This document shows, piece by piece, positions 1 through 64,000 of a stretch of 64,000 bases of DNA. Positions within the stretch are counted from its first letter, which is position 1. Each line of letters starts with the position of its first letter. The notes beneath the pieces were generated by a model. That model worked only from the letters and a program-made list of their open reading frames with translations, was not told where the DNA came from and made no database searches. A program made the position numbers and the translations under genes. The stretch lies in NCBI GenBank assembly GCA_036844925.1, contig DAIUEW010000020.1, positions 4,716 to 68,715 on the forward strand. The letters run 5' to 3'. This DNA comes from Candidatus Sulfotelmatobacter sp. (GTDB lineage: Bacteria > Acidobacteriota > Terriglobia > Terriglobales > Acidobacteriaceae).

Positions 1-140
1 GATATAATCACGCTTGGGTTCGATCCTTCCGCTCGTTCCTGGAAATGGCATCTTCGGACGACACGCCCTAGCAGGCAGTTTTCTTTCGTTGAAGTCCTTC
101 ATGCACTCGACTGCATTCTGCTTTAACTCGAGAAATTTTT

Positions 141-3100
141 ATGCATGAATTCCACTACGCAAAGGAACACACAATAGCTCGACCCTTTCATAAGGCTTTC
201 AGACTGATAGAGAGGTTATTTCTGTTGGGACTGATGGTGGCGGTCTCGCTTAAAGCACAACAGAGTTCTCCGTCTGCGCCGGCCTGGACTGGTGTCGTAC
301 GCACGGCTGCCGGTGAACCTGTGGCCGGAGCGAAGGTAACGTTATACACACCGGCCGCCAAAGAGAACCAAACGGCAGTTACAGGAACCGATGGAAGGTT
401 CACGATTCGGGACTTTCGACTCGGGCCACATCGCGTGAGCGTGCAATTTCCCGGGCGAGGTCCGACAGCGCCAGTGTCGGTGAATATTACGGGCGTAACA
501 GTTGTGCTGACAGTATCCGATCAAGGGGTGCTGTCTATTGCACCCAACCCGCAAACTTCTGCAGCAGGAGTCTCGAATGGGAACCCGAGCACAACTTCGA
601 ACGTAGCCAGCGGAGCAAGCGGGGAGAAACTCTCCAGCCAAAAGGTAAATGAGTTGCCGTTGAATGGACGCGACTTCAGCACGCTGTTGTTGTTAGCAGC
701 GGGCACGATGACCGACGTGAACGGGCAGACGAATTTCACCCAGCAGTTCGCAATCAACGGACAGCGCGGCGTCGAGGCTGTGTTCGCGATGGACGGTGCG
801 GATGTCAGCGATCCAGAGATGGGCGGGAGTACGTTCACGAATTTCAACGTAGATGCGATTCAGGAGTTGCAGTCAAGCTCAGGCTGGATGCCGGCGGACA
901 TCGGGCGCGGCGCGGCAGGTTTCACCAACATCGTGACACGGTCCGGAAAAAGCGGTTTTCACGGATCATTCTTCGAGTTTCTAAGGAACTCTGCCCTCGA
1001 TGCTCGGAATTATTTCGATCACCCGTCGATTGCGGACCCGGGCCGTATCCCTCCGTTCCGGCGAAACGAGTTCGGATTTACGAACGGTGGGCCAGTCGTG
1101 TTGCCGAACGTGTATGACGGACGCGACCGCACGTTCTATTTTGTGCAGTATCAGGGATTCAGGCAGGTGCTGGGAACGACCCAGGTGCTGGCTGTACCTA
1201 CAGCAGCAGAGAGGCGGGGCCAGGATGTGGTGACGTACCCGGACGGCAGCACGGACACGCTGCACGTACCGGTGAATCCGGCAATTGAGAAAGTGCTGGC
1301 CCGTTATCCACTGCCCAACAACCCAACCGGCGCGTATGGTGCGCGAACTTATTCTGCGCCTTCAAACGTGAACACGGATACGGATCAGTTTTCCATCCGC
1401 ATCGATCAGAAAGTTGGCGCAAAAGGACAATTGTTTGGTCGATTCAATTACGACAATCTGACGGGACCGACAACAAATCCGGATCAGACACTGCTTGATC
1501 CGAGCTTCGGCGTGCAGTATGTGGATCGGCAGCGGAACGGGGTCATCACTTATACGCGCACCGTGTCTCCGCACTTTCTCTGGTCGACGTCGGTGAGTTT
1601 CACGCGGACGACGCCTTCGTTTGTGACGCAGAACCACACCGATCCGGCTTTGAAGTTCATCGATGGCCTCTATGAGGCGTTCAATGGAGCGGCGGGCTCG
1701 GTGATGTCGGCGTTCGGGAATTTGTTCCAGGGACAATTGGATTTTGCGTGGACAAGCCGGCGGCACGCGGTGAAGTGGGGTGCGGAAGCACGCCTTAACC
1801 GGGACACGACATACTTCGGTATAAGTCCCAATGGCGAGTACGATTTTGGTGGTGGAACAGTTTATTCGCCCGTGTTCATTCCTTCTGCGAGTAGACAGCA
1901 TGATGTGCAGCCGGGTCGGCCTCTGCCAGACACGATGAGCAGTCTATTACTCGGCTATCCGTATGGATACACGATCGCAGTCGCGCCGCCCTACGCATCG
2001 AATGGCGCGCACATTGGGCCCGCGGCGATCAACCGGAATGACGTGAACGCCTACATCGAGGACACATGGAAAATCAATCCGCAATGGACGCTCGATTACG
2101 GGCTGCGATATGAGATCTACACGCCGATTTCGGAGCGCGCGCTTCGAACGTCGAGCTTTCTGAATTCGTTCCCACCGGCGGGCGTTGGGCAGGAATACTT
2201 GATCAATCCGCAGCCTACTTATCAGACCGATCGGAACGGATGGGGGCCGCGTGTGCAAGTGGAGTGGCACGCGCCGCAGGCAGTGCACGTGCACATGGGC
2301 GGGGCGATCACAGTGATTCCGCCGAATATCTGGCAGGACAATCTTCTGACAGGGTCAACCCCTTACGTTGTTTATCCACGTGTCAATGCGGCGCAAAACG
2401 GGGAGATTTCCTACGGATTCCAAATCACACCGGACGAATTGCCGCAGGTCTATAACACCGCTGGCGTGAACGTGTTGGCCAGCGGCGATCCGAAAAAAGT
2501 CCCGGCGAACACGGTGATGGACGTAAATCGATACCAGCAAGATTTGGCAGCGCTGGCGCCGAGTCATCAGCTCTCGCTGCTGAGTCTGTCCGGGATCGAC
2601 CGGCGCTTCGGCAATGGCTACCTGCAAACTTGGACGCTGGGGCTGGAACGGGCTTTCGGTGGCCTCACGGCCGATGTCGCGTACGTTGGAACGTCGGCGT
2701 TTCGACTTCCCAGAATGTCATATCCAAACGCGTATCCCGGAGCGGATTCGGAATTTGCACGGTTTACAAACTTCGACGGGAGCGGAGCGGTGACGGGAGG
2801 TTTCGGATTCGAGTCTGTGATGACGGCAACGTCGCACTCGTCTTACAACGCCTTGCAGACCTCGTTGTCGGGAAATGTTGGGCACGGCGGTCCGTCATTG
2901 CAAGCAGGCTACACCTGGGGCAAATCACTGGATGATGTCAGCGGCATCCTGGGAGGAACGGGATCCACCGGTGCCGTGACGCTGTTTAGTCCGCAAGACC
3001 CGTTCGATACACAAGCGGAAAGAGGGCCGTCAAGCTTTGATGTAACGCACGCCTTCACGTTGAGCGCGGCGCAGGATTTGCATTTCGAGCATCTGGGACT

Positions 3101-3644
3101 TCAGTCGGATCGAACCCAGCTGTTGACGAAGGGCTGGGAGTTGCTGAGCATCTCGACCATCACCAGCGGTTCGCCGTTTACGGTTTATTCGGGTATCCAG
3201 CAGACGGGCGCGGGAACGATTGGCGCGGACCGGCCGGACCAGATTGGGATACCCGACCTATCGAGCGCCGGCAGTTCAACCCGACCGCGCGACGATTATT
3301 TTGGGCGGGGTGTGAACAACGCAAGTCTCTTTTCCATTCCCATCGGGATCGCGGGCGGGACCGGACCAAACTCCGGGCGCTTTGGGACGCTCGGCCGTAA
3401 TACATTTCGCGGCCCGGCATATTATGATTTCGATTTTGCGCTCATCAAGACGACTCCGATTGGCCACCGCGAAAGCGGTTCGGAGCTAGCGGACCTGCAA
3501 TTCCGGGGAGAGTTATTTAATCTGTTTAACATCGTCAACATGGGGCTACCGGCGAACATCATCGCGGGTACAGGGTTCGGCATGATCAGCAAGACCGCGG
3601 GAACTTCGCGGCAAATTCAGTTTTCGCTAAAGCTCATCTATTGA
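141..3644 (+). CDS. TonB-dependent outer-membrane receptor with N-terminal carboxypeptidase-regulatory-like domain
   Basis: 1167 aa. Hydrophobic signal-like N-terminus. Ig-like CarboxypepD_reg stretch (GVVRTAAGEPVAGAKVTLYT...TDGRFTIRDF). Plug-like LNGRDFSTLLLLAAGT. Long Gly/Asn/Tyr-rich beta-barrel ending in an aromatic residue (FSLKLIY). Paralogous to 18502-21987 and 55362-58985. Exact start uncertain. Confidence 0.85.
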   Translation: MHEFHYAKEHTIARPFHKAFRLIERLFLLGLMVAVSLKAQQSSPSAPAWTGVVRTAAGEPVAGAKVTLYTPAAKENQTAVTGTDGRFTIRDFRLGPHRVSVQFPGRGPTAPVSVNITGVTVVLTVSDQGVLSIAPNPQTSAAGVSNGNPSTTSNVASGASGEKLSSQKVNELPLNGRDFSTLLLLAAGTMTDVNGQTNFTQQFAINGQRGVEAVFAMDGADVSDPEMGGSTFTNFNVDAIQELQSSSGWMPADIGRGAAGFTNIVTRSGKSGFHGSFFEFLRNSALDARNYFDHPSIADPGRIPPFRRNEFGFTNGGPVVLPNVYDGRDRTFYFVQYQGFRQVLGTTQVLAVPTAAERRGQDVVTYPDGSTDTLHVPVNPAIEKVLARYPLPNNPTGAYGARTYSAPSNVNTDTDQFSIRIDQKVGAKGQLFGRFNYDNLTGPTTNPDQTLLDPSFGVQYVDRQRNGVITYTRTVSPHFLWSTSVSFTRTTPSFVTQNHTDPALKFIDGLYEAFNGAAGSVMSAFGNLFQGQLDFAWTSRRHAVKWGAEARLNRDTTYFGISPNGEYDFGGGTVYSPVFIPSASRQHDVQPGRPLPDTMSSLLLGYPYGYTIAVAPPYASNGAHIGPAAINRNDVNAYIEDTWKINPQWTLDYGLRYEIYTPISERALRTSSFLNSFPPAGVGQEYLINPQPTYQTDRNGWGPRVQVEWHAPQAVHVHMGGAITVIPPNIWQDNLLTGSTPYVVYPRVNAAQNGEISYGFQITPDELPQVYNTAGVNVLASGDPKKVPANTVMDVNRYQQDLAALAPSHQLSLLSLSGIDRRFGNGYLQTWTLGLERAFGGLTADVAYVGTSAFRLPRMSYPNAYPGADSEFARFTNFDGSGAVTGGFGFESVMTATSHSSYNALQTSLSGNVGHGGPSLQAGYTWGKSLDDVSGILGGTGSTGAVTLFSPQDPFDTQAERGPSSFDVTHAFTLSAAQDLHFEHLGLQSDRTQLLTKGWELLSISTITSGSPFTVYSGIQQTGAGTIGADRPDQIGIPDLSSAGSSTRPRDDYFGRGVNNASLFSIPIGIAGGTGPNSGRFGTLGRNTFRGPAYYDFDFALIKTTPIGHRESGSELADLQFRGELFNLFNIVNMGLPANIIAGTGFGMISKTAGTSRQIQFSLKLIY

Positions 3645-3850
3645 GACGCGTCCTGCAGCGACACAGGGTTGGGGGGAGGACAGAAACATTCGTTTCAAGA
3701 AGATTCTGCATTCGTTCCGCTTGACAACTCCGAGATCACGGGCAACACGGAAGTCATTGCGGGCCAGACGTCGGTTTCGAGGAAGTTTCACCAGACGGTA
3801 CGGGGAAACGCGCTCGTGAAGTTGGCATTGTGTAAATCCTGAGGCTTAAG

Positions 3851-4288
3851 TTAGCGCTTATGGGCATCTGCCGCCGAACTCGTCACTGGATCACCCAGGG
3901 CTGCAGTGACCAGTTCGGTGTCGAGATATTCGGTCATTTCCCGGAGCTTTCCATCGCCTAGGCGGAAGACATAGCAATAAGTATTGTTATAAGGCACTCC
4001 GTTTCTGGTCGTATTTCTGCCCCGCGCTTCCACAACGACATAATCTTCGTCAGCGATATACCGGTAGGCTTCGACCACGATTGGAGGAGCGAGCTTGGCG
4101 CGCAGAGCGCCGAACAATTCATCGATCACGGCCCGTTTGCTATCGTATCTCCTAGACCATCTGGTTGTTCCAGTTATCGTCCAGCTAAATTCGTCAGCCA
4201 TTGCCTCTACGAATGGCTGGGAGTTGCCCTTCGAAAGCTCGGAAAAGATATGCTGCATTATTTTCTTGTTCTCGATTGCACCCATCAC
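3851..4288 (-). CDS. NTF2-like / SnoaL-like (ketosteroid-isomerase fold) protein
   Basis: 145 aa with the length and pattern of SnoaL-like cyclase/NTF2 proteins (FVEAMADEFSWTITG...YVVVEARG...YCYVFRLGDGKLREMTEYLD). Function unknown. Confidence 0.6.
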   Translation of the reverse strand: MMGAIENKKIMQHIFSELSKGNSQPFVEAMADEFSWTITGTTRWSRRYDSKRAVIDELFGALRAKLAPPIVVEAYRYIADEDYVVVEARGRNTTRNGVPYNNTYCYVFRLGDGKLREMTEYLDTELVTAALGDPVTSSAADAHKR

Positions 4289-4423
4289 GCACTTCTCCTT
4301 TTCGTTTGTGGTCCCGCAACATCGCCGGCGCTGTAATGTTCGGTCTTCGGCCCGTTGCCGGTTGAAATAAAAACGTCATCGCTTGACTCCGCCCGCATAT
4401 CGATAGTCTCTCTAACATGATAG

Positions 4424-4451
4424 TGACTAACGCAACTCAATTTTATATAAT
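4424..4451 (+). promoter_or_regulatory. Candidate sigma70-type promoter giving a leaderless crotonase mRNA
   Basis: GTGACT (4424-4429), 16-nt spacer, TATAAT (4446-4451). The ATG at 4460 lies 8 nt after the -10 box and has no Shine-Dalgarno. Confidence 0.3.
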
Positions 4452-4459
4452 CGCGCGTC

Positions 4460-5332
4460 ATGCAAAACGAAGAAGTCCTCTATAGCGTAGCGAATCGAGT
4501 GGCCACGATTACTTTGAACCGGCCGGACAAACTGAACGCCTGGACTGCGGTGATGGAGAAGGAAGTGCGTTCGTCGATGGAGAACGCGGAGCGCGACGAA
4601 GACGTCCGGGTAATCGTTTTGACGGGCGCTGGACGGGGCTTTTGCGCCGGCGCTGACATGTCGCTGCTGAGTGCGGTGGCGGAGCACGGCGTCGTTGATC
4701 GGAACAGCGAGGATCAGAAAAGCGGGGTTCAGAACCGCGAGGTTCAGAAGCGCGAGGATCAGAACCGCGAGGCGGCATTGCGCGACGGCGTACCGCTTGA
4801 TTTTCAGAAGAGATACTCTTATTTCCCGGCGATCGGGAAACCGGTGATTGCCGCCATTAATGGTCCGGTGGTTGGCCTGGGCCTGGTGATCACTCTCTAT
4901 TGCGATCTGCGGCTGGCATCGGACGCAGCCCGCTTCAGCACTACATTCGCGCGGCGAGGGCTGGTGGCCGAGTATGGCATGGCCTGGATGTTGCCGCGCA
5001 TTGTTGGCATTGCAAATGCTCTCGATCTGCTGTTTTCTGCGCGGACCATCGATGCCGCAGAGGCATTGCGCATCGGGTTAGTGAACCGAATCCTCCCGCA
5101 GGAAAGTTTTCTTGAGAAGGTGCATGAATATGCCCGCGAACTGGCTTCTACCGTGAGCCCGCGCTCGCTGCGCATCATCAAGCGCCAGGTGTACGAGGCT
5201 ATGTTCCAGCCACTCTCGGAAGCTTTTGATGTCTCTGTGAATGAGATGATGGCGAGTTTCAAGACTGAGGATTTCAAAGAGGGTGTCGCGCATTTCGTGG
5301 AGAAGCGTGCCCCGGCTTTTACTGGTAGATAG
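4460..5332 (+). CDS. Enoyl-CoA hydratase/isomerase (crotonase) family protein
   Basis: 290 aa. Crotonase signatures ITLNRPDKLNA, VIVLTGAGRGFCAGADM, AAINGPVVGLG. Carries an in-frame 5 x 15-bp repeat insertion (see 4697-4771). Confidence 0.85.
   Translation: MQNEEVLYSVANRVATITLNRPDKLNAWTAVMEKEVRSSMENAERDEDVRVIVLTGAGRGFCAGADMSLLSAVAEHGVVDRNSEDQKSGVQNREVQKREDQNREAALRDGVPLDFQKRYSYFPAIGKPVIAAINGPVVGLGLVITLYCDLRLASDAARFSTTFARRGLVAEYGMAWMLPRIVGIANALDLLFSARTIDAAEALRIGLVNRILPQESFLEKVHEYARELASTVSPRSLRIIKRQVYEAMFQPLSEAFDVSVNEMMASFKTEDFKEGVAHFVEKRAPAFTGR
4697..4771 (+). repeat. 15-bp tandem repeat x5 inside the crotonase CDS
   Basis: Units gatcggaacagcgag / gatcagaaaagcggg / gttcagaaccgcgag / gttcagaagcgcgag / gatcagaaccgcgag. 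They encode DRNSE-DQKSG-VQNRE-VQKRE-DQNRE. Confidence 0.9.
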
Positions 5333-5365
5333 GTGGGCAAGCCGCAGGCGATCACATCAATGATC

Positions 5366-5487
5366 TGAGCAGCAAGTTGAGGTGCCTCAGCGGCTAAAGC
5401 CCCAGTGTTTATTGGCCTTGGGCGGCACGACTGAACGTCGTGCCCTTCCCGAACCCATTTTTAAGATGACTAGCTGACTTCTAGTCA
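5366..5487 (+). repeat. REP-like intergenic element, family A (subtype 1)
   Basis: gagcagcaagttgagg-cctcagcggctaaagcc...ggcacgactgaacgtcgtgcccttcccga...catttttaagatgact. Near-identical to the copies at 7459-7660 and 30763-30885. Contains the GC hairpin ggcacgac-tgaa-cgtcgtgcc. Confidence 0.85.
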
Positions 5488-5535
5488 GGCCGGAAACCAA
5501 GGAAAATGGGCATAAGTTAAAGATAGGCGGCAGAA

Positions 5536-6753
5536 ATGGATTTTGCGCTCAGCGACAAAGTAAAGCACCTGCAACGGCGTCTGCAGGGGTTCATGGATGA
5601 ATACATTTATCCGAATGAGCGGCGCTATGACGACGAGATTGAGCGCAACCGCTGGTCGCCTCCTAGCGTCATTGAAGAGCTCAAGCCAAAAGCCCGCGCT
5701 GCGTCGCTGTGGAATTTATTTCTGCCGGATGATGCGCATGGACAGGGGTTAACGAATCTGGAGTATGCGCCGCTGGCCGAAATTATGGGGCGCAGCTTCA
5801 TCGCTCCTGAGGTATTCAATTGCTCGGCGCCGGACACGGGCAACATGGAAGTGCTTGCGCGTTACGGCACAGCGGAGCAGAAGGAAAGATGGTTGAGACC
5901 GCTGCTTGCGGGCGAGATTCGGTCGTGCTTCGCGATGACGGAGCCGGCGGTGGCCTCATCGGATGCAACCAATATTGAGGCGAGTATTGTTCGCCAGGGC
6001 GACGAGTACGTGATCAATGGGCGCAAGTGGTGGTCCTCGGGAGCGGGCGATCCGCGCTGCAAGGTTGCGATCTTTATGGGCAAAACTGATCGCACGGCCG
6101 CGCGACATCAGCAGCAGTCGATGGTGCTGGTGCCGATGCCGGCTGCGGGGCTCAAGATTGAGCGCATGCTGACGGTGTTTGGATATGACCATGCGCCGCA
6201 TGGACACGGCGAAATCACCTTTGAAAACGTGCGCGTGCCTGTTTCGAACATGTTGCTCGGCGAAGGACGAGGCTTTGAGATTGCTCAGGGGCGGCTGGGG
6301 CCGGGGCGCATTCATCACTGCATGCGCTGCATTGGTGTGGCTGAACGCGCGCTTGAAACCATGTGCAAGCGGGTCCAGGCACGCGTGGCCTTTGGCAAGC
6401 CGCTGGCCGAGCAGGGCACTATACGGGCTGACATTGCGCGATCCAGGATGGAGATCGAGCAGGCGCGTCTTTTGACTCTGAATGCAGCGTACATGATGGA
6501 CACCGCCGGAAACAAAGCGGCGCGGGCGGAGATTGCGATGATTAAGGTGGTGGCGCCGAATGTCGTTCTGCGTGTCCTGGATCGTGCGATTCAGGCGCAT
6601 GGAGGGGCGGGAGTTTCGCAGGACACGTTTCTGGCGGGCGCGTGGGCGAATGTGCGCACTCTACGTTTGGCGGATGGTCCGGACGAGGTTCACACCGAAT
6701 CGATTGCGAAGATGGAGCTTCGGAAATGGAGCGGGCCGCGGGCAGGGCGTTGA
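5536..6753 (+). CDS. Acyl-CoA dehydrogenase, ACAD10/ACAD11/FadE2-type
   Basis: 405 aa. Clade-typical stretches [68 protein letters not shown]. Confidence 0.9.
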
Positions 6754-6810
6754 TCTCCTGCGTGTAATCGTTTCAGGCGGAAGTTTTCGCGGAATCTAGA
6801 GGGGACATCC

Positions 6811-7272
6811 ATGCCACTCGTAGTCGAAACACCTGAGTCCTTGAAGGATTTGGTGGGTCGCGAAATCGGCATGACGGAATGGTTCGCCGTCACTCAGGAG
6901 CGCATTCAGGAGTTTGCTGATGTTACTGAGGATCGGCAGTGGATCCATATTGACCCGGACCGTGCACAGCGGGAGTCGCCTTATGGGAGCACGATTGCGC
7001 ACGGGTTCTTAACTCTCTCGCTGTTGAGCCGCTTCATGAAGGAGGCAATTGAGATCCGAAGCGGTCTTCGTATGGCCGTCAATTATGGTTTGAATCGTGT
7101 TCGCTTTCCTTCTCCGGTTCGCGCCGGCTCGAAGATTCGAGCGCAATTTACTCTTCGATCGCTGAAAGAGTTGCCTGACGCGATTGAAGCAATCTTTGAC
7201 GCGACGGTGGAAGCGCAGGATAACGACAAGCCGTGCTGCGTGGCTGAGTGGGTGGTTCGCTACTATACGTAA
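6811..7272 (+). CDS. MaoC-like (R)-specific enoyl-CoA hydratase / dehydratase
   Basis: 153 aa hot-dog fold pattern: FAVTQERIQEFADVTEDRQWIHIDPDRA...TIAHGFLTLSLL. Confidence 0.85.
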   Translation: MPLVVETPESLKDLVGREIGMTEWFAVTQERIQEFADVTEDRQWIHIDPDRAQRESPYGSTIAHGFLTLSLLSRFMKEAIEIRSGLRMAVNYGLNRVRFPSPVRAGSKIRAQFTLRSLKELPDAIEAIFDATVEAQDNDKPCCVAEWVVRYYT

Positions 7273-7281
7273 GACGATCAC

Positions 7282-7390
7282 GGGGGCTGAAGCCCCGAGG
7301 AATGTAGCGACTCACGCGGCGCTGAAGCGCCGCTCTTCCACGGTCGCCGACCTATGCGGCTCCGAAGAACTGCTCTTCCACGGTGGTGGC
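7282..7390 (+). repeat. REP-like hairpin element (family A/B composite)
   Basis: cgggggc-tgaa-gccccg hairpin followed by gcggcgc-tgaa-gcgccgc-tcttccacggtcgc. Same core as 43546-43616. A partial second ctcttccacggtgg lies at the 3' end. Confidence 0.8.
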
Positions 7391-7458
7391 TAGATTGGTG
7401 AAGGTTTTCCGCAATGCGTGCAGCTCTGCCCAAAAGCTAGAAGGCATTTCACAAATAG

Positions 7459-7660
7459 TCCGGAGAGCAGGTCGAGGGACCTCAGTGGCTAAAGCCCTCG
7501 TCTTTATTGGCTCTGGACTGCACGACTGAAGTCGAGCCCTTCCCGAAATTGGCTCTGGGCGGCACGAGTGAAGGTCGTGCCCTTCCCGAGGTTGGCTCTG
7601 GACTGCACGAACGTCGTGCCCTTCCCGAAACCATTTATGACATGGCTGCTAGTATGAAGC
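7459..7660 (+). repeat. REP-like element, family A subtype 1, with a triplicated hairpin module
   Basis: Head tccggagagcaggtcgagggacctcagtggctaaagccc. Then three tandem 39-43-bp modules (7507-7548, 7549-7591, 7592-7630), each ttggctctggRcKgcacga..cgtcgWgcccttcccga. Tail ccatttatgacatggct. Confidence 0.85.
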
Positions 7661-7665
7661 GGCTT

Positions 7666-8388
7666 TTAACGGTGGGTGCAGAGGCCATCAGCGGCGAGGT
7701 GCGGCACGGCATTGAAGGTAAACAACCGTAGTTGCTCTTTTCTCAAACGCAGGATTGTGTAGGATGCGTTGTAGACTGCGCCAGCGAGGCGCATTACGCG
7801 CGCGTCGGAAATCTCCAGGGACAGGCCAGTGCAAATCGCAACCGGAGTGGCCGACGTGACGATGACAACGTTCTCGCGTGCATCAGCGATTTTCGATCGG
7901 CAGGCCGCAACGCGCTCGCGGAATTGCTGCCAGGTTTCGCCGCTGAAGGGAAAACGACCGGAAATCCACGCCTCAACCAGTTTCGTATCGCAAGGCAGCC
8001 ATTTGCGATGAATTCTCGCTGCGTGCGCGCCTTGGCTGATTCGCACCTGCTCCCGCATCTCTTCATATTCAAGGCGGAATTCAGAATTTTCAGCGCACAA
8101 ACGCGGAGCAATCTCGCGATACACGCGGCTGAGATCAAACTCATCCCAGGCAGGATCGAGGCTCACCGCGGGGAAGGAAACACCAGCATCGGCATAAGCC
8201 GCGCCGACCTGGGCGGCGGTTTGCTGCTGGCGGGACAGCGCTCCCACATAGGCCGAGGCAAATTGGATTCCCTGGGAGACGAAATGCTCGCCCAGCAGTC
8301 GCGCCTGCCGCATTCCCAATTCAGAGAGGGAATCGTAAGCGTCGCGCGTTCCCGCCTGGCCATGGCGCACAAGATACAGAGTGGTCAA
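7666..8388 (-). CDS. Histidine phosphatase (phosphoglycerate-mutase-like) family protein
   Basis: RHG catalytic motif (TTLYLVRHGQAGTR) directly after a TTG at 8388. That TTG overlaps the upstream stop as TTGA. The Arg-rich 5' extension of ORF 7666-8739 overlaps the kinase gene and is rejected. Start codon inferred. Confidence 0.75.
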   Translation of the reverse strand: MTTLYLVRHGQAGTRDAYDSLSELGMRQARLLGEHFVSQGIQFASAYVGALSRQQQTAAQVGAAYADAGVSFPAVSLDPAWDEFDLSRVYREIAPRLCAENSEFRLEYEEMREQVRISQGAHAARIHRKWLPCDTKLVEAWISGRFPFSGETWQQFRERVAACRSKIADARENVVIVTSATPVAICTGLSLEISDARVMRLAGAVYNASYTILRLRKEQLRLFTFNAVPHLAADGLCTHR

Positions 8389-9500
8389 CTTAGTTGTCCT
8401 GTGAGGGAGTCTGCGAGCTCGACTAGTCCTCGGACACGTTCGCCGAAATTTCGGAAGCGCGCGTCCTGGGTCTGGCCACGCCGGAAGCGGTAGTAGATCT
8501 GCTGCAGAATTACGGCCAGCTTGAAGACGCCGAGCACTTCGTAGTAAGGGATGTGCGAAAGGTCGCGACCGGTGCGTTCGGCATAGCGTTGTACGAATTG
8601 ATCTCGTGTGTACCATCCGGCCTGCGATGTGAGTGCGGGAACGCCTCGGGCGCGCAGTTGCGGCGCTTCTGCCCAAGCCCAGTAACACAGAGTCAAACCC
8701 AGATCGGCGAGCGGATCGCCGACCGTTGCCATCTCCCAATCAAGCACAGCTTCGATTTTGTCAACAGCGTCGATTTTGTTCACAGCTTCGATTTTGTCCA
8801 CAGCTTCGATGCGACCCGCAGAACCAACCGCAAGCATGATGTTATCCAGCTTGTAATCGTTATGCACGAGGGTGGGCGCGGGAGAAACTGGCCTGCGATC
8901 GATGAGCCATCGAATCACACTATCCATTTTAGGCATGTCATCAGTTTTAGCCCGGTGCCAACGATCAGCCCAGCCTTGCACCTGGCGTGCAAGAAATCCC
9001 TCGGGCTTGCCGAGGGCAATTAATTCGGGCCTCGAAGCGTCGATGGCATGCAGCCGGATCAGGCAATCGATAAAGGCTTCGCTCACACGCTGCGCGTAAT
9101 TCGGCACCTTAGCGAGCTGAGTTGGAACCTCATCGCGCAGTATTAGCCCATGCCTGCGTTCCATCAGAAAGAAAACGGCGCCCAGCACTGTTGGATCCTC
9201 GCACAAATGAAAAACGGCTGGAGCTTCGTGAAAATGCGGATGCACCGTCTGGAGCACGCGAAATTCGCGCGCCATGTCGTGGGCTTTGGGCGCGACGGGA
9301 CCAAGAGGGGCGCGCCTGAGCACGTACTCGCGGCCATCTCCATTCATCCGCAACAGATAGGTCAGGTTCGAGTGTCCCCCCGGAAACTGTTCGACTGTGA
9401 CACCTCGTTCCGCACCTTCGATTTTTCCAAGCAGCCAATCGGCGAGGGAAGCTAGATTCAGTTCTTCGCCGGGACGAACTGAAATGACATCGGAGTGCAC
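8385..9500 (-). CDS. Phosphotransferase (APH/choline-kinase fold) family protein, ACAD10/11 N-terminal-domain type
   Basis: 371 aa with a GTG start. FPGGHSNLTYLL, YVLRRAP, catalytic loop LVHNDYKLDNIML, metal-binding LDWEMATVGDPLADL. Contains an 18-bp x ~4 in-frame repeat. Confidence 0.85.
   Translation of the reverse strand: MHSDVISVRPGEELNLASLADWLLGKIEGAERGVTVEQFPGGHSNLTYLLRMNGDGREYVLRRAPLGPVAPKAHDMAREFRVLQTVHPHFHEAPAVFHLCEDPTVLGAVFFLMERRHGLILRDEVPTQLAKVPNYAQRVSEAFIDCLIRLHAIDASRPELIALGKPEGFLARQVQGWADRWHRAKTDDMPKMDSVIRWLIDRRPVSPAPTLVHNDYKLDNIMLAVGSAGRIEAVDKIEAVNKIDAVDKIEAVLDWEMATVGDPLADLGLTLCYWAWAEAPQLRARGVPALTSQAGWYTRDQFVQRYAERTGRDLSHIPYYEVLGVFKLAVILQQIYYRFRRGQTQDARFRNFGERVRGLVELADSLTGQLS
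8745..8816 (-). repeat. 18-bp tandem repeat x ~4 inside the kinase CDS
   Basis: Plus-strand units cacagcttcgattttgtc / aacagcgtcgattttgtt / cacagcttcgattttgtc / cacagcttcgatgcgacc. They encode (IEAVDK)-like hexapeptides between the catalytic loop and the DWE motif. Confidence 0.9.
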
Positions 9501-9538
9501 TTGAGAACCTTTCTTGCTAGAAACTCCCGCCGATCAGC

Positions 9539-10918
9539 TCAAGCGGAGTGGGCAGCGTTCCAAACGCGCACCCTTTCGAGACTGGCGAGGAACGGCTTTA
9601 AGGCTGCATAGAGAAACACCGCCGCGAGTCCGCATGCCACCGATGTCACGATGACCAGCGAGTAGCGCACGGCATCATCCCGTCCAAACGCGTACTGTGT
9701 CAATGCTCCCACGGCAGTGGGTCCGATTCCCAGCCCGATGAGATTGATGGAGAACAAATACACAGCGGAGGCCTGCCCACGCATGGTTGGGGGCATCATT
9801 TGCTGAATGGCGGCGGGAGCGATACCGAAGGGAGCTGCGGCAAGCGCGCAGCCGGCAACCAACCAGAGGGTTGCCCAAGTCGCCGACGGCGCCAGGTACA
9901 AAAGACAATTAACAGGTATCCCGACTAGTCCGATCAGTGCACCCACAAACAGGGTCGCGTTGTCGCGGCCGCGCTTGCGCAAGTAGTCAGCGATCCGGCC
10001 CGCGCTGATGATTCCGACGCAACCGAAGATCGCGACGCAGGAGCCGTAGACGACGCCGGTGCTTCCGATTGCCCAGTGGAAATTGCGCCGATAGAATTCC
10101 GGGACCCAAGCGGCACTGGCGTATGAAGAGAGCGCAAGTAGGCCGAAACCGATGTTGTGGAGCAGGAATGTCCGCCGGTTTTTGAAAATATAGGAGAAGA
10201 CTTGCCGCGCTGGAACAGGCGTCCGTCGGGCAGTTCCGGGGCGTGCGGAGGGTTCGCGTACGGTAAAGAGCAGGGGTGCCACAGCAATGCCCGGAAGGCC
10301 GATCGAAAGAAAGATGATCTGCCAGGGATGGACGGCTCCCAGCAGCGGAATGGTCCACATGGATTGGGTCGAAGCATACGCCACGACTAGTCCACCGAGC
10401 AGGTAGGCCAGGCCGGAACCGATGTAGATGCCCATCGAATAAACGCTGAGTGCAGTGGCCAGACGGTCACGAGGAAAATAATCGGTGATGAGCGAGTAGG
10501 CAGCGGGTGAAAGCGCCGCCTCTCCGACGCCCACACCCATGCGCAGCAAAAGCATTGTTTCGAACGTAAAGGCCAGCCCGCAACCGGCCGTAAACCCACT
10601 CCACAACACCAGGCCGGCCGCGATAATCAGCCTACGGCTGTATATGTCGGCCAGCCTGCCGAGAGGGATTCCGAAGAATGTATAAAACAGCGCGAAGCTG
10701 AATCCAATCAGCAAACTCATCTTAGCGTCGCCGATGTGTAAGTCGCGACGAAGCGGGCCGACCAGCAGACTGAAGATCTGGCGGGAGATGAACGAGAACG
10801 CGTACAGAAGCGTTAAGACGCCGACGACGTACCAGGCGTAGCGCAATGAATGTGCGGTAGAGTCGGCCGTGGTCTGAGCAGCGGCGGTTGTGGCTTCGGT
10901 TGGCGTTATAGAGGGCAT
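9539..10918 (-). CDS. MFS transporter (Spinster-like)
   Basis: 459 aa with about 12 hydrophobic segments. MFS loop motif GIPLGRLADIYSRR. Reads into the kinase gene (38-bp gap). Confidence 0.85.
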   Translation of the reverse strand: MPSITPTEATTAAAQTTADSTAHSLRYAWYVVGVLTLLYAFSFISRQIFSLLVGPLRRDLHIGDAKMSLLIGFSFALFYTFFGIPLGRLADIYSRRLIIAAGLVLWSGFTAGCGLAFTFETMLLLRMGVGVGEAALSPAAYSLITDYFPRDRLATALSVYSMGIYIGSGLAYLLGGLVVAYASTQSMWTIPLLGAVHPWQIIFLSIGLPGIAVAPLLFTVREPSARPGTARRTPVPARQVFSYIFKNRRTFLLHNIGFGLLALSSYASAAWVPEFYRRNFHWAIGSTGVVYGSCVAIFGCVGIISAGRIADYLRKRGRDNATLFVGALIGLVGIPVNCLLYLAPSATWATLWLVAGCALAAAPFGIAPAAIQQMMPPTMRGQASAVYLFSINLIGLGIGPTAVGALTQYAFGRDDAVRYSLVIVTSVACGLAAVFLYAALKPFLASLERVRVWNAAHSA

Positions 10919-11067
10919 CTTTTTGTAATTTCGTTTGCTTCAGATGATTGACGAGAATGATTGACGGGATCAGTAGTTCCGGCTGTCCGCGCGGTTAGAG
11001 CAATCATCCTGCAGACGGACGCGCGAAACCTACGGTAAGGCACCGCGCGTCCGGCTGTTGCTCGCTG

Positions 11068-12723
11068 TTAAAAAGTGTCCCAAAACGTTGAGCACTGGTG
11101 ACTACTGTTAAAGTCGGACTCGACCACTGGCGCCGGTGGTATCAACGATTGGAACTCGTCGGTTGACGCACTGTAGGGAGACCAGAGCGGTTCATCGGAG
11201 GAATTGGGGTCTCCCTTCTTCGCGAACTGCGTCCAGTAGCTGACCATCGCATCGGAGAGTTGGATTTGCTGGCTTGAAAGCGTTGTCGGAAGTCCGAAAA
11301 CATCGATGCCCGGGAACAGGTATTGAAGCTCAGAGCTATGATAGGCACCCAACGGAAAGGTTAACAATCCGCCAAACAAAGACTGCGCGGGGGGAGCGTT
11401 CTCATCGTTGAACTCATAGGCATAGGTCGGCACGAGTTTCGACAATGCTTGATCCACGTTGCGCGCGGGACAGCTGAAAACTCCGTCGGTACCCGATGCT
11501 CCCAGTGCCTCGCCACCGACAGGGTATGCGGCGAATGGGTACAAGGCGAGGACGGGTGGACCGATCGGACCCCACAGAGCATTGGAGTCAGCATCGTACT
11601 CTCCCGAAGTCAATATCGGATTCCCGACGAGGTCGAAGTCAAGAGCGACAAACAATCGATATTCATCGTGATTGGTGCCCGCGATTACCTGCACGTGATT
11701 GAATTCGCCGCTGGCAAAAGCCTCGCCGATTGTCTGTGTAAGAAGCGTTCCATCGACGAAAGGATACAGGGGGAATGGCTCTTTCGCGACCATCGTCGCA
11801 GCGGGAACGGCACGCAGACACGAAGCTGTCTGGCTCGTGCATCCGACACTGTCGGCAATCGCGGCACCCGACGGTACGCTTCGAGTGCCCGTCGTTTCGG
11901 CCTGCGCCAGAGTCACGACATTGGAAAAATAATCCTGGAATTCTGCATATGACCCGCTTTCCGCAATCGCTCCTCGGAACAGGCCCGACGCAAGAGGAGA
12001 GGCCAGCTGGGCGTAGACGCTTTGTCCGCCCGCCGACTCACCGAATATCGTGATTCGGTCGGGATCGCCGCCAAAGTTCGCAATGTTCCTGCGAACCCAC
12101 TTCAGCGCGAATTGCTGATCCATCAAACCATAGTTGCCATTGAGATGGCCTTCTGCATCGATCGCAGACTGGGCAAGGAATCCCAGGAAACCCAGGCGGT
12201 AATTAATGGTAACGACAATCACGTCTTTTCCTACGAGCAGCTCGGGATTGTAAGGTGTGCTGCTGCCATTAATGAGTCCTCCTCCATGAATCCAGAACAT
12301 CACCGGGAGGCCGCGCCGATCGTGATCACGCCATCCATCATGCGATTTCACCTGTGGGGTGAAGACATTCAGGAAAAGGCAATTCTCGCCGCCGATTCCT
12401 CCAGGTTGGGTGCACGCACTGCCGAATTGGGTCGCCTGGAGGAAAAATCCTGGAAAAAGGCCGTAACGCTTCGGCGGTTTCCAGCGCAGAGATCCTAGCG
12501 GCGGAGCTGCGTACGGGATGCCGAGAAATTGGTTTACGCCATCTGTCGTTGAGCCAATCACGACTCCGCTTTCAGTAAGAGCAATCGGAGGGTGAGATGA
12601 GTCGCTGGCAGATGCAGTGGGCGCCGAACTCAGCGCGACCACGCAGATCGCCAATCCAAGCAAAAGTTTATAGGTAAAGCCAAAGTGATCGAGCCGCTTG
12701 TTCGCGTTCTCTGTGTTTTTCAT
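11068..12723 (-). CDS. Secreted type-B carboxylesterase/lipase
   Basis: GIPYAAPPLGSLRW, HGGGL, nucleophile elbow FGESAGG. Signal peptide LLLGLAICVVALSSAPTASA. Start placed at the second ATG (12723), preceded by GGAGGA; the ORF extends to 12738. Confidence 0.85.
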   Translation of the reverse strand: MKNTENANKRLDHFGFTYKLLLGLAICVVALSSAPTASASDSSHPPIALTESGVVIGSTTDGVNQFLGIPYAAPPLGSLRWKPPKRYGLFPGFFLQATQFGSACTQPGGIGGENCLFLNVFTPQVKSHDGWRDHDRRGLPVMFWIHGGGLINGSSTPYNPELLVGKDVIVVTINYRLGFLGFLAQSAIDAEGHLNGNYGLMDQQFALKWVRRNIANFGGDPDRITIFGESAGGQSVYAQLASPLASGLFRGAIAESGSYAEFQDYFSNVVTLAQAETTGTRSVPSGAAIADSVGCTSQTASCLRAVPAATMVAKEPFPLYPFVDGTLLTQTIGEAFASGEFNHVQVIAGTNHDEYRLFVALDFDLVGNPILTSGEYDADSNALWGPIGPPVLALYPFAAYPVGGEALGASGTDGVFSCPARNVDQALSKLVPTYAYEFNDENAPPAQSLFGGLLTFPLGAYHSSELQYLFPGIDVFGLPTTLSSQQIQLSDAMVSYWTQFAKKGDPNSSDEPLWSPYSASTDEFQSLIPPAPVVESDFNSSHQCSTFWDTF

Positions 12724-12776
12724 CGCTGATTCCTCCATCAGTTGCTCAATGTTGTTGTGCGTTCTAAAAACCCCTC

Positions 12777-14906
12777 TTACGCCATCACGGTTTGTTCTTT
12801 ATTGAACTCGGCAAAGGTCCTGCCTTCTTCGGCGAGACGTTTCAGCAAGGGAGCAGGCTCCCAGAGTTCGCCGTGCCGTTGATGAAATTCTGAGATGCGG
12901 CGGTAGACCTTATCCAGTCCGACCGCGTCGGCATACCACATCGGACCGCCGCGATAGGCTGGGAAGCCGTAACCATTCAGATAGATGATGTCGATGTCGA
13001 CGGCGCGCAGAGCGATGCCTTCGTCGAGAATGCGCGCGCCCTCATTCACCAAGGCATAGATGCAGCGGTCGACGGTCTCCTGGGATGAGATCTTGCGTGG
13101 CGCGATGCCGGCTTCGCTCGCCCACTTCCGCACCCATTGGTCGACTTCAGGATCGGGAATCGCTCGTCGGTTCTCGTCATACTTGTACCAGCCCGCACCG
13201 GTTTTCTGGCCGTAGCGTCCAAGTTCGCAGAGACGATCCTCGGCGAAGGGCTGGCGCACGCCAGGTTTTTCGAGGTGCCGATACTCTTTGCGGATACGCC
13301 AGCCGACGTCAAGGCCCGCCAGATCGCCTGTAGACATCGGTCCCATGGCCATGCCGAAGTCGTGCAGTGCCTGGTCGACAGCTTCAACGCTTGCGCCTTC
13401 TTCAACAAGGAACTGAGCTTCGCGGCGGTAGGGGCCGAACATGCGATTTCCGACAAAGCCGCGGCAGTTGCCAACGGCCACACCGACTTTGCCGAGTTTT
13501 TTCGAGAGCTGCATGCAGGTCGCGATCACGTCTTTGCCGGTTGCCTTGCCGCGTACGATTTCGAGCAGGCGCATGATATTCGCGGGACTGAAAAAATGAG
13601 TGCCGACTACGGCTTCAGGCCGCGAAGTGGCCGAGGCTATTTCATCGATGTCGAGGGTTGATGTGTTACTCGCCAAGATCGCCCCTTTCTTGCATGCTCG
13701 ATCCAACTGGCCGAAGACTTCTTTCTTGAGCACCATGCCCTCGAATACGGCCTCGACCACCATATCCACTTTGCCGAAATCGTCGTAGCTGAGGGTTGGG
13801 CGAATCAGCTCCAGGCGTTCATCCACGAACTGTTGGGTGAAGCGTCCGCGCTTAACCGAACTGAGGTAATTCTTCTGGATGGTGGCTAGCCCACGATCAA
13901 GTGTCGGCTGGTCGGCGTCCTTGAGCAACACGAGCATGCCGGCGTTGGCGAACACCATGGCGATTCCGCCTCCCATGGTTCCAGCACCGACTATCGCCAC
14001 GGAGCTTACCGGGACGATGGGAGTTTCTTTTGGTATGTCCGGAATCTTGGCGACCTCGCGCTCACCGAAGAAAACATGGATGAGCGCCTTGGATTGATCC
14101 GAGAAAAGGCAATCGTTGAATAGCTTTTGTTCAACCTGGCAGCCTTCATCAAAGGAAAGCTTGGTAGCGGCTTCCACCGCGTCGATGGCCGCCAGCGGCG
14201 CGATCATGCCGCGCTGTTTGGTGCGAGCCTTCTCGCGTGTGGCAGCGAAGACGGGTGCATTCTGCTCGAGAGTGCCCAGTTTAACGTTGCGCTCACGAGT
14301 CTTGAGGAGGGGGCTTCCGGCGATTCCGCGCGAGAAAGTTATGGCGCTCGTCAGTAGATCGCCCTCGATCAAACGGTCCACAAGCCCCAGTCGCAGGGCT
14401 TCCTGAGCTGTGATTGGGTTGCCTTCCGAACACATCTCGACGGCTTTTGCAACGCCCACGAGCCGAGGTAAACGCTGCGTACCGCCTGCGCCCGGAATAA
14501 TTCCGAGCTTCACTTCGGGCTGACCCATTTGCGAATTCGGAGCAGCCACCCGATAGTGGCCAGCCATGGCAAGCTCAAGGCCGCCGCCGAAGGCGCTGCC
14601 ATGAATGGCGACGACAACGGGTTTGCGCAGATTTTCTATCTGAAGCAAAAGCGGAAGGAGGCCTGCGCCGCGCTGGGTTTTGCCAGACGTGATCTTGCCG
14701 AATTCTTTTATGTCGGCGCCGGCGACGAATGTGCGGCCGCCACCAATCAGCACCACCGCCTTGATGCCGTCATCTTTGGCCACCTCAAAGGCCCTGGCAA
14801 TCCCCTGCGCGACGGCGGGGCTCAAGGCGTTCACGGGAGGATTATTGATGGTGATGATTGCGACATCTTTATTCTTGTCCCGCGTGAGTTGAACCAGATC
14901 GTCCAT
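12777..14906 (-). CDS. Bifunctional enoyl-CoA hydratase / 3-hydroxyacyl-CoA dehydrogenase (FadB/FadJ-like)
   Basis: 709 aa. N-terminal crotonase ([21 protein letters not shown]). Central NAD-binding [13 protein letters not shown]-terminal 3HCDH domain. Confidence 0.9.
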
Positions 14907-14972
14907 AAAACTCGCTCTCCTGCTGGGTTGACGACTGAAACCGGGGTCTTGTTTCTCGATCTTTACTTTTTA

Positions 14973-15001
14973 TTTTTTGTTTTTTGTTTTTTGTTTTTTT
15001 G
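14973..15001. repeat. (T6G)x4 heptanucleotide tract in the fadD-like/fadB-like spacer
   Basis: ttttttg ttttttg ttttttg tttttttg. On the coding (minus) strand this is an A-rich (CA6)n tract about 67 nt upstream of the 14906 start. Confidence 0.9.
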
Positions 15002-15031
15002 CTTTAAAGCTAGCTCAATTACTCCAGGGAT

Positions 15032-16639
15032 TTATTTGTGCGTCGTAAATTGGGGCTGACCAGTTTGGTTTTCGCTCCAATACTTTTGCCGCAGGCCTTT
15101 TTTTAGAACTTTGCCGGTCGCCGTTTTGGGCAAGCCCTCCAGGAACTCAATCGACCGTGGACACTTGAAGTGCGCGATACGCGATCGGCAAAACTCGAGC
15201 AGCTCCGCTTCTGTCAGATTTGATCCTGGTTTGGGTACCACAAGTCCCTTGGGCACTTCTCCCCATTTTTCATCCGGGACTGGAATGACAGCAGCCTCGT
15301 AAACGTCGGGATGGGCCACGATGGCCTTCTCCACCTCGAGCGATGAAATGTTTTCGCCACCACTGACAATGATGTCTTTCCTGCGATCAACGATGAGGAT
15401 GTATCCATCCTCGGTAATGGTGGCCATGTCTCCGGTATGGAACCAGCCGTCGCGCATCGCGTCTGCAGTGTATGCGGGCTGTTGCCAGTATCCCTGCATC
15501 ACGCCATCGGAACGAGCGATAATCTCGCCCATGGTTTCGCCGTCGCGTGGAACATCGTTGCCCTCACCGTCCACAACCCGAAGCTCCACACCTGGAATTG
15601 CGTATCCGGTCTTTGCCCGAGCCACATAGCGCTGCTCGCCCTCGACTTCGACTCCAAGCTTTGGTTTGGCGGTAGAGAGCACCGGAGAAGTTTCCGTCAG
15701 GCCGTATCCGGCAAAACAAACACAGCCAAGTTTTTCCTCGACCTCGCCTACCAAGGTGGGAGACGATGCTGCCCCGCCAATTGAAATCCACTGCAGACTG
15801 CTCAGATCGTATTTTGGCCGCTCGGGTGAATTCACTAATGCCGTCGCCATGATCGGCACGAGGCTCAGCGAATCGACGCGCTCGCGTTCAATCAATTGAA
15901 AAACTTCCGCGCAGGTAAAGCGCTGAATCATGACATGTTTTCCCCCGACGAAGGTGACCGAGTGGGCCGTACCCCAGCCGTTGGCGTGGAACAACGGAAT
16001 GGTATGCAGGTCTACGGTCTCAGCTTTAGTAAGGAATGTCAGACAAACCGAGAGCGCATGCAGATAGATATTTCTGTGGGTCAGCATCACTCCCTTGGGG
16101 TCGGCGCTGGTGCCACTGGTATAGAACAGTTCAGCAAGGGAGTTTTCGTCGAAGTCCATAATGTCGGCGCGGTATGGGGTCGCGGCGGCCAAAATGTCTT
16201 CATAATTCTGCGATGAAAGCCACGAGGCTTGCGGTGCGGAGTCAAGCAGGAAGAAAGTCTGCAAGTTTGGAACGCTGTGGCGGAAAGAATCTACGACTCC
16301 TTCGAACTCTTTTTCCAGAAAGAGCACCTTCGCACCGGCATCGTTCAGGATGTATGCCAGTTCACGAGGCGCAAGGCGGATGTTCAACGGAAGCAAGACT
16401 GCGCCAGCTTCCAGAACGCCGTAATAGGCTTCGAGAAGCCGATGGCAATTCAGGCTGAGAAATGCGACGCGGTCGCCGGCTTTCACTCCGGCTGCGCGCA
16501 GAGCGCCGGCGAGGCGGCTGGCGCGTTCGGCGAATTGGGCGTAGGTGAACCGCAGGTTCCCGCAGACTATGGCGGTCTTACCAGGGAACTGCTGTTCAGC
16601 GTAGCGCAGGAATCGTACGGGGGTAAGCGGAATATTCAT
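15032..16639 (-). CDS. AMP-dependent acyl-CoA synthetase (fatty-acid--CoA ligase)
   Basis: 535 aa. AMP-binding motifs YTSGTSADPKGV, GYGLTETS, GWFHTGD, and a C-terminal PKTATGKV-type lysine. Confidence 0.9.
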   Translation of the reverse strand: MNIPLTPVRFLRYAEQQFPGKTAIVCGNLRFTYAQFAERASRLAGALRAAGVKAGDRVAFLSLNCHRLLEAYYGVLEAGAVLLPLNIRLAPRELAYILNDAGAKVLFLEKEFEGVVDSFRHSVPNLQTFFLLDSAPQASWLSSQNYEDILAAATPYRADIMDFDENSLAELFYTSGTSADPKGVMLTHRNIYLHALSVCLTFLTKAETVDLHTIPLFHANGWGTAHSVTFVGGKHVMIQRFTCAEVFQLIERERVDSLSLVPIMATALVNSPERPKYDLSSLQWISIGGAASSPTLVGEVEEKLGCVCFAGYGLTETSPVLSTAKPKLGVEVEGEQRYVARAKTGYAIPGVELRVVDGEGNDVPRDGETMGEIIARSDGVMQGYWQQPAYTADAMRDGWFHTGDMATITEDGYILIVDRRKDIIVSGGENISSLEVEKAIVAHPDVYEAAVIPVPDEKWGEVPKGLVVPKPGSNLTEAELLEFCRSRIAHFKCPRSIEFLEGLPKTATGKVLKKGLRQKYWSENQTGQPQFTTHK

Positions 16640-16669
16640 GACTCAATGCGTCCTGCAAAAATCTCGTCA

Positions 16670-17569
16670 CTACCAGGCGGACTGACCTCCATCTACTACG
16701 AGCACGTGGCCGGTGACAAAATTAGAGGCGTCGGAAGCGAGAAAGACAGCTGCTCCTTTCAAATCATGTTCGTTGCCAAAACGCTGTAACGGAATGTGTG
16801 AGAGGAAAAGATCTTGATGATGCTCCAGGACGCGGCTCGACATGTGAGTGGGAAACCATCCAGGCGCGATTGCGTTCACCTGGATGTTGTGAGCCGCCCA
16901 CTTACATGCGAGATCTTTGGTGAAGGCGATGACTCCGCCTTTGCTGGCGTGATAACCGGGTGCTGAGAGTTCCGGAGGAGCGCCGCCCAGTCCAGCTACC
17001 GACGCGATGTTGATGATCTTTCCCTGGGTGGTCCTTCCCTGGCTGAGCTTTCCTTGGTTGAGCTTCCCTTGGCTAAGCTTTTCGCGGTTTTGCTGGATCA
17101 TGACTTTGCCCACTGCCTGGGCGCACAGAAAAGTGCCGGTCAGGTTGGTCTCGATAACCTTGTTCCAATCTTCCAGCCGCATCTCCTCAACGGGAGCGCC
17201 CCAGGAGATTCCCGCGTTATTGATCAGGACATCGATCTTTCCGAACTGCGAGAGAGTCGCGTCGACAACTTCCTGAATGCTGGCCGGACTCTTAACATCG
17301 CACGCCAGGGCAATGGCTTTGACACCGAGTTGCTGCAACTCCTCGGCGGCCTGAAGGCAGCGCTCCTGCTTGCGAGCGCACAATACAATGTTGGCGCCCA
17401 TTTCTGCGAGGCCCTCGGCCATTTGACGTCCCAATCCGATGGAGCCTCCGGTAATGATCGCCACACGCCCGGTAAGGTCGAAAAGCTGCTTCACATTCCT
17501 GGTTGAATTCTGCGTGGTGGAATTCTGCACGGTGGAATTCTGCGTAGTTCCGGCAGCATCCTTCAACAT
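16670..17569 (-). CDS. SDR-family oxidoreductase
   Basis: 299 aa. Rossmann TGGSIGLG, NNAG, catalytic YHASK. Two in-frame pentapeptide-repeat insertions. The ATG at 17569 is preceded by the tandem SD array; an alternative GTG lies at 17494. Confidence 0.85.
   Translation of the reverse strand: MLKDAAGTTQNSTVQNSTTQNSTRNVKQLFDLTGRVAIITGGSIGLGRQMAEGLAEMGANIVLCARKQERCLQAAEELQQLGVKAIALACDVKSPASIQEVVDATLSQFGKIDVLINNAGISWGAPVEEMRLEDWNKVIETNLTGTFLCAQAVGKVMIQQNREKLSQGKLNQGKLSQGRTTQGKIINIASVAGLGGAPPELSAPGYHASKGGVIAFTKDLACKWAAHNIQVNAIAPGWFPTHMSSRVLEHHQDLFLSHIPLQRFGNEHDLKGAAVFLASDASNFVTGHVLVVDGGQSAW
17021..17095 (-). repeat. 15-bp tandem repeat x4-5 inside the SDR CDS
   Basis: Plus-strand units tttccctgggtggtc / cttccctggctgagc / tttccttggttgagc / ttcccttggctaagc, plus one degenerate unit. 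They encode KLSQG-KLNQG-KLSQG-RTTQG. Confidence 0.9.
17501..17545 (-). repeat. 15-bp tandem repeat x3 at the SDR N-terminus
   Basis: ggttgaattctgcgt / ggtggaattctgcac / ggtggaattctgcgt. Encodes TTQNS-TVQNS-TTQNS ahead of the Rossmann fold. Confidence 0.9.
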
Positions 17570-18411
17570 GAAGCCTTCTCCTTCTCCTTCTCCTTCTCCT
17601 TCTCCAACGGATCGCCGCTGCTGGCCCGCTGGTTGAGGAATTCCAGAATAGCGCGGTGTGCGGCTTCCGGCTGGTCGGTGGTGAAGAGATGGCTGGCATG
17701 GGGAATCATCACGAGCTTTGCACCCGGAATTCGCTGGGCGATTAATTTGCCATTTCCCGGCGGCACGAGGCGGTCATTCTCGCCGTGGATTACCAAGGTG
17801 GGCGCAGCGATTCCGGAAAGCCGACTGTATGATTCCCAGGCAATGATGCCCTGCAACTGCGCTGTATAGGCCTCGGGGCGGGGCAACCACGGCCGGCGAA
17901 TTGCAAGGTCTTCGTCAATTCGTTCGCGTGGGGTTGTCGAATCGTAAATAAAAGGTACGGGGGCCTCGAGCGCCTGCTCGGGAGTCATTTTGTCGCGGGT
18001 CATGAGCATCTGAGTTGCTTCCGCGTCGGCGCGCACTGCGGTCGGGCCGCCGGCGGCAGTGCAGCCCAGAACCAGCGACCGCACCCGGTTCGGATATTGC
18101 AGTGCGAATTCCTGCGCGATCATGCCACCCATGGAAACGCCGAAGACGTGCGCGCTCTCGGCTCCAGCGGCCTCCAGAACGGCTGCAACGTCGGATGCCA
18201 TCGACGCGATCGGATACGGACCTGGCGGTACATCGCTTCTTCCAACGCCACGATTATCCAGCGCGATGGTTTGGTAACGCTGCGACAGAACGGGCCGCGT
18301 GCGATGCCACATGGAGGAGGAATAGCCGAGCCCCATAATCAGTAAGAGAGGAGCGCCATGGCCTTGTTCGTCCCAATAGATACGAGCCCCCTGATTTTCA
18401 ACGAACGCCAT
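17563..18411 (-). CDS. Alpha/beta-fold hydrolase
   Basis: HGAPLLLIMGLG, nucleophile elbow GVSMGG, C-terminal IPHASHL. Start at the ATG at 18411, preceded by GGAG; the ORF extends to 18435. The stop overlaps the SDR start (ATGTTGA). Confidence 0.8.
   Translation of the reverse strand: MAFVENQGARIYWDEQGHGAPLLLIMGLGYSSSMWHRTRPVLSQRYQTIALDNRGVGRSDVPPGPYPIASMASDVAAVLEAAGAESAHVFGVSMGGMIAQEFALQYPNRVRSLVLGCTAAGGPTAVRADAEATQMLMTRDKMTPEQALEAPVPFIYDSTTPRERIDEDLAIRRPWLPRPEAYTAQLQGIIAWESYSRLSGIAAPTLVIHGENDRLVPPGNGKLIAQRIPGAKLVMIPHASHLFTTDQPEAAHRAILEFLNQRASSGDPLEKEKEKEKEKASC
17574..17605 (-). repeat. Hexanucleotide microsatellite (CCTTCT)5, which is (GAGAAG)5 on the coding strand
   Basis: Encodes the (EK)5 C-terminal tail of the hydrolase. 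It also forms four tandem AAGGAG Shine-Dalgarno motifs 8 nt upstream of the SDR ATG. Confidence 0.95.
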
Positions 18412-18501
18412 TGAGTGCTCCGTAGAGTGAAACAAAAGTGATCGCGGCCGCTGACGGGTAGTCTCACGACCAACGTTAGAACCAACCAGCCTTCCCGGCC
18501 G

Positions 18502-21500
18502 CTAAAAGCTGAAGCGAATGCCGAGTTGGATCTGGCGCTTGGGGAAGGCCGATGTGAAAGACAGCGGAGTGCTCGGCGTATCCGTTCCGCCACCCGCAAC
18601 AGCAGTACCCGGGCGCAACCCCTTTACGTTAAAAGTCGTGAACCCGGGAGTAAGACCGAACAGTGGACTTACCTCGTTATTCACACTGGCGAAGTTCGTA
18701 CGGTTGGCGATGTTAAATCCTTCCGCCGTAATCTGTACGTTCATTTGCTCGCGCAGTTTGTGCTGCCAGGTCAAACGGGCGTCGAAGTCGTAATAATTGG
18801 GGCCAAGACCCGTGTCACGCGGCGCGCCGATGGGCCGTTCATTGGTGGTGTGATTGTCACCGTTCACCTCTCCTCCGGCGAGCAGATTGAAAGGATGTCC
18901 GCTATGGTAAGAGAAAATCGGAGACAGCTGGAAGCCTGACAGGACATTTTGTCTCCAGGGGCTGTCAATTACTCCGGCGATCACCACTTTGTGGCGCTCA
19001 TCAAATTCGGAAAGGCTGCGGTCCAGGTTGATATTGGTTGGATCCTGCGGCCCGTAGTCGCTGTTGAAATCCGTCGATGTATCGAAGGCTTTACTCCAGG
19101 TATAGTTTCCAAACAACGTGAAGTGATCGCTGAAGCGCTTCTTGACTTCCGCAATGAGGCCCTCGTAAACGGCGTATGCCTCAGAGCTGTAGGCGTTGTT
19201 CTGGACCACCAGCGGATTCACAAAGCAGTGAATGCTTGGATTATCACAGGGCAGGCCGCCGGGCTCGGTGCCTCCGAGCGGGTCGGCCCCCGCCGCCGTC
19301 GTATTCCAGTTACGGTAGGAAACAGTCTGGCCATTCGCGAGCGTTAACGTTGTGAATGGCGCCGGCAGCAGATTGGTATCGATGGCAACCGGTATTCTCT
19401 GGGTGTGCGAGTAGATGCCGCTGAGAGAAAATGACATCCCAGGTCCGATCTCACGCTCAATTCCAAACGAAGCCTGTTGCGCGATCGGAGGGCGATAGCC
19501 CGGCTGATTCACGAAAACCACTTGCAGCGGACCGACGGGACCACTATTCGTAACATCGATACCAAACGGGGCCACAGCAGCAGGCGTGATACAGGCAGCA
19601 CTGCCGGGAGCGGCTGTAGTGCACTGAATCAATCCTTTAGCAAAGAGCCCAGCGAAAACAGTGGGTGCGCCTGCTAGCCCTAAGGCTGGAACGCCACCGA
19701 TTGGATCTACATAAATAGAAATTTCTCGGTTGCACGGGCTGGAGCCGCTACCGGGGATAATCGGATGACCGAACTGCGAGAAACCGCAAGTCGCAGTCAA
19801 GTTCACCACCTGACTGGCTGCTGAGTTGTTCTCGACTGCAGACTTATTCTTGTTCACAACTCCCAGACTTAAGTCAACGTCGGGGATCTGCGCATCCACA
19901 GGACCGTAGAAAATTCCGTAACCGCCGCGGATGACCGTCTTGTGGTCTTTTGCTGGATCCCATGCGAAAGATATCCGGGGTGCAAAATCCTTCTTGTATG
20001 TGGTCAATGGCAAAAATTGCGTGTCCAGTTCGTAGCGAAGGCCGTAGTTTAGAGTGAAACTTGGCGTAACCATCCACGAGTCTTGTCCGTACACTGACGT
20101 CAGAGGGCGGGTGTAGTAGGGGTAGGTAGGATTGCCAAAGCCCTGCTGGAAGACCTCAGGAAGTCCGAAAGACGCCGATTGCAAAGAAGTCAAACTAGGA
20201 AGCAATGGGGTCAGCAGGTCTCCCGGGAGAGATCCAAAGACAAAGCGACCGGGGAAAAACGTGTGCGACTCTGTATGATTCCCGCGGAGCACCTCCGAAC
20301 CGCCGAATCTGAAGGTGTGATGTCCGCGGATAACGGTGACATTGTCTGCGAACTCGTATCGCCGCAGGATCGTGAGGTTGGGTAGGAAAATGTTAGTTCC
20401 CAGGTTATTGATGAACCCCGGGATCTGCAGTCCCACCTGCCCTGGCGCGTTGGGAATCACTCGAAAGCTGTTGTAATCCCATTGCACGCGGGCCTCATTC
20501 TCTGTGCTCGGACTGAACTGGTGATACCAGGCGCCTTGCAGATTATTGTCATAGTTATGAATCGAGCTGCCCGCCGAAAAGGCGGTCAGTGATTGCACGT
20601 CGGGAGATTCCTCCAAGTCATGTCCATACCTGTAGGTAAGAGAAAGCTGGTTGGCCGTATTGATGCGGTGATCCAGTCGGCCAGACGCCAGGTATTGGTG
20701 CGAGTCATAAGGAAAGACTCCGCCGTCGGTCTCGAATTGATTCACAAGAAAGGCGGCCACCGGGCTGGCGGCCGGATTCAGCGTTAGAGCCCCGCCCAGG
20801 ATAGCGCCGCATAGCGCCCCAGGCAGGTTCGTTGTTGGATTGGGCGCGGGCAAGTGTAGTTGCGCGGCAACAGCGGCACCTACGGGGCCGCTGAGGCAAG
20901 GCACAATCCCGCCCGCTGGCAGCCCCGCAATCACCGTGTTCTGGGACGTCGTGGGACGAAAAACATCCGTATTCGTCAGGATAGGAACTGCGTTCTGCGC
21001 ATTCTGGTGCAACCCCTCGAAAGCCACGAAAAGGAAAGTCTTATCTTTCTTAATGGGGAAGCCCACTGCGCCTCCGAATTGTTGGCGGCTCAAAGTGTCC
21101 TTGATGGGTGTACCTACAGAATCGGGGTTGGCGGGATTAAACGCCTGGCCCGGCGCCAAGGCCTGGCTGAAGGAAAACGGATTCTGAGCATCCAGAGCAT
21201 CATTGCGGAAAAAGCCGTAGATGGTGCCGTGCACGTTGTTGCTGGCGGACTTGGTCACAATATTGATGGAAGCGCCCGTGGCTGATCCCAGGTCGGCCGA
21301 ATAATTGCTGCGGTTGATTTGGAATTCCTGCACCGCGTCCTGACTCACCGTCAGGCGCACGCCACCAGCGTCGTCTCCGGTCTCACCGCCGTCCACGGTA
21401 ATGTTATTTCCTCTGCCATTGCTTCCGTAGAACGAAAGACCGCTTTGCGGTGTCTGTTTCACCCGAAAATCCTGGTCCCCGGCCAGCCTGGTGGAATCGG

Positions 21501-21987
21501 AAACGCCGGGTGCAAGCAAGGTAAAGGTAAGGTAATCGCGACGGTCAATTGGCAGGTCGGCGATGTAGTCCTGGCTTATTCTGTCGGCTTGGCTTCCTCG
21601 CTCGGTTTCCACCACCGGCGGCTCGCTCGTTACCTCGATTACCGTCGCCACTTGCGAAGGCTTCATGCGGAAGTCTGAAACCACTGTCTGCCCCACCGCG
21701 ACCGGGACGCTTTTGCGGACTTCGGTCGCAAAACCCGGCAGCGCCGCACTCACTTCATAGGTCGAAGGGGATAGTCCTGCAACCCGGTACTGGCCAGAGC
21801 CATCGGTCACGGCCGTGCGTTTCAGCCCAGTCTGCGTCTCAACCACATTGACGGTAACCTTGGGCAAAACCGCGCCCGCGGAGTCGGTTACGGTCCCGGT
21901 AATATCTCCCGACGAGCCGACGCCCTGCGCGCGGGCCAGACTGGTTGCTAACAGCAAGCACACAAAAACACTCGCCAGTGACTTCAT
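18502..21987 (-). CDS. TonB-dependent outer-membrane receptor with carboxypeptidase-regulatory-like domain
   Basis: Signal peptide MKSLASVFVCLLLATSLARAQG preceded by AAGGAG. GTVTDSAGAVLPKVTVNV...GSGQYRVAGL domain. Plug DRRDYLTFTLLAPGV. Barrel ends IRFSF. The ORF extends to 22023. Confidence 0.85.
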   Translation of the reverse strand: MKSLASVFVCLLLATSLARAQGVGSSGDITGTVTDSAGAVLPKVTVNVVETQTGLKRTAVTDGSGQYRVAGLSPSTYEVSAALPGFATEVRKSVPVAVGQTVVSDFRMKPSQVATVIEVTSEPPVVETERGSQADRISQDYIADLPIDRRDYLTFTLLAPGVSDSTRLAGDQDFRVKQTPQSGLSFYGSNGRGNNITVDGGETGDDAGGVRLTVSQDAVQEFQINRSNYSADLGSATGASINIVTKSASNNVHGTIYGFFRNDALDAQNPFSFSQALAPGQAFNPANPDSVGTPIKDTLSRQQFGGAVGFPIKKDKTFLFVAFEGLHQNAQNAVPILTNTDVFRPTTSQNTVIAGLPAGGIVPCLSGPVGAAVAAQLHLPAPNPTTNLPGALCGAILGGALTLNPAASPVAAFLVNQFETDGGVFPYDSHQYLASGRLDHRINTANQLSLTYRYGHDLEESPDVQSLTAFSAGSSIHNYDNNLQGAWYHQFSPSTENEARVQWDYNSFRVIPNAPGQVGLQIPGFINNLGTNIFLPNLTILRRYEFADNVTVIRGHHTFRFGGSEVLRGNHTESHTFFPGRFVFGSLPGDLLTPLLPSLTSLQSASFGLPEVFQQGFGNPTYPYYTRPLTSVYGQDSWMVTPSFTLNYGLRYELDTQFLPLTTYKKDFAPRISFAWDPAKDHKTVIRGGYGIFYGPVDAQIPDVDLSLGVVNKNKSAVENNSAASQVVNLTATCGFSQFGHPIIPGSGSSPCNREISIYVDPIGGVPALGLAGAPTVFAGLFAKGLIQCTTAAPGSAACITPAAVAPFGIDVTNSGPVGPLQVVFVNQPGYRPPIAQQASFGIEREIGPGMSFSLSGIYSHTQRIPVAIDTNLLPAPFTTLTLANGQTVSYRNWNTTAAGADPLGGTEPGGLPCDNPSIHCFVNPLVVQNNAYSSEAYAVYEGLIAEVKKRFSDHFTLFGNYTWSKAFDTSTDFNSDYGPQDPTNINLDRSLSEFDERHKVVIAGVIDSPWRQNVLSGFQLSPIFSYHSGHPFNLLAGGEVNGDNHTTNERPIGAPRDTGLGPNYYDFDARLTWQHKLREQMNVQITAEGFNIANRTNFASVNNEVSPLFGLTPGFTTFNVKGLRPGTAVAGGGTDTPSTPLSFTSAFPKRQIQLGIRFSF

Positions 21988-22313
21988 ACGATTCTCCTTA
22001 CGGATGTCTGAAGACTTCGCCAATTGCAGTGCGAGTCAGTTCCGAAGCCCGCTAAGTACTCACCCCAAGAGCCGTCAATGCTGATCTGTCGCCCGTTTCC
22101 TTCAGGATCAAGAATTCAAATGACGTCCAGCAAAACCACAGATTGTGAGAGTGAGTATCACATAAGAGTAACTAACGTCAAGAACGAAAATGTCAATTAT
22201 CCAACTGAGCCAAAGGGGAACCTAGGTTTTTGCGCGGCCGTCGCCCATCGGGACACTGCGAGAAGAAAAACTTAGTATCGAGTAGATTTGGATCCCGATT
22301 GCGGCGCGGCCGC

Positions 22314-23348
22314 TCAGGAGGGGGTCAGGACGATCCGGCCTGAGACTTGGCCCTTACGCAACTGATCGAGCACCTCGTTGGCTTGGGCGAGCGGGCGAGC
22401 AACAACCTGGCAGCGGACCTTCCCGGCAGCAGCCATATTGAGTACTTCCCGCAAGTCTTGCCGGGTGCCAACGGTAGATGCGCGGATCCGAATTTCACCT
22501 GCAGCCATAAGAATCGGCGGGAAGCAGATGTTCTCGGCGGGCAAGCCCACGACGAGAAGAGTGCCTGTAGGCCGCAGGCAGGAAAACGCCGCGTCGTAAG
22601 CCGCCTTTGCGGCAGAAGTTACGATCGCCACATGGACCCTACCTGTGCGGCGCAATGCTTTGACTGCATCAGTCGTAGCAGCATTGAGAGTGCTGGCTGC
22701 GCCAAAAGATCTGGCCAGTTCAAGCTTTTCGTCGGAGACGTCGATCGCGGTCACGTCGGCGCCCAAAGCCCGTCCGAGCTGCACGGCGAGGTGTCCGAGG
22801 CCGCCAATCCCGAAAACCGCAAGTCGTTGTCCCGCGAGTCGTTGTCCAGGGAGAATTCCGGCGCCTTTCAGCGCCCGATAGACCGTGAGTCCGGCACAAA
22901 AAAGCGGGGCTGCTTCAAGGGCAGAAAGACCATTGGGAATTTTCAGCGCGTGAGTTGCTGGCGCCTTTACAAATTCCGCATAGCCGCCGTCGACGGTGAC
23001 TCCTGTGATTTTTTGCCGGCTGCACAGGTTTTCGTTTTCTTCGCGGCAGAATTCGCACTCACCGCAGCTCCAGTGAATCCATGGCACGCCGACGCGGTCG
23101 CCGATTTGTAAATCGTCTACCGCTCCGCCTTTTTCCACGACATGACCGGCAATCTCGTGGCCGAGAATGAGCGGTCTCTTTACGATCCCCGCGAGCTGTT
23201 TCCAATCCCCATCAGCCACGTGCACATCGGAGTGGCAAGCACCACAGGCTTCTACCTGGATCAAAACTTCATCCGCTGCGGGACGAGGCCGTTCGACGTC
23301 CTCGATCGATAGTGGCTTCTTGAAATCGTGCAGGATCGCGGCTTTCAT
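22314..23348 (-). CDS. Zinc-dependent alcohol dehydrogenase
   Basis: 344 aa. GACHSDVH, ILGHEIAGHV, CGECEFC structural Zn site, Rossmann FGIGGLGH. Contains a 15-bp duplication (GQRLA x2) at 22818-22847. Confidence 0.9.
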   Translation of the reverse strand: MKAAILHDFKKPLSIEDVERPRPAADEVLIQVEACGACHSDVHVADGDWKQLAGIVKRPLILGHEIAGHVVEKGGAVDDLQIGDRVGVPWIHWSCGECEFCREENENLCSRQKITGVTVDGGYAEFVKAPATHALKIPNGLSALEAAPLFCAGLTVYRALKGAGILPGQRLAGQRLAVFGIGGLGHLAVQLGRALGADVTAIDVSDEKLELARSFGAASTLNAATTDAVKALRRTGRVHVAIVTSAAKAAYDAAFSCLRPTGTLLVVGLPAENICFPPILMAAGEIRIRASTVGTRQDLREVLNMAAAGKVRCQVVARPLAQANEVLDQLRKGQVSGRIVLTPS

Positions 23349-23422
23349 TCATGTGCACTTGCATTTGCACTTGCATTTGCGCCCTCGAAAATCAAGGGAG
23401 GGGAGATTCGCCGGGAAGGCAA

Positions 23423-24106
23423 TCACGGCTTCACACCGCGCAGGAAAAACTCGATGGCGCTGTCCACACGCTCGGTCAATTTATGAGGTCCGGTGAGGTC
23501 GACGGTCCATTGGCGAACCACGGTGTGGTAGAGGGCTTCCATGAATTCGGCGAGGTGCACGAGAGGGAACGCATTCGTGATTTCACCCCGCTTCTGGCCC
23601 TGTGCCAGGATTTCCTGGAGCAAGCTGACGGCAACTCCCTCGACTGCGCGCACTTCCGGAGAGCGCACCGGATCCATCGCTCCGGAGAGCACGACCGCTT
23701 TCCATAACGGCCGGTCGGCTTCCACTTCGAGTGCCAGCGCGTGATAAAGCCGCTGCAAGCGCTCGGCGGTGTCCGCTTTGGTGGAGAGTTCAGATTTGAG
23801 GTGCTCCGCGATGCATTCGAAGCCGAGCTTGCCCACGTCGCGCAGAACTGCGTCCTTGCTGGGGAAATAGCGGAAGAAAGTTGGCTGGCTGATTTCTAGA
23901 ATTTTGACGATGTCGTCGACACGGGTTCTCTCATAGCCCTGTTTACGGAACAGTCGGATGGCCGTGTCGATGATTTGCTGACGGAGTCGCGCCTTCTTGC
24001 GTTCGCGAAGCCCAGGGAACTCCTGAATCTGCACCGGCGCATTGCGCTTCATCAATTTCCGGCGCTTCCGACCTCTTTGCGGTACGGCGACTTCCATACG
24101 AGCCAT
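23423..24106 (-). CDS. TetR/AcrR-family transcriptional regulator
   Basis: HTH TRVDDIVKILEISQPTFFRYFPSKDAVL. Start placed at MARMEV (24106); the ORF extends to 24220. Confidence 0.85.
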   Translation of the reverse strand: MARMEVAVPQRGRKRRKLMKRNAPVQIQEFPGLRERKKARLRQQIIDTAIRLFRKQGYERTRVDDIVKILEISQPTFFRYFPSKDAVLRDVGKLGFECIAEHLKSELSTKADTAERLQRLYHALALEVEADRPLWKAVVLSGAMDPVRSPEVRAVEGVAVSLLQEILAQGQKRGEITNAFPLVHLAEFMEALYHTVVRQWTVDLTGPHKLTERVDSAIEFFLRGVKP

Positions 24107-24252
24107 AGTCCTGTTTTTTCTCCTGAATTGGCTTGCAGGATGTGCGTAGCGGTCAGGTGCTTCAGGGGCACCGTGATCGATTGTAGCAACTCGAGAGCGT
24201 CGACGGACGCTTCTCCACATCGCGGTAAAGGGTCACTCCGACGCGACTTGTG

Positions 24253-24283
24253 TTGACGTTAGCTACTAATATCTGATATAGAC
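24253..24283 (+). promoter_or_regulatory. Candidate promoter/operator upstream of the long acyl-CoA dehydrogenase
   Basis: TTGACGTTAGCTACTAATATCTGATATAGAC. A -35-like TTGACG, GATATA 16 nt downstream, and the palindrome ATATC-T-GATAT (24269-24279). The same ~30-nt architecture recurs at 22181-22151(-) and 4435-4406(-). Confidence 0.35.
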
Positions 24284-24428
24284 TAACACAATTTGCGTCG
24301 CGATTCTTGTGTAAGGAAGAAAAACTGAATCGGCTGGTGTGCAGGGGCTGATTTTCGACTATTCGCACGTCGGGATGACGCTCGCAGATTGGCCCGCGCC
24401 ACCTCGCAATATTCGCAGCCCGGAGAAG

Positions 24429-26204
24429 ATGATGACAACTGCAACGGTAACTCCTCTTCAAATCAAAGGTGGTGCATTCCTAATCGAAGATCGTGCGCCC
24501 CACGAAATTTTTACGGCCGAAGATCTGAATGAAGAGCACCTTGCGATTGCGCGTACGGTGGACGACTTCTGGGCGAATGATGTGGAGCCTCATCTCGAGG
24601 CGATCCGTCAGCAGAAGCCGGGGGTTGCTCTGGAGGTGCTACGCAAATCAGCTGAACTCGGGCTGGCTGCGATACCCATTCCCGAGAGATTCGGCGGGAT
24701 GGAAATGGACCTGCCGTCTGTAATGATAGCAGGCGAGCATCTGGCAAAGGATACCTCTTACGCGTCTTGGCACTCGGGCCATACCGGGATCGGCACGCTG
24801 CCGGTTCTTTTCTTTGGCAACGAAGAACAGAAGCGAAAATATCTTCCCAGACTGGCGAAAGTTGAGCTGCTGGCCGCGTACGCACTGACCGAACCGCTGG
24901 CCGGCTCAGATGCTCTTGCTGTGCGCACGCGTGCGGACCTCACTCCGGATGGCAAATTTTACGTGCTGAACGGACAGAAGATGTGGATCACCAACGGCGG
25001 TGCGGCCGACCTGTTCACGGTGTTCGCAAAAGTAGGAGGCGAGAAGTTCACGGCGTTCCTGGTGGAGCGGAGCTTTCCTGGCGTAACCAGCGGGGCTGAA
25101 GAACACAAGATGGGGATCAAGGGCAGCTCGACTACGGCCGTGTTCCTGGACAATGTGCGGGTTCCCGTGGAAAACGTGCTCGGCGAAATTGGCCGGGGGC
25201 ACATCATTGCGTTCAACATCCTGAATATCGGTCGCCTGAAACTTGGTCCCGGAGCTGTGGGTGGAGCGAAGAATGTGCTTGCGATCTGCCTGAAATATGC
25301 CAAAGAGCGCAAAGCATTTGGTTCGGCTATCGCGGAGTTCGGCGCGATCCGGCACAAGCTGGCCGAGATGGCCATTCGCACCTACGCGGTGGAATCGATG
25401 GTGTGGCGCGTGGTGGGACTCATCGAGAGCCAACTGGCGCAATCCGCTCATGAGCAGCACGCTGATTCTCAGAGCGAACTCAAAGCTGTCGAGGAGTACG
25501 CCGCAGAATGCTCGATGATCAAGGTCTATGCCTCGGAGATGCTGGATTACGTTGTCGATGAAGGCGTACAGATTCACGGCGGCTACGGCTACCATCAGGA
25601 TTACGCGGTGGAACGGGCTTACCGTGACTCACGAATCAATCGCATCTTTGAAGGTACCAATGAAATCAACCGTCTTTTGATAACAGGAATGCTGCTCAAA
25701 CGTGCCGCCCGTGGGCAATTGGCGCTTATCCCCGCAGTGCAGGCCGTAGTTAAAGGGATTGGCAGAGTGGCATCCGAATCTCTGAGCACGGATGAAGAGT
25801 CCCGGCTTGTGCACAACGCGAAAAATATCGCGCTGTTCACGATCGGGATTGCTTATCAAAAATATGGAACTGAGTTGGAAAAACAGCAAGAGATTCTGAT
25901 GAACATCTCCGACATCGTCATGGAGGTTTTCGCCGTGGAGTCGAGCCTGCTTCGGAGTCGCAAGCTCGCGGCATCGGGTAAAGGAACGAATGCGGCCGAC
26001 ATGTGCGCCGTGTTTCTGCGCGAAGCCATGGATCGAATCGAAATCTCGTCTCGAAATGTGATCGGCGCGTGTTCTAATGGCAATGCCTTACGGGAGAATA
26101 TGGCTGCGCTCCGGGGCTTTGCCAACTACGATCCAATCGATGCGATCGCACTTCGGCGGAACATTGCCAGCCGTCTTTTACGCGCAGGGAGTTACACGAT
26201 CTGA
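24429..26204 (+). CDS. Long (about 590-aa) acyl-CoA dehydrogenase family protein
   Basis: ACAD N/M/C domains (ALTEPLAGSDA, WITNGG, GGYGY) plus a C-terminal helical extension. Start placed at MMTTATV (24429); the ORF extends to 24339. Confidence 0.85.
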   Translation: MMTTATVTPLQIKGGAFLIEDRAPHEIFTAEDLNEEHLAIARTVDDFWANDVEPHLEAIRQQKPGVALEVLRKSAELGLAAIPIPERFGGMEMDLPSVMIAGEHLAKDTSYASWHSGHTGIGTLPVLFFGNEEQKRKYLPRLAKVELLAAYALTEPLAGSDALAVRTRADLTPDGKFYVLNGQKMWITNGGAADLFTVFAKVGGEKFTAFLVERSFPGVTSGAEEHKMGIKGSSTTAVFLDNVRVPVENVLGEIGRGHIIAFNILNIGRLKLGPGAVGGAKNVLAICLKYAKERKAFGSAIAEFGAIRHKLAEMAIRTYAVESMVWRVVGLIESQLAQSAHEQHADSQSELKAVEEYAAECSMIKVYASEMLDYVVDEGVQIHGGYGYHQDYAVERAYRDSRINRIFEGTNEINRLLITGMLLKRAARGQLALIPAVQAVVKGIGRVASESLSTDEESRLVHNAKNIALFTIGIAYQKYGTELEKQQEILMNISDIVMEVFAVESSLLRSRKLAASGKGTNAADMCAVFLREAMDRIEISSRNVIGACSNGNALRENMAALRGFANYDPIDAIALRRNIASRLLRAGSYTI

Positions 26205-26275
26205 CAGTGCAGGTCGGTGTGTGTGCGTTAATGTGTGAATCACCACCGAAAGGCAACCATAGAGCCGAGATCGGA

Positions 26276-27301
26276 ATGACTGCTTCGAATCGCGTAAACC
26301 GCCAGTGGCGGCTTAAATCGCGGCCCTTCGGCCTGATCAAACCTGACAACTTCGAGTTCGTGTCCGAACCCATGCCAGAGCCAGGGGATGGTCAGTTCCT
26401 GATTCGCAACGTGCATCTCTCGCTCGATCCAGCGATGCGGGGGTGGATGGTGGACCGTCCGTCGTACGTTCCGTGTGTGAAGATTGGCGAAGTCATGCGC
26501 GGATTAGCTGTTGGAACAGTGGAGAAATCGAATCATCCAAAATTTGCCGCCGGCGACAGAGTGCAGGGGATGTTCGGATGGCAGGAGTATCTGCTCTCGA
26601 GTGGCGAAGGTGTGACGAAGTTGCCGGAAAGTGGACTTCCGTTTAACGCATACCTTGGGCTGTTTGGATTAGCGGGGTTAACCGCGTACGCTGGACTCTT
26701 GGAAGTGGGACAGCCCAAGAGCGGCGAAACCCTACTCATCTCGGGCGCCGCGGGCTCGGTTGGCTCGCTCGTCGGCCAGATGGGCAAGATCAAGGGACTT
26801 CGCGTAGTCGGCATCGCTGGAACTGACGAGAAGTGCAATTGGCTGGTGAAGGAGCTCGGCTTCGACACGGCCGCGAACTACAAAGAGGCCGACTACAAGA
26901 AACAGTTGCAGGATTCGTCTCCGAATGGAGTGGATATTTATTTCGAAAATGTCGGCGGAGAAATTCTGGAAACTGCCCTCTATCTGATGAATACTTTCGG
27001 ACGTGTCGTGGTTTGCGGGATGATCTCGATGTACAACGCGACGACACCCGTCCGAGGGCCGTCCAACCTGGCATTGGTGATCAGCAAGCGGCTAAAGATC
27101 CAGGGCTTTCTCGCGCTTGATTATTATTCGAAAGTGAATGAGATGGTTAGCAACTTTACCCAGTGGTATAACTCAGGCCAGCTCAAGTATCGAGTGGATA
27201 TCGTCCAGGGCCTTGAGACTGCGCCGGTGGCCATCAACAAATTGTTTGACGGTTCGAATAATGGCAAACTAATCGTGCAAGTATCGGATCCTCCCGAGTA
27301 A
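26276..27301 (+). CDS. NADP-dependent MDR oxidoreductase (alkenal/enone reductase, PTGR1/YncB/CurA-like)
   Basis: NRQWRLKSRP N-terminus, ISGAAGSVGSLVGQMGK cofactor motif, C-terminal NNGKLIVQV. The ORF extends to 26207. Confidence 0.85.
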   Translation: MTASNRVNRQWRLKSRPFGLIKPDNFEFVSEPMPEPGDGQFLIRNVHLSLDPAMRGWMVDRPSYVPCVKIGEVMRGLAVGTVEKSNHPKFAAGDRVQGMFGWQEYLLSSGEGVTKLPESGLPFNAYLGLFGLAGLTAYAGLLEVGQPKSGETLLISGAAGSVGSLVGQMGKIKGLRVVGIAGTDEKCNWLVKELGFDTAANYKEADYKKQLQDSSPNGVDIYFENVGGEILETALYLMNTFGRVVVCGMISMYNATTPVRGPSNLALVISKRLKIQGFLALDYYSKVNEMVSNFTQWYNSGQLKYRVDIVQGLETAPVAINKLFDGSNNGKLIVQVSDPPE

Positions 27302-27420
27302 CGTTGTTCCCTTTTGCTTGATCTCTGAAGTAGCTGCATGCCGTACAACTCCTGGCCGGGCAACTTGGGCCGGGCTGCATGCGTAAAGGCTGCGGGAACC
27401 CTGGTGCTTGGGGTTTGTTA

Positions 27421-27495
27421 TCTCAGCGGCTAAAGCCGATTTCAGAACGAAGCACTTATCGCAGCGGTGAACCGCTGCGCCACCCAAAAAGCAAA
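27421..27495 (+). repeat. REP-like element, family A subtype 2
   Basis: tctcagcggctaaagccg...cgcagcgg-tgaa-ccgctgcg-ccacccaaaaagc. Same organisation as 63318-63412 and 28460-28535. Confidence 0.8.
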
Positions 27496-27563
27496 CGCAA
27501 ACCGAGTTTTCCCGCAAGGCGTAAACGCTACAATCGTTTTTTCTGCGACAATCTCCTGAAGCC

Positions 27564-28400
27564 ATGCCGAGCTCGCAAGCCGCATCGATACCTGACTTTC
27601 TTTATGGCACTGCCTGGAAGGAGGAGCGGACGCCTGCGCTCGTGGAATTGGCGCTGCGCACGGAATTTCGGGGAATCGACACAGCTAACCAGCGGCGGCA
27701 TTACTTCGAAGCCGGCGTGGGGCAGGGGCTTGCAGCTGCCTATCGTGCTGGGGTGGTGAGGCGCGCCGATCTTTTTCTGCAGACAAAATTTACCTACCGG
27801 CCGGGGCAGGACCATCGGCTGCCCTACGATCCCACGGCGAAGCTCGCAGTGCAAGTGGCGCAGTCGATGGCGAGTTCACTGGAACATCTTGGGACGGATT
27901 ACGTCGACAGCTATGTGCTGCATGGTCCCGCATCAAACTACGGTTGGAGCGATACCGACGCCGAGGTTTGGGGGGCAATGACGAAGGAGCGCGACGCCGG
28001 GCGCACGCGTCAGCTGGGAGTTAGCAATGTTTCGATGCAACATCTGGAGCAGATGACGGCTGTCTCCGCTGAAGTTCCTGCGTTTGTGCAAAACCGCTGC
28101 TATGCACGGATGGGATGGGATCGCGAGGTGCGATCATTTTGCAAACGGCGCGAGATCACTTACCAGGGATTTTCGCTGCTCACGGCGAATATGGACGTGC
28201 TGCATGATTCCTTAGTTGGCGGGTTGGCGTCGCAGGCGAACATCACTCCGGCGCAGGTTGTGTTCGCCTTCGCGCGCAGGGTTGGGATGCTGCCACTGAC
28301 GGGTACCTCCAACGCTGAGCATATGAGGCAGGATTTGGCCAGTACTCATGTTGAGCTTTCAGCGGAGGTGGCGCGTGCTATTGAGGCTGTAGCCGGCTGA
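27564..28400 (+). CDS. Aldo/keto reductase
   Basis: 278 aa. FLYGTAWKEERT, IDTANQ, DSYVLHGP, LLTAN... typical AKR layout. Confidence 0.85.
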   Translation: MPSSQAASIPDFLYGTAWKEERTPALVELALRTEFRGIDTANQRRHYFEAGVGQGLAAAYRAGVVRRADLFLQTKFTYRPGQDHRLPYDPTAKLAVQVAQSMASSLEHLGTDYVDSYVLHGPASNYGWSDTDAEVWGAMTKERDAGRTRQLGVSNVSMQHLEQMTAVSAEVPAFVQNRCYARMGWDREVRSFCKRREITYQGFSLLTANMDVLHDSLVGGLASQANITPAQVVFAFARRVGMLPLTGTSNAEHMRQDLASTHVELSAEVARAIEAVAG

Positions 28401-28459
28401 CTTGATTTTCGCGCAACATATAATTGTGGACTGCAAGGACTTCACGAGTTGAAAGGTTT

Positions 28460-28535
28460 CCTCAGCGGCTAAATCCGAGGATGGAACAGCGTGTTGCCGC
28501 TGCGCTTAGAAATGCTGCCCACCCGGGACCGATTT
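28460..28535 (+). repeat. REP-like element, family A subtype 2 (diverged)
   Basis: cctcagcggctaaatccgagg...cagcgtgttgccgctgcgcttagaaatgctgcccaccc. Confidence 0.7.
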
Positions 28536-28569
28536 ACAACATCAATTCTTACTAGGAAGCCTGAAGGCG

Positions 28570-29427
28570 TTGGCATTGGAAAACCATCTGACTATCAATC
28601 CCATTTTGCGCTTTGCCGGGCTCGCGCTCTTTGCCGCGCTGCTGGTTGTGTGCGCTCTTGCTGTGCCCTGCTCTGCGCAGGACAACTACGAGATTCAGGT
28701 GTACGAGGCCGAGACGGTTGCTCCTCGTTCGACCATGGTCGAAATCCACTCCAACTTCACGGTCGAGGGCAGCAAGACCGTGCAAGACGGGATGCTGCCA
28801 ACGAACCACGCCGAGCATGAGACGCTTGAAATCACCCAAGGAATCAACGACTGGGCCGAGGTTGGCTTCTATCTGTTCACCAGCATTCAGCCGGGCGATG
28901 GCTGGCAATGGGTGGGCGACCATATTCGGCCGCGGGTGCGCGTTCCGGAGCGGTGGCATTGGCCGGTGGGCTTGAGCTTGTCGACTGAGATCGGTTATCA
29001 GCGTCCTGCATTCTCGCCCGATACATGGACTTGGGAAATTCGTCCTATCATCGATAAGAAGATTGGGCCGTGGTATCTGGCGTTCAATCCGGCGCTCGAC
29101 CGCTCGTGGCATGGACCGAGCGTGAACCAGGGAGTGACGTTCTCGCCGAACGCGAAGTTCAGTTACGATTTCACCAGGAAGATTGCGGGCGGGCTGGAAT
29201 ATTACGCGTCCTACGGTTCACTTACGGGCTTTGATGCGCTGCGCGATCAGCAGCAACAATTCTTTCCGGCGATCGATGTCGATTTTGGCCCGCAGTGGGA
29301 GTTCAACTTCGGCGTAGGCGTGGGGGCCACGCGCTCCACCGATCATTTGATTGTGAAGTGCATTATCGGGCGGCGTTTTTCGTGGCCGCACGGAGGTGGG
29401 GCAAAACTCAGGGATCTGCAGCCATGA
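28570..29427 (+). CDS. Putative outer-membrane beta-barrel protein (function unknown)
   Basis: TTG start. Signal peptide LALFAALLVVCALAVPCSAQ. Alternating aromatic/Gly-rich strands (WEFNFGVGVGAT, FSYDF). Resembles MetA-pathway-type hydrophobic-compound porins, but this assignment is only by pattern. Confidence 0.5.
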   Translation: MALENHLTINPILRFAGLALFAALLVVCALAVPCSAQDNYEIQVYEAETVAPRSTMVEIHSNFTVEGSKTVQDGMLPTNHAEHETLEITQGINDWAEVGFYLFTSIQPGDGWQWVGDHIRPRVRVPERWHWPVGLSLSTEIGYQRPAFSPDTWTWEIRPIIDKKIGPWYLAFNPALDRSWHGPSVNQGVTFSPNAKFSYDFTRKIAGGLEYYASYGSLTGFDALRDQQQQFFPAIDVDFGPQWEFNFGVGVGATRSTDHLIVKCIIGRRFSWPHGGGAKLRDLQP

Positions 29428-29469
29428 GTGTGATGCGACCTCACGGAGCCGCGAACGCTGCCAAGTTGC

Positions 29470-30570
29470 TCAGGGAACTGACGGTAGCGGCGGCGCCACT
29501 GAAGCTGGAGGTGGTGGATAGAGCGCCGCGCTGAGCGGACGATAGCGTGCGGAAAAAAAATAAATCGAATATGCCGGAAAGAACACGATGACCGGCACGG
29601 AAATCAGAGAGACCAGATAGAGAAAACCTGCGAGCAGAATGCTGCCTATCACTATCGCTAAAGTAATGGTGTAAGCGTCCCAGGTCAGGCCGGCCGTCTT
29701 CCCCGTGATCACGGCGATAATGCCTAATCCGACCGTTGGTATTGCAATGATCAAACCTACGATGAACGTGGCGATCCCAACCAAAATTGCTGCGGCGATG
29801 GCCAGCACAATCTTCATTCCGATGTAGCCGGCGTATCCGCCCTTCTCCGCCTTGATCATCGGCCAGAGTCGCCGCCATCCTTCGAAGGCGCTGACGCCTT
29901 CCAGAGCCATTTGGGGCACGACAAAATCTTTCGTCAATACAAAGATTACTGCCAGGACTACCAAAGCAATCATGAGCACGAAGAAAAGGACGAGCCCACC
30001 TAAAGCTAACGGGAGGATATGCTCTTTTGGCGACCTGAGCCACCCAGCGAAGAAAGCAAAAGCTGCAGGAATCCCGACCAATATAAGGATGACGGCCATG
30101 GTAAGTAATAAGTAAACGAGCTTCCATAAGAAGTATTGCCATCCCGGACCCTGCCTGCGCATCCAGCCCAGACGAATGTGGCATTCTTTTGCGAGGATGC
30201 TATCGAACAGAGTGAAGCGCATCACGCTGCTTATATACATGAAGATTATTCCCAACAGGATCGCGGCAACAACGATGGCGGATATGAGGCCGGCCAGAAG
30301 GGCAAAATCAATTCCCGCTAATCCCGGGAAGTGTGGCGAGGCACCGGGATGGCGTGGCAAATTGAAGTTGGATCGGTTACAGCCGCCGCTGGAGCCGAGC
30401 TCCCCGGCGAGCAGTCCGACCACTGCAAGCCTGGTCCATTGACCAATGCGGAAGGGCTGGAGCAGTTGCCGTTTTGTGTGTTCAATGGCAAGGTTGATCG
30501 CGTCGACGGCAGAGATCGGCAAAGCGCACCTCGAGGCTTGAGGGGGCCGGTCCGAAACCCGCCCTATCAT
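29470..30570 (-). CDS. Polytopic integral membrane protein, unknown function
   Basis: 366 aa with about 7 long hydrophobic segments rich in I/L/V/A/G. Pro-rich C-terminal tail. No recognisable catalytic motif. Confidence 0.5.
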   Translation of the reverse strand: MIGRVSDRPPQASRCALPISAVDAINLAIEHTKRQLLQPFRIGQWTRLAVVGLLAGELGSSGGCNRSNFNLPRHPGASPHFPGLAGIDFALLAGLISAIVVAAILLGIIFMYISSVMRFTLFDSILAKECHIRLGWMRRQGPGWQYFLWKLVYLLLTMAVILILVGIPAAFAFFAGWLRSPKEHILPLALGGLVLFFVLMIALVVLAVIFVLTKDFVVPQMALEGVSAFEGWRRLWPMIKAEKGGYAGYIGMKIVLAIAAAILVGIATFIVGLIIAIPTVGLGIIAVITGKTAGLTWDAYTITLAIVIGSILLAGFLYLVSLISVPVIVFFPAYSIYFFSARYRPLSAALYPPPPASVAPPLPSVP

Positions 30571-30762
30571 CAGATCGTAATACGCAACTGGGCTAGACGA
30601 AGTTCCCCTCTGTGGTTATCGCTCAGCAGCAAGGTACTAAGAATTGCAGTCGGGATCAAATTAAATCGGAAGAAGGAAGGGTCTCCAGGTTCCAGTTTTC
30701 AGTGCCGGCAGCCTCGACTCGAGGTTATGGAAAACGGAAACTGGAAGCCATCTCTTAAACAG

Positions 30763-30885
30763 TCCGGAGCAGCAAGTCGAGATCCCTCAGGGGCTAAAGC
30801 CCTCGTCTTTATTGGCTCTGGACGGCACGACTGAACGTCGTGCCCTTCCCGATCCCATTTATAAGATGGCTTGATGGCTTCTAGC
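30763..30885 (+). repeat. REP-like intergenic element, family A subtype 1
   Basis: tccggagcagcaagtcgagatccctcaggggctaaagccctcgtctttattggctctggacggcacgactgaacgtcgtgcccttcccgatcccatttataagatggct. Preceded at about 30695-30755 by ggaaaacggaaactgg-type repeats. Confidence 0.85.
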
Positions 30886-30890
30886 TTTCT

Positions 30891-32147
30891 TCATTCATAC
30901 CTCAGCGCCTCTACCGGATCCAGCTTGGAAGCACGCATCGCGGGAACCAGTCCGCTGATTACGCCCACCACCAGCAACACCGCGGCCGAAAGCATGACGG
31001 TCATCATCGAGATGCGGAGATGTATGTCACCCTGGCCGGAATCGTCTTCAAAGAGCGGTCCCATCATCGGCAAAGTGCCCACGGCCCAGGCGATCAGGTA
31101 GGAGAGAGCAACGCCGATTGCGCCGCCCAGTAGCATGATCAACAGAGTCTCCGCCAGGAACTGCAATTTGATGTGGCGTTTTCTTGCGCCCAGGGCGCGG
31201 CGCAAGCCGATCTCACGGATGCGCTCGTCCACCGTCACCAGCATGATATTCATAACGCCGACGCCGCCGATTCCCAAGGTCAGGGTTCCAATAAATGCGA
31301 GCAAGACCTGCAGACCAATCGTCAGCGCGTCGATCACTGGGCGGAATTCGTCACGACCGAACATCTGGAAGGCTTTGGGGTCGGTCGGCGAAAAACCCTG
31401 GCGCGTGGCTACGGCGGCGAGAACCTGCGCCATCGCTTTTTTCTCGAACTGCGGAGCGATCGGCTCAAACAGCATGACCGCCGCGTAGCGAGTGTCCCAC
31501 AAATCGCCGGCGGTTGAATAGGGGATCCAGGAAGATTCGTCGTCGCTGCTGAAATAGTTGCTAAGCTGAATCTTCCGAGCCATCACGCCGATGACGGTGA
31601 AGCGTACGCCGCCGACCGTCACGGTCTCGTCGACCGCGGGCCGGCCGCTGAACAATTTCTCTTTGAGGCGTCCGCCGAGAAAGATCACACGCCGCCGTTC
31701 GAGTTCGTCATTCGAATCGAGCCAACGGCCTTCCGAGGGCACCTCGTTGCGCATCTCGCCGTACTCCGGGCAGACTCCGCGCACCGGAGCGGTTCCGGCT
31801 ATGCGGTCCCCGTAGGCGATGCCCGGCCGCTTCACGGTTTCGCGGCAGATGTGCTTCACCAGCGGCGCCGTCGCCTTTACCATGTCGACGTCGGCTTGCT
31901 CGATAAGAACTTTCTTTCCAGCGCGCTGGCCGCCCGGCTGCTCGCTGGTTTGTTGCGGCCAACAGATCACTACACTCTTGCCAAACGCATCAAAGCCGTG
32001 CACGAGCACGCTGCGAAAGCTGTTGCCATAGGCGATCAGCAGGGTGACGGTGGCGATTCCCCAGATTACGCCGAGCATGGTGAGCAGGCTGCGGGTTACG
32101 TTGCGCCGCAAGGCGATCCAGGCTTCGATCATGATCTCTAGCAGCAT
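30891..32147 (-). CDS. MacB/FtsX-type ABC transporter permease
   Basis: 418 aa. TM1 (LLTMLGVIWGIATV), about 220-aa periplasmic domain, C-terminal FtsX 3-TM bundle (RIREIGLRRALGARKRHI). Paralog of 32193-33452. Confidence 0.85.
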   Translation of the reverse strand: MLLEIMIEAWIALRRNVTRSLLTMLGVIWGIATVTLLIAYGNSFRSVLVHGFDAFGKSVVICWPQQTSEQPGGQRAGKKVLIEQADVDMVKATAPLVKHICRETVKRPGIAYGDRIAGTAPVRGVCPEYGEMRNEVPSEGRWLDSNDELERRRVIFLGGRLKEKLFSGRPAVDETVTVGGVRFTVIGVMARKIQLSNYFSSDDESSWIPYSTAGDLWDTRYAAVMLFEPIAPQFEKKAMAQVLAAVATRQGFSPTDPKAFQMFGRDEFRPVIDALTIGLQVLLAFIGTLTLGIGGVGVMNIMLVTVDERIREIGLRRALGARKRHIKLQFLAETLLIMLLGGAIGVALSYLIAWAVGTLPMMGPLFEDDSGQGDIHLRISMMTVMLSAAVLLVVGVISGLVPAMRASKLDPVEALRYE

Positions 32148-32192
32148 TAGTAAAATCGGTCACCCACGAAGTTCGTCAAGGTCTACTAAGCC

Positions 32193-33452
32193 TTATCCTC
32201 CGGCTTCGTAGCGAAGAGCCTCAATCGGATCGATGGATGCGGCTCTCCGCGCGGGATACAGGGCAGCCAAGACTGCAACTGTGCCCAGCAGTCCGGTCGC
32301 GACGAGGCCCGCTGTCCAATCGGGAATCAAGCCCGCGAAGAAGTCTGGCATGGGGAGTAAGTTCACCAGGGCGCAAAAGCCGAAGGCTATAGCCAAGCCA
32401 ATCGCACCACTGAGCAGGGCGATGATCAGAGCTTCGACAAAAAATTGCCGCAGGATTGTCCCAGCTGGAGCTCCGATCGCTTTGCGCACACCAATCTCGC
32501 GGGTACGCTCGCGCACGGCTACCAGCATTACATTCATCACGCCGAGACCGCCAAGGCACAGGGTCACGATGCCCACGGCGCCGAGGAAATATTTCATTCC
32601 GTCGGTCATCGCCTTGAAGGCTTGCGCCTCTTGCACTGTATCCCAGATAGGGCAGGCTTCCTTGTCATTTGGATCGTAACGATGCATGCGCGCCAATGCT
32701 ACGCGGACCTCATGTTTGCAGGCCTCGTGCTGCTCCACCGATTTTGGCGTGACGAGCAACTGATCGAACGTGGTCGGCGTTCCCGGCGGCTTGTCGGGGA
32801 AATCGCGGCGCATGGCGGAGAAGGGAACGAAGATTTTATTTACGTCCCAACCGTCGTAGCTGGAATCCTGCTTTTTCTTTGCCATCACTCCAATGACGAC
32901 GTAAGGAAAATCATTCAAGTAAATGTTGTCCCCGACCGGATTGCGGCCGGGAAATAATTGCTTGGCGGCGTCTGATCCGAGAAACGCAACGCGCCTGGCC
33001 TCGCGCATGTCGTTCCAGTCGTAGAAACGCCCCAGGCCTACGTCGAGGGTGCGGATGTAGGCGAACTGCGGATGCGAGCCGGTTACTGTGAGCGCGGCAT
33101 TATTGAAGTTGCTGTGAGCGCGGACCGTATCCTGCTCAAGCTCTGGAATGGCATATTGGCAGTCCGGTGTCTCGGCATGCACGACGGACAGGTCGTCGTC
33201 TTCCCAATGCACCAGCCGGCCGGCGTGCGTTCCTCCAGCCTGCAGGCTGGTGCGGCCGTGAAAAACGATCATCACGTCTTTCCCCAAATTCTTTGCCTGC
33301 TCTTCCTGTCCCTTTCGGAGGCCCTCACCTGCCGCAACCATCAACACAATCGATACAATTCCCCAGGCAATGCCGAACATGGTGAGGAATGCCCGCATTT
33401 TATGTGCCCACAGAGTACGAAGCACATCCTGGAAGAGGTCTTTGAGAGTCAT
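32193..33452 (-). CDS. MacB/FtsX-type ABC transporter permease
   Basis: 419 aa with the same architecture (RTREIGVRKAIGAPAGTI). No ATPase or membrane-fusion gene adjacent. Confidence 0.85.
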   Translation of the reverse strand: MTLKDLFQDVLRTLWAHKMRAFLTMFGIAWGIVSIVLMVAAGEGLRKGQEEQAKNLGKDVMIVFHGRTSLQAGGTHAGRLVHWEDDDLSVVHAETPDCQYAIPELEQDTVRAHSNFNNAALTVTGSHPQFAYIRTLDVGLGRFYDWNDMREARRVAFLGSDAAKQLFPGRNPVGDNIYLNDFPYVVIGVMAKKKQDSSYDGWDVNKIFVPFSAMRRDFPDKPPGTPTTFDQLLVTPKSVEQHEACKHEVRVALARMHRYDPNDKEACPIWDTVQEAQAFKAMTDGMKYFLGAVGIVTLCLGGLGVMNVMLVAVRERTREIGVRKAIGAPAGTILRQFFVEALIIALLSGAIGLAIAFGFCALVNLLPMPDFFAGLIPDWTAGLVATGLLGTVAVLAALYPARRAASIDPIEALRYEAGG

Positions 33453-33600
33453 AGCGCTTCAGCGATCGATGGGATTGCCATCGTTTGAACTCATTCGTTG
33501 GACGCGACCGGGACGAGAAAGTGATCGTCGAGGCAGGTCCGTACTGGTTATAAATACGTATTGGCGCAGGATTAAGTTCAGTGAGGGAATGCCAGTTTCT

Positions 33601-34134
33601 TTACCTGGAGGGTTGCGGAGGAATATTTTTTTGCATTACAAAAAGGGGTGTGCCATGCAAATCGTGAGGGCCTTCGTCGGTCCGAGTGAAGCCCGAGCGT
33701 TCATACAGTCGAATCGCGGAACTTAGGAATGGAGTGGTGCTGAGAAGGAGACGCACGCATCCCTGGGCGGTAGCCCAATTTTCCACGTGCTGCAAAAGCG
33801 CAGCTCCGGTGCCGCTTCCGCGGGCCGAAGGCAATACTGCCATTCCACGGATATAGGCGGCTTTGCCTTTTACCACGGCCGCGACCGTGCCCAGCACTTT
33901 ATTCTTACGCGACGCTATCCATACCGGCCCTTCGCGCATGCGGGTGAGAATCTGCCCCGGTGCGGGAGTGGTAGCGGAAAAACCGCCCGCAGTATAAAGA
34001 GACTTGAATTCGGCGAATGAATCGAGGAGTGTTTGCGCAATTACCGACGCATCCTCGGGTGCAGCGCGACGAATATCGATGTGAGTAGCATCGGGCATTG
34101 GTGGAGGCTCGCTTCTCGCCGCCGCGCGATTCAA
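33601..34134 (-). CDS. GNAT-family N-acetyltransferase
   Basis: Acetyl-CoA motif A RGMAVLPSARGSGTGAALL. The ATG at 34134 overlaps the trmFO stop as ATGA. Alternative start at 34098. Confidence 0.75.
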   Translation of the reverse strand: MNRAAARSEPPPMPDATHIDIRRAAPEDASVIAQTLLDSFAEFKSLYTAGGFSATTPAPGQILTRMREGPVWIASRKNKVLGTVAAVVKGKAAYIRGMAVLPSARGSGTGAALLQHVENWATAQGCVRLLLSTTPFLSSAIRLYERSGFTRTDEGPHDLHGTPLFVMQKNIPPQPSR

Positions 34135-35525
34135 GCTTTACACGCCGGCATGCCGGAGGCCTGCAACCACAGATCAAATTCTTTCAGCGCCAACTCACAC
34201 TGCAAGCGATGTCGTTCTTTGCGGTCGCGGATCTTGTTTTCGAGCGGCGGCAGAAGATCGAAGGTGATGTTTGCGGGCTGAAAATTCTTCGGGTCGGCAT
34301 GAGTTACATAATGAACGAGCGATCCAAAGGACGATGCCCGCAGAGGCGCAGTGGGGGCTTCGTCGCGCGCGAGCGAGGCGGCGTGCATTCCTGCCATGAG
34401 ACCCGTCGCGATCGACTCCACGTATCCTTCGACGCCGCAGATTTGTCCTGCGAACAAGACTCGCGGATGGGCCTTCATCTGCAGCGTGTCGCGCAACAGC
34501 GTCGGAGCATTGACGTAGGTGTTGCGATGAATCTGGCCATAGCGGAGGAAACGGGCGTTCTCGAGTCCCGGGATTAGTCGCAAGATGCGCGCCTGCTCGC
34601 TAAACTTCAAATGATTCTGAAATCCAACGAGGTTGTAGGAATCGGCGCGCAGATTTTCCTGCCGCAACTGCACCACCGCGTAGGGCATGCGGCCGGTGCG
34701 CGGGTCTTTCAGTCCGACCGGCTTCATTGGACCAAAACGCAGCGTATCGCGTCCGCGACGCGCGATCTCTTCAATGGGCAGACAGCTCTCGAAATAATTC
34801 AGCTTCTCCCAATCGCGTTCCTCGACCGACTGTGCCGCCAGAAGCGCATCGTAGAATCGGCCATACTCTTCGGGCGACATGGGGCAGTTAATGTAGTCGG
34901 CCGATCCTTTGTCATATCGCGCCGCCATATAGACGCGCGACATGTCGATCGAATCGGCCTCAACGATGGGGCTGATGGAATCGTAAAAATAGAGGCGGGA
35001 ATTGGCAGGAGCCGCATTGTGCGCGGGCATGGCGCTTGGCTGGAGGGTGGACTCTTCCGAAGCCGTACTCAACCGCGCAATCTCGTTGGCGAGTGATTCG
35101 GAGGTCAGAGGCCCGGTTGCGATGATGGTGACGTGGTCGCCGGCCTCATCGATCGAAGTTACCTCTTCCCGCCGAATAGAAATGAGAGGTTCGTGCGAGA
35201 TTGTTTCCGTAACTTTGGCCGCGAAGGTCACGCGATCCACGGCTAACGCGTGTCCGGCTGGAACCGCGCACTCGCGTGCGATTTGCAGGAGCAGCGATCC
35301 AGCTCGCCGCATTTCTTCCTTCAACAACCACGGGGCGGTGTTCTCGCTGTCGGACTTCAGCGAATTCGAGCACACCAGTTCCGCGAAGTCGGCGGTCTGA
35401 TGGGCCGGCGTCGAGCGCACCGGACGCATCTCAAATAGTTCGACTTCGATGCCGCGGCGGGCGCACTGCCATGCCGCCTCTGACCCAGCCAGCCCCGCTC
35501 CGATGATGCGAACTCGCGGGCTCAT
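34131..35525 (-). CDS. trmFO: Methylenetetrahydrofolate--tRNA-(uracil54-C5)-methyltransferase
   Basis: FAD motif VRIIGAGLAGSEAAWQ, SNSLK, GQICGVEGYVES. Start set at MSPRV (35525), which overlaps the upstream GNAT stop as ATGA; the ORF extends to 35582. Confidence 0.9.
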   Translation of the reverse strand: MSPRVRIIGAGLAGSEAAWQCARRGIEVELFEMRPVRSTPAHQTADFAELVCSNSLKSDSENTAPWLLKEEMRRAGSLLLQIARECAVPAGHALAVDRVTFAAKVTETISHEPLISIRREEVTSIDEAGDHVTIIATGPLTSESLANEIARLSTASEESTLQPSAMPAHNAAPANSRLYFYDSISPIVEADSIDMSRVYMAARYDKGSADYINCPMSPEEYGRFYDALLAAQSVEERDWEKLNYFESCLPIEEIARRGRDTLRFGPMKPVGLKDPRTGRMPYAVVQLRQENLRADSYNLVGFQNHLKFSEQARILRLIPGLENARFLRYGQIHRNTYVNAPTLLRDTLQMKAHPRVLFAGQICGVEGYVESIATGLMAGMHAASLARDEAPTAPLRASSFGSLVHYVTHADPKNFQPANITFDLLPPLENKIRDRKERHRLQCELALKEFDLWLQASGMPACKA

Positions 35526-36001
35526 CGCTCTCTTTCCGCCAGCCGCCGCAGTGGTTCGTCTCTCAACAATACCGATTTCCAACGATCGGGAAACTCAGCT
35601 CCCAAAGATTTGTAGACCGCAATCGCATTTTCATTCCAATCGAGAACCTCCCAGCGCATGGCGCAGCAGTTCTCGCGCAAGGCGATCTGCGCCACGGCGG
35701 AGAGCATTGCGATTCCAATTCCCTTACCGCGAAACTGTTCGCGGACAAACAGATCCTCGAGATAAAGCCCCGGGCCGACCCACGTGGAATAATAGCCGAA
35801 GAAAAGCGCGTATCCAGCAGGCTGGCTATCCCACTCGGCAATCAACGCGCGGAATTTGGGGTCTGCTCCGAAGCCGTCACGCGCCAAGTCCGCTTCTTCG
35901 ATCACGCAATGATCCAACTCGCGTTCAAATTCTGCGAGTTCGCGGATCAAGGTCCGCAATAAACCCACGTCACTGGTCGTGGCACAGCGAATGGAAAGCA
36001 T
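35522..36001 (-). CDS. GNAT-family N-acetyltransferase (diamine/SSAT-like)
   Basis: 159 aa. LYLEDLFVREQFRGKGIGIAML motif A. Confidence 0.8.
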   Translation of the reverse strand: MLSIRCATTSDVGLLRTLIRELAEFERELDHCVIEEADLARDGFGADPKFRALIAEWDSQPAGYALFFGYYSTWVGPGLYLEDLFVREQFRGKGIGIAMLSAVAQIALRENCCAMRWEVLDWNENAIAVYKSLGAEFPDRWKSVLLRDEPLRRLAERER

Positions 36002-36163
36002 TGCGGGTCGGAAGAACTAGCTGGTTACTAGTGTAACGCGCGACAGGTAATCTCGGCGGTTGATTGTCGCTGGTTGATCTTCATCGGGTGATCAAGGTCG
36101 AATGCGCGGGATTCACGATTCATCTATCATGAGTGGTATCTAATCATCATCTGGGAGGATTTG

Positions 36164-36688
36164 ATGGCGCGTGTCGGTTTAATCGAACGGGAGTCAGCGT
36201 CTCCTGAGGTGCGCGAGATTTACGACGTAGCGCTTCGAGGCAAGCCCGGCAACATACAGAAGGCGCTCGCGCATCGCCCCGAGATGCTCAAGAATTTCTT
36301 ACCCTTTTACTCCAGCGTAGGACGCTCTCTCGATCGCAGGCTTTATGAACTGATCTATTTACGTGTCTCTCTGATCAATGGATGCCATTACTGTACGCAG
36401 CACCACGTCGCGTCATCGAAGCGTGCGGGGCTCACTGCTGAAGATTGGACGGTACTGAGGGCGGGAAATTATTCGCGATACACTGACAAGGAGCGGGCAG
36501 CGCTAACCTACATTGAGAAGTTGACGCGCGCCCCACATGAGATCACAGAAGATGATTTCGAACTGAAGAAACATTTTTCGGACCCTGAGATTGTAGACAT
36601 CCATATGCTTGCTGGGCTTGCCAACCTCACGAACCGAGTGACCGACCCCCTGGGTCTGGAGTTGGAGTTTCCAGAGGAAACAATCTGA
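36164..36688 (+). CDS. Carboxymuconolactone decarboxylase / AhpD-like family protein
   Basis: INGCHYCTQHH CxxC motif typical of the CMD/AhpD fold. GGGAGGA RBS 5 nt before the ATG. Confidence 0.8.
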   Translation: MARVGLIERESASPEVREIYDVALRGKPGNIQKALAHRPEMLKNFLPFYSSVGRSLDRRLYELIYLRVSLINGCHYCTQHHVASSKRAGLTAEDWTVLRAGNYSRYTDKERAALTYIEKLTRAPHEITEDDFELKKHFSDPEIVDIHMLAGLANLTNRVTDPLGLELEFPEETI

Positions 36689-36809
36689 GGCTACCCGGGA
36701 TTCACACGGATTTTCACGGATTCGTGAGGAATTGGCCATTGATCCGTATTATCCACGTGATCTTTATCGCTATCGCTGCGACTTTATCCCGTGACCTGTG
36801 GCTCGGCAG

Positions 36810-38744
36810 TTATAAAATCTCGCGGGCGTCTCCGATTCGGCGCGTCACGCGTTCGCGATCGAGATACTCCAGCAGCGGAATCGCATATTTGCGGGTGACT
36901 CCAGTTAGCTCCTTGAACTTTGCCACATCGATCTTCGATGACGTAAGTTTGTACCTGGCTATCTGCCGCCGCAACGTGTCGAGCGCGCTGCGATGAAAGA
37001 GCAACTCGTCAGAGATCTTGATCAAAATCTTATCGCGCAATAGCAGGGTCACAATTTTCTGTGCGCGAACCCGGTCGATCTTGAGGCCCGCAATCACTTG
37101 GGGCAGCGCCGGAACTTGCAGTCCCGCGGAAACAAACGCCTCTTCGATTGCCTTTTTTGATTCGGCCTCGTCGTCTTTCATCACGACGCCTCGGCCCGGC
37201 AGCCGAACCAGGTCCCCAGTTACTTCCAGCTTCTTCTCGCGACCTAACATGACTGCAACCGCTTCGAAAACCTCCGGAGTTGCATTCAACTGCGCGCGCA
37301 GTTCTTCTTTGCTGATTCCACCGACGAGGGGATTTTTCTTATGAAACTCTCCGGCGACTCTCACCGCCTGCGCTTTCAACGATTCCAGCGCCGGCGAATG
37401 CAGGAACAGGTCGCCAGCCTCCACCAACCTCCCGCTCTTCAGTGCTGAGTCCAATTTCGCTTCGATTACGCTTTTCGCCCAACCGGTTTCGGCAACCAGC
37501 TTTGATATTGAGATTCCCTGATGTTGGCGGCGCGCGATTCGCGCTTCGAGGATCTTTTCCGCACTGCCGCTGGCAAGAATCTTCAGGAACTCCTTGAGTT
37601 CCGGCGTACGCAAGATCGGCGCAGCGTCCAACACAACTCCGCCTCCGATGGTTACCACGGGCGAAAACTGCCGAATGATGAAACGATCTCCCGGCAAAAG
37701 CAGCGCAGCCTCGGGGAGCTTGAGGCGCGCGAAGGCCCCATCGCCAGGAGCGATCTGCTGCGCCCGGTCAAGCACAATTTCGGCCACTGTTTCCATCGTG
37801 TAGGAATGAAAGTGCACGCGTGCGCGGTTCTTGAGCGCATGCGGCGCTGAAGATAGCAAGCGCAACTGCACGTCGGCTCGGCGTGTCGTTTCAAATGTCG
37901 CTGGAGGCGCGAGCGTCATTCCCCGAGACAGGTCCTCTGTGTTCACTCCTACCAGGTTTAGAGCTGTGCGCTGGCCGGCAACTGCGCGATCGGCAGAGCG
38001 GCCGTGCACCTGCGCCCCGCGCACCCGGACACGCCGTCCGGTAGGGAAAACCTCCAACTCATCTTCGCGGCGAATGGTTCCCGCTACCAGCGTTCCGGTC
38101 ACCACGGTACCGAAACCTTTCATGGTGAAGACGCGGTCAATCGGCAGTCGGGCGATGGCCTGGGAGTCGCGCGGGAGCGCCTCGCTTCCCACAGCAACGA
38201 TGGCCTGCTTTAAGTCGTCGAGTCCCGCACCAGTAAGGGAACTCACGGCGATAATCTTTTGTTGTTTGTCCGTTTGATGCGTGTTTGATTGAGCCGTGTT
38301 TGATGGAGCCAAAAAAGTCCCGCGCAGGAAATCTTCCACTTCCAGGCGGACGACGTCGAGCGTGTCTGCGTCAACCGCATCGGATTTGGTGAGTACCGTG
38401 ATGCCGCGCTGAACGCCGAGCAGTTGCAGGATGTCGAAGTGCTCGCGCGTTTGCGGCCTGATTGCTTCGTCCGCTGCAATCACGAGCAGCACCAGATCGA
38501 TGCCGCCAACACCCGCGAGCATATTGCGCACGAAGCGCTCGTGGCCGGGCACGTCGACAAAGCCCAGTCGCAGTGTCTCGCCGTTCGGGGCGGGCAAATC
38601 CATGTGAGCGAAACCGAGGTCGATGGTGATACCACGACGCTTTTCTTCTTCCAGCCGGTCAGCATCGATTCCGGTCAGTGCCTTGACCAATGCCGTTTTG
38701 CCGTGATCGATGTGGCCGGCGGTTCCTACAATGATAGATTTCAT
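36810..38744 (-). CDS. selB: Selenocysteine-specific translation elongation factor
   Basis: 644 aa. G-domain [11 protein letters not shown] / DVPGHERF / TKSD. Collinear with E. coli SelB, including [17 protein letters not shown] and the C-terminal winged-helix [24 protein letters not shown]. Confidence 0.9.
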
Positions 38745-38859
38745 CTGGGTGAAATCTTACCGGAAACATTTCTGGGTTGGAGGGGGGCAATTCCGAGCCC
38801 CCGATAATCACGGCCAACAGGACTTGCGCCTGCTTTGCCCGGCTCTTATTGTTTCAGGC

Positions 38860-39462
38860 ATGGCTACGCGCGCTGCAATTGGATTCAGCCTCCACACAGG
38901 TTGGGCGGCTCTAGTTGCGATTGCGGGAGAACCTGGCAGACTCGAGGTTTTGCTCCGTCGTCGCATCGAGTTGTTACCGCCCGACAGTTCTGTTCCTCGC
39001 TTCGTGTACCACGAAGCTGCGAAGTTGGGCGCTTCGCAAGCCGCGGAGCTAGTCCATCGTGCCGTGGATGCATCTCAGGCCGCAGCTCGAATTGCGGTCG
39101 AGGATGCCCTCGATCATTTGCGGTCCGTGAATTGTGCGGTAATCGCAGCCGGAATCCCATGCAATTCCAGGCCAGTTCCGAAGGATCTCTCGACCGTGCT
39201 TCGCTCGCATCCAATGATCCACACAGCAGAAGGCATCTTGTTCCAGCAGGCGCTCGCTTGGGGTTGCAAGGGCTGCGGTTTGGCGGTGACTTCTGCCCGC
39301 GCTCGGGACGTCTGGCTGGCTGCCTCCAATACCTGGGGCTTGAACGAAGCGACCCTGCACAAGCAGGTCGATGGCTTGCGAGTGTCCGTGGGCGCTCCTT
39401 GGGGCAGCGACCAGAAGACGGGGACTGTCTTTGCGCTGCTTGCCCTGAGGCCGGTTTCCTGA
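38860..39462 (+). CDS. Hypothetical protein (200 aa)
   Basis: ATG at 38860; the ORF extends to 38710 and would overlap selB. Alternating beta/alpha pattern (AIGFSLHTGWAALVAIAG...). No motif I recognise. An alternative frame is also open, so coding status is moderate. Confidence 0.45.
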   Translation: MATRAAIGFSLHTGWAALVAIAGEPGRLEVLLRRRIELLPPDSSVPRFVYHEAAKLGASQAAELVHRAVDASQAAARIAVEDALDHLRSVNCAVIAAGIPCNSRPVPKDLSTVLRSHPMIHTAEGILFQQALAWGCKGCGLAVTSARARDVWLAASNTWGLNEATLHKQVDGLRVSVGAPWGSDQKTGTVFALLALRPVS

Positions 39463-39545
39463 TTCGGGTGCCCGAGCCATTCCCGCGCTAGATGGCGATT
39501 ATGGCCTACCCAGACGCCGCCCTAGATGCGACAATAGAGTTTCCC

Positions 39546-41999
39546 ATGACCAGTTCCCTGACTTCAGCTTTTTCTGCGGAGACCCTCCGGCAGCATGGCC
39601 TCAGTTCCGACGAATACGAAAAGATCAAGAGACTTCTCGAAGGACGCGAGCCCACGCTCACCGAACTCGGCATCTTCAGCGTGATGTGGAGCGAGCACTG
39701 TTCCTACAAATCGTCACGCGTACATTTGAAGCGGCTGCCCACGCGCAGCAAGCGAGTGCTCCAGGGACCGGGGGAAAACGCTGGAATTATCGACATCGGT
39801 GACGGCTGGGCATGCGCGTTCAAGATTGAGTCGCATAACCATCCGTCATTCATCGAACCGTTTCAGGGGGCGACGACCGGCGTGGGCGGCATTCTGCGCG
39901 ATATTTTTACCATGGGCGCGCGACCGGTTGCGGTGATGGACTCGCTGAGGTTCGGACCGATCACCGCATCGAAGGGGATCTCTCAGAGCGAACTGCATAG
40001 GAATCACTCCATTCTCGAAGGCGTGGTCAGCGGCGTGGCTTCCTACGGCAATTGTTTCGGTGTGCCGAACCTGGGCGGGGAAACCAAGTTCGAACCGTGC
40101 TACTCCGGTAATCCGCTGGTGAACGCTTTCGCCATGGGGTTGGTGCGCAAGGACGAAATTTTTTACGCGCGTGCCGCCGGGGAGGGCAATCCGGTTATTT
40201 ATGTCGGCGCTAAGACGGGGCGCGACGGCATCCACGGCGCGACCATGGCCAGCGAAGAATTCAGCGAAGCTTCGGAAGCGAAGCGTCCGAATGTGCAGGT
40301 GGGCGATCCTTTTCTGGAAAAGTTGTTGCTCGAGGCCTGTCTGGAAGCGATGCAGACGGGAGCGATTGTCGGCATCCAGGACATGGGTGCGGCGGGCCTG
40401 ACGTGCTCCACTTGCGAGATGGGCGGCCGCGGCGGAGTGGGGATTGAGATTGAACTAGATCGCGTTCCGCAGCGCGAGACTGGCATGACTCCTTACGAAA
40501 TTATGCTGAGCGAGTCGCAGGAGCGCATGTTGCTGGTGGCGCAGAAGGGCCGCGAGCAAGAGGTGTATCGCGTTTTTCAAAAGTGGGGACTCGATGCGGT
40601 CGAGGTTGGCAGGGTCACCACCGACAATAAATTGCGCGTGTTGCAGCACGGCGAGGTTGTCGCCGAGATTCCAAATCAGGCGCTCACTGATGATGCGCCA
40701 GTGTATAAGCGTCCGCTGGCGCGCTGGGAGCCTCCCGTGGCCAGGGAGATGCCGGAGAGTGTGCGGCTTGGCGGCGCGTCTCAGGGGCTAAAGCCCACGT
40801 CTTCTGCGAATTCTAACGGCGCGGCTGAAGCCGCGCCCTTTCAAAACGTGCCCTTGCAGAACGTGCCCTTCCAAAGCATGGCGGTAGCTGAGAGTCCCCG
40901 TCGCGGCAGTGATTTCACGCAAGACCTGAAACTGCTCCTTGCCAGCCCGAACATTTGCGGGAAGCGCTGGGTGTGGCAGCAATACGATCACATGGTGCAG
41001 ACCAACACGGTGGAACCGCCGGGTGCGGGCGATGCGGGAGTGATTCGCATTAAGAATTCCGATGCCAGGGCTTCCGAGCGCGGACTGGCAATGGCGCTCG
41101 ATGGCAATGGGCGCTGGTGTTATCTCGACCCGCGCCTGGGCGCGATGCATGCGGTTGCCGAAGCTGCGCGTAAAGTTGCATGTTCGGGGGCGACGCCGGT
41201 GGGTGCGACCAATTGCCTGAACTTCGGCAATCCGGAGAAGCCGCACATCATGTGGCAGTTTTCGCAGACCATCGATGGCATCACGAAAGCCTGCGAGGAG
41301 TTGGAGATTCCCATCACCGGCGGCAATGTGAGTTTCTATAACGAGACGCTGGGCGAGGCCATCTATCCGACGCCAGTGCTGGGCGTGGTGGGGATTCTCG
41401 ATGACGTGCACAAGAGTGCGAAGATGCATTTTGCCTCGATCGGACGCACGATCGTGCTATTGCGCGCCGGCGCCAGGGCCGATATCACGGATGTACATAG
41501 TGAGTTCGGGTCATCGGAGTACGCGAAAGAAGTTCTGGGCGAGCTGTGGGGATATCCTCCAGAGCTCGATTTGGAGAAAGAAGCTTCGTTGCAGAAGGCC
41601 GTTGTCGAACTAATCCAGCAGGGGCTGGTGGATTCCGTGCATGATTGCTCGGATGGCGGCTTGGCGGTCGCGCTGGCGGAGAAGGCGTTTGCCAGAGGCA
41701 TCGGAGTTCGGGTGAATCTGGCGTCGGACGGGCTTCCCGCGGAGTTTGTATTGTTTGGGGAGGATGCGAGCCGGATCGTTGTCAGTTGCGACCCTGGTCA
41801 GTTGGCGCGAATCCAAGGGGTAGCGGGAAAATACGACATCGCTGCCGATGCGCTGGGAGAAACGATTCCGGAGCGGCTGGAAATTTCGGTGGATGAAACC
41901 GTGGTTGTATCCGCCGAAGTCTCGGAATTAAGTGACGTGTTCGAGGGAGCGCTCGAATCGGCGTTGCGGACTGATCCGGAGTTGGTGGCGGCAGATTGA
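39546..41999 (+). CDS. purL: Phosphoribosylformylglycinamidine synthase subunit II
   Basis: [53 protein letters not shown]. Start at MTSSL chosen by family N-terminal length; an alternative ATG lies at 39492. Contains a ~100-bp REP-derived in-frame insert. Confidence 0.9.
40779..40877 (+). repeat. Family-A REP-like element embedded in frame in purL
   Basis: tctcaggggctaaagccc...ggcgcggc-tgaa-gccgcgcc...aacgtgcccttgcagaacgtgcccttcc. Head, hairpin and gtgcccttcc tail match the intergenic copies at 5366, 7459 and 30763. Confidence 0.8.
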
Positions 42000-42029
42000 T
42001 GGCCGCTCTGGACAGTGGAGAACAAAGCG

Positions 42030-42075
42030 AGCCGAGCGGCGCTCGGCTGGACAGCCGTGGGCGGCTGTCCACACA
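42030..42075 (+). repeat. Double-hairpin REP, family D
   Basis: agccgagc-ggc-gctcggct followed by ggacagccg-tggg-cggctgtcc-acaca. Confidence 0.85.
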
Positions 42076-42106
42076 TGATTCTTGATAGCTGAAGGCAAAA
42101 AGCTAA

Positions 42107-43534
42107 ATGCTGATTTCCGATAAATTTCGCGAAGAGTGCGGAGTGGTCGCGATCTTCGCGCATCCCGAGGCGGAGAAGCTTGCTTATCTCGGACTGCATG
42201 CTTTGCAGCATCGCGGGCAGGAGTCGGCAGGGATTGTTACTTCCGATGGGCTGACCTCGCGCGTCCACAAAGCAATGGGATCGGTCGCTGACATTTTTAC
42301 GGAAGAAGTGCTCTCGAAGATTCGCGGTACGCTGGCCATTGGGCACACGCGTTACTCGACCGCCGGTGATTCTGCTCTGCTGAATGCGCAGCCGATCCTG
42401 GTGCAGTCGAATAAGGGCTCGATTGCAGTGGCGCATAACGGCAATCTTGTGAATGCGGTGGATGTGCGCAGCCGACTGGAACGGCAAGGGTCGATTTTCC
42501 AGACGAACAGCGATACGGAAGTGATCGTGCACCTGATTGCATTGTCGCGGGAACACACGCTGCCCGAGGCGATTGCCGACGCCCTGCGGCGCGTGGAAGG
42601 CGCGTTTTCGTTGGTGCTGATGACTCCGGACCGGATTATCGCGGCGCGCGACCCGCGCGGCTTTCGGCCGCTGGCGATGGGAAGCATTCCGGCGCTGGAG
42701 GGTCAAAAGCGCGACACGATTGTTTTCGCCTCGGAGACTTGCGCCTTCGATCTGATTGGAGCCGCGTATGAGCGCGACGTGAAGCCGGGTGAGTTGGTCG
42801 TGGTTGGGCCGGAAGGTGTCAGCTCTCTTTTTTATTCGGCGGCCGCGCCGCAGTCGAGCTGTATTTTTGAGCACGTCTATTTTTCGCGTCCTGACAGTGT
42901 GGTGTTTGGCCGCGCAGTGCAGACCAGCCGCGAGGAGCTGGGAAGGCAGTTGGCGCGCGAAGCGCCGGTGGAGGCGGACCTGGTGGTTCCTGTGCCGGAT
43001 TCGGGCGTGACCGCGGCCGTCGGATATGCGGCGGAGAGCGGCATTCCGTTCCGCTTCGGCTTGATTCGCAATCACTACGTGGGGCGAACGTTTATCGAAC
43101 CGAGCCAGAGCGTGCGCGACTTTGGGGTGAAGCTGAAGCTCAACCCGGTGCGTTCGCTGCTGGAAGGCAAGCGCGTGGTTTTGATCGACGATTCGATCGT
43201 GCGCGGAACCACCAGCCGCAAGATCGTCCGAATGATTCGCAACGCCGGAGCAAAGGAAGTTCACATGCGCATTTCGTGTCCACCAACGATTTCTCCTTGC
43301 TATTACGGGGTGGATACGCCGTCGAAGAATCAGCTGATTGGTGCTAATAAATCGGTCGACGAGATTCGTCAATACATTCGCGCGGACTCGCTGGCTTACC
43401 TCTCGCTAGAGGGGCTCAAGAAGGCATGCGGCGAGGGTGAGAAGACTTCTTATTGTTCGGCTTGCTATACAGGAAAATATCCCACCAACATTGTGGATGT
43501 GGAAGAGATTCAACCCGCGTCTGTGCAAACGTAG
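42107..43534 (+). CDS. purF: Amidophosphoribosyltransferase
   Basis: 475 aa. N-terminal nucleophile CGVVAIF, GHTRYST, PRT motif VVLIDDSIVRGTT, C-terminal Cys cluster CYYG...CSACYTGKYP. Confidence 0.95.
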   Translation: MLISDKFREECGVVAIFAHPEAEKLAYLGLHALQHRGQESAGIVTSDGLTSRVHKAMGSVADIFTEEVLSKIRGTLAIGHTRYSTAGDSALLNAQPILVQSNKGSIAVAHNGNLVNAVDVRSRLERQGSIFQTNSDTEVIVHLIALSREHTLPEAIADALRRVEGAFSLVLMTPDRIIAARDPRGFRPLAMGSIPALEGQKRDTIVFASETCAFDLIGAAYERDVKPGELVVVGPEGVSSLFYSAAAPQSSCIFEHVYFSRPDSVVFGRAVQTSREELGRQLAREAPVEADLVVPVPDSGVTAAVGYAAESGIPFRFGLIRNHYVGRTFIEPSQSVRDFGVKLKLNPVRSLLEGKRVVLIDDSIVRGTTSRKIVRMIRNAGAKEVHMRISCPPTISPCYYGVDTPSKNQLIGANKSVDEIRQYIRADSLAYLSLEGLKKACGEGEKTSYCSACYTGKYPTNIVDVEEIQPASVQT

Positions 43535-43545
43535 GATATCCTCGC

Positions 43546-43616
43546 CCTCAGGGGCTAAAGCCCTCATTCATTTGGCTACTAACGCGGCGCTGAAGCGCCG
43601 CTCTTCCACGGTCGCG
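43546..43616 (+). repeat. REP-like element, family A subtype 3
   Basis: cctcaggggctaaagccctc...gcggcgc-tgaa-gcgccgc-tcttccacggtcgc. Confidence 0.8.
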
Positions 43617-43657
43617 AATTCTTCCGGTTTGCTGGGCAACTACTTCAATGGTCGAGG

Positions 43658-44575
43658 TTATTTGCGCGCCTGCACTACGCGCGGGATCGATTGCAGATCC
43701 AGGCTTATCTGGACGTCGTTCCAATCTCGCAACAATAGCTTTACATCCTCTACGATGGTACCGCTAATTTCCATGACGAGCCAGCCGCCGGGCCGGAGCG
43801 CGGCGTGGGCCTGGGGAATCAGGCGCGCAATTACTTCCGTACCGATAGGGCCGGCAAAGACGGCGCTGGGCGGCTCGAATTTGCGGACTTCGAGTTGCAC
43901 CGAATCTTCCTCCGAATCGCCGACATAGGGTGGATTGGAGACGACGAAGTCGAAAGAGTTATTCTCGAACCCTGGTTCAGGGATTGAGAGCAGGTCGGCT
44001 TCGTCGAAGTGAACTCGAGATTCAAGCTGGTGACGGGCGGCGTTGGCGCGGGCAACTTCCAGCGCTGCGTGAGAAATGTCCGTGGCGTCGACTTCGGCGC
44101 TCGGCAACTCTTTCGCAAGCGCTAACGCTATGCACCCGGAGCCGGTGCCAACGTCGATAATGCGGACGTCGGACCTCGGACCTCGGACCTCGGCGTTCCG
44201 GCTTTCCGTGTCGGCCCTGAAGTCTGAAGTCCGAGGTCTGAAGTCCGACGCCCGAAGTTCCAGGACGGCTTCGATGACATGCTCGGTTTCGGGGCGCGGG
44301 ATTAGTACTGCGGGGGTGACGATGAGATCCATGCCCCAGAATTCCTGATGGCCGGTGATGTATTGCGCGGGAACGCCGCGGGCGCGCTCGGCGAGGGCCG
44401 CTTCGTAGCCGCTGGACTCATCGAAGGTCATCTCGCGCTCGGGGTGGGCAAAAAGATACGCTCGGTCGACGCTCAGGGTGAACATCAGAAGCAATTCAGC
44501 GTTCATGCGCGGGGAGGGAACTTGAGCTGCCGTGAGACGAGCGATCGCGGAACGTAGGGCTTCTTTCAGGCGCAC
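43658..44575 (-). CDS. prmC: Peptide chain release factor N5-glutamine methyltransferase
   Basis: GTG start. YITGHQEFWG, SAM motif IIDVGTGSGCIALALA, catalytic NPPY (VSNPPYV). Contains a ~90-bp repeat-derived in-frame insert. Confidence 0.85.
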   Translation of the reverse strand: MRLKEALRSAIARLTAAQVPSPRMNAELLLMFTLSVDRAYLFAHPEREMTFDESSGYEAALAERARGVPAQYITGHQEFWGMDLIVTPAVLIPRPETEHVIEAVLELRASDFRPRTSDFRADTESRNAEVRGPRSDVRIIDVGTGSGCIALALAKELPSAEVDATDISHAALEVARANAARHQLESRVHFDEADLLSIPEPGFENNSFDFVVSNPPYVGDSEEDSVQLEVRKFEPPSAVFAGPIGTEVIARLIPQAHAALRPGGWLVMEISGTIVEDVKLLLRDWNDVQISLDLQSIPRVVQARK

Positions 44576-44672
44576 ACGACTATTTCACCACAGTGGGCAC
44601 TCTTCGACATCGCTCAGGGCAGGCTCCGGGACACAGGGTAAAGCAGGACAATATATTGAAGCCGCGAGAGGA

Positions 44673-45179
44673 TCAGGCTCGTAGAAAATTTCGGCGGGCG
44701 ATTTCCGCATTAAGAACCGTGGCGAAGGCGATCCAGGCGGCGTAGGGAACGAAGGCCCCGGCTGCTGCGCGATCGACTTTGCGGGCGGAATTCATATAGG
44801 AGAGAATTGTTGCTTCCAATGCGACAGCGTCGACCAGGGCTGCGATGGGACGATGCTGGCCAAAGAAAAGCTTTGACCATTTCGCGTTGGCTGCCAGTTG
44901 TGAAATCCAGAGACGCAGGGCAGCGGTGCGATGGCGGGAGGGGGCGGCGCTCCACACGCGCCATCCCGACCAGGCGATCAAGGCGTAGAGCGAAGTCCAG
45001 ATGATTGGAAAGACTTCGTCCGGCGGCGTGAAGTCCGGCTTGTCGAGCTCGCGATACCAGGAGTCACGATTTCTTCTGCTGTAACGGGAGCCATACCAGG
45101 CCGCACCGGCTGTAGCGATGCCGAAGCCGGCGAGAGCGAGTAGGGAGCGGGATCGTCTAGTCGACATGGCCATAGTCAC
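44673..45179 (-). CDS. tspO: TspO/MBR tryptophan-rich sensory protein
   Basis: 168 aa, 5 TM. WYRELDKPDFTPPDEVFPIIWTSLY and a Trp-rich pattern. Confidence 0.8.
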   Translation of the reverse strand: MTMAMSTRRSRSLLALAGFGIATAGAAWYGSRYSRRNRDSWYRELDKPDFTPPDEVFPIIWTSLYALIAWSGWRVWSAAPSRHRTAALRLWISQLAANAKWSKLFFGQHRPIAALVDAVALEATILSYMNSARKVDRAAAGAFVPYAAWIAFATVLNAEIARRNFLRA

Positions 45180-45245
45180 TTTCGGTGCTGGAATTATACG
45201 CGGGGTTGTTCGCGCTAGCGGCCTTGTCCGGCACTTTGTCGGTTG

Positions 45246-45728
45246 TTACCTAGACATGGCCGCGGTAGGCCGGTTGAGTTCGTAACCGAGATAGATCATC
45301 TGGCCGATGTGATGTTGCATGTGTGCGGCGCACTGCACGAGCATCGCGAGGCGGTTCGTAGCATCGGTGCCGACGCCGGAGTATTCCGCCGACCAATCTT
45401 CCGGCGATTGTTCGCGGATGGTTTTGACAACCATCTCTACTGCGTCGTCGAAGCGTTGGAAGGCATCGTCTTTCGATGGCGGGTCAGGGTCGTTGAATTC
45501 ACGCGGGCGATCGCGGACATAGCCTGTCCCGGCGATCTGCGCGCCGATGTAGTAGTTCAGATTGCCAGTGAGGTGCAGGACGAGGTGGCCGAAGCTGTTT
45601 CCGTAGGGGTAAGGCTTGCGCCAGAACTGGGCGTTGGTGAGGGGTGCGGCAAGCTCGCGGACGCGGTCGGCGTTGGCGGTGTAGCGGTTCATGATAGCGG
45701 ATGCGACCGTCGAGTGCAGATTGGACAT
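45246..45728 (-). CDS. DinB-family (four-helix-bundle metalloenzyme-like) protein
   Basis: His triad context HLVLHLTGNLNYY ... CAAHMQHHIGQ. Start at the ATG at 45728, preceded by AAGGAG. The ORF extension to 45818 would translate a REP hairpin. Confidence 0.75.
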   Translation of the reverse strand: MSNLHSTVASAIMNRYTANADRVRELAAPLTNAQFWRKPYPYGNSFGHLVLHLTGNLNYYIGAQIAGTGYVRDRPREFNDPDPPSKDDAFQRFDDAVEMVVKTIREQSPEDWSAEYSGVGTDATNRLAMLVQCAAHMQHHIGQMIYLGYELNRPTAAMSR

Positions 45729-45747
45729 GCTCTTCTCCTTGATCGCC

Positions 45748-45792
45748 GCCGGGCTTCGGCCAGATGGACAGCCGAGGGCGGCTGTCCCCACT
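45748..45792 (+). repeat. Double-hairpin REP, family D
   Basis: gccg-ggctt-cggc followed by ggacagccg-aggg-cggctgtcc-ccac. Confidence 0.8.
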
Positions 45793-45825
45793 GAATCGCT
45801 CACATCGCAATCCTTCACCGATCTC

Positions 45826-46905
45826 TCACACCACGCCAGTGGCTTCCTGCTTCAGCTTCTCTGCCTGGTAGTGCGTGGTCAGGGCCTCGATCAGCGGCTG
45901 AAGCTTGCCGTCCATTACCGCTTCGAGTTGGTGTAGGGTGAAGCCGATGCGATGGTCGGTGACGCGGTTTTGCGGGAAGTTATAGGTGCGGATCTTCTCG
46001 CTGCGGTCGCCCGATCCCACCATTGCCTTGCGCTCTTTGGCCAAGGCCTGCTGCTGTTTTTCCATCTCGATTTCGTAGAGGCGGGAGCGCAGCACGCGCA
46101 TCCCCTTCTCGCGATTCTTGATCTGAGATTTTTCGTCCTGGCAACTGACCACCGTGTTGGTTGGAATATGCGTGATGCGAACGGCAGAGTACGTCGTATT
46201 CACCGACTGGCCGCCTGGGCCACTGGAGCAGAACGTGTCGATGCGCAGGTCTTTGGCTTCGATCTTGATGTCGACGTCTTCGGCTTCCGGCAGGACCGCG
46301 ACGGTGACGGCGGAGGTGTGGACGCGTCCTTGCTGCTCGGTGGCGGGAACGCGCTGCACGCGGTGGACGCCACTTTCGTACTTTAGCTGAGAAAAGACGC
46401 GGTTGCCTTCGATGATGGCGATGACTTCTTTCAGGCCGCCAGCGGAGGATTCAGAAGATGACAGCACTTCGACCTTCCAGCGCTGGGTCTCGGCGTAGCG
46501 GGTGTACATGCGGAAGATCTCGGCGGCAAATAGCGTAGCTTCGTCTCCGCCAGTGCCAGCGCGGATTTCGAGGATGATATTTTTTTCGTCGTTTGGATCT
46601 TTTGGAAGCAGCAGGACTTTCAACTCTTCCTCAATGGCGGCGACGCGAGGCTCCAGTTTGTTGAGTTCTTCCTGGGCGTAGGCACGCATCTCGGGATCTT
46701 TCTCGTCGGCAAGCATCGATTTGCTCTCGGCGATTCCCTTTTTAAGGTCCTTATACTCGCGGTATTTTTCGACCGTGGGGGCGATTTCGGCATGCGCCTT
46801 CGCTGTTTTCTGAAATTTGGATGAGTCGCCAATGACCTCGGAGGAGGCCAGGGCCTGAGTTAATTCCTCATATCGAGCTTCGAGTTGGTCCAATCTCTCA
46901 AACAT
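45826..46905 (-). CDS. prfA: Peptide chain release factor 1
   Basis: 359 aa. PAT tripeptide region (RVPATE), GGQ motif ([11 protein letters not shown]), overall RF1 layout. Confidence 0.95.
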
Positions 46906-47046
46906 GATCCAGCCTTCGTGGAGACGCAGGTTGTTGCGTCTCGGTGCATCTGCTCTGCACGTTTTCGCAAGAGTGATGCAATCTTTATTTCTCTACAGCA
47001 TTTTAGGGACGGTAATTGGGAGAGAGAAGTATTCGCGGCGGGGCCG

Positions 47047-48195
47047 CTAGGCAATCACCAGCTCGCCGCCATGGTCTTTTTCAAGATTCATGGCTTGGTC
47101 GAGGGCGGTGATGGCGCATTGGGCCATTTCGTCGGACGGAGGCTGGGTAGTGATGCGCTGCAGCCACAGGCCGGGTGCGGTCATCAGGGCGAAGAGTGAG
47201 CCGCGATGTTTGGCGGCGAAGCGGATGATTTCGTAGGAAACGCCGGCGATCACAGGCAACAGCGCAACGCGCGAAGCGAAGCGCGCCCAGAATGTGGTGA
47301 ATGGTACCAGCATGTAGAAGAAGATTGAGATCAGCATCACCGTCATCAGGAAACTGGTGCCGCAGCGCGGGTGATATGTTGAATATTTCTGCACGGAGGC
47401 GGTTTCGAGCGGCTTGCCATCTTCGAAGGCGAAAACAGTTTTGTGCTCGGCGCCGTGATATTGATAGACGCGGCGAATGTCTGGGAACAGCGAGACTCCC
47501 CAGATAAAGAGCAGGAAGAGGATCAGGCGCACAGCGCCGTCAACCAGGTTGAAAACGATTTGACCGCCGAGGGCGGGATTCGCTTTCTTCAGTTCCGTGG
47601 CCGCTAGCAGTGGCAGGTATTTGTACATGAAAATGAAAAACGCCAGCGAGATGATGACGTTGGCTGCGGCCAGCCATCCGCTGATGTTGGCGGCTTTTTC
47701 CCGAGATTGAGATTTGGCTGAGACTGTCGGGATAGGTTCCGCCTCGCTTCGCCCGTTCGACAGGCTCAGGGCAGGCTTCGGCGGGACGGCCGAGGCGGCC
47801 GTCTCCACATGGCCGGTGGTGGATGGCTCATCTTTTTGCATTACATCTTCGATGGCGACATTGGCGGAGAACCGCAGGGCGCGGTAGCCGAGGCTCATGG
47901 CGTAGCCGAGGGTCATGACTCCACGGAGGATGGGCCAGCCCATCCATTTATGCTTTTCCGAGGGACGCTCGAGCGGTTCACTCAGGGTGACCACTTCGCC
48001 GGAGGGCTTGCGACAAGCGATGGCCCAGGCGTGCGGAGAACGCATCATTACGCCTTCGAGGACGGCTTGGCCGCCGACCAGGGTTTCTTCACCGCTTTCC
48101 AGCGCGGGCAAAAGCTGCACTGCTACCAGGAAGCGCACGAGATTTCGAAGGGAACGCACGGTACTTAGATGCTCCGGGCGCCGGGGACGCACCAA
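47047..48195 (-). CDS. DUF1385 (YqhQ-like) membrane protein
   Basis: GGQAVLEGVMMRSP and the C-terminal EHKTVFAFE...HPRCGTSF pattern. Usual position upstream of prfA. TTG/GTG start uncertain. Contains a ~50-aa REP-derived insert. Confidence 0.75.
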   Translation of the reverse strand: MVRPRRPEHLSTVRSLRNLVRFLVAVQLLPALESGEETLVGGQAVLEGVMMRSPHAWAIACRKPSGEVVTLSEPLERPSEKHKWMGWPILRGVMTLGYAMSLGYRALRFSANVAIEDVMQKDEPSTTGHVETAASAVPPKPALSLSNGRSEAEPIPTVSAKSQSREKAANISGWLAAANVIISLAFFIFMYKYLPLLAATELKKANPALGGQIVFNLVDGAVRLILFLLFIWGVSLFPDIRRVYQYHGAEHKTVFAFEDGKPLETASVQKYSTYHPRCGTSFLMTVMLISIFFYMLVPFTTFWARFASRVALLPVIAGVSYEIIRFAAKHRGSLFALMTAPGLWLQRITTQPPSDEMAQCAITALDQAMNLEKDHGGELVIA

Positions 48196-48266
48196 ACACT
48201 AGATTACCACAGGGCAATGCGTTCTATGCGTGGTTTTGGGGGGTAGTGTGGCCGCATGGCCGAAGA

Positions 48267-48310
48267 GTCGAGCTTCGCTCGACGGACAGCCGAGGGCGGC
48301 TGTCCCCACA
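48267..48310 (+). repeat. Double-hairpin REP, family D
   Basis: gtcgagc-ttc-gctcgac followed by ggacagccg-aggg-cggctgtcc-ccaca. Confidence 0.85.
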
Positions 48311-48380
48311 CAGGTATCTCGTGGGACAGGACACTAATCCAGCTAGAGGTCGGCTATGCTCAAAGAGCATCTTAAACTCC

Positions 48381-50177
48381 ATGCGAAAGCTTGCTGAAAG
48401 TGCCGAGGCGATTGCCGCCACCCCCAAGAGGTTGCTGAAGACGGGGATCGTGGCGGACTACCTGAAATCGCGCACTCCCGATGAGGCGGCGGTGTCGGCG
48501 GTGTTGCTCTCCGGACGAGCATTTCCTGCATGGGAGGAGACAACTTTGCAGGTGGGCGGCGCGCTATTGTGGCGCGTGGTGGCGGAGCTTTCTGGAAAGA
48601 GTGAAGCGGAACTTACAGCTACCTATCGGAAGCACGGAGATTTGGGTGCGGTGGCCGGGCAGGTTCTGGAACAGCGAGCTGGACAAGGGTTGGGAGTGGC
48701 GGAGGTAAGCGGAGTTTTTCGTGAGATCGCAGCGGCACGCGGGCCGGCAGCAAAGGCGGCTCTGGTCCGCGATTTGCTGGGGCGAGCGACTCCGCTCGAA
48801 GCCAAGTACATCGTGAAGATCATGACTGGCGATTTGCGGATTGGGCTGAAAGAGAGCCTGGTCGAGGAAGCGATCGCCAGGGCATGCGGCGGCACGCTTG
48901 CGGGGGCGTTGGAGAAAGTGCAGCGAGCGAATATGTTGCTCGGGGATATAGGCGAGACGCTGAGGCTGGCTGTCGAAGGCAAGCTCGGCGAAGCTAAGAT
49001 GCGGATGTTTCATCCGCTGGGATTCATGCTTGCAAGTCCGATTGAGTCGGCTGAAGAAGGGCTGAGTTATTTCGCAGAGGCTGCAGTAGAGGACAAGTAC
49101 GACGGGATTCGAGCGCAGGCGCACGTGGCTGACGGCGAGGTGAAGCTTTTTTCGCGCACTCGGGATGAGATCACAGAGTCGTTTCCGGAGTTGCCTGACG
49201 CGCTGGCGGGACTGCCACAGGATGCGATTCTCGATGGCGAGATTGTGGCCTGGGAGTACCCGGCGAATGTTGAGGATACGCTGAAAGTGGTTGACGAGCC
49301 GCTCACGGACACGGGAGAAGCGAAGGCGATGAATCTTGGGCGGGCTCGGCCCTTCAGCGTGCTGCAGCAGCGGCTGGGGCGTAAGAAAATCAGTGAGCGC
49401 ATGTTGCGGGAGGTTCCTGTCGCTTATCTCGTGTTCGACGTTTTATATTCGGGCGGGCAGTTGCTGATTGATAGTCCGCTGCGGGAGCGTGCTCGGGTAC
49501 TGGATGAATTGCTGAGAGCGGAGGGAAAAATCATTCACCACAGAGGCACAGAGACACAGAGAAAGACGGGGCAAGGGAAGCTAATCTTTGAGGAACAGAG
49601 CCGGGAGAATAACCTGGCGGCGGGAGTTATCCGCGCGCCGGTGTTTCGCGCGAACTCGTCCGAGGAATTGGAAGAACTGTTTGCGGCCGCGCAGGAGAGA
49701 GGCAACGAAGGATTGATGATCAAAGACCTCGAGTCGGCTTACATGCCAGGGAAGCGAGGGAAGTCGTGGCTCAAGATGAAGCGCGAACTGGCCACTCTCG
49801 ACGTGGTCGTAACAGCGGTCGAATACGGTCACGGCAAGCGCGTGGGCGTGCTCAGCGACTACACGTTTGCAGTATGGGATAAGGATAAAGAACGGTTGGT
49901 GAATATCGGCAAGGCATATTCGGGCCTGACGGACGTTGAGATTGCGGAAATGACGCAGTGGTTTCTGGAGCACACGGTTGAAGATAACGGTTTTCGGCGG
50001 ACGGTTGAGCCGAAGGTGGTGCTCGAAGTGGCTTTCAACAATATGATGCAGTCAGAGCGGCACGAGAGTGGATACGCGCTGCGCTTTCCAAGGATCGTGC
50101 GGTTAAGGCCGGATAAGACGGCGGATGAGGCGGATACGATTGAACGGGTGCGGGAGATTTATGAACAGCAGAACTAA
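48381..50177 (+). CDS. ATP-dependent DNA ligase (three-domain, Cdc9/LigB-like)
   Basis: Motif I EDKYDGIR, III LVFDVLY, IV EGLMIKD, V SWLKMKRE, then an OB domain. Start at the ATG at 48381; the ORF extension to 48246 translates a REP. Confidence 0.85.
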   Translation: MRKLAESAEAIAATPKRLLKTGIVADYLKSRTPDEAAVSAVLLSGRAFPAWEETTLQVGGALLWRVVAELSGKSEAELTATYRKHGDLGAVAGQVLEQRAGQGLGVAEVSGVFREIAAARGPAAKAALVRDLLGRATPLEAKYIVKIMTGDLRIGLKESLVEEAIARACGGTLAGALEKVQRANMLLGDIGETLRLAVEGKLGEAKMRMFHPLGFMLASPIESAEEGLSYFAEAAVEDKYDGIRAQAHVADGEVKLFSRTRDEITESFPELPDALAGLPQDAILDGEIVAWEYPANVEDTLKVVDEPLTDTGEAKAMNLGRARPFSVLQQRLGRKKISERMLREVPVAYLVFDVLYSGGQLLIDSPLRERARVLDELLRAEGKIIHHRGTETQRKTGQGKLIFEEQSRENNLAAGVIRAPVFRANSSEELEELFAAAQERGNEGLMIKDLESAYMPGKRGKSWLKMKRELATLDVVVTAVEYGHGKRVGVLSDYTFAVWDKDKERLVNIGKAYSGLTDVEIAEMTQWFLEHTVEDNGFRRTVEPKVVLEVAFNNMMQSERHESGYALRFPRIVRLRPDKTADEADTIERVREIYEQQN

Positions 50178-50182
50178 ATCTG

Positions 50183-50211
50183 TTGACACTGCCTCTTCCT
50201 GTGCCTAGCCT
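50183..50211 (+). promoter_or_regulatory. Candidate promoter for a leaderless parDE transcript
   Basis: TTGACA (50183-50188), 17-nt spacer, TAGCCT (50206-50211), 7 nt, ATG at 50219. No SD. Confidence 0.35.
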
Positions 50212-50218
50212 TGTAAGC

Positions 50219-50443
50219 ATGGACGTACCCCTCAACCCCGAGTTGCAGGCAAAGCTTAGACGGTTGGCGGAGCAGCAGGGCCGAGCTAGTACGGCTCTTA
50301 TCGTTGAGGCTGTCGAGCGTATGGTGAACTACGACGAGTGGTTCCTGCGTGAGGTAGACAAGGGCCTCGCTGCTGCTGACCGTGGCGAGCTCGTGGATCA
50401 CTCGGATGTCAGGAAAATGATTGACAAGAGGTATCCGGGCTAA
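50219..50443 (+). CDS. parD: Type II antitoxin, ParD/RHH-like
   Basis: 74 aa. N-terminal ribbon-helix-helix-like LNPELQAKLRRLAEQQGRASTALIVEAVERM. The stop overlaps the toxin ATG (TAATG). Confidence 0.65.
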   Translation: MDVPLNPELQAKLRRLAEQQGRASTALIVEAVERMVNYDEWFLREVDKGLAAADRGELVDHSDVRKMIDKRYPG

Positions 50444-50724
50444 TGATTATTCGCTGGACGGATGCTGCCGTCCGCGACTTCACTCACATTTGCGATTACA
50501 TTGACGAACACCGCAGCAGTGCCGCGGCACGCCGCGTCGCCCTTTCCATCCACCGCCAGATTGACCTGTTGGCGGAGTTCCCCGAATACGGAAGAACAGG
50601 TCGAAAGCTGGACACGCGCGAACTGGTCTTTACTGGCTTGCCGTATCTCGCGGTCTATCGCATTCGTGAAGATGCGGTAGAGATCGTCCGAATTCTTCAT
50701 GGCGCACAAGACTGGCCGGAGTAA
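50443..50724 (+). CDS. parE: Type II toxin, RelE/ParE family
   Basis: 93 aa. IRWTDAAVRDF...I..YI, ELVFTGLPYLAVYRI..D.VEIVRILHGAQ is typical of ParE. Confidence 0.8.
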   Translation: MIIRWTDAAVRDFTHICDYIDEHRSSAAARRVALSIHRQIDLLAEFPEYGRTGRKLDTRELVFTGLPYLAVYRIREDAVEIVRILHGAQDWPE

Positions 50725-50742
50725 ATTCAGGTAAGGGCGCTC

Positions 50743-51684
50743 TCAGTGGCTGTGATGATGATGCCCTTCGCTTTCGCCCACTGGTATCACGCATCCATGA
50801 GCCACTTCGCATTCCACGTGCTCGAACTGGATAGTGGTGTGGTCGATGTGGAAGCTGTGGTGCAGGCGGTCTTTCACGTCGCGCAGGATGCGCTCGCTGA
50901 CCGAGGGCGGGATGTCGGCAATCGAGATGTGGCAGGAGAGTGCTCGAGTCTCCGAGCCGATGCTCCAGCAGTGAAGATCATGGACATCATTCACTCCATC
51001 GATGGAGCGGATCGTGTTTTCGACGAGTTCGAGTTTCACGCCACGCGGGGTGCCTTCGAGCAGAATGTTAAGGGTCTCGCGCACGATGCCGAAGCCTGAC
51101 CAGAGGATCAGCGCGCCGATTCCGAAAGAGAGCGCGGAGTCGATCCAGGTATCGCCCGTGACCAGAATGGCCCATCCTCCGGCGATCACGGCGGCGGTGG
51201 AAAGAGTGTCGCCCACTTCATGCAGCAATGCGCTGCGGATGTTCACGTCGTTTCCAGAACTCTGGCCGGAGCGGTACAGCAGCCAGGCAATCACTCCGTT
51301 CATCGCCACGCCCGCCGCGGCGACCCACATCATCACTGAGGCCTGCACATGCTGGGGATGCTGCAGGCGGTGAAACGCCTCGTAGAAGATAAAGAAGGAG
51401 ACGGCGACCAACGATACGGCATTCACCAGCGCGGCCAGCACTCCGGCGCGATGGTAGCCGTAGGTCTTCGTCGAACTGGCGGGACGCGATTGCAAATAGA
51501 CCGCCACCAGCGAGAGCAAAAGCGCTAAGAAGTCGGAGAGGTTGTGTCCGGCTTCGGAGAGCAGGGCCAGCGAATGAGCGCGGATTCCTGCGACCACCAG
51601 CAGCACGATGTAGGCCAGGGTCACGCCGAGCGAGATCTTGAGGACTCGCTTGGGACCACCCCCGCCATGAACGTGAACGTGCAT
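50743..51684 (-). CDS. Cation diffusion facilitator (CzcD/ZitB-like) transporter
   Basis: HxxxD pairs in TM2/TM5 (HNLSDFLAL, HEVGDTLST). His-rich N and C termini (HVHVHGGGG, GHHHHSH). An alternative TTG start lies at 51720. Confidence 0.85.
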   Translation of the reverse strand: MHVHVHGGGGPKRVLKISLGVTLAYIVLLVVAGIRAHSLALLSEAGHNLSDFLALLLSLVAVYLQSRPASSTKTYGYHRAGVLAALVNAVSLVAVSFFIFYEAFHRLQHPQHVQASVMMWVAAAGVAMNGVIAWLLYRSGQSSGNDVNIRSALLHEVGDTLSTAAVIAGGWAILVTGDTWIDSALSFGIGALILWSGFGIVRETLNILLEGTPRGVKLELVENTIRSIDGVNDVHDLHCWSIGSETRALSCHISIADIPPSVSERILRDVKDRLHHSFHIDHTTIQFEHVECEVAHGCVIPVGESEGHHHHSH

Positions 51685-51797
51685 TCTATAAGTGTACGGG
51701 CGAGGGGAGACGGGCTTCAAGCGGCGGCCGGAATCAGTTTGTGTCTGACGTTTAAGACACTACCCTGGAATCAATTTGTGATCCAGGCGAAGAAAGC

Positions 51798-51842
51798 GTC
51801 GAGCTTTGCTCGATGGACAGCCGGGGGCGGCTGTCCCCACAT
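51798..51842 (+). repeat. Double-hairpin REP, family D
   Basis: tcgagc-ttt-gctcga followed by ggacagccg-gggg-cggctgtcc-ccacat. Confidence 0.85.
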
Positions 51843-51867
51843 TGAGCTCCCGCAGCTACGAGGCCGG

Positions 51868-54627
51868 TTAGCGCTTGAAGAGGCTCTGCAGGTAGCGGTC
51901 GTTATAGAGGGAGGTTGAGCTCTGCACGAACTCCAGAACACGGTACATGATATCCCGCGAGTCGCGACTCATCTCCTTGAATTGCACTGCTACTCCCGAG
52001 CCGGGATGGAGTCGAGCGATGGTGCCCTCCGCTGTCAAAGCACCGTCATCCATGGAAAAGATCACTTTGACATTCGAGGCGGGAGATAAGATCGCGCTGG
52101 TTTCAACGTAGCAGCCGCCGAGACTGATATCAATTAGATTTCCGAAGATGGGGTCGCCAGCATCGGAGTGCAGCTCCACCGTGAGCCGGCATTTCATGCG
52201 GGTGTGCAGCCGCTGATCTTTCTCCGTAGGTTGCTTCTGCTTCTCGACATACATGCGCCGGTCGGCTTCGGTGAGGAGCTGCTCGGCATCATTGCCATCG
52301 TCTGGAGAAACGGCGACTCCCACGCTCAGCGAGAGGATCTGTTCGCCGCAAACCTCAAAGCCCGCCTGCATGGCAAGGGGGCGAATCTGGTCAACTTTCT
52401 TGGTGGCGGCATCGGCCGGCAGTCCCGGAGCGATGACTACAAATTCGTCTCCACCCATGCGGGCCACGTAGTCGTATTCGCGACATGTGTCTTTCAGGGC
52501 CTGAGCGAACAAACGCAGAACACGATTTCCCTCGAGGTGGCCGAAGCGATCGTTGATTTTCTTGAAGCCGTTCATGTCGCAGACCATCAGGGTGAGGGAG
52601 ATTTTGTCGCGTTTGCAGCGGGCTAGCTCGCGGTCGAGTTGCAAAAAGAGCGACCGGGCATTGGGCAGACCGGTAAGATAATCGGTAGTAGCGGAGCTTT
52701 CCGCCTGCTCGTATTTGAGAGCATTTTCGATGGCGAGAGCCATCTTTCCGCTCACGGCCAGGAGCAGGCGAAGATGATCGGAGGTAAAAGCATCGCGCTC
52801 GGAGCGGTAGAGGGCGAGAACACCGATCACGCCCGAGATGCCCTCCAGAGGAACAGCCAGGGCGGACCGAAGTGTGCTGAACTTGTCGGGATCGTTCAGA
52901 TAGCCAGGCTCAACTGAAGGATTACCGTTGATAATGGGTTTCTTATTCTGTGCCACCCAACCCGACAGACCGTCGCCCACAGGAATTCGCAAAGAGGAAA
53001 AAAGCCGATAGTTATCGCCATTTACATACTCCGGCATCAACACATCTTCGCGCAGGATGTAGATGGCGATCGCATCGTAGGGAACCATGGGCTTGAGCTT
53101 CACCGAGAAAACCGAGAGCGTCTCGCCCAAGCTCAGGGAGGCACCCAGGTTCTGGCTCAACTCAAACAGAGATTGCGCCTCCTGGCGAGCCGCAGCGATC
53201 GACGAGAGAAAAGTTGCTTCCCTGCCGGGCGCGTCCGAGACAGACGCATTTTCGTATCCCGCAGATGGCGCTGGTCCGCGCGTGACCTTGAGTTCGGCAG
53301 GCAACGCCGGGTCGCCAGCCTGGCCTGATTGGGCCAAGGCCAGATTTTCCAGGGTTCGATAACAGCGCTGGAGAACACTCACGACTTTCGGATCAAACGA
53401 CTTGCCCGACTCTTCAGCCAGCCTCTTCATAACCTCATCGAGCGGCATCGCCCGGCGATACTGACGGTCGGAAGCCAGAGCGTCGAGAAAATCGACCGCG
53501 GAAAGCACGCGCGCGCCAATCGGAATCTCTTCGCCTTTCAGGCCAAAGGGATAACCAGAGCCATCCCACTTTTCATGATGGGCTCGCACGATCGGCACAA
53601 CCGGATAGGGGAAGCGGACTCGTTCCAGAATCTCCGCGCCGACAACGGTGTGAATCTTCATCTTCTCGAACTCTTCCGGGGTTAGCCGGCCGGGCTTGGC
53701 GATGATGTGTTCAGGCACGGCGAGTTTACCGATGTCGTGCAGCAGCGCCGCGGCGTGAAGAGCATCCAATTCGGTGCCCTTAAGGCCCAATTCTTTGGCT
53801 ACTTCAATGGCGTAGATGCGAACCCGCTGCAAGTGAGCGTGGGTAGTCTGGTCTTTGGCCTCAATGGCGAGGGCGAGGGCTTCAATGGTTCGGAGATGCA
53901 GGTTGGCAATCTCTTCGACGTGCCGCTTCTGATCCTCCAACTTTCCCAGATACAGGCGGTAGGAGCGGTAGATGATATACATTGCCGGGACGAAGAGGAG
54001 AGACGACTCCCAATTGAATTCCTGGTTAAACCAACCAATCGCGCCTGCGATTCCTGCGCCCACCAGATAGTAGGGGAAAGACCACAAATAGCAGTCCACC
54101 AGAATCCGCCGAAGAGGCCTGCCTTCACTGAAAGAAATCACGGCGCCGATGCACCCTGCGTTCGCGATGAAGTAGGTCGAAGCCGCAAGACATAGGATCA
54201 GTGGACGACTGGCGATGAGTTCGTTGGCCAGACCATTGTGATACACAACGTAAGCCAGAGCGGTGGAGAGGGCGCCGGCACAAACGTTGAACGTCAACTG
54301 GATTGCGTTCGGGCGGTTGGGATACAAAGTCTGGGCCAACATGGAGATCGCTCCCAGAGTCATTGCCTCGGAGTAGCTCAGCTCCGCGATGCCTACCAAG
54401 ATAAACAGGAAGTTGACCGAAAGCGTGCCCGTGATACCGGGCAGGGTGACGCGCAGCCGCGACGCCAAGACCGCCACGCCCAGATAACAGATGAACTGTG
54501 CGATGTTTTTGCTACTCTGATGGATCGCCGCCTGAAGCAGCGAAGCCGTGCCGATCGTGATCACCAGGCCGATGAAAGCCTTGGCGCCGATGGGCAAACC
54601 CTTCCACGACTGTTCTTGAGTGGACAT
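51868..54627 (-). CDS. Membrane-anchored HD-GYP / GAF / GGDEF / PilZ multidomain c-di-GMP signalling protein
   Basis: 919 aa. About 7 N-terminal TM segments. HD-GYP (LLHDIGKLAVPE, HHEKWDGSGYP). GAF-like segment. GGDEF with I-site (REYD-YVARM-GGDEF). C-terminal PilZ motifs (RLHTR = RxxxR, DISLGG = DxSxxG). Confidence 0.85.
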   Translation of the reverse strand: MSTQEQSWKGLPIGAKAFIGLVITIGTASLLQAAIHQSSKNIAQFICYLGVAVLASRLRVTLPGITGTLSVNFLFILVGIAELSYSEAMTLGAISMLAQTLYPNRPNAIQLTFNVCAGALSTALAYVVYHNGLANELIASRPLILCLAASTYFIANAGCIGAVISFSEGRPLRRILVDCYLWSFPYYLVGAGIAGAIGWFNQEFNWESSLLFVPAMYIIYRSYRLYLGKLEDQKRHVEEIANLHLRTIEALALAIEAKDQTTHAHLQRVRIYAIEVAKELGLKGTELDALHAAALLHDIGKLAVPEHIIAKPGRLTPEEFEKMKIHTVVGAEILERVRFPYPVVPIVRAHHEKWDGSGYPFGLKGEEIPIGARVLSAVDFLDALASDRQYRRAMPLDEVMKRLAEESGKSFDPKVVSVLQRCYRTLENLALAQSGQAGDPALPAELKVTRGPAPSAGYENASVSDAPGREATFLSSIAAARQEAQSLFELSQNLGASLSLGETLSVFSVKLKPMVPYDAIAIYILREDVLMPEYVNGDNYRLFSSLRIPVGDGLSGWVAQNKKPIINGNPSVEPGYLNDPDKFSTLRSALAVPLEGISGVIGVLALYRSERDAFTSDHLRLLLAVSGKMALAIENALKYEQAESSATTDYLTGLPNARSLFLQLDRELARCKRDKISLTLMVCDMNGFKKINDRFGHLEGNRVLRLFAQALKDTCREYDYVARMGGDEFVVIAPGLPADAATKKVDQIRPLAMQAGFEVCGEQILSLSVGVAVSPDDGNDAEQLLTEADRRMYVEKQKQPTEKDQRLHTRMKCRLTVELHSDAGDPIFGNLIDISLGGCYVETSAILSPASNVKVIFSMDDGALTAEGTIARLHPGSGVAVQFKEMSRDSRDIMYRVLEFVQSSTSLYNDRYLQSLFKR

Positions 54628-54877
54628 CGTCTAGGACTTGATGCGGTCCCTGGGGGCTGGCGCAGGAACACCAACAGCAAGGATAACGGGCTAACAGGTT
54701 TAGTAACAATGATTTATAGACCGCCGCGCAAACTTCGGTAACGCTGTGGAAGTACTTTGGGGAAGCGGACTTGTGGGGGTCATCGTGATGAAAAGACTTC
54801 GGAGAGTTTGGTGGATCGCAGGAGTAGAATGCCGAATTAGAACGTAACCTTTCGAACGTAACCTGAGGAGGCCCGCG

Positions 54878-55198
54878 ATGAAAGCCTCAGCCTTGTCTCT
54901 TGTGTTGTTGTTATCGTCCGCGGCGCTGGCGCAGGGCCGCCCAATTCCGCCTGGGGTCCTACAGGGCAACCGGGCTGTGTTGCAAGGTGAGAAGGACGTC
55001 CCGCCCCCGCTGAATCAGCGAGCGTCGGTCGATCCTGCGAAACTCAGGCACGATGCTGACGAGCTGGCGAGTTTGGCGCAGTCCGTGCCCTCGGCTATCG
55101 ACCAGACGACAAAGGGTGTCCTGCAGAAGGACCTGAGTGAAAGGCTGAAACGAATTGAAAAGCTGGCGAAACAACTGCGCTCACAAATTTCTCAATAG
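54878..55198 (+). CDS. Small secreted hypothetical protein
   Basis: 106 aa. GAGGAGG RBS. Signal peptide MKASALSLVLLLSSAALAQG. Helical charged C-terminus. Confidence 0.45.
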   Translation: MKASALSLVLLLSSAALAQGRPIPPGVLQGNRAVLQGEKDVPPPLNQRASVDPAKLRHDADELASLAQSVPSAIDQTTKGVLQKDLSERLKRIEKLAKQLRSQISQ

Positions 55199-55309
55199 GC
55201 TGGGTGGCAAAGTTAAAAGGCGAGTGCGCCGGCAGTGACTACAGGATCTGCGTCAATACTTGTGTCGTCCCCTCAGCCGCTGCGCGGCGTGTAGCCCTCT
55301 TCCGGCAAT

Positions 55310-55348
55310 GAAAAAGCCGTGGCGCGTAAAGCGCCACGGCTTTGTTGT
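55310..55348. terminator. Bidirectional rho-independent terminator
   Basis: gaaaaa-AGCCGTGGCGC-gtaaa-GCGCCACGGCT-ttgttgtg. An 11-bp GC stem flanked by an A-tract and a T-tract, between the convergent genes 54878-55198(+) and 55362-58985(-). Confidence 0.7.
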
Positions 55349-55361
55349 GCAATTCGACTTG

Positions 55362-58300
55362 TTAGAAGGCGATGCGCAGTCCGAATTCGAACTGGCGCGG
55401 AGCGCCCAGTGCGTAGGTTCCCGACTGGAAGCTTGCCCGGAATGGTACAAGGTTTGCGCCAGGCGTTACGCCGCCGATCGAAGATGCCGATAGCGTCCCA
55501 GGCACAGCGCCTCCAGGGCTCAGCGTTCCCGAGGTTCCTCCCGGCAAGTTGCCCGGCAGGAACGAGTTCGAGAAGTTGAAGATGTTGAAGATGCTGGCGC
55601 TCGGCTCAATAGTCAAGCGCTCCTTGACCTTAATTGGCCATGCTGCCTTCAGGTCGAACGACTTGAGCCAGGGGAAGCCAACCGCACCCGGAGCTACGTT
55701 GGCTAACGAAGGCATCACCCAGCCCATGGCCGTCATGTCAGCACTGCTCATAACGCCATTGGTCACTAACTGGCTGCCAGCAGGCGTCAGGCTGCCTGCA
55801 AAGGTGCTGTTGTAGTGGTTGATCAGGTTCTGCATGTTGTGGACGGTGACGCCACGCTGGAATTCACCGAGATTCGTGCCCGGTACGGGCATGCCTCCGG
55901 GCTGGTTCGAACCAAAGCCGGACCCCAACCAATCGGTGGCGTAGATTTCTCCACCACTGGTCAACTCAGGCAGAGAAATGTTGTCGGGTAGCGGACTGTA
56001 GAAGTGCCCGATCAGGCTCAGCCGCGTGAAAAGAGGCAGGTCGAAGGTTCCGCCGAATGAAAATTGGTGGGTCCGATCCAGAGCGTTCGGTCCAGTAAAC
56101 CGGAGCGGTTCGTCATTGTCCAACGGTAGGTTGACGAAGTCCTGATCCTGCACCTGGCTCGTGAACTTCGAGAGAGAGTAGGAGAATTGGAAGTTGGAGG
56201 ACTTCACCCCAGGAATAGGGTGCTGTACTTGTTGCTTCAAGCTGATTTGCAATCCGCTGTACACGGAACGACCGATCGGCTCAAGCGTGTCCAGGGTTCC
56301 GAGCGAGCCGTTGCCGGCAGGCCCAATGGCAGTATTGACGAAGTTGGAACCGTTTGGAGTAATGCCCGGAAACGCGCATGTGGCGCACGGGGCGCCACCC
56401 GCAACCGCATTGTTGGAATCCAGCCCGGCTGCGGAGTATGCCGATTGGGCTCCCGCCTGCCCTAAAGCCGTGATCATACATGTGACCTGAGACCCAGGAC
56501 CGAGGCAGCCATTCGCGACCTGCGCCGCGTCGCGCGCAGCAATAGCGTTGGCAAGATTGAAGGAGCGCGCCGATCCGCTGTGGTTCTGATCCGTGACGAT
56601 CAGATAATGTTCCCCGATGTTGCGAATGTAATCGGCGGTCAGCACTGTTCCGGGACGAAATTCGTGCTGGATGCCGAGATTCATCTGCCATGAACGGGGA
56701 GTGCGATAGTTCGGGGCGAAGATATCAAATCCGTTAGCGTTTGAGGCGTTCATGGTCGTACCAATAAAATTGGGGTTGGGTTGCAGCCCAATGTTTGCAG
56801 CGGCGGCGGACCTGAAGGCGGTGCCCAAATTCAAGATTTGCTGGCCTACGGTAGAGATCGTGCCACCGCAAAAGTTGGGAGTCACACTTCCGCTCCCGTT
56901 CGATGTCCCAGCTCCTCCCGCCACGGGCCCTGCGGGAATAGTGGTGGGCCAAGCGAATGACTGAGCTACGCCGCCGAAGCACACGAACGGAGTGTCCGAG
57001 AAGATGCCTTTGGGAATTCGACCCGGGCTATCGAACAACACGTTATTCCAGATCGAGTTCTCAAAGAATAAGCCGCCGCCACCACGGATAACTGTCTTTC
57101 CGGTGCCGGATACATCCCAGGCAAAGCCGACTTGCGGGCCGAAGTCGTCGGCAGGAGTCCGCACCCGATCACCGAGTCCCGGAGCCCATGAATTGAGAAC
57201 AGGCAACGGACCCAAGTCACTGTCGACGCGTCCGGTGTCGTGCACATAATGCAAGCCGAGCGAGAGCGTAAACCTGGGTACTATCTTCCACCCATCCCCA
57301 CCATAAAGCTCGAGGCGGTTATCAGGCCCCAAGCCGCCACCAGGGAAGTTGAAAGAGGATTTGGCGGTCGAAAAACCAATACCGTTGCCGAGTTGAACGT
57401 AGCTCGCCGGGTAGGTGGTTGGATCTGCTGGATTGGAGGTGGTTGGCACGTTGGTCGTGCCCACCTGGGGGAAAGTAACGAAGGCTGCCAAGCCGCCGCC
57501 CTGAATATGATTAAAAGCGGCCCCGTAGCGAAATACGTGCTTGCCGACAACCTTGCTGCCATCGTACTTAGCCTGGTGATCGCTCTGAATGGTTTGCTGA
57601 GGCGCGAGAAAGTTGGGTCCGCCGCAATAGGCACCGCCGCCGCTAAACACGCAATCGCCGGCAACGGGAGCACCAATGTTAATGCCCAATCCGGGGAATG
57701 GATTATCCGGGCCGGCGGGGATGCTTCCTGTGCCATCTCCGATTCCGTTGCGGAACTTGAGATATTCGAAGCGGATGCTGTGTGAGAACGAGCCGGTGTT
57801 GAAATCGATACCGGCTACATGGGTCGCAGTGTGGTCTTCATTCTCAAATCCCTGCGTGGAGCTGGCCGAACCATACGGGCGAACCCCATGGTTCTGGAAG
57901 AAGTTAAAGCGGTAGAACGCTCGCGTATTGCCCTTGACGTTCCAGTCTACACGTTCATCCGTTAGCAATTCGCGGTAAGGATCCACCAGAGTGGTGTTCA
58001 ATACGGCAAAAGGACCACCAAAGGGCTCAGCCCCGGTTAGATTTTGTTTCGTGTGTTCGCCGTCCAGGAACCAGAAGAGCTTGTCCTTAATGAACGCTCC
58101 TCCCAAATTGCCGCCGTATTGCTCACGTTGAAACGGTGGCGCGGTAGGACCAGGCAGCGCTGCGGCCAGCTGATTGCCACGAAACAATCCGAATGCTTCG
58201 CCATGAATCGCGTTGCTACCGGAGCGGGTCGTAACGTTCACAGCGCCGGAGGAGGTCAGTTCGGTCGAGAGGTCCAGCGACGACTGCGAAAGCTGGAATT

Positions 58301-58985
58301 CCTGAATCGCGCTGGCAGGAATGTTCTGAGTGGTCGTGCCTACGGTTTCGTCGCTGACGTCGACACCATCCACCTCAATTCTTGCCGTGCGGCCGAACCT
58401 GCCCTGGAAAGAGATCGAGGAGAAACCGTTCTTGGTGGGATCGAAAGTGCTGCCCTCTTGAATCTGAACGCCCGGCTCGAGCTGAGCGAGATCGAGGAAG
58501 TTACGGCCGTTAACAGGGAGATTTTCGATCTGTTCCAGACCGATGGTGCCTTGCACCGTGGCTTGCTCGGTATTGACGCCAACCACCGCCCCTTGAACCT
58601 CAATGACCTGGCTTTCCAGCCCGACTGCCAGCTTTGGGCTGACAGTTGCCGTATTGCCAACTTGCACGGTAACGGGTTCCTCTACTGTCTTGAAGCCTTT
58701 GGCTTCAGCGCGCACTACATAATCACCGGGCTGAATCGGCCCTGAGGAGTAAGTGCCAGCCGAGGAAGCTGTGAGGTGGAGGGCCCCCGCTGTCGCTTTG
58801 TTGGTGATTGTTACCCTGGCATTGGCGACCACCGCACCGGATTGATCGGTCACGGTGCCCTGAACACTGCCGGTTCCAACCGTGGATTGGGCCAGCGTGA
58901 AGGTTGAGACCAGCAGGAACATTAGAGCCAGGAGCGCACTGAAGCGCGCGCAAACATGGCGGGGAGAGCTAAGGTTCGACATCAT
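55362..58985 (-). CDS. TonB-dependent outer-membrane receptor with carboxypeptidase-regulatory-like domain
   Basis: Signal peptide ...LALMFLLVSTFTLAQS. GTVTDQSGAVVANARVTITN...GTYSSGPIQPGDY. Plug NGRNFLDLAQLEPGV. Barrel ends GLRIAF. Start at the ATG-ATG after GGAAGGTGG; the ORF extends to 59024. Confidence 0.85.
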   Translation of the reverse strand: MMSNLSSPRHVCARFSALLALMFLLVSTFTLAQSTVGTGSVQGTVTDQSGAVVANARVTITNKATAGALHLTASSAGTYSSGPIQPGDYVVRAEAKGFKTVEEPVTVQVGNTATVSPKLAVGLESQVIEVQGAVVGVNTEQATVQGTIGLEQIENLPVNGRNFLDLAQLEPGVQIQEGSTFDPTKNGFSSISFQGRFGRTARIEVDGVDVSDETVGTTTQNIPASAIQEFQLSQSSLDLSTELTSSGAVNVTTRSGSNAIHGEAFGLFRGNQLAAALPGPTAPPFQREQYGGNLGGAFIKDKLFWFLDGEHTKQNLTGAEPFGGPFAVLNTTLVDPYRELLTDERVDWNVKGNTRAFYRFNFFQNHGVRPYGSASSTQGFENEDHTATHVAGIDFNTGSFSHSIRFEYLKFRNGIGDGTGSIPAGPDNPFPGLGINIGAPVAGDCVFSGGGAYCGGPNFLAPQQTIQSDHQAKYDGSKVVGKHVFRYGAAFNHIQGGGLAAFVTFPQVGTTNVPTTSNPADPTTYPASYVQLGNGIGFSTAKSSFNFPGGGLGPDNRLELYGGDGWKIVPRFTLSLGLHYVHDTGRVDSDLGPLPVLNSWAPGLGDRVRTPADDFGPQVGFAWDVSGTGKTVIRGGGGLFFENSIWNNVLFDSPGRIPKGIFSDTPFVCFGGVAQSFAWPTTIPAGPVAGGAGTSNGSGSVTPNFCGGTISTVGQQILNLGTAFRSAAAANIGLQPNPNFIGTTMNASNANGFDIFAPNYRTPRSWQMNLGIQHEFRPGTVLTADYIRNIGEHYLIVTDQNHSGSARSFNLANAIAARDAAQVANGCLGPGSQVTCMITALGQAGAQSAYSAAGLDSNNAVAGGAPCATCAFPGITPNGSNFVNTAIGPAGNGSLGTLDTLEPIGRSVYSGLQISLKQQVQHPIPGVKSSNFQFSYSLSKFTSQVQDQDFVNLPLDNDEPLRFTGPNALDRTHQFSFGGTFDLPLFTRLSLIGHFYSPLPDNISLPELTSGGEIYATDWLGSGFGSNQPGGMPVPGTNLGEFQRGVTVHNMQNLINHYNSTFAGSLTPAGSQLVTNGVMSSADMTAMGWVMPSLANVAPGAVGFPWLKSFDLKAAWPIKVKERLTIEPSASIFNIFNFSNSFLPGNLPGGTSGTLSPGGAVPGTLSASSIGGVTPGANLVPFRASFQSGTYALGAPRQFEFGLRIAF

Positions 58986-59431
58986 CCACCTTCCTTTCGG
59001 AAACTTCACAGAGTCGCTTTGCATAAGTTTTGGAAACTTTCTCTTTCAGAAAATTCGTTCTCGTTCAGAATTCTTTCGTCAGGATTTAGGAACCGCGAAA
59101 TTGACGATTGCCGCTCGGGAGGCCGGAGTTGGAATATCATTCTCCGCGCTTAACATTACCTTGCATAACAAATGTTTCAGAGCACACTCACACGAGCCTA
59201 GGACTGGGATTCAGATCAATCAGAGCAATCTGCTCGCCAGTGTGAACGTTGACGCGAAACGCCAATGCATCTATATGTTTCTTAATATACTTACTCCTTT
59301 TTTGTCCTGAGTCGATTCGAGCCGCGGGAGGGCTTATACACGGAATTCGATCCAAGAAACAGTATTACTAATTCCGTAAAATGGATGAAAACAATTCAAC
59401 AGATTTCAACATCTGTGCGCTCGAGCGATTG

Positions 59432-60550
59432 TTAATGCGGCTGGACTTCGGGAAGCGGCTGAGCGGCTGATGGCACATCCTTGGCGTAGTCCTTGCCAAG
59501 AAAAGCCGCCACAGTGGCCGCGATTTGTGCCTGCGTCACGGGCGCAACGTTGACGCGTTCACCCATCGCCCGAGTATCGGGACCGATCACGGCAATCCAG
59601 ATGTTCTCCGATCCCTTCTGATCGACGCCATGCTCTTTCCAATCCACCGGACCGCTTCCTCGCCCATGGTCGGTGGTGATGATGAAAGTGGTTTGATCGC
59701 GGTAGGCGGGGATGGACTGCATCGTCTCCCAGAGTTCCTCGGTGAAGCGGTCGAACTGGTGGGCGCTCTCGAGCACCAGGTCGTAGCGGCCAGAATGGGC
59801 CCAGTTGTCAGTTTCCCCGTATCCCACAAAAAGAACGCGTACATCGTTCTTCCGCACATATTCGAGCAAAGGAATTTGCAGGAAGGAATCGTAGACATCA
59901 TCGTCATCGAGGCGTGTAGTAGTACGGTAAAGGCGGTTCAGCAAATCCTCGCGCGGAGTGAGAGCGCCTTTTGGAGGATCCCATCCCACCTGCATTACTA
60001 AACCGCTGCGTTTTTCATTGAAGATGTCGGCGAAGATGCTCCATGTTCCATAGACCGCGACTTTGCCGTGAAGCTCGGGAAAGCGATTCAGCCACTCGAA
60101 GACCGTTAGATTCGGATTGACGCCGAATTCATTGCTATCGACGTGCGGGTCGAGATGTCCGGTGAGCATCTCATTGTATCCGGGATACGAAAATGCTAAG
60201 CCATTGGTGACGCGAGCTACGCTGCCCTCGGCCTGGTTGCCAAAGATTTGTCCTTGTTTTGCGGCGACATTCCAAAGGAACGGAAAAAGCGCTCGGCGAC
60301 GCTCCGCGAAGTCATCGCGCCAGTAGTCGCGGCGCAGGCGATTGACGTCGTCCCAGATCCCGCCATCTTTTTCATTCAGTAGGGCAGGATCTGCGCCGGT
60401 GAATATCTCCTGCCAGCGCAGGCCATCGCTGACGATCAGTACAACAGTGCGCGTCTTCAGGTGCGAAGGAGCTTGTTGGGCGAATATTAACCGCGGCGCA
60501 AGTAGAAGTACGATCGCAATGGCGAAGGCGGTGCGAGAGAGCTTGTTCAT
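59432..60550 (-). CDS. Secreted alkaline-phosphatase-superfamily protein (type I phosphodiesterase/nucleotide pyrophosphatase-like)
   Basis: Signal peptide. Metal/nucleophile-region patterns VVLIVSDGLRW, FSYPGYNEMLTGH, ITTDHGRG. Substrate unknown. Confidence 0.65.
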   Translation of the reverse strand: MNKLSRTAFAIAIVLLLAPRLIFAQQAPSHLKTRTVVLIVSDGLRWQEIFTGADPALLNEKDGGIWDDVNRLRRDYWRDDFAERRRALFPFLWNVAAKQGQIFGNQAEGSVARVTNGLAFSYPGYNEMLTGHLDPHVDSNEFGVNPNLTVFEWLNRFPELHGKVAVYGTWSIFADIFNEKRSGLVMQVGWDPPKGALTPREDLLNRLYRTTTRLDDDDVYDSFLQIPLLEYVRKNDVRVLFVGYGETDNWAHSGRYDLVLESAHQFDRFTEELWETMQSIPAYRDQTTFIITTDHGRGSGPVDWKEHGVDQKGSENIWIAVIGPDTRAMGERVNVAPVTQAQIAATVAAFLGKDYAKDVPSAAQPLPEVQPH

Positions 60551-60585
60551 TTTTTCTTTCGATGAAGGGAAATTGCGGATTGAAT

Positions 60586-60662
60586 TGGTGGCGGCGCGTG
60601 GACTCGAACCACGGACCTACGGATTATGAGACCGTCGCTCTAACCACCTGAGCTACGCCGCC
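60586..60662 (-). tRNA. tRNA-Met (anticodon CAT), elongator-type; could be lysidine-modified tRNA-Ile2
   Basis: The reverse complement folds as a cloverleaf: GGCGGCG-TA-GCTC-AGGTGGTTA-GAGC-G-ACGGT-CTCATAA-TCCGT-AGGTC-CGTGG-TTCGAGT-CCACG-CGCCGCC-ACCA. G1-C72 is paired, so it is not an initiator. CCA is encoded. Confidence 0.9.
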
Positions 60663-60723
60663 ACGTGTGCAAGAATACAATGTTGCAAAACGATGATTCT
60701 AAGCAGTTTATCATAAACAACGG

Positions 60724-62121
60724 CTAGCCGTTGACTTGCGAATACGTGGACCTCCGGAGAAACTCGCCTTGCCCGGCGCGGCCCAGAAACTTGTCGCCAT
60801 CCACGACGACGCGGCCGCGCGATAGAACGATGTCGGGCATACCCGTCACCTGAATGCCTTCGAACATCGAGTAATCCACCCGCATGTGGTGCGTGGCGGC
60901 GCTGATTGTGTGTTTGCGCTTGGGATCGAAGATAACGAGATCGGCATCGCTGCCGACGGCGATCGTTCCCTTCCGCGGGTACAAGCCAAAGAGCTTGGCA
61001 GGAGTGGTAGCGACGAGCTCGACAAAGCGATTCACGCTGAAACGTCCCTGGGCAACGCCGCCGGAGTAAATCAGGCTCATGCGATGCTCGATGCCGGGGC
61101 CACCGTTCGGTATTTTGGTGAAGTCGTCGCGGCCGAGTTCTTTCTGCTCCTTGAAACAGAATGGGCAGTGGTCCGTGGAAACCACTTGCAGATGATCGCG
61201 CTCGAGGCCGCTCCAGAGTTTTTCCTGGTGCCACTTTTCGCGAAGCGGCGGAGTGAAGACAAATTTCGCGCCCTCAAAATCGGGGACATCAAAGTTTTCA
61301 ATCGAGAGATACAAATACTGTGGGCAGGTTTCGGCGTAGACGGGAAGGCCGCGGTCGCGCGCCTCGCGCACTTTTTCCAGAGCTTCATTGCAACTCAAAT
61401 GCACGATGTAGATGGGAGCGCCGGCCATCTCGGCTAATGCAATCGCGCGCGCGACTGCCTCGGCCTCGGCCGTGGTCGGCCGCGTCAGTGCGTGATATTT
61501 TGGCGCCTTCTTTCCTTCGGCTAGCGCCTGCTGGACGATGACATCGATTGCGCTGCCATTTTCGGCGTGCATGCAAATAAGTCCGCCATTTTTGGCGGTG
61601 GTCTGCAGCGCGCGGAAGATGCTGGCATCGTCGAGCATGAAGAGGCCGGGATAGGCCATGAAGAGTTTGAAGCTGGTGACGCCTTCACCCACCAGCGCGC
61701 TCATCTGCTGCAACTGACCATCGCTAATGTCGGTAACGATGCAGTGGAAGGCATAGTCGCAGACGGCCTTCTTTGAGGCTTTGTTCATCCATGTGTCGAA
61801 CGCTTTTCGCAGCGGCTGGCCTTTGTACTGGATGGCGAAGTCGATGAGCGTAGTGGTTCCTCCGAATGCGGCAGCACGTGTTCCGGTTTCAAAATCGTCG
61901 GCGCTGGTGGTGCCGCCGAATGGCATATCGAGATGCGTGTGAACATCGATGCCGCCGGGGAAAACATATTTTTCCGATGCGTCGAGTACCTTCGCAGCAT
62001 TCTGTCGAGGAAGATCCTTGCCGATGGCGGTGATCTTGCCGTCTGCGATTGCAACGTCCGCGGTGTAGGTATCGGCCGCCGTCACCACGGATCCGTTGCA
62101 TAGGATTGTGTCGAATCCCAT
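60724..62121 (-). CDS. Dihydropyrimidinase / D-hydantoinase
   Basis: 465 aa. Cyclic amidohydrolase motifs GGIDVHTHLDMPF, SFKLFMAY (carbamylated Lys), MHAENG, IVHLS, STDHCPF. Confidence 0.9.
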   Translation of the reverse strand: MGFDTILCNGSVVTAADTYTADVAIADGKITAIGKDLPRQNAAKVLDASEKYVFPGGIDVHTHLDMPFGGTTSADDFETGTRAAAFGGTTTLIDFAIQYKGQPLRKAFDTWMNKASKKAVCDYAFHCIVTDISDGQLQQMSALVGEGVTSFKLFMAYPGLFMLDDASIFRALQTTAKNGGLICMHAENGSAIDVIVQQALAEGKKAPKYHALTRPTTAEAEAVARAIALAEMAGAPIYIVHLSCNEALEKVREARDRGLPVYAETCPQYLYLSIENFDVPDFEGAKFVFTPPLREKWHQEKLWSGLERDHLQVVSTDHCPFCFKEQKELGRDDFTKIPNGGPGIEHRMSLIYSGGVAQGRFSVNRFVELVATTPAKLFGLYPRKGTIAVGSDADLVIFDPKRKHTISAATHHMRVDYSMFEGIQVTGMPDIVLSRGRVVVDGDKFLGRAGQGEFLRRSTYSQVNG

Positions 62122-62271
62122 CGATGCCTCCGCTCGGCCTGAGATAGAAGATGAAGAAGGAATTCTATGCTACACTGCCCAACCTTAGCTCCTAAGTTTC
62201 TAGTTTCCAGTTTCTAGTCCTCGCACGTCATTCCTCATATACTTTTACTTTCGCTTAGGGGAGGCGCCATC

Positions 62272-63279
62272 ATGCAATTTGGCATCACGATGAAGCCGGA
62301 TATTTCCGTGGAGCGCATTGTGGGTTTAACGCGGCAGGCCGAAGATGCGGGAATACAGTATGGATGGCTCTTCGACTCGCACGTTTTATGGATGGACCCC
62401 TATCCGTTGCTCACGCTGATGGCTGCGAATACTCGCAAGATGCGGCTGGGCACGCTGGTCACTAACCCCGCAGTGCGCGATCTGACGGTGACGTCGAGCT
62501 TGTTCGCGACGTTGAATCTGATTTCTGGTGGAAGGATGGAACTCGGTATCGGACGCGGAGACAGCTCACGACGCGTGCTTGGGAAAAAACCGGTGAGCTG
62601 GTCACAGCTCGAAAGCGCAGTAAAGACTTTCCGCGACCTCACTGCGGGACGCGAGATTGAGCACGACGGTCAACCGACGCGCCTCACGTGGGCCAAAGTT
62701 CCTCCGCGAGTATGGATCGCAGGCTATGGGCCGAAGGTATTGCACATGGCTGGGAGGGTTGCCGACGGAATCATACTTCAGTTTGCCGATCCTGACTTAA
62801 TCTCCTGGTGTATGGGCTTCGTGAAAGAAGGCGCTCGCGCAGCGGGCCGGGACGAGAACAAAATCGAGGTCATGTCGGCAGCTCCGGTATGGGTTTCTGA
62901 CGATCTGGATGTCGCGCGCGAGCGGGTGCGCTGGTTCCCGGCGCTGGTCTCGAATCACGTGATGGATCTGATCCGGCAATACAAGCCGGACGATTTGCCG
63001 GCGGCACTTACTTCGTATGTGCAGGATAGAGGCCATTACGACTACAAGCACCACTGCGTAGTCGAAAGCGATAATGCAAATTTTGTATCTGATGAAGTGG
63101 TCGACCGTTTTTGCGTGGTCGGGCCAGTGGCGGCGCACCATGAAAAATTGCGAAAGCTGGCGAGTGTAGGGGTTACACAATTCAATTTGTACTTGATGTG
63201 CGGAGACGAAGAGCAATCGCTCGAAATTTATCAGCGCGAAGTGCTGCCTGCGTTTCAGAGGAGTGTGCAGAAACATTAG
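62272..63279 (+). CDS. Luciferase-like (LLM) flavin/F420-dependent oxidoreductase, Mer-like
   Basis: 335 aa TIM-barrel LLM pattern (FGITMKP..., LGTLVTNP, GRMELGIGRGDS, WIAGYGPK). AGGGGAGG RBS. Confidence 0.8.
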   Translation: MQFGITMKPDISVERIVGLTRQAEDAGIQYGWLFDSHVLWMDPYPLLTLMAANTRKMRLGTLVTNPAVRDLTVTSSLFATLNLISGGRMELGIGRGDSSRRVLGKKPVSWSQLESAVKTFRDLTAGREIEHDGQPTRLTWAKVPPRVWIAGYGPKVLHMAGRVADGIILQFADPDLISWCMGFVKEGARAAGRDENKIEVMSAAPVWVSDDLDVARERVRWFPALVSNHVMDLIRQYKPDDLPAALTSYVQDRGHYDYKHHCVVESDNANFVSDEVVDRFCVVGPVAAHHEKLRKLASVGVTQFNLYLMCGDEEQSLEIYQREVLPAFQRSVQKH

Positions 63280-63317
63280 AAGGCGGCTGAAAGACGATTG
63301 TATCGATGGCAGTTTGA

Positions 63318-63412
63318 CCTCAGCGGCTAAAGCCGCTACTAAAATGGCTTTATCGCAGCGCTGAAGCGCTGCGCCACCCAAAAGCAAGCCGGGCTGCGCC
63401 ACCCAAAAGCAG
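63318..63412 (+). repeat. REP-like element, family A subtype 2
   Basis: cctcagcggc-taaa-gccgct...cgcagcgc-tgaa-gcgctgcg-ccacccaaaagc, with a duplicated ctgcgccacccaaaagc tail. Confidence 0.8.
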
Positions 63413-63453
63413 GCCGCTCCAAAAAGACGCGAGATCGAGTTCGTCTGCTGAAG

Positions 63454-64000
63454 CTACGCCGTTGAGATCGGCGAAAGAAGCGGCGGGCGCTGGAATTTCA
63501 TCATTGCGTAGTAGGCTGCAAAAGAAACGGCGAAGCCCACGAACCAGGAATAGTCATAGAGGACACGCACCGAGGGAACCGTAAGCCCGACGAGAGCTGT
63601 CCCCGCTCCGAGCGCGAGCGCAATCACTGCGCTCCAGTTGAATCCACCGGAGTACTCGTAGATTCCTCCGCGAAGATAGAGATCGTCTACTTTTAGGAAA
63701 CATCTTCGGACAACGAAATAGTCGCAGATCATAATGCCGGCGACTGGTCCGAGAAAAGCGGCGTAACCGCCCAGCCAGCCGAGGATGAACGTCTTGTAAT
63801 CGGCAAGAAGTTTCCACGGCATCAATGCGATGCCCATGAAGCAGGTAATCACGCCACCAATGCGAAAACTGATTCGCCGAGGCCACAGATTGGAAAAATC
63901 ATTTGCCGGCGATACCACGTTGGCGCCTATGTTGACGTTGAGTGTAGCCAATAAAATCGCGATCAGCGAGATCACCACGGCCACGGGCGAGTGGAAGCGG
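63454..64000 (-). CDS. NCS1-family nucleobase/hydantoin:cation symporter, C-terminal part (truncated by the window edge)
   Basis: The frame stays open to position 64000. NCS1 TM8-12 pattern (NVVSPANDF, PWKLL, GWLGGYAAFLGPVAGIMICDYF). Confidence 0.8.
   Translation of the reverse strand, partial: RFHSPVAVVISLIAILLATLNVNIGANVVSPANDFSNLWPRRISFRIGGVITCFMGIALMPWKLLADYKTFILGWLGGYAAFLGPVAGIMICDYFVVRRCFLKVDDLYLRGGIYEYSGGFNWSAVIALALGAGTALVGLTVPSVRVLYDYSWFVGFAVSFAAYYAMMKFQRPPLLSPISTA

Follow-up and report, generated by a model that had tools for sequence, protein, structure and literature searches.

A conserved, atypical PGAM-fold partner of a predicted 4-hydroxyacyl-CoA kinase and an ACAD10/11-type dehydrogenase in an acidobacterial gene cluster

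The route by which a kinase and an atypical acyl-CoA dehydrogenase (ACAD) let 4-hydroxy fatty acids enter beta-oxidation is already known, and its chemistry is experimental only in homologues of the proteins considered here: P. putida LvaA/LvaC, B. pseudomallei Q63VL0/Q63VL1, and mouse and human ACAD10/11. LvaA/LvaC is the established unfused kinase and dehydrogenase pair (summarised in PMC6692424, PMC11342911), and we used the published description of the P. putida KT2440 lva genes (LvaA kinase, LvaB, ACAD-like LvaC, the SDR LvaD and the CoA ligase LvaE) for comparison. Purified Q63VL0 and Q63VL1 substituted for the ACAD10 domains in vitro, and the purified B. pseudomallei kinase was active alone (PMC11342911); LvaC and the ACAD10/11 domains convert 4-phosphoacyl-CoA to enoyl-CoA unaided (PMC11342911, PMC12440821). 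An ether-lipid phosphatase activity has been assigned to the HAD domain of ACAD10, with negligible activity on 4-phosphoacyl-CoA. This domain shows negligible phosphatase activity on 4-phospho-hydroxyhexanoyl-CoA (4-P-OH-C6-CoA) and restrains the kinase (PMC11342911), so that the premise of an earlier note on this DNA, that its role is unclear, is outdated. In 2019, P. citronellolis was reported to have a histidine phosphatase gene flanked by lvaA and lvaC, in an analysed region where no lvaB homologue was found, and the authors noted that the phosphatase required functional study (PMC6692424). Given that unfused bacterial pairs are already known, the point of interest in the locus described here is its PGAM-like partner.

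The locus lies in a window (the whole stretch of DNA analysed) of 64,000 nucleotides, within a broader island of lipid and ester catabolism genes in a soil acidobacterium. Its genes form two convergent sets separated by 393 nt (7273-7665), with crotonase, ACAD and MaoC genes on the plus strand and MFS, kinase and PGAM genes on the minus strand (Table 1). All open reading frames of the earlier note were recovered with identical boundaries, as were the peptide motifs that it quoted (80 residues, and RHG). The crotonase exceeds the cut-off of NCBIfam PRK06210 (380 bits against 341). For the MFS protein the best NCBIfam match, under its cut-off, is the D-galactonate transporter subfamily, and the protein is probably an importer of an organic anion (hydroxy acid). 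A same-strand array at 11068-22023 lies 5' of the MFS-kinase-PGAM genes; we infer that these context genes could belong to the same operon and could include LvaE- or LvaD-like functions.

Table 1. Features of the locus and, in map order, of the same-strand array at 11068-22023
Feature	Coordinates	Strand	Supporting match or domain
Crotonase-family enoyl-CoA hydratase/isomerase, 5' of ACAD	4460-5332	+	Pfam ECH_1 7.5e-54
ACAD10/ACAD11/LvaC-type acyl-CoA dehydrogenase-fold enzyme	5536-6753	+	All three Pfam ACAD domains
MaoC-type (R)-specific enoyl-CoA hydratase, 3' of ACAD	6811-7272	+	Pfam MaoC_dehydratas 8.6e-22
PGAM-fold protein	7666-8388	-	Pfam His_Phos_1 1.7e-19
APH-fold small-molecule kinase, ACAD10/11 kinase-domain family	8385-9500	-	Pfam APH 8.6e-41
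MFS transporter, 5' of kinase (38-nt gap)	9539-10918	-	Pfam MFS_1 1e-41
Carboxylesterase with N-terminal signal-like segment	11068-12738	-	Pfam COesterase 1.6e-104
FadB/FadJ-like bifunctional enzyme	12777-14906	-	Pfam 3HCDH_N + ECH_1
Acyl-CoA synthetase	15032-16639	-	Pfam AMP-binding 1.2e-85
SDR	16670-17569	-	Pfam adh_short 1.3e-56
Alpha/beta hydrolase	17563-18435	-	Pfam Abhydrolase_1 1.6e-35
Outer-membrane beta-barrel	18502-22023	-	Pfam OMP_b-brl_4 3.5e-104

Like the P. putida lva system, the window has an unfused APH-fold kinase and an ACAD10/11-clade enzyme, with a CoA ligase and an SDR in the wider array, and the predicted chemistry is the same, running from 4-hydroxyacyl-CoA through 4-phosphoacyl-CoA to 2-enoyl-CoA. 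Unlike in that system, the kinase has no adjacent LvaB-like small gene and is instead accompanied by the PGAM-fold gene, kinase and ACAD lie on convergent strands, an MFS transporter takes the place of LvaF/G, and the neighbouring esterase, FadB/J-like and outer-membrane barrel genes suggest substrates that are longer hydroxy fatty acids, or esters, and not levulinate. The kinase-PGAM-ACAD association is shared, at the level of gene descriptions, with the P. citronellolis LA18T lva cluster (PCLA_07f0390-0396; PMC6692424), which comprises an lvaA homologue, a histidine phosphatase family gene, an lvaC homologue and an lvaD homologue; that operon, however, is gammaproteobacterial, levulinate-induced and collinear, and contains an SDR. 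Kinase and ACAD are standalone, as in B. pseudomallei Q63VL0/Q63VL1. Homologous clusters in B. cenocepacia and Caballeronia run PGAM-kinase-SDR(-SDR)-ACAD, but this Burkholderia order places PGAM before the kinase, whose type is only ~31% identical to the window kinase. In contrast to mammalian ACAD10/11, the window encodes three separate polypeptides; a phosphatase-fold partner accompanies the kinase in both ACAD10, as a domain, and the window, as a separate protein, and these partners are non-homologous because one has a HAD fold and the other a PGAM fold. The split bacterial version of ACAD10/11 that the earlier note described is not novel, given the P. putida and B. pseudomallei precedents.

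Placement of the dehydrogenase in the ACAD10/11/LvaC clade, as the earlier note had it, was borne out. In phmmer searches against the PDB it matched M. abscessus 4hr3 (6.5e-142), human ACAD11 2wbi (2.5e-141) and mouse ACAD11 8v3u (3e-141), whereas the best ordinary ACAD (1ukw) reached just 4.7e-45, or, in round figures, 1e-141 to ACAD11 against 5e-45 to ordinary ACADs. Thirteen motif residues are the same as in ACAD11, HHCMR and ADGPDEVH being identical, and HHCMR together with both upstream arginines matches ACAD11 exactly. In the alignment, Asp380 occupies the position of the catalytic Glu of 1ukw, which is also that of the residue changed to Asn in 8v3v; HHCMR, the upstream arginines and Asp at the Glu position are ACAD10/11-specific (PMC12440821). 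Moreover, RLxxxR[IL]xHxMR and the Asp-Gly are retained in all kinase-adjacent ACADs aligned. From these hallmarks, the enzyme is predicted to eliminate phosphate from 4-phosphoacyl-CoA, yielding 2-enoyl-CoA.

The kinase belongs, as claimed earlier, to the family fused to ACAD10/11 in animals, with an E-value of 1.7e-36 to the ACAD11 kinase domain. Its best PDB match is 9o56 (8.5e-101), an entry that agrees in residue numbering with the C. thermarum structure of PMC13596139. The catalytic residues of the family (beta3 Arg, alphaC Glu, HxDxKxxN and DWE; PMC13596139) are all retained, and the protein is predicted to be a 4-hydroxyacyl-CoA kinase. Prokaryotic kinases of this family are also reported to phosphorylate 1-O-alkylglycerols, with chimyl alcohol used by several homologues (PMC13596139, a 2026 preprint), so the physiological substrate of the window kinase is not beyond doubt.

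The kinase stops at TGA and the phosphatase starts at TTG, and the two codons overlap as TTGA, as read directly in the sequence (...caa cta agT TGA cc...). Homologues of ~240 aa that align over 100% of the query support the TTG start, and in related genomes the phosphatase match starts at the end of the kinase match. The overlap suggests translational coupling and stoichiometric production of the two proteins. Among 53 relatives of 29-60% identity, R8, H9, R53, E83, S179 and N226 are invariant, and the nucleophile His9 with Arg8, Arg53 and Glu83 remains so across phyla at ~30% identity. In profile-to-PDB alignments S179 falls on the His of SHT/SHQ/GHG in PspA, CobC and 9mmh. The protein is a member of a large, distinct subfamily that invariably has Ser in place of the second catalytic His; the earlier note did not mention this loss. 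The AF2 model (pLDDT 96) shows a PGAM fold with high confidence; the structures closest to it are without exception phosphatases, and the top Foldseek matches are PspA, 9mmh, PhoE, RosC and PGAM5 (16-20% identity). It resembles branch 1 phosphatase-type histidine phosphatases (PspA 4ij5, PhoE 1h2e, CobC 6e4b, RosC, PGAM5; Foldseek E 7e-11 to 1e-8, target-normalised TM-score 0.6-0.76) and shares with them the RHG nucleophile motif, second Arg, acid Glu and C-terminal N-x-x-x-H-L. It differs from them, at 16-20% identity, in the invariant Ser, in RHGQA where others have RHGE(S/T), and in a larger helical insertion, with modelled helices between residues 86 and 143. Invariant catalytic residues and a phosphatase-like predicted fold make catalysis plausible, and the replacement of the second His by Ser implies that hydrolysis may be weak or altered. 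A literature search found no biochemically characterised member of this Ser-type subfamily.

The kinase-phosphatase-ACAD neighbourhood proved to be conserved across phyla. Of 72 related acidobacterial loci, 57 have the kinase directly upstream of PGAM; kinase and ACAD10/11-type enzyme both fall within 4 kb in 42/52. PGAM-kinase adjacency recurs in Deinococcus, Caballeronia, Sulfitobacter, Streptomyces, Pseudoalteromonas, B. cenocepacia and A. baumannii, as well as in five of seven distant PGAM family representatives (29-35% identity). It thus covers Acidobacteriota, Deinococcota, Actinomycetota, and Alpha-, Beta- and Gammaproteobacteria, at least six phyla/classes, with either gene coming first and with sequence identity of only ~30%. 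An arrangement that recurs in so many acidobacterial loci and in other phyla is far beyond chance. Many Terriglobales-like loci keep the MFS-kinase-PGAM order and relatives keep that of crotonase-ACAD-MaoC; MaoC adjoins ACAD in most acidobacterial loci and shares its cluster in Deinococcus and Haladaptatus. In relatives, synteny with the kinase extends to the FadB and esterase genes, and genes linked to the kinase across phyla encode ACAD10/11-type enzymes, SDRs, hydratases, ETF and CoA ligases. No PGAM gene was found in six of eight kinase-anchored loci outside Acidobacteriota, a sample chosen from the kinase rather than the phosphatase match, which indicates that it is dispensable for the pathway. 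In Sulfitobacter, no HxMR-type ACAD was found within 6 kb of the PGAM-kinase pair. In Pyrinomonadaceae, PGAM directly follows a VLCAD-like ACAD with ETF genes, with no adjacent kinase, and so is still in an acyl-CoA context. The earlier note mentioned neither that PGAM is optional nor the 2019 P. citronellolis precedent.

We consider it an evenly balanced prospect that the locus encodes an lva/ACAD10-11-type 4-hydroxy-acid pathway with PGAM as an active, atypical phosphatase serving as an overflow or repair valve. For this locus, homology and hallmark residues are the grounds on which the pathway chemistry is predicted. Hydroxy fatty acids would be converted to CoA esters and shortened by beta-oxidation, the acyl-CoA synthetase and FadB/J-like gene on the same strand being candidates; a 4-hydroxyacyl-CoA so arising would be phosphorylated at its 4-OH by the APH-fold kinase, the ACAD10/11-type flavoenzyme would eliminate phosphate to give 2-enoyl-CoA, and the crotonase and MaoC hydratases would feed this product back into beta-oxidation. 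Translational coupling would keep PGAM in fixed proportion to the kinase. As a kinase-coupled hydrolase, PGAM may act on phosphorylated hydroxyacyl compounds that the dehydrogenase is unable to process, such as excess 4-phosphoacyl-CoA, products with incorrect stereochemistry or position, and free 4-phospho acids, and would thereby protect the CoA pool; it would be an optional accessory rather than part of the core route. The proofreading or futile-cycle role proposed earlier is a reasonable hypothesis of this kind. Against a valve, ATP would be wasted if a co-translated phosphatase attacked the main intermediate.

PGAM might instead be a non-catalytic, regulatory partner that binds the phospho-intermediate or the kinase and tunes its activity, filling the place of the small protein LvaB in P. 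putida or of the kinase-restraining HAD domain in ACAD10. Consistent with this are the P. citronellolis phosphatase gene in a region without an lvaB homologue (PMC6692424), the restraint of the kinase by a HAD domain nearly inactive on 4-P-OH-C6-CoA (PMC11342911), the family-wide loss of the second His, and the apparent stoichiometric production. We regard it as unlikely, however: invariance of the nucleophile His, both Arg and the acid Glu across phyla is unexpected for a pure scaffold, the Pyrinomonadaceae PGAM has no adjacent kinase, a 100-aa Rhodococcus hypothetical protein in the LvaB position has no similarity to the PGAM family, and one locus carries both PGAM and a small hypothetical protein. 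PGAM is also not needed for the kinase, as the B. pseudomallei enzyme works alone in vitro. A distinctly improbable reading has the kinase acting on 1-O-alkyl- or monoacylglycerols and PGAM on the lipid phosphate, as proposed for the ACAD10 kinase and HAD domains. Many Acidobacteriota make ether-linked membrane lipids, and the array also encodes an esterase and an alpha/beta hydrolase. The reported chimyl alcohol activity of homologues (PMC13596139) and the best match of the window kinase, 9o56, favour it too; yet kinase neighbours across phyla are acyl-CoA rather than glycerolipid enzymes, bacterial homologues act on 4-hydroxyacyl-CoA (PMC11342911), and the acetyl-CoA stimulation of the kinase (PMC13596139) fits a CoA-binding substrate site.

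An obligatory forward step, in which PGAM removes or transfers the phosphate of 4-phosphoacyl-CoA, was suggested by the P. citronellolis authors (PMC6692424) and would suit the tight clustering with kinase and ACAD, but is very improbable, as LvaC and the ACAD10/11 domains alone yield enoyl-CoA (PMC11342911, PMC12440821), simple hydrolysis would regenerate the kinase substrate, and many kinase and ACAD loci have no PGAM gene. Source annotations ("broad specificity phosphatase PhoE", "histidine phosphatase family protein") would allow an unrelated PhoE-like enzyme placed beside the kinase by chance; already disfavoured by adjacency in at least six phyla/classes, in both orders and at ~30% identity, and by a subfamily distinct from PhoE (16-20% identity, His to Ser, enlarged helical cap), this is extremely improbable.

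Two in-frame tandem repeats were also observed. The crotonase gene carries a 15-nt unit, repeated 5.1 times, at 4697-4772. The kinase gene carries an 18-nt unit in 3.7 copies (TRF; 8745-8810, minus strand), which encodes DKIEAV after the catalytic loop and before the DWE motif; the repeat was not found in 9o56 or in the more distant kinases compared, and its copy number varies among the close relatives L004, L005, L007 and L008.

The locus comprises six genes in two convergent trios: a crotonase, an acyl-CoA dehydrogenase-fold protein (ACAD) and a MaoC hydratase on the forward strand, and an MFS transporter, an APH-fold kinase and a phosphatase-like protein of the PGAM family on the reverse strand. 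Every assignment is backed by Pfam, with E-values from 1e-19 to 1e-54. The gene set proposed in the earlier note agrees exactly with the ORF list and its translations, and the TTGA overlap it described, joining the kinase stop to the TTG start of the phosphatase, is confirmed in the sequence. The short 240-aa phosphatase ORF is backed by equally long homologues spanning 100% of the query, and its product is 96% identical to the counterpart at the nearest genome locus; the source is an acidobacterium near Candidatus Sulfotelmatobacter / Acidiferrales MAGs. The kinase and ACAD genes lie 1.6 kb apart on convergent strands.

Coordinates of genes and repeats in the window and in numbered loci from other genomes
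Sequence	Feature	Position	Strand	Basis or detail
Window	Outer-membrane protein	141-3644		1167 aa; CarboxypepD_reg + OMP_b-brl_4
Window	Crotonase	4460-5332	+	Pfam
Window	Tandem repeat in crotonase	4697-4772		in frame; period 15 nt
Window	Repeat core, crotonase-ACAD gap	5437-5452		GTCGTGCCCTTCCCGA
Window	Acyl-CoA dehydrogenase-fold protein	5536-6753	+	Pfam
Window	MaoC hydratase	6811-7272	+	Pfam
Window	Convergent MaoC-phosphatase gap	7273-7665		two sets of ~40-43-nt repeats
Window	Repeat set in gap	7283-7384		GC-rich hairpins
Window	Second repeat set in gap	7506-7630		43-nt x3 array
Window	His_Phos_1 protein	7666-8388	-	Pfam
Window	APH-fold kinase	8385-9500	-	Pfam
Window	Tandem repeat in kinase	8745-8810		in frame; period 18 nt; DKIEAV; between catalytic loop and DWE motif
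Window	MFS transporter	9539-10918	-	Pfam
Window	Tandem repeat in SDR	17014-17081		in frame; period 15 nt
Window	Tandem repeat in SDR	17500-17545		in frame; period 15 nt
Window	Tandem repeat in alpha/beta hydrolase	17574-17605		in frame; period 6 nt
Window	Outer-membrane protein	18502-22023		1173 aa; CarboxypepD_reg + OMP_b-brl_4
Window	Repeat core	30837-30852		GTCGTGCCCTTCCCGA
L054 (Pyrinomonadaceae MAG)	PGAM-like gene and neighbours	1237-8729
L085 (Rhodococcus opacus)	Hypothetical protein	6103-6405		100 aa
L087 (Haloferax mediterranei pHME132)	HAD-family hydrolase with ACAD/kinase pair	2795-5954
L089 (Sphingobium)	Epoxide hydrolase overlapping kinase stop	3983-6063
L102	Hypothetical protein	4569-5000		143 aa

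Searched with phmmer against all PDB sequences, the window ACAD found its best match in M. abscessus 4hr3 (6.5e-142), with human and mouse ACAD11 following at about 1e-141; ACAD11 scored 2.5e-141 (474 bits) versus 4.7e-45 (158 bits) for the best canonical ACAD. A 13-residue segment containing the HCMR motif and an upstream Arg is identical in human and mouse ACAD11. In alignments, Asp380 (LADGPDEVH) falls on the catalytic Glu in IYEGTNEIQ of 1ukw, a canonical MCAD, and on the position of the Asp-to-Asn mutation in the mouse ACAD11 entry 8v3v. A catalytic Asp, the HCMR motif and an upstream Arg near FAD are the hallmarks of ACAD10/11 and of LvaC, the ACAD-like enzyme of the P. putida lva pathway (Rashan et al., PMC12440821), and the replacement of the canonical Glu by Asp in ACAD10/11-type enzymes is also described in PMC11342911. 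On all sequence criteria, namely the scores, the identical segment, the Asp, the HCMR motif and the upstream Arg, the window ACAD is a member of the ACAD10/ACAD11/LvaC clade, in agreement with the ACAD10/ACAD11/FadE2-clade signatures given in the earlier note. The extended motif RLxxxR[IL]xHxMR is invariant among nine aligned kinase-adjacent ACADs, which keep it together with the Asp even at 36-43% identity to the window ACAD. A strict HHCMR regular expression had placed several kinase-adjacent ACADs outside the clade; we rejected this, as the alignment shows [HT]H[CTA]MR plus the Asp.

The kinase matched best to PDB entry 9o56 (8.5e-101), which is probably the structure described in a 2026 preprint on 1-O-alkylglycerol kinase activity (PMC13596139), followed by 3dxp (3.4e-41) and the mouse ACAD11 kinase domain (1.7e-36). 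Its VLRRAPLG, MAREFRVL, HNDYKLDN and LDWEMA segments align with R61, E78, D214/K216/N219 and D234/E236 of 9o56, so that the full catalytic set (beta3 Arg, alphaC Glu, HxDxKxxN loop and DWE metal-binding motif; residues as listed in PMC13596139) is present. The ACAD11 match and these residues bear out its assignment to the type fused to ACADs in animals. For kinase homologues, 1-O-alkylglycerol has been reported as an alternative substrate (PMC13596139).

Both activities have precedents in bacteria. In P. putida, as PMC6692424 and PMC11342911 summarise, 4-hydroxyvaleryl-CoA is phosphorylated by the kinase LvaA together with a small protein, LvaB, and loses the phosphate through the action of LvaC. 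Paquay et al. (PMC11342911) purified the kinase Q63VL0 and the ACAD Q63VL1 of B. pseudomallei, each of which substitutes for the matching ACAD10 domain. The identification of the locus as a split ACAD10/11-type module is correct, but its novelty does not stand, the unfused bacterial arrangement being already known from these two organisms. By homology, which supports it well, a phospho-elimination route from kinase to ACAD very probably operates here; the kinase would phosphorylate the 4-hydroxyl of 4-hydroxyacyl-CoA, and the ACAD, predicted to lack ordinary dehydrogenase activity, would turn 4-phosphoacyl-CoA into 2-enoyl-CoA. The statement that the role of the ACAD10 HAD domain is unclear has likewise been superseded. 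Paquay et al. found negligible phosphatase activity of this domain on 4-phospho-hydroxyhexanoyl-CoA and a raised kinase output upon its mutation (PMC11342911), and the 2026 preprint assigns 1-O-alkylglycerol kinase activity to the ACAD10 kinase and 1-O-alkyl-2-acetyl-glycerophosphate phosphatase activity to its HAD domain, with chimyl alcohol phosphorylated by several prokaryotic kinase homologues (PMC13596139).

The PGAM-type partner is genuine and conserved, and has an unusual active site that the earlier note overlooked. A full-library HMMER search with the phosphatase recovered 1,177 clusters (50% identity) at E <= 1e-10. Six residues, R8, H9, R53, E83, S179 and N226, show no variation among 53 full-length relatives (29-60% identity), and the Deinococcus, Caballeronia, Sulfitobacter, Streptomyces and Pseudoalteromonas members keep all of them as well. 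The RHG nucleophile His, the two Arg and the acidic proton donor are present (Pfam His_Phos_1, 1.7e-19). In profile-to-PDB alignments, Ser179 (TSA or TSGG) falls on the second catalytic His of PspA (SHT), CobC (SHQ) and 9mmh (GHG), and none of the family members examined has a His at this position (SHG-type motif). Of four core catalytic residues the family retains three, with an invariant Ser in place of the fourth. The AlphaFold model, confident at pLDDT 96, confirms the PGAM fold; the closest solved structures are all phosphatase-type (PspA, 9mmh, PhoE, RosC and PGAM5; 16-20% identity), and additional helices at residues 86-143 of the model suggest an enlarged cap. Our literature search found no published characterisation of such a kinase-linked PGAM protein.

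The near-invariant His230 (NxxPHL), considered as a substitute for the missing second His, was rejected as apparently not family-specific because its motif also occurs in PspA and 9mmh, both of which have the canonical His; nor is it kept in the Streptomyces and Pseudoalteromonas members. A Rosetta-stone fusion was also discarded, the single long family member (P0247, 478 aa) having an unrelated C-terminal extension that is neither kinase nor ACAD. These extra ~240 aa resemble a SlyD/FKBP-type prolyl isomerase by eye and may be a real fusion or a gene-calling artefact.

A profile search of genome contigs with a 12-sequence phosphatase alignment returned 80 loci, all from Acidobacteriota, and the cross-phylum evidence was therefore drawn from a plasmid collection and contig look-ups. 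The kinase gene lies directly upstream of the phosphatase on the same strand in 57 of the 72 acidobacterial loci with sufficient upstream sequence, and of the 52 loci with flanks of 4 kb or more on both sides, 42 have the kinase together with an ACAD10/11-type enzyme within 4 kb of it; some acidobacterial orders have a collinear kinase-PGAM-ACAD-MaoC operon. Elsewhere the order is MaoC...ACAD-SDR-kinase-PGAM in Deinococcus, PGAM-kinase-SDR(-SDR)-ACAD in Caballeronia and B. cenocepacia, ACAD-SDR-SDR-kinase-PGAM in Streptomyces and ACAD-kinase-PGAM-SDR in A. baumannii, with a kinase-PGAM pairing in Sulfitobacter and Pseudoalteromonas. Among seven distant PGAM members (29-35% identity), five have a kinase in the cluster, one shows no link and one lies on a contig too short to judge. 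As the reading in the earlier note requires, the kinase-phosphatase-ACAD neighbourhood is kept elsewhere, in Acidobacteriota and several other phyla. A histidine-phosphatase gene at such a position had been mentioned once before, in 2019: in P. citronellolis it separates lvaA from lvaC in a region where the authors found no lvaB, and they asked for the gene to be analysed functionally (PMC6692424).

Anchoring the sample on the kinase outside Acidobacteriota gave a PGAM gene in only two of eight loci, and the annotated flanks of the Cupriavidus oxalaticus, Haladaptatus and M. branderi kinase loci hold no phosphatase gene. The PGAM-kinase pair of Sulfitobacter has no RLxxxR[IL]xHxMR-type ACAD within 6 kb, and in Pyrinomonadaceae there is often no kinase next to the PGAM gene, which sits behind a VLCAD-like ACAD, beside ETF genes. 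The PGAM-like protein is thus an accessory, common but optional, whose steadiest partner is the kinase and whose steady context is acyl-CoA oxidation. At one Pyrinomonadaceae locus (L054), the PGAM-like gene lies 7 nt behind the VLCAD-like ACAD and is uncoupled from the kinase; its further neighbours are a TetR regulator, the genes for ETF alpha and beta, and a Fer4/CCG protein, the last probably an ETF-oxidoreductase.

Other genes were also seen near the kinase. A 100-aa hypothetical protein directly follows the Rhodococcus kinase (L085), at the PGAM position and at that of LvaB in P. putida, and a 143-aa hypothetical protein directly follows the kinase in L102, a locus that carries PGAM too. 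Neither has a Pfam or NCBIfam match, and they are similar neither to each other nor to the PGAM family. The window kinase is not separated from its neighbours by any small ORF, and its stop runs into the PGAM gene, a comparison with LvaB by position. That LvaB-type small proteins are degenerate PGAMs was rejected for the proteins examined, hhalign giving the Rhodococcus protein a probability of 0.1% against the PGAM profile. In Sphingobium, a single case, an epoxide hydrolase gene occupies the slot of PGAM elsewhere. A HAD-family hydrolase adjoins a divergent ACAD/kinase pair on the Haloferax plasmid, a grouping that echoes the HAD-kinase-ACAD architecture of ACAD10; being a single case, it is not counted as evidence, and the hydrolase is generic (TIGR02253-like below cut-off, with a weak match of epoxide-hydrolase-N-terminal type).

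We favour the reading that the PGAM-like protein would be an active, atypical phosphohydrolase, clearing phosphorylated hydroxyacyl species that build up or are unusable for the ACAD, and thereby protecting the CoA pool. In its favour, the His nucleophile, the two Arg and the acidic Glu do not vary across phyla; against it stand the loss of the second His and the energy cost of a kinase/phosphatase cycle, and beside these has to be set the rival that the protein is a regulatory or non-catalytic partner of the kinase, analogous to LvaB or to a kinase-restraining HAD domain. The phosphohydrolase reading also draws on two further points: the PGAM gene stays in beta-oxidation contexts even where no kinase adjoins it, and the Burkholderia kinase functions without a PGAM protein. 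Another alternative is that the PGAM-like protein carries out an obligatory step in the forward pathway. Coincidental adjacency of PGAM and kinase is very unlikely, being disfavoured by the conservation data.

A further rival, modelled on the 2026 preprint, holds that kinase and PGAM form a glycerolipid (ether or ester) kinase/phosphatase pair. We consider it improbable that the Ser-for-His PGAM subfamily is a dedicated partner of ACAD10/11-type kinases, a non-homologous functional counterpart of the ACAD10 HAD domain that joins the kinase in a kinase/phosphatase control pair for phosphorylated lipid intermediates. On that reading the pair might act, in Acidobacteriota, many of which make ether lipids, on alkylglycerol or alkylglycerol-phosphate (ether-lipid salvage), in addition to 4-phosphoacyl-CoA or in its place. 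Bacteria would then already possess, as separate genes, the dual-pathway logic that is now proposed for ACAD10.

At stake is how cells restrain 4-phosphoacyl-CoA, a reactive, CoA-sequestering intermediate, the ACAD10 HAD domain having been tied to kinase restraint in one study and to an ether-lipid phosphatase in another. Bacteria offer a simpler handle, with the phosphatase-fold gene separate, translationally coupled to the kinase and kept across phyla, and its carriers include tractable organisms and pathogens (Pseudomonas citronellolis, Acinetobacter baumannii, Burkholderia). The substrate of the PGAM-like protein would tell whether a repair or overflow valve is built into the pathway, annotate a family of thousands of matching database clusters now named 'broad specificity phosphatase PhoE', and reveal what a PGAM-fold enzyme can do without the second catalytic His.

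Upstream of the MFS gene, the reverse strand continues across short gaps with a carboxylesterase (signal-peptide-like N-terminus), a FadB/FadJ-like bifunctional enzyme and an acyl-CoA synthetase, and further upstream with an SDR, an alpha/beta hydrolase and an outer-membrane beta-barrel, then a TetR regulator and a VLCAD-like ACAD. In related genomes, synteny with the kinase extends to the esterase and FadB, and the locus looks like an island for taking up (hydroxy) fatty acids derived from esters and degrading them by beta-oxidation. When a fatty acid carries a hydroxyl on an even-numbered carbon, chain-shortening ends in 4-hydroxyacyl-CoA and beta-oxidation stalls; the kinase/ACAD bypass would relieve this stall, and any link to a particular substrate is inferred. 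The locus thereby hints at a way in which Acidobacteriota of peat and soil cope with hydroxy fatty acids, whose beta-oxidation would otherwise halt at the 4-hydroxy stage. No role equivalent to LvaD, the SDR of the lva pathway, is claimed for the window SDR, because its similarity to cluster SDRs elsewhere (23-32%) is within the general SDR background. Two large outer-membrane proteins flank the lipid-catabolic genes and are probably TonB-dependent-type substrate importers typical of Acidobacteriota.

Several genes carry in-frame tandem repeats, and since the copy number of the kinase DKIEAV repeat varies among close relatives (L004, L005, L007 and L008), these surface-loop repeats appear to undergo ongoing expansion and contraction. 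Promoter and terminator scans were uninformative, terminator-like sites being at chance level, and an Rfam scan of 3600-11200 gave no match, including none for the repeats in the convergent MaoC-phosphatase gap. The core of these gap repeats, GTCGTGCCCTTCCCGA, recurs in the crotonase-ACAD gap and at a distant site (five matches versus 0.1 expected), and looks like a REP-like dispersed intergenic element.

Follow-up and report, generated by a model that had tools for sequence, protein, structure and literature searches.

Gene Content and Extent of the Locus

In a soil acidobacterium, a 64-kb stretch of DNA (hereafter, the window) was found by sequence analysis to carry a TonB-dependent receptor gene together with a fat-burning gene set under one predicted regulatory switch. 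The genes and promoter elements, with coordinates in the window, strand, and basis of assignment, are the following:

4397..4437, +, operator-like site at the ECH-ACAD11-MaoC promoter (third-best matrix match in the window)
4460..5332, +, enoyl-CoA hydratase/isomerase, ECH (Pfam ECH_1, 7.5e-54)
5536..6753, +, ACAD10/11/LvaC-type acyl-CoA dehydrogenase, 405 aa (ACAD11 similarity, signature residues)
6811..7272, +, MaoC-like (R)-specific enoyl-CoA hydratase (Pfam MaoC_dehydratas, 8.6e-22)
7666..8388, −, histidine phosphatase, PGAM branch 1 (Pfam His_Phos_1, 6.5e-19; RHG motif)
8385..9500, −, ACAD10/11-N/LvaA-type APH kinase (Pfam, 8.6e-41)
9539..10918, −, MFS transporter, anion:cation symporter-like (Pfam MFS_1, 1e-41)
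11068..12738, −, exported type-B carboxylesterase (Pfam COesterase, 1.6e-104)
12777..14906, −, FadB/FadJ-like bifunctional enoyl-CoA hydratase/3-hydroxyacyl-CoA dehydrogenase (Pfam ECH_1 and 3HCDH_N/C)
15032..16639, −, acyl-CoA synthetase, AMP-ligase (NF004837, long-chain-fatty-acid--CoA ligase subfamily)
16670..17569, −, SDR oxidoreductase (Pfam adh_short, 1.3e-56)
17563..18435, −, cytoplasmic alpha/beta hydrolase nearest to PcaD, 3-oxoadipate enol-lactonase (Abhydrolase_1, 1.6e-35)
18502..21987, −, Oar-class TonB-dependent transporter (Pfam PF13620 and PF25183; CarboxypepD_reg, OMP_b-brl_4)
22139..22181, −, receptor-operon promoter and putative operator (TTGACG, 16-nt spacer, GATACT)
22314..23348, −, Zn-dependent alcohol dehydrogenase, AdhP/Ahr-like (Pfam ADH_N, 1.8e-31; ADH_zinc_N, 3.9e-27)
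23423..24106, −, FadR-like TetR-family repressor (Pfam TetR_N, 2.1e-14)
24253..24295, +, common promoter/operator in the divergent TetR-FadE region (43-nt receptor-promoter pattern)
24339..26204, +, Bacillus-FadE/VLCAD-type long-chain acyl-CoA dehydrogenase (Pfam ACAD domains; NF058590)
26207..27301, +, NADPH enone/alkenal reductase, CurA/PTGR1 family (Pfam ADH_N_2, 7.5e-41)
27564..28400, +, aldo-keto reductase, AKR (Pfam Aldo_ket_red, 4.9e-24)

From the TetR gene to the phosphatase gene, 10 of 11 junctions are overlaps or gaps of at most 149 nt, the sole wider one being the 326-nt promoter gap before the receptor. The array described in an earlier note on this DNA is real, and the families named there for 11 minus-strand and the first three plus-strand genes were all confirmed (Pfam, NCBIfam); however, its boundaries and one key assignment, that of the ACAD10/11-type partner, were wrong. 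The proposed range of 7666–29427 is too short on the left, where the locus extends to ~4397 and takes in ECH, the ACAD10/11-type dehydrogenase and MaoC, and includes a foreign open reading frame on the right (28570–29427). The latter, formerly counted as a “beta-barrel” member of the locus, has a signal peptide, gave no family match, and belongs to an adjoining gene block; it was ruled out as part of the locus by its absence at this position in a relative with a 96% identical receptor and by its setting in other genomes, where its neighbours are ExbD genes on one side and DUF7544 on the other and lipid genes are not close by. The functional stretch thus defined would span ~4.4 to 27.3 kb and form one regulon, provided that repressor and operator are paired as predicted.

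The synthetase passes the cut-off of the long-chain ligase subfamily (571 versus 476 bits), and FadE that of NF058590 (771 versus 600 bits), with solved-structure matches to 2z1q and 3owa (~1e-172) plus VLCAD/ACAD9; both features hint at a bias towards long chains. As FadE orthologues comprise ~590 aa, the true start is probably the ATG at ~24429. Below their respective cut-offs are the matches of the FadB-like enzyme to FadJ (NCBIfam, 2.5e-155; equivalog cut-off), of the Zn-dependent alcohol dehydrogenase to AdhP (2.9e-86), and of the enone reductase to CurA (NF058644, 399 versus 440 bits); the last also matches the LTB4 12-HD/15-oxo-PG 13-reductase family (TIGR02825, 7.4e-66). No thiolase gene is present in the 64-kb window; relatives carry one after FadB.

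The TonB-Dependent Receptor

The product of 18502–21987 is a genuine Oar-class TonB-dependent transporter, composed of a signal peptide, an N-terminal CarboxypepD_reg domain, a TonB box, a plug, and a 22-strand barrel. Residues 110–330 align with E. coli FepA/FhuA/BtuB/CirA (hhalign; probability 95.6%, E 1.1e-8), and with the AlphaFold2 model (pLDDT 84.8) each of the 50 structural matches listed is a TonB-dependent transporter, Fiu being represented by a deposited model; the best among those listed is YddB (E 1.6e-28). The earlier remark that documentation of lipid uptake via TonB is poor agrees with the searched literature, and fatty acids go unmentioned in a 2024 review of the substrates of TonB transporters.

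Conservation and a Common Promoter/Operator

For comparison, 80 related loci were assembled, all from uncultured genome assemblies, including 59 species-level genomes in which 9 kb or more lie on either side. Synteny in relatives is evident: at least three lipid genes adjoin the receptor orthologue in 55 of these 59 loci from different species, which argues for more than a chance grouping. Over the 80 loci, FadB was counted in 61, the synthetase in 60, SDR in 54, the APH kinase in 52, TetR in 47, the Zn-dependent alcohol dehydrogenase in 46 (directly upstream of the receptor in 43 loci), and the enone reductase in 20. The same gene set, receptor included, recurs in a different order in 20 “type B” loci, and within one genome assembly the cluster is duplicated (L003 and L067) with diverged copies; the association hence withstands both a change of gene order and a duplication inside one genome.

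Upstream of the receptor, a 41-nt promoter/operator is conserved in 42 of the 80 genomes, unlike the intergenic positions next to it. In the window, TGATACTCACTCTCA overlies the −10 box of the receptor-operon promoter. The 43-nt receptor-promoter pattern recurs at 24253..24295 (+), where 0 matches are expected by chance, and 13 related loci likewise have the element ahead of FadE. At 4397..4437 (+), the site contains TGATAGTGACTAACG, overlapping a promoter-like GTGACT-17-TATAAT site. When the 128 kb of strand in the window were scanned with a matrix built only from the receptor-upstream sites of other genomes, the three best matches were the promoters of the receptor (22141–22181, 65.4 bits), of FadE/TetR (24253–24293, 43.1 bits), and of ECH-ACAD11-MaoC (12.9 bits); the next unrelated site scored −11.6 bits against a background of −83 ± 15. 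Judged by these sequence matches, one operator-bearing promoter type would drive all three transcription units, and since this common element joins them, chance grouping again becomes a poor explanation.

The candidate repressor matches 3ang/3anp best among solved structures (9.4e-17, full length) and also the Bacillus FadR structures 5gp9 and 3whb, placing it nearest to the acyl-CoA-sensing FadR structures. Across genomes, the occurrence of the operator tracks the TetR gene and not the receptor alone (contingency table 38/9/1/25). As both TetR and operator are missing from the type B loci, this mode of regulation is not universal.

These data bear on the reading that there is no functional link at all, i.e., that a receptor numerous in Acidobacteriota persists beside lipid genes by shared ancestry, perhaps under metal control. 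Members of its family are indeed extremely numerous (75,381 representatives at E ≤ 0.001), the window has another, unrelated paralogue at 141–3644, and the outer pentamers of the operator weakly resemble a Fur box (13 of 19 positions at best). However, the association outlasts rearrangement and duplication, the promoter/operator, which follows TetR, is also that of FadE and ECH-ACAD11, and the paralogue is without counterpart in any related locus examined. This already disfavoured reading is the least probable of those weighed; the functional tie of the receptor to the lipid genes, as originally proposed, is upheld by synteny and the common promoter.

The Predicted 4-Hydroxyacyl-CoA Module

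The earlier note had postulated an ACAD10/11-type kinase/dehydrogenase pair, and the locus does encode such a pair, in which the catalytic signatures are preserved. The dehydrogenase partner, however, is not the long enzyme at 24339–26204, for which the NF058590 assignment and the VLCAD/Bacillus-FadE structure matches rule out the ACAD10/11 type, but that at 5536–6753, outside the range originally given and convergent to the kinase–phosphatase pair. It scores 474 bits against human/mouse ACAD11 (2wbi, 8v3u) versus 157 bits against the next ACAD class, and keeps all four ACAD11/LvaC signatures, the equivalents of R626, H634, R637, and the catalytic D753 (PMC12440821); it is thus predicted to eliminate phosphate from 4-phosphoacyl-CoA. 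In related metagenome loci its gene is preceded by that for ECH, which in type B loci immediately follows the receptor, and in 42 of the 80 loci the MaoC gene adjoins those for the kinase and ACAD11.

The APH kinase is a predicted 4-hydroxyacyl-CoA kinase with intact HNDYKLDN and DWE motifs (defined in PMC13596139), matching 9o56 (E 8.5e-101), 3dxp (3.4e-41), and the kinase domain of mouse ACAD11 (1.7e-36). Its gene carries an in-frame repeat (18 nt × 3.7), and the enzyme has a 19-aa repeat insertion between the catalytic loop and the DWE motif that could impair it. The TTG start of the phosphatase gene overlaps the kinase stop codon (TTGA), coupling the two translationally, and the kinase is always accompanied by a phosphatase in both cassette variants.

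We assume that 9o56 is the ACAD10-type kinase from C. thermarum described in PMC13596139, a paper that does not name the entry. As this closest characterised homologue also phosphorylates 1-O-alkylglycerols in vitro, homology does not fix the specificity of the kinase. Chimyl alcohol is a substrate of several prokaryotic homologues, the C. thermarum enzyme included (PMC13596139), and together with the constant presence of a phosphatase this similarity would suit a salvage of ether lipids or glycerolipids, acquired by the receptor and deacylated by the esterases. Such salvage is nonetheless very unlikely, given that the dehydrogenase keeps the R/H/R phosphate-binding cluster and the catalytic Asp specific for 4-phosphoacyl-CoA elimination, that the module is embedded among CoA-dependent beta-oxidation genes, and that glycerol or ether-lipid enzymes occur in none of the loci.

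A short-chain pathway for levulinate, 4-hydroxyvalerate or gamma-lactones, as in the Pseudomonas lva operon, is also to be considered; the receptor would then scavenge small acids in short supply, with lactones opened by the PcaD-like hydrolase. The set of kinase, phosphatase, ACAD, SDR, and synthetase corresponds to lvaA/C/D/E and the P. citronellolis variant, the alpha/beta hydrolase is nearest to an enol-lactonase (TIGR02427 PcaD, 4.2e-45, under the cut-off), and in one locus (L047) a 4-hydroxybutyryl-CoA dehydratase homologue (1u8v, 2.6e-98) fills the kinase/phosphatase/ACAD11 slot. Yet the long-chain ligase assignment and the VLCAD-like FadE speak against C5 substrates, which need no full-length FadB and FadE, and porins are the normal route of small acids through the outer membrane; we regard this pathway as quite improbable.

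Hydrolases and the Nature of the Substrate

In 47 loci, the receptor has a hydrolase as its immediate neighbour. The PcaD-like enzyme, which has no signal peptide here, takes this place in 32 (13 downstream, 19 upstream). In 15 loci the immediate downstream neighbour is an exported hydrolase, and three further loci encode one at another position. The carboxylesterase, with a hydrophobic N-terminus that by inspection resembles a signal peptide (ending ASA|SD) and with fumonisin B1 esterase as best solved-structure match (1.1e-61), was, together with the MFS transporter, a pillar of the argument for an ester substrate. It cannot carry that weight: it occurs in three and the MFS transporter in two of 80 loci, both also in the 96% relative and thus in the closest relatives only, so that the two are a lineage-specific, accessory insertion. 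The AKR, likewise assumed to belong to the locus, was found in none of the 80 loci but only in the 96% relative (L082) and is peripheral. Nor is any cutinase-family enzyme present. An ester or lactone substrate stays plausible because other, distant lineages have a different exported serine hydrolase of 460–486 aa right after the receptor. The cutin or suberin named in the earlier note would be a candidate source.

Exported hydrolases could also be cargo. The sole characterised Oar-class transporter, that of Myxococcus, exports the protease PopC and is not a nutrient importer; with the same subclass architecture, the receptor might secrete the adjoining hydrolase(s), such as those of the 15 plus three loci or the carboxylesterase of the window, with fatty acids entering otherwise. 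Most loci (types A and B), however, lack an exported cluster protein, the flanking hydrolase being without signal peptide, and import is the rule in the superfamily (2024 review), which makes outward transport very improbable.

More serious, though still unlikely in our estimation, is a general fad regulon in which the receptor stands in for FadL and ordinary long-chain fatty acids enter. The 4-hydroxyacyl-CoA module, the enone reductase, and the dehydrogenases would then be housekeeping functions for lipid-peroxidation products or membrane turnover and not substrate markers. FadE, FadB and synthetase, with the thiolase of relatives, do form a complete ordinary beta-oxidation set, the regulator is FadR-like, and exported esterases are not conserved. 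Against this, kinase, phosphatase, ACAD11, MaoC, and SDR are conserved in the cluster as much as the core fad genes, L047 swaps the kinase module for another 4-hydroxyacyl-CoA-converting enzyme, a hydrolase so frequently flanks the receptor, and the two diverged cluster copies in one genome suggest specialisation.

Proposed Pathway and Comparison with Known Systems

With moderate confidence, we favour a regulon under TetR control through which oxygenated fatty acids would be taken up by the receptor and degraded by beta-oxidation, with a bypass for 4-hydroxyacyl-CoA of the lva/ACAD10-11 type, the substrate class being deduced from enzyme families of broad specificity. The FadR-like repressor would control three promoters via a TGATA-N5-TATCA-type operator. 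Through the outer membrane, the Oar-class transporter would import exogenous long-chain fatty acids bearing hydroxy or oxo groups, whether as free acids, esters or lactones; ester and lactone bonds would be opened by hydrolases varying with lineage, i.e., the exported carboxylesterase here, the exported serine hydrolase in distant relatives, and the cytoplasmic PcaD-like enzyme in many. The synthetase would trap the acid as CoA ester, and beta-oxidation would be run by FadE, FadB, and ECH, with a thiolase encoded elsewhere in the genome. The shift of a hydroxyl group from C10 to C8, C6, and C4, as calculated in the earlier note, follows established beta-oxidation chemistry. At C4, the kinase, by its family, would phosphorylate the 4-hydroxyacyl-CoA, and the ACAD11/LvaC-type enzyme would remove the phosphate to yield the 2-enoyl-CoA, with the phosphatase probably limiting the build-up of phospho-intermediates. 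SDR may interconvert oxo and hydroxy groups like LvaD, MaoC may handle (R)-3-hydroxyacyl-CoA, and enone reductase and Zn-dependent alcohol dehydrogenase may act on unsaturated carbonyl and alcohol groups.

Recurring across dozens of related species, the receptor–lipid gene arrangement suggests a rarely documented import route for oxygenated lipids. The term “PUL-like”, used previously, holds as an analogy only, because a SusD partner is absent. Together, receptor and synthetase would parallel FadL and FadD of E. coli. For the bypass, the net reaction of the 4-hydroxybutyryl-CoA dehydratase, from 4-hydroxyacyl-CoA to enoyl-CoA, equals that predicted for the kinase module, and SDR occupies the position of LvaD in the lva operon. 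The levulinate-induced cluster of P. citronellolis, in the order LvaA homologue, histidine phosphatase, LvaC homologue, LvaD homologue, provides a precedent for the grouping of kinase, phosphatase, ACAD11-type enzyme, and SDR seen here.

Gene Content and Boundaries of the Locus

Genes were called from an ORF listing together with Pfam and NCBIfam scans of the window proteins, and signal peptides were judged by eye. All gene families that the earlier note had named from the sequence by inspection were recovered in this way.

Genes of the locus and at its right edge (window coordinates, strand, product; family assignment by Pfam/NCBIfam unless specified otherwise)
4460–5332, +, ECH (from the scan to the left of 7666)
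5536–6753, +, 405-aa ACAD, ACAD11-type (from the same scan)
6811–7272, +, MaoC (from the same scan)
7666–8388, −, histidine phosphatase
8385–9500, −, APH kinase
9539–10918, −, MFS transporter
11068–12738, −, type-B carboxylesterase (COesterase), exported
12777–14906, −, FadB/J-like bifunctional enzyme
15032–16639, −, acyl-CoA synthetase (ACS; passes the NF004837 long-chain ligase subfamily model, 571 vs. 476 bits)
16670–17569, −, SDR
17563–18435, −, PcaD-like alpha/beta hydrolase
18502–21987, −, receptor (CarboxypepD_reg and OMP_b-brl_4)
22314–23348, −, Zn-ADH
23423–24106, −, TetR
24339–26204, +, long ACAD (FadE; passes the Bacillus-type FadE model, 771 vs. 600 bits)
26207–27301, +, CurA/PTGR1-type enone reductase
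27564–28400, +, AKR
28570–29427, +, ORF with signal peptide, no family match

The minus-strand chain is compact, with 10 of its 11 junctions overlapping or leaving a gap of at most 149 nt; the exception is a 326-nt gap before the receptor gene. The stop codon of the kinase gene and the start codon of the phosphatase gene overlap (TTGA). The ECH, ACAD11-type and MaoC genes are convergent to the phosphatase and kinase genes, and a 43-nt unit is present in three copies (81% matches) at 7506–7630, in the gap where the MaoC and phosphatase genes converge.

The boundaries drawn in the earlier note, 7666–29427, have to be moved at both ends. On the left, they leave out the ECH, ACAD11-type and MaoC genes; on the right, they include the ORF 28570–29427, which is not associated with lipid genes, and the right edge is hence placed between 28400 and 28570. 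This ORF, counted earlier as a signal-peptide beta-barrel protein of the locus, was also considered as a lipid channel and rejected, given that it has no family match and is syntenic with ExbD and DUF7544 genes instead of lipid genes. Elsewhere, members of its family are flanked by two ExbD genes and by DUF7544-GidA-SelB, and lipid genes are lacking there (e.g., 7001–7849 in the loci L166–L168). The ORF itself is absent at this position from L082, the relative whose receptor is 96% identical to that of the window. The family comprises exported “hypothetical” proteins of 270–300 aa, very abundant and conserved in Sulfotelmatobacter-like genomes, with 77–91% identity among the 120 clusters listed.

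A second Oar-class receptor gene (141–3644) is situated about 800 nt upstream of the ECH gene. It was rejected as a part of the locus, being 23% identical to the main receptor and having no counterpart in the related loci examined.

In-frame tandem repeats of 15, 18 or 6 nt are found at six places in five enzymes of the window, namely in ECH (4697–4772), the APH kinase (8745–8810), the SDR (17014–17081 and 17500–17545), the alpha/beta hydrolase (17574–17605) and the Zn-ADH (22817–22847). Because orthologues at 63–79% identity lack these coding repeats and L082 has fewer copies, they are taken as recent minisatellites of varying copy number.

The Receptor as a TonB-Dependent Transporter

Domain content and a structure model identify the receptor as a TonB-dependent transporter of the Oar subclass, the architecture of which has been described (PMC6434023). 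By inspection, the N-terminus is signal-peptide-like (MKSLASVFVCLLLATSLARAQG) and is followed by a CarboxypepD_reg extension (PF13620, E 1.5e-19, above the curated cut-off); the barrel corresponds to PF25183 (OMP_b-brl_4, E 3.5e-104). Pfam returned no Plug or TonB_dep_Rec match even at E ≤ 1, and a sequence search of solved structures found no relative of the receptor.

A first AlphaFold2 model was poor (pLDDT 34), its alignment consisting of 31 orthologues that were all at least 79% identical, and the same shallow profile gave no alignment to FhuA. Both failures were solved by a diverse alignment: relatives of the receptor number 75,381 among 50%-identity representatives, and 45 diverse homologues from this search were aligned and compared with E. 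coli FepA, FhuA, BtuB and CirA. With the 45-homologue profile, receptor residues 110–330 align to FepA 26–221 (probability 95.6%, E 1.1e-8), a span covering TonB box, plug and first barrel strands, and the receptor segment ATVIEVTSE comes to lie opposite the FepA region with DTIVVTA, which we take to be the TonB box of FepA. AlphaFold2 on the diverse alignment reached a pLDDT of 84.8 and a pTM of 0.84; the model shows 22 long strands beyond residue 250. In a Foldseek search of the PDB, all 50 matches listed are TonB-dependent transporters (one being a deposited model of Fiu); the best of these 50 are YddB (E 1.6e-28) and FusA, and a structure of SusC comes only at rank 31.

Conservation of the Locus in Related Genomes

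A scan of one genome per species yielded 80 receptor-centred loci, to which the window proteins were compared by tblastn. The receptor orthologues are 59–83% identical to that of the window, and all related genomes are metagenome-assembled, from peat and soil, with SPRUCE, Stordalen and Microflora Danica among the sampling sites. Most loci are titled Terriglobales, Candidatus Sulfotelmatobacter, Acidiferrales or unclassified Acidobacteriota; four of the 80 carry titles of Eremiobacterota or Dormibacterota lineages, possibly as a result of mis-binning.

The association of the receptor with lipid genes, first noticed in a single genome, goes beyond chance, since at least three lipid genes are present in 55 of the 59 loci in which both flanks extend over 9 kb or more. 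The counts over the 80 loci—FadB 61, ACS 60, SDR 54, APH 52, TetR 47, ZnADH 46, MaoC 42, ACAD11-type 35, alpha/beta hydrolase 33, FadE 33 and CurA 20—are lower bounds because the 10-kb flanks cut off parts of some clusters. Almost always, the immediate neighbours of the receptor gene are cluster genes: directly upstream, ZnADH in 43 loci and the alpha/beta hydrolase in 19; directly downstream, the SDR in 17, an exported hydrolase in 15, the alpha/beta hydrolase in 13, ECH in eight and ACAD11 in seven loci.

Three arrangements are distinguished. Type A loci have the arrangement of the window. Type C loci are more distant versions of type A without the PcaD-like hydrolase, in which an exported serine hydrolase of 460–486 aa often directly follows the receptor. 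Type B loci (20) are a rearranged form, with a first part of SDR-ACS-FadB-phosphatase-kinase and MaoC on the opposite strand, and a second part of FadE-CurA-hydrolase-receptor-ECH with ACAD11 on the opposite strand. Metagenome loci centred on ACAD11 show the reversed order ECH-ACAD11-MaoC, phosphatase/kinase-FadB-ACS-SDR, continuing to the receptor. In the assembly CAWBSS01, the entire cluster is found twice, as L003 and L067. The copies have diverged, their receptors sharing 80% and 62% identity, respectively, with that of the window, which suggests that the unit was duplicated and specialised as a whole.

Judging from gene order, the COesterase and MFS genes were inserted between FadB and the kinase. 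They are present in three and two of the 80 loci, respectively, as a paired insertion in L007 and L013, and both also occur in L082; the AKR is found only in L082 among the related loci compared. The nearest relatives have a thiolase in the FadB-kinase slot, too, e.g., L013 at 19080–20288 between FadB and the esterase. The 64 kb of the window contain no thiolase, and at the corresponding FadB-esterase slot there is only a 38-nt gap (12739–12776).

A Shared, Putative Promoter-Operator Element

A 43-nt element, TTGACGTTAGyTACT..TAT.TGATA...ACT..CACAAT.TG, occurs both in the 326-nt gap upstream of the receptor gene (22139–22181, −) and between the divergent TetR and FadE genes (24253–24295, +); 0 matches to it are expected by chance. 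Its layout is that of a promoter overlaid by a putative operator: a −35 box TTGACG, a 16-nt spacer and a −10 box GATAYW, with the palindrome TGATA-N5-T(A/C)(T/A)CA overlapping the −10 box. In related genomes, the element lies upstream of the receptor in 42 loci, at a distance of 48–406 nt, and upstream of FadE in 13; occasionally, it precedes TetR, SDR or ACAD11. Its palindrome is perfect in distant genomes (TGATA-N5-TATCA, e.g., TGATACCGACTATCA). Most motif positions carry about 1.5–1.7 bits of information and adjacent positions mostly less than 0.5 bits, so that the element is a phylogenetic footprint and not mere residual similarity.

A weight matrix built solely from receptor-upstream sites of other genomes was run over both strands of the 64-kb window. 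Its three top sites are the receptor promoter (65.4 bits), the FadE/TetR promoter (43.1 bits) and a site 23 nt upstream of ECH (12.9 bits; 4397–4437, +), while the next unrelated site scores −11.6 bits against a background of −83 ± 15. The short palindrome TGATA-N5-TATCA by itself is at chance level in the window (12 matches vs. 10 expected), so that only the longer conserved element is informative. Terminator and promoter scans likewise gave counts at chance level, and only the receptor and ECH promoter sites were used from them. A search of the type B loci returned no equivalent operator.

Motif and TetR gene co-occur in the loci whose upstream sequence is long enough: with TetR, 38 loci have the motif and nine lack it; without TetR, one has it and 25 lack it. 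The TetR protein matches TetR_N (2.1e-14) and the NCBIfam Bacillus FadR model (2.7e-11), the latter far below the cut-off of that model. Among solved structures, it is closest to 3ang/3anp (E 9.4e-17, full length), taken here as Thermus FadR in complex with lauroyl-CoA; matches to Bacillus FadR (5gp9 and 3whb) were also obtained. The TetR is a FadR-like candidate that is predicted to act through the operator at these promoters.

A Fur box was weighed as another reading of the operator and would place the receptor in a metal regulon. The outer pentamers are indeed alike, but only 12–13 of 19 positions match, and the element is also present in the promoters of FadE and ECH, with an occurrence that follows that of the TetR gene. 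Control of the receptor together with an unrelated function, such as metals, had been raised in the earlier note as the outcome contrary to its proposal; on sequence evidence, the receptor instead shares its predicted operator with lipid genes, with which it appears to be co-regulated.

The Kinase/ACAD Pair

The earlier proposal of a kinase/dehydrogenase pair of the ACAD10/11 type stands as to the existence of the pair but not as to the dehydrogenase. The long ACAD (24339–26204) suggested as the partner is ruled out: it passes the Bacillus FadE model (771 vs. 600 bits) and is nearest to the long ACADs of Thermus and Bacillus and to VLCAD/ACAD9, which makes it an ordinary long-chain beta-oxidation dehydrogenase. 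The true ACAD10/11-type partner is the 405-aa ACAD at 5536–6753, and half of the pair therefore lies outside the interval first proposed. This enzyme scores 474 bits to human and mouse ACAD11 (mouse, E 3e-141), the next ACAD class being at 157 bits. In a residue-by-residue alignment to mouse ACAD11, two signature segments align exactly, the equivalents of R626, H634 and R637 as well as the catalytic D753 are kept, and the catalytic residue is thus Asp, not Glu. These residues have been reported to be specific to ACAD10/11 and LvaC and to be involved in the handling of 4-phosphoacyl-CoA (Rashan et al.; PMC12440821).

The kinase has the APH fold of the ACAD10/11-N class and matches the kinase domain of mouse ACAD11 (E 1.7e-36) and the solved structure 9o56 (E 8.5e-101), which we take to be the Caldalkalibacillus ACAD10-type kinase of PMC13596139, a paper in which the entry is not named. 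The catalytic Asp/Asn and DWE motifs, as defined in that paper, are intact (HxDxK...N as HNDYKLDN; the DWE metal motif as LDWE), with a 19-aa repeat insertion between catalytic loop and DWE motif. The kinase and ACAD11-type genes are linked as neighbouring convergent operons, the ends of which are about 400 nt apart, and this arrangement is kept in both receptor-centred and ACAD-centred related loci.

In the window, no small partner ORF such as LvaB of the P. putida type is found between or beside the kinase and ACAD genes; a histidine phosphatase, with no informative relative among solved structures, adjoins the kinase instead. Across genomes, two kinase cassettes share this one slot, APH-phosphatase as in the window and phosphatase-APH (e.g., L003, 19050–20891), the proteins of the latter being about 44% (kinase) and 30% (phosphatase) identical to those of the window. 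In one locus (L047), kinase, phosphatase and ACAD11 are all absent, and the slot holds a homologue of 4-hydroxybutyryl-CoA dehydratase/vinylacetyl-CoA isomerase (20355–21887; 1u8v, E 2.6e-98 vs. about 1e-30 for HpaB hydroxylases). From its position, this single case looks like a non-orthologous replacement that would achieve the same net conversion by different chemistry.

Predicted Function and Substrate

Long-chain-type FadE, FadB, ECH and MaoC, together with an enone reductase, accompany the conserved core, which consists of the kinase, the phosphatase, the ACAD11-type enzyme, the SDR and the synthetase. During beta-oxidation, a hydroxyl on any even-numbered carbon reaches C4, as for the 10-OH of cutin monomers or 12-hydroxystearate, so that the series 10 to 8 to 6 to 4 given in the earlier note is correct; an odd-carbon hydroxyl reaches C3, where the (R)-isomer is resolvable by MaoC and ECH. 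At C4, the kinase would convert 4-hydroxyacyl-CoA to 4-phosphoacyl-CoA, from which the ACAD11-type enzyme would form 2-enoyl-CoA. The enone reductase belongs to the family that reduces 15-oxo-prostaglandins and alkenals.

A hydrolase gene lies beside the receptor in 47 loci, in the form of three unrelated hydrolase types, two of them exported, and this recurrence points to ester or lactone substrates. None of the hydrolases of the loci has an informative characterised relative. The exported esterase of the window is a generic type-B carboxylesterase with fumonisin B1 esterase as its best solved relative and is not conserved. Another exported serine hydrolase (460–486 aa, GHSLGG motif, signal peptide) is found in L063 (13633–15093) and 17 other loci, directly after the receptor in 15 and elsewhere in the locus in three; searches with the 486-aa form returned no solved relative and only generic names. 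This enzyme could be the extracytoplasmic esterase of its clusters.

On the grounds of the match to known systems, the even-carbon hydroxyl logic and the recurrence of hydrolases, we lean, by a small measure, towards a locus that serves to take up oxygenated long-chain fatty acids and to degrade them by beta-oxidation, with a bypass for 4-hydroxyacyl-CoA; substrate, direction of transport and repressor-operator pairing are all predicted. Cutin or suberin is one candidate source, albeit a rather improbable one, and the Pfam cutinase family has no match among 21 locus proteins. That the Oar-class receptor is an energy-driven importer of hydroxy-fatty-acid monomers or oligo-esters from cutin, suberin or similar hydroxyalkanoate esters is likewise doubtful.

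Novelty and Significance

Known cargoes of TonB-dependent transporters are metals, cobalamin, glycans, a few aromatic and steroid compounds, and proteins; a lipid substrate, if true, would widen this list. The remark in the earlier note that TonB-dependent lipid uptake is poorly documented agrees with a full-text literature search, in which no such transporter for fatty or hydroxy fatty acids and nothing relevant on cutin/suberin or oxylipins was found, and with a 2024 review of TonB-transporter substrates, in which fatty acids are nowhere mentioned. In the same literature, the gene cluster of the locus is undescribed, including for Sulfotelmatobacter.

Each of the modules is known—the fad regulon, the lva/ACAD10-11 pathway and the Oar-class transporter—and what appears new is that uncultured Terriglobia combine them in a conserved and apparently co-regulated way. 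To our knowledge, the ACAD10/11-type 4-hydroxy-acid bypass has so far been characterised only in mammals and in the levulinate catabolism of Pseudomonas; in the locus, it is predicted to belong to a regulon for long-chain beta-oxidation, in soil Acidobacteriota that are abundant but uncultured. Hydroxy acids derived from cutin and suberin are commonly seen as a persistent soil carbon pool, and an uptake and degradation system for them, if true, would provide a genetic marker for the consumers of that pool. Should the receptor import products of plant polyesters, the locus would be the first described “lipid utilisation locus” and contain the first long-chain bacterial ACAD10/11-type pathway, widespread in Terriglobia of peat and forest soil and relevant to aliphatic soil carbon turnover. 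Although the hosts are uncultured, heterologous expression offers a way to test the predicted operator and repressor, the kinase/ACAD pair and the receptor.

Comparison with Known Systems

The description “PUL-like” holds for the overall logic, in that SusC/SusD PULs also combine a receptor, degradative enzymes and a regulator under common control, with exported hydrolases in some lineages. It does not hold for the components: none of the neighbouring proteins, in the window or in L082, matched a SusD-like lipoprotein family, glycoside hydrolases are lacking, the receptor is Oar-like instead of SusC-type, and the predicted substrate is a lipid, not a glycan. With Oar of Myxococcus xanthus, the receptor shares signal peptide, CarboxypepD_reg, TonB box/plug and a 22-strand barrel, a likeness of architecture. 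While Oar exports the protease PopC during development (PMC6434023), the receptor is part of a catabolic regulon and import is predicted.

The edc estrogen cluster of Novosphingobium tardaugens likewise has a TonB-dependent receptor among the genes for the breakdown of a carbon source of low solubility, and the receptor is reportedly co-regulated there; the two systems differ in substrate class, enzyme set, phylum and receptor subclass, that of the locus being Oar-like with CarboxypepD_reg. As in the TetR-type FadR regulons of Bacillus and Thermus, a putatively FadR-like TetR is found beside fad genes, with palindromic operators over promoters, although the operator (TGATA-N5-TATCA type) differs from the FadR site of B. 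halodurans, and the locus adds enzymes for oxygenated acyl chains. The joint control of an outer-membrane entry protein and an acyl-CoA synthetase with beta-oxidation genes recalls the FadL-FadD logic of E. coli; however, FadL is a 14-strand diffusion channel, whereas the outer-membrane part of the locus is an energised 22-strand transporter.

The kinase and ACAD domains of mammalian ACAD10/ACAD11 are closely homologous to the proteins of the locus, with catalytic residues kept. In the mammalian proteins they are fused, whereas in the locus they are separate genes of a bacterial operon/regulon with a predicted function. The phosphatase beside the kinase parallels the HAD domain of ACAD10 but has a PGAM fold.

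The lva operon of P. putida (lvaABCDE) resembles the locus in that a single cluster encodes a kinase of the APH type, an ACAD of the ACAD10/11 class, an SDR and an acyl-CoA synthetase, the likeness of SDR and synthetase to LvaD and LvaE being at the family level (SDR, AMP-ligase). The predicted chemistry, from 4-oxo/4-hydroxyacyl-CoA via 4-phosphoacyl-CoA to enoyl- or 3-hydroxyacyl-CoA, is common to both. A phosphatase beside the kinase is shared with P. citronellolis LA18T, where a histidine phosphatase lies between the LvaA and LvaC homologues of a levulinate-induced cluster (PMC6692424). Unlike lva, the locus has no LvaB, no LvaF/G inner-membrane carrier and, instead of the sigma-54 regulator LvaR, a TetR; its kinase and ACAD genes are in convergent operons, long-chain genes (VLCAD-like FadE and FadB) are fused in together with MaoC, ECH and an enone reductase, and an outer-membrane TonB-dependent transporter is added.

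Follow-up and report, generated by a model that had tools for sequence, protein, structure and literature searches.

Classical REPs are single palindromes of 20–40 bp that lie mostly outside genes. In the systems known as REPtrons, in which a REP or REPIN family is accompanied by a RAYT, hairpin repeats reportedly occur in high copy number, with a Y1/HUH gene standing between inverted copies. REP/RAYT systems comprise several subfamilies, each with its own RAYT, and they display inverted doublets and strand polarity. Intragenic REPs carrying a GTAG or CGTC tag can be contained entirely in the ORFs of known proteins, where they often form dimers or groups coding for 20–30 amino acids, and they have been argued to occupy flexible linkers or loops (Di Nocera, De Gregorio, Rocco 2013, PMC3733652). 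The same survey describes Acidobacteria-specific tyrosine transposases flanked by inverted repeats (TIRYTs), and it reports neither purL nor the genus Sulfotelmatobacter (PMC3733652). In Rickettsia, the small palindromic repeats called RPEs are found in frame in many unrelated housekeeping genes, where they are translated and are thought to be compatible with the protein fold (Ogata et al. 2000, Science 290:347, as recounted in PMC10969869 and PMC3733652). RPE-1 is ~150 bp long and has no known transposase. Intragenic ERIC, BOX, and MITE sequences are small mobile repeats with open reading frames that make in-frame fusions (Delihas 2007; review PMC10969869).

In-frame mobile repeats in genes are therefore already known, and the locus described here adds a loop, in PurL, that is filled repeatedly across related species. 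The locus lies in a 64,000-nt stretch of DNA from Ca. Sulfotelmatobacter sp. (the window). Very probably, a REP-type repeat landed in frame in the purL connector and is tolerated there as a translated loop, as selfish or neutral DNA that has passed the filter of selection. A ~70-nt two-hairpin repeat, of the kind that flanks RAYT (HUH/Y1) genes in this genome, would have entered purL in frame and without a stop codon, its landing site being the short stretch that links the two pseudo-symmetric halves of PurL, an enzyme of purine synthesis. Together with a 15-nt tail array prone to slippage and ~30 further bases, the element would then be translated as a loop of ~43 residues (ASQGLKP...PRRGS), which may be tolerated because the connector is structurally permissive, and selection would keep only in-frame, stop-free copies in the permissive loops of this essential gene. 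The insert is best read as not being a new functional module; from the sequence, we infer that it is translated and that it is neutral for enzyme function.

The likeness drawn to the Rickettsia RPEs concerns the mode of action, in-frame entry into unrelated genes (here purL, pheT, rlmN, tilS, and genes for an FAD-oxidase/Fe-S protein and an MBL hydrolase). The two hosts belong to different phyla and homology is unlikely; unlike RPEs, the purL element is ~70 nt long, has two different hairpins, and is linked to RAYTs, and its host has the large genome of a free-living soil bacterium, whereas that of Rickettsia is a reduced intracellular genome. The RPE paradigm would thereby be extended to a free-living, large-genome lineage and tied to RAYT transposases. 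The comparison of filled and empty sites, which covers ~150 species, points to REP-type selfish DNA invading an essential gene of central metabolism in free-living soil Acidobacteria, with the inserted PurL loop later diversifying through slippage, decay, and further insertions.

The purL gene and its extra DNA

The features of the locus, in window coordinates, are as follows.

39492–41999, + strand: purL (FGAM synthase subunit II), as in the ORF list; 835 aa from the first ATG
40776–40910, + strand: insert in PurL, residues 429–473, between LGG (426–428) and DFT (474–476)
40779–40848, + strand: core REP-type element, made up of head, 21-nt spacer, second hairpin, and tail
40780–40796, + strand: head CTCAGGGGCTAAAGCCC, which contains the 4-bp hairpin GGGC-TAAA-GCCC
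40818–40837, + strand: second hairpin GGCGCGGC-TGAA-GCCGCGCC, an exact palindrome with eight G:C pairs
40835–40875, + strand: tandem repeats of the 15-nt tail unit, GCCCTTYCAAAACGT-like (TRF: period 15, 2.7 copies)
40876–40907, + strand: 3′ part of the insert, found in L031 and L039 and missing from empty sites

The true start of purL is likely M19 at 39546, giving a protein of 817 aa, because all homologues begin at the equivalent of this residue (MT(T/S)S..). The product has the architecture of a small-type PurL, with duplicated AIRS (PF00586, two copies) and AIRS_C (PF02769, two copies) domains and an N-terminal FGAR-AT linker domain (FGAR-AT_linker, PF18072) in Pfam, and it matched the solved structures PDB 3VIU (E = 3.7e−193) and 1VK3 (E = 2.5e−111). 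A 213-aa ORF on the minus strand (40788–41429) was taken as spurious because it overlaps conserved purL codons. The first-pass annotation, made from the sequence of the window, had proposed that a repeat was built into this essential enzyme without breaking its frame; this agrees with the intact ORF and with the fact that purL is single-copy, the gene being the only match in a genome-wide search.

In protein and DNA alignments with 29 orthologues, the insert site holds two residues in congeners without the insert, corresponding to a net gain of 43 aa. Compared with the empty site, the gene has gained ~129 nt, or 43 codons (~40779–40907), with the reading frame intact, and the DNA alignment of filled and empty sites is clean, with the junction at LGG(x) / (x)DFT. 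The stretch that had originally been pointed out, 40779–40877, reads exactly as described and is translated in the purL frame; the idea of in-frame extra DNA thus stands, but its length is ~129 nt and not 99 nt. The additional 3′ part (40876–40907), perhaps the decayed remnant of a second element, is also present in two other genomes, G142 and G076; for the last ~30 nt of the insert, no matching sequence was established.

Measured from anchor to anchor (PVYKRP..QYDH), the linker is 98 aa long in the window and 55 aa in congeners without the insert. Among the first 30 genomes compared, 26 have a short linker of the form ..REMPExIKLGGxxDFTxNLKQLL.. (55 aa within the genus) and four have a repeat-derived insert, and the short linker was found in all eight of the sister-family genomes examined. 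The 120 best database PurLs (≥79% identical) include 86 with a 55-aa linker and ~25 with repeat-derived inserts. Rather than the homologous linkers of equal length that would speak against an insertion, 66 of 80 species-representative loci, mostly from named Ca. Sulfotelmatobacter MAGs, have a linker of 54–55 aa (..REMPExIKLGGxxDFT..), and repeat-derived inserts occur in 11 of the 80 (~14% of congeners). The alignment of orthologues for presence and absence, which the first-pass annotation had suggested, accordingly gave a clean filled and empty site, with the insert missing in most congeners. Because most orthologues, including those of all eight sister-family genomes, have the short, empty-site linker, the purL insert is derived and not an ancestral linker sequence. 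Nor is it private to the window; it is part of a genus-wide polymorphism at the PurL loop.

The position of the insert in the protein was mapped onto PurL structures by sequence alignment. In the HMMER alignment to Thermus thermophilus PurL (3VIU), residues 33–418 of the query correspond to residues 6–378 and residues 472–798 to residues 388–697, and in Thermotoga maritima PurL (1VK3), the aligned blocks stop at 353 and restart at 378. By these alignments, the insert falls within the ~10-residue connector that separates the AIRS/AIRS_C halves, immediately ahead of the helix with which the second half begins. The inserted loop is probably exposed at the surface and disordered. An AlphaFold2 model, which was based on a shallow alignment of 59 close homologues (all ≥84% identical), had a mean pLDDT of 40.5 and was discarded.

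The repeat family, its RAYT transposases, and copies in other genes

The head CTCAGGGGCTAAAGCCC has eight matches in the window with up to two mismatches, all on the + strand, compared with none in 100 shuffles. When the 6.19-Mb draft genome (160 contigs, 56.6% GC) was scanned, 116 copies of the head were found at ≤1 mismatch, together with 101 strictly defined two-hairpin units. These units share a layout of head, ~20 variable bases, a second GC-rich hairpin, and a 9-nt tail; conservation among the genome copies extends from 1 nt before CTCAG to ~9 nt past the second hairpin, and the conserved 5′ end is (C)CTCAGSGGCT. Like REPs, the element is a high-copy, hairpin-forming, mostly intergenic short repeat, and its bipartite unit of ~70 nt is longer than classical REPs. 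Four tail subtypes were distinguished: GCGCTGCGCCACCCAA (47 copies), GCGCCGCTCTTCCAC (42 copies), GCCGCGCCCTTTCAA (33 copies), and GTCGTGCCCTTCCC, which corresponds to family A (32 copies). The purL insert carries the tail CGTGCCCTTCC twice, at 40847 and 40862.

The purL repeat had been assigned to the family-A intergenic elements. It shares their head, hairpin, and tail, and its core (40779–40848) is 67–71% identical to the three family-A copies named at the time; however, copies of the GCCGCGCCCTTTCAA subtype, with the CCCTTTCAA tail, are nearer, at 78–81% identity (including C17:61766, C6:103274, C7:90324, and C121:1788). Both ranges exceed the identities obtained with shuffled copies (mean 49%, maximum 58%), and therefore the kinship among the repeats is real, and the nearest subfamily is not family A. 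Rfam contained no family matching the element at the gathering threshold, and a relaxed threshold gave only chance-level matches. Neither the alignment of filled and empty purL sites nor the comparison of genome copies revealed a target-site duplication or a defined target motif. A MITE would be expected to have terminal inverted repeats and a target-site duplication; this reading was rejected, as the head and tail of the purL element differ in sequence and the filled/empty alignment shows no duplication.

The genome encodes 14 Y1_Tnp (PF01797) genes, three of which (C121:1340–1990, C37:523–1185, and C14:36718–37227) stand between two inverted copies of the element: the left-hand copy is on the − strand, the right-hand copy is on the + strand, and the heads are proximal. 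With the NCBIfam model for REP-associated tyrosine transposases (NF047646, cut-off 80), the three proteins scored 107.6, 102.3, and 109.9 bits, respectively; with the IS200 model, they reached 24–27 bits, under its cut-off of 55. The motif HEFVVxPDHxHxL is visible in the RAYT candidates. With inverted copies flanking three genes above the NF047646 cut-off, the purL repeat is a bona fide REP-type element. Each of the three RAYT genes is flanked by a different subtype; the copies flanking the C121 gene have the purL-type tail and show a compensatory stem change. The RAYT ORFs run into the right-hand element; those of C121 and C37 read it in the frame used in purL (..PQGLKP.. and ..PQRLKP..), and that of C14 reads it in a different frame (..TGAKA..).

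The element also has a strand polarity: of the 116 heads, 92 are on whichever strand is locally richer in G (Fisher p = 3e−10), as is the purL copy, and neighboring copies are co-oriented in 37 cases and not in 16. Single-strand transposition of the IS200/IS605 type is known from IS608, and the polarity of the element fits this mode. The element may be mobilized by a RAYT as single-stranded DNA, to which its strand polarity and the presence/absence polymorphism at purL are indirect pointers. The system resembles a REPtron in its RAYT genes flanked by inverted copies, in its subfamilies each with a RAYT, in its strand polarity, and in the doublets in the PurL of some congeners. The purL element shows the RAYT association of a REPtron but lacks the GTAG and CGTC tags of the classical REP superfamilies, both of which are absent from the purL copy; unlike the tagged repeats, it is a bipartite head-plus-hairpin unit. 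It further differs from classical REPs in that the RAYT ORFs read into the flanking element and in that ~6% of the strict copies lie in frame in genes.

This last figure comes from a search in which 13 of the 101 strict two-hairpin units were found within long spanning ORFs, and in which a copy was accepted as lying in a gene only when Pfam domains were present on both sides of the element. Six of the 101 units, purL included, were accepted. The in-gene copies outside purL are as follows.

pheT: copy in front of the B3_4 domain, in frame
rlmN: copy between RlmN_N and the radical-SAM domain, in frame
tilS: two copies, splitting the PP-loop domain, in frame
FAD-oxidase/Fe-S/CCG protein gene: copy in reverse orientation, in frame
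MBL-fold hydrolase gene: copy in reverse orientation, in frame

In the congeners G003 and G022, the insert in tilS is absent or of reduced length. Spanning ORFs on C11, C14 (two), C24 (C24:26688), and C38 were left out of the in-gene set, domains on both sides not having been established. In practical terms, repeat inserts inflate protein lengths and break alignments, and in MAGs they can make a gene look frameshifted or split; they also mark permissive loop positions of PurL that could serve in protein engineering.

Constraint on the inserted loop and the origin of the carriers

The two closest relatives of the window, G142 and G076, share its insert, with differences mainly in the number of 15-nt units, and the three form a clade with 100% SH-aLRT support. 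G142 has one copy of the 15-nt unit that encodes QNVPL, the window two, G076 four, and the metagenome protein P0002 three. Length polymorphism among relatives, which the first-pass annotation had advised looking for, is therefore present within the three-species clade, with one, two, or four units, and it is a polymorphism of the slippage type. At the same loop in other species, repeat-derived inserts add from 14 to 57 aa. In some carriers, the LGG/DFT codons that flank the site are gone (..VRQGLKP..AEAVPFHNS..), some contain a second, unrelated repeat (..IPTSRAKSAREMGHP..), and in seven (G097, G162, P0019, P0027, P0048, P0051, and P0088), a reverse-oriented family-A copy (REGHDFSRAVK..ASAAEG) is followed by a forward copy, forming an inverted doublet. 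In three genomes, the linker is out of frame, which may reflect sequencing errors or truly split genes.

Within the three-species clade, the insert evolves under relaxed constraint: for an insert of only 39–44 codons, dN was 0.07–0.11, compared with 0.026–0.031 in the rest of purL, and dN/dS, over the same small number of codons, was 0.37–0.99, compared with 0.15–0.21. Because dN and dN/dS are raised in the insert and most congeners have no insert, the insert looks like a passenger that is tolerated and not like a module that was recruited. At the RNA level, the second hairpin (40818–40837) forms in the MFE structure as well as in the centroid, and the purL mRNA is thus predicted to contain the 8-bp GC hairpin that the first-pass annotation had anticipated. 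The 121-nt region around the hairpin is not unusually stable (fold z = −1.55), and no terminator-like site was found at the purL insert.

These observations bear on whether the insert was co-opted, its loop or its mRNA hairpins serving PurL through a pause between the halves, mRNA stability, or a PurLQS interaction surface. It has been kept in frame in all three species of the clade, the 8-bp hairpin is predicted to form, and a site exactly between the pseudo-symmetric halves would suit a folding pause. Nevertheless, such a role is improbable, given a dN that is three- to four-fold higher than in the rest of the gene and a dN/dS nearing 1, an insert that varies in orientation and in length (from +14 to +57 aa) and is absent from most congeners, an overall fold z-score of only −1.55, no terminator-like site at the insert, and similar inserts in unrelated genes. 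The insert might also be an artefact of assembly or binning, in which a repeat was wrongly joined into purL; the genome is a metagenome-assembled draft of 160 contigs, and assemblies commonly go wrong at repeats. However, the insert keeps the reading frame and also occurs in the independent metagenome proteins P0002–P0004, and we regard an artefact as excluded for practical purposes because G142 and G076, which are independent assemblies, carry the same insert on contigs of 1.5 and 1.96 Mb. The reading of a tolerated, translated REP-type repeat then leaves the question of how often the loop was filled. A single ancient insertion in the ancestor of part of the genus, followed by vertical descent and by repeated precise excision or replacement by recombination, would mean that the loop is not a recurrent target. 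Most carriers share a near-identical junction (L-G/S-x followed by CCTCAGGGG) and a constant 21-nt spacer with a common TCTTCTGCG-like variant; the hairpin stems of L041, L038, and L039, with mismatches of the G.T and A.C types, are intermediates that show decay in place; and precise loss is plausible, given that IS200/IS605-type enzymes excise seamlessly. Against this history, the carriers are scattered on a PurL tree built without the linker, on which the carrier state needs 11 changes, and well-supported branches force at least four of these; in ~85% of species, the site is empty and uniform in length; and the insert classes differ in their junction, which falls after LGGx, after LGG, or directly after VR, or begins with a reverse family-A copy. 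An origin of the carriers in a single clade was rejected by the AU test on this tree (ΔlnL 254, p = 5e−44), which is star-like and on which recombination may affect the distribution of carriers. Because the tree is star-like and most carriers share the 21-nt spacer variant, one old insertion with later losses stays a possible, if rather doubtful, account.

The AU rejection, the forced changes, and the differing junctions together favor several gains, or gains combined with seamless losses or recombination, as the probable history of the insert classes. A stronger version, which we put forward only tentatively, is that the inter-half connector of PurL is a recurrent landing site. On this view, RAYT-mobilized repeats from several subfamilies, inserted in either orientation or as inverted doublets, would have arrived within the same ~15 nt of an essential gene at least four times in one genus, perhaps also leaving it again seamlessly. 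If true, it would imply sequence- or structure-directed targeting by RAYTs, an idea that fits the similarity between the empty purL site CTCGGCGG and the head of the element CTCAGCGG, and the PurL loops would form a natural series for the study of RAYT target choice and of the tolerance of proteins for inserted loops.

At a second variable PurL site (residues ~158–166), which is empty in the window, relatives hold other repeat-derived peptides.

Dispersal and strand polarity of the repeat in the source genome

The two-hairpin repeat family is strand-polarised in the source genome, where the locally G-rich strand holds 92 of the 116 copies (Fisher p = 3e-10); in the window, all eight copies (5386-63335) lie on the + strand. 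Outside the window, the repeat occurs in frame in five genes, with Pfam domains on either side of each copy:

C6:103274, in-frame copy
C8:15568, in-frame copy
C13:82554, in-frame copy
C17:61766, in-frame copy
C24:55586, in-frame copy

These genes are pheT, rlmN, tilS (which has two copies), and those for an FAD-oxidase/Fe-S/CCG protein and an MBL-fold hydrolase. The tilS insert is missing or shorter in the congeners G003 and G022.

The genome also encodes REP-associated tyrosine transposases (RAYTs), whose genes are bordered by inverted repeat copies:

C121:1271-1990, RAYT locus
C37:500-1185, RAYT locus
C14:36688-37319, RAYT locus

All three ORFs extend into the right-hand copy, which is read in the purL frame at C121 (..PQGLKP..) and C37 (..PQRLKP..) and in a different frame at C14 (..TGAKA..).

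The PurL connector and its insertion point

In three congeners (loci L040, L045, and L048 of G059, G148, and G133, respectively), the PurL linker has a length not divisible by three and is out of frame, and the insertion site is where purL breaks into two ORFs. Sequencing error in the repeats may account for the break, or purL may be genuinely split between its two halves. Another dispersed repeat, translated as ..IPTSRAKSAREMGHP.., was present in the connectors of L002 (G007), L045, and the PurL protein P0038; in congener connectors it occurs by itself or adjoining the two-hairpin element.

When window positions 40764-40775 were compared with the empty sites of L004, L005, and L015, the empty-site CTCGGCGG(A) immediately 5' of the insertion point was found to be similar to the element's own head, CTCAGCGG. 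This likeness could be due to chance, or it could be a targeting or microhomology cue.

Second variable loop and probable start of PurL

Two further stretches of the window purL (+ strand) were delimited:

39492-39545, ORF stretch upstream of M19, from the first ATG to the equivalent of the homologue start
39960-39990, second variable loop after RFGPI (residues ~158-166), empty in the window

All homologues start at the equivalent of M19 (MTSSLTS, 39546); the first ATG (39492) is probably not the true start. In many relatives, including P0002, P0004, P0051, and P0111, the loop after RFGPI is filled by other peptides that derive from repeats and can reach ~65 aa, for example ..VGTAASAVLPG..AAGQPRAAVPTQ...
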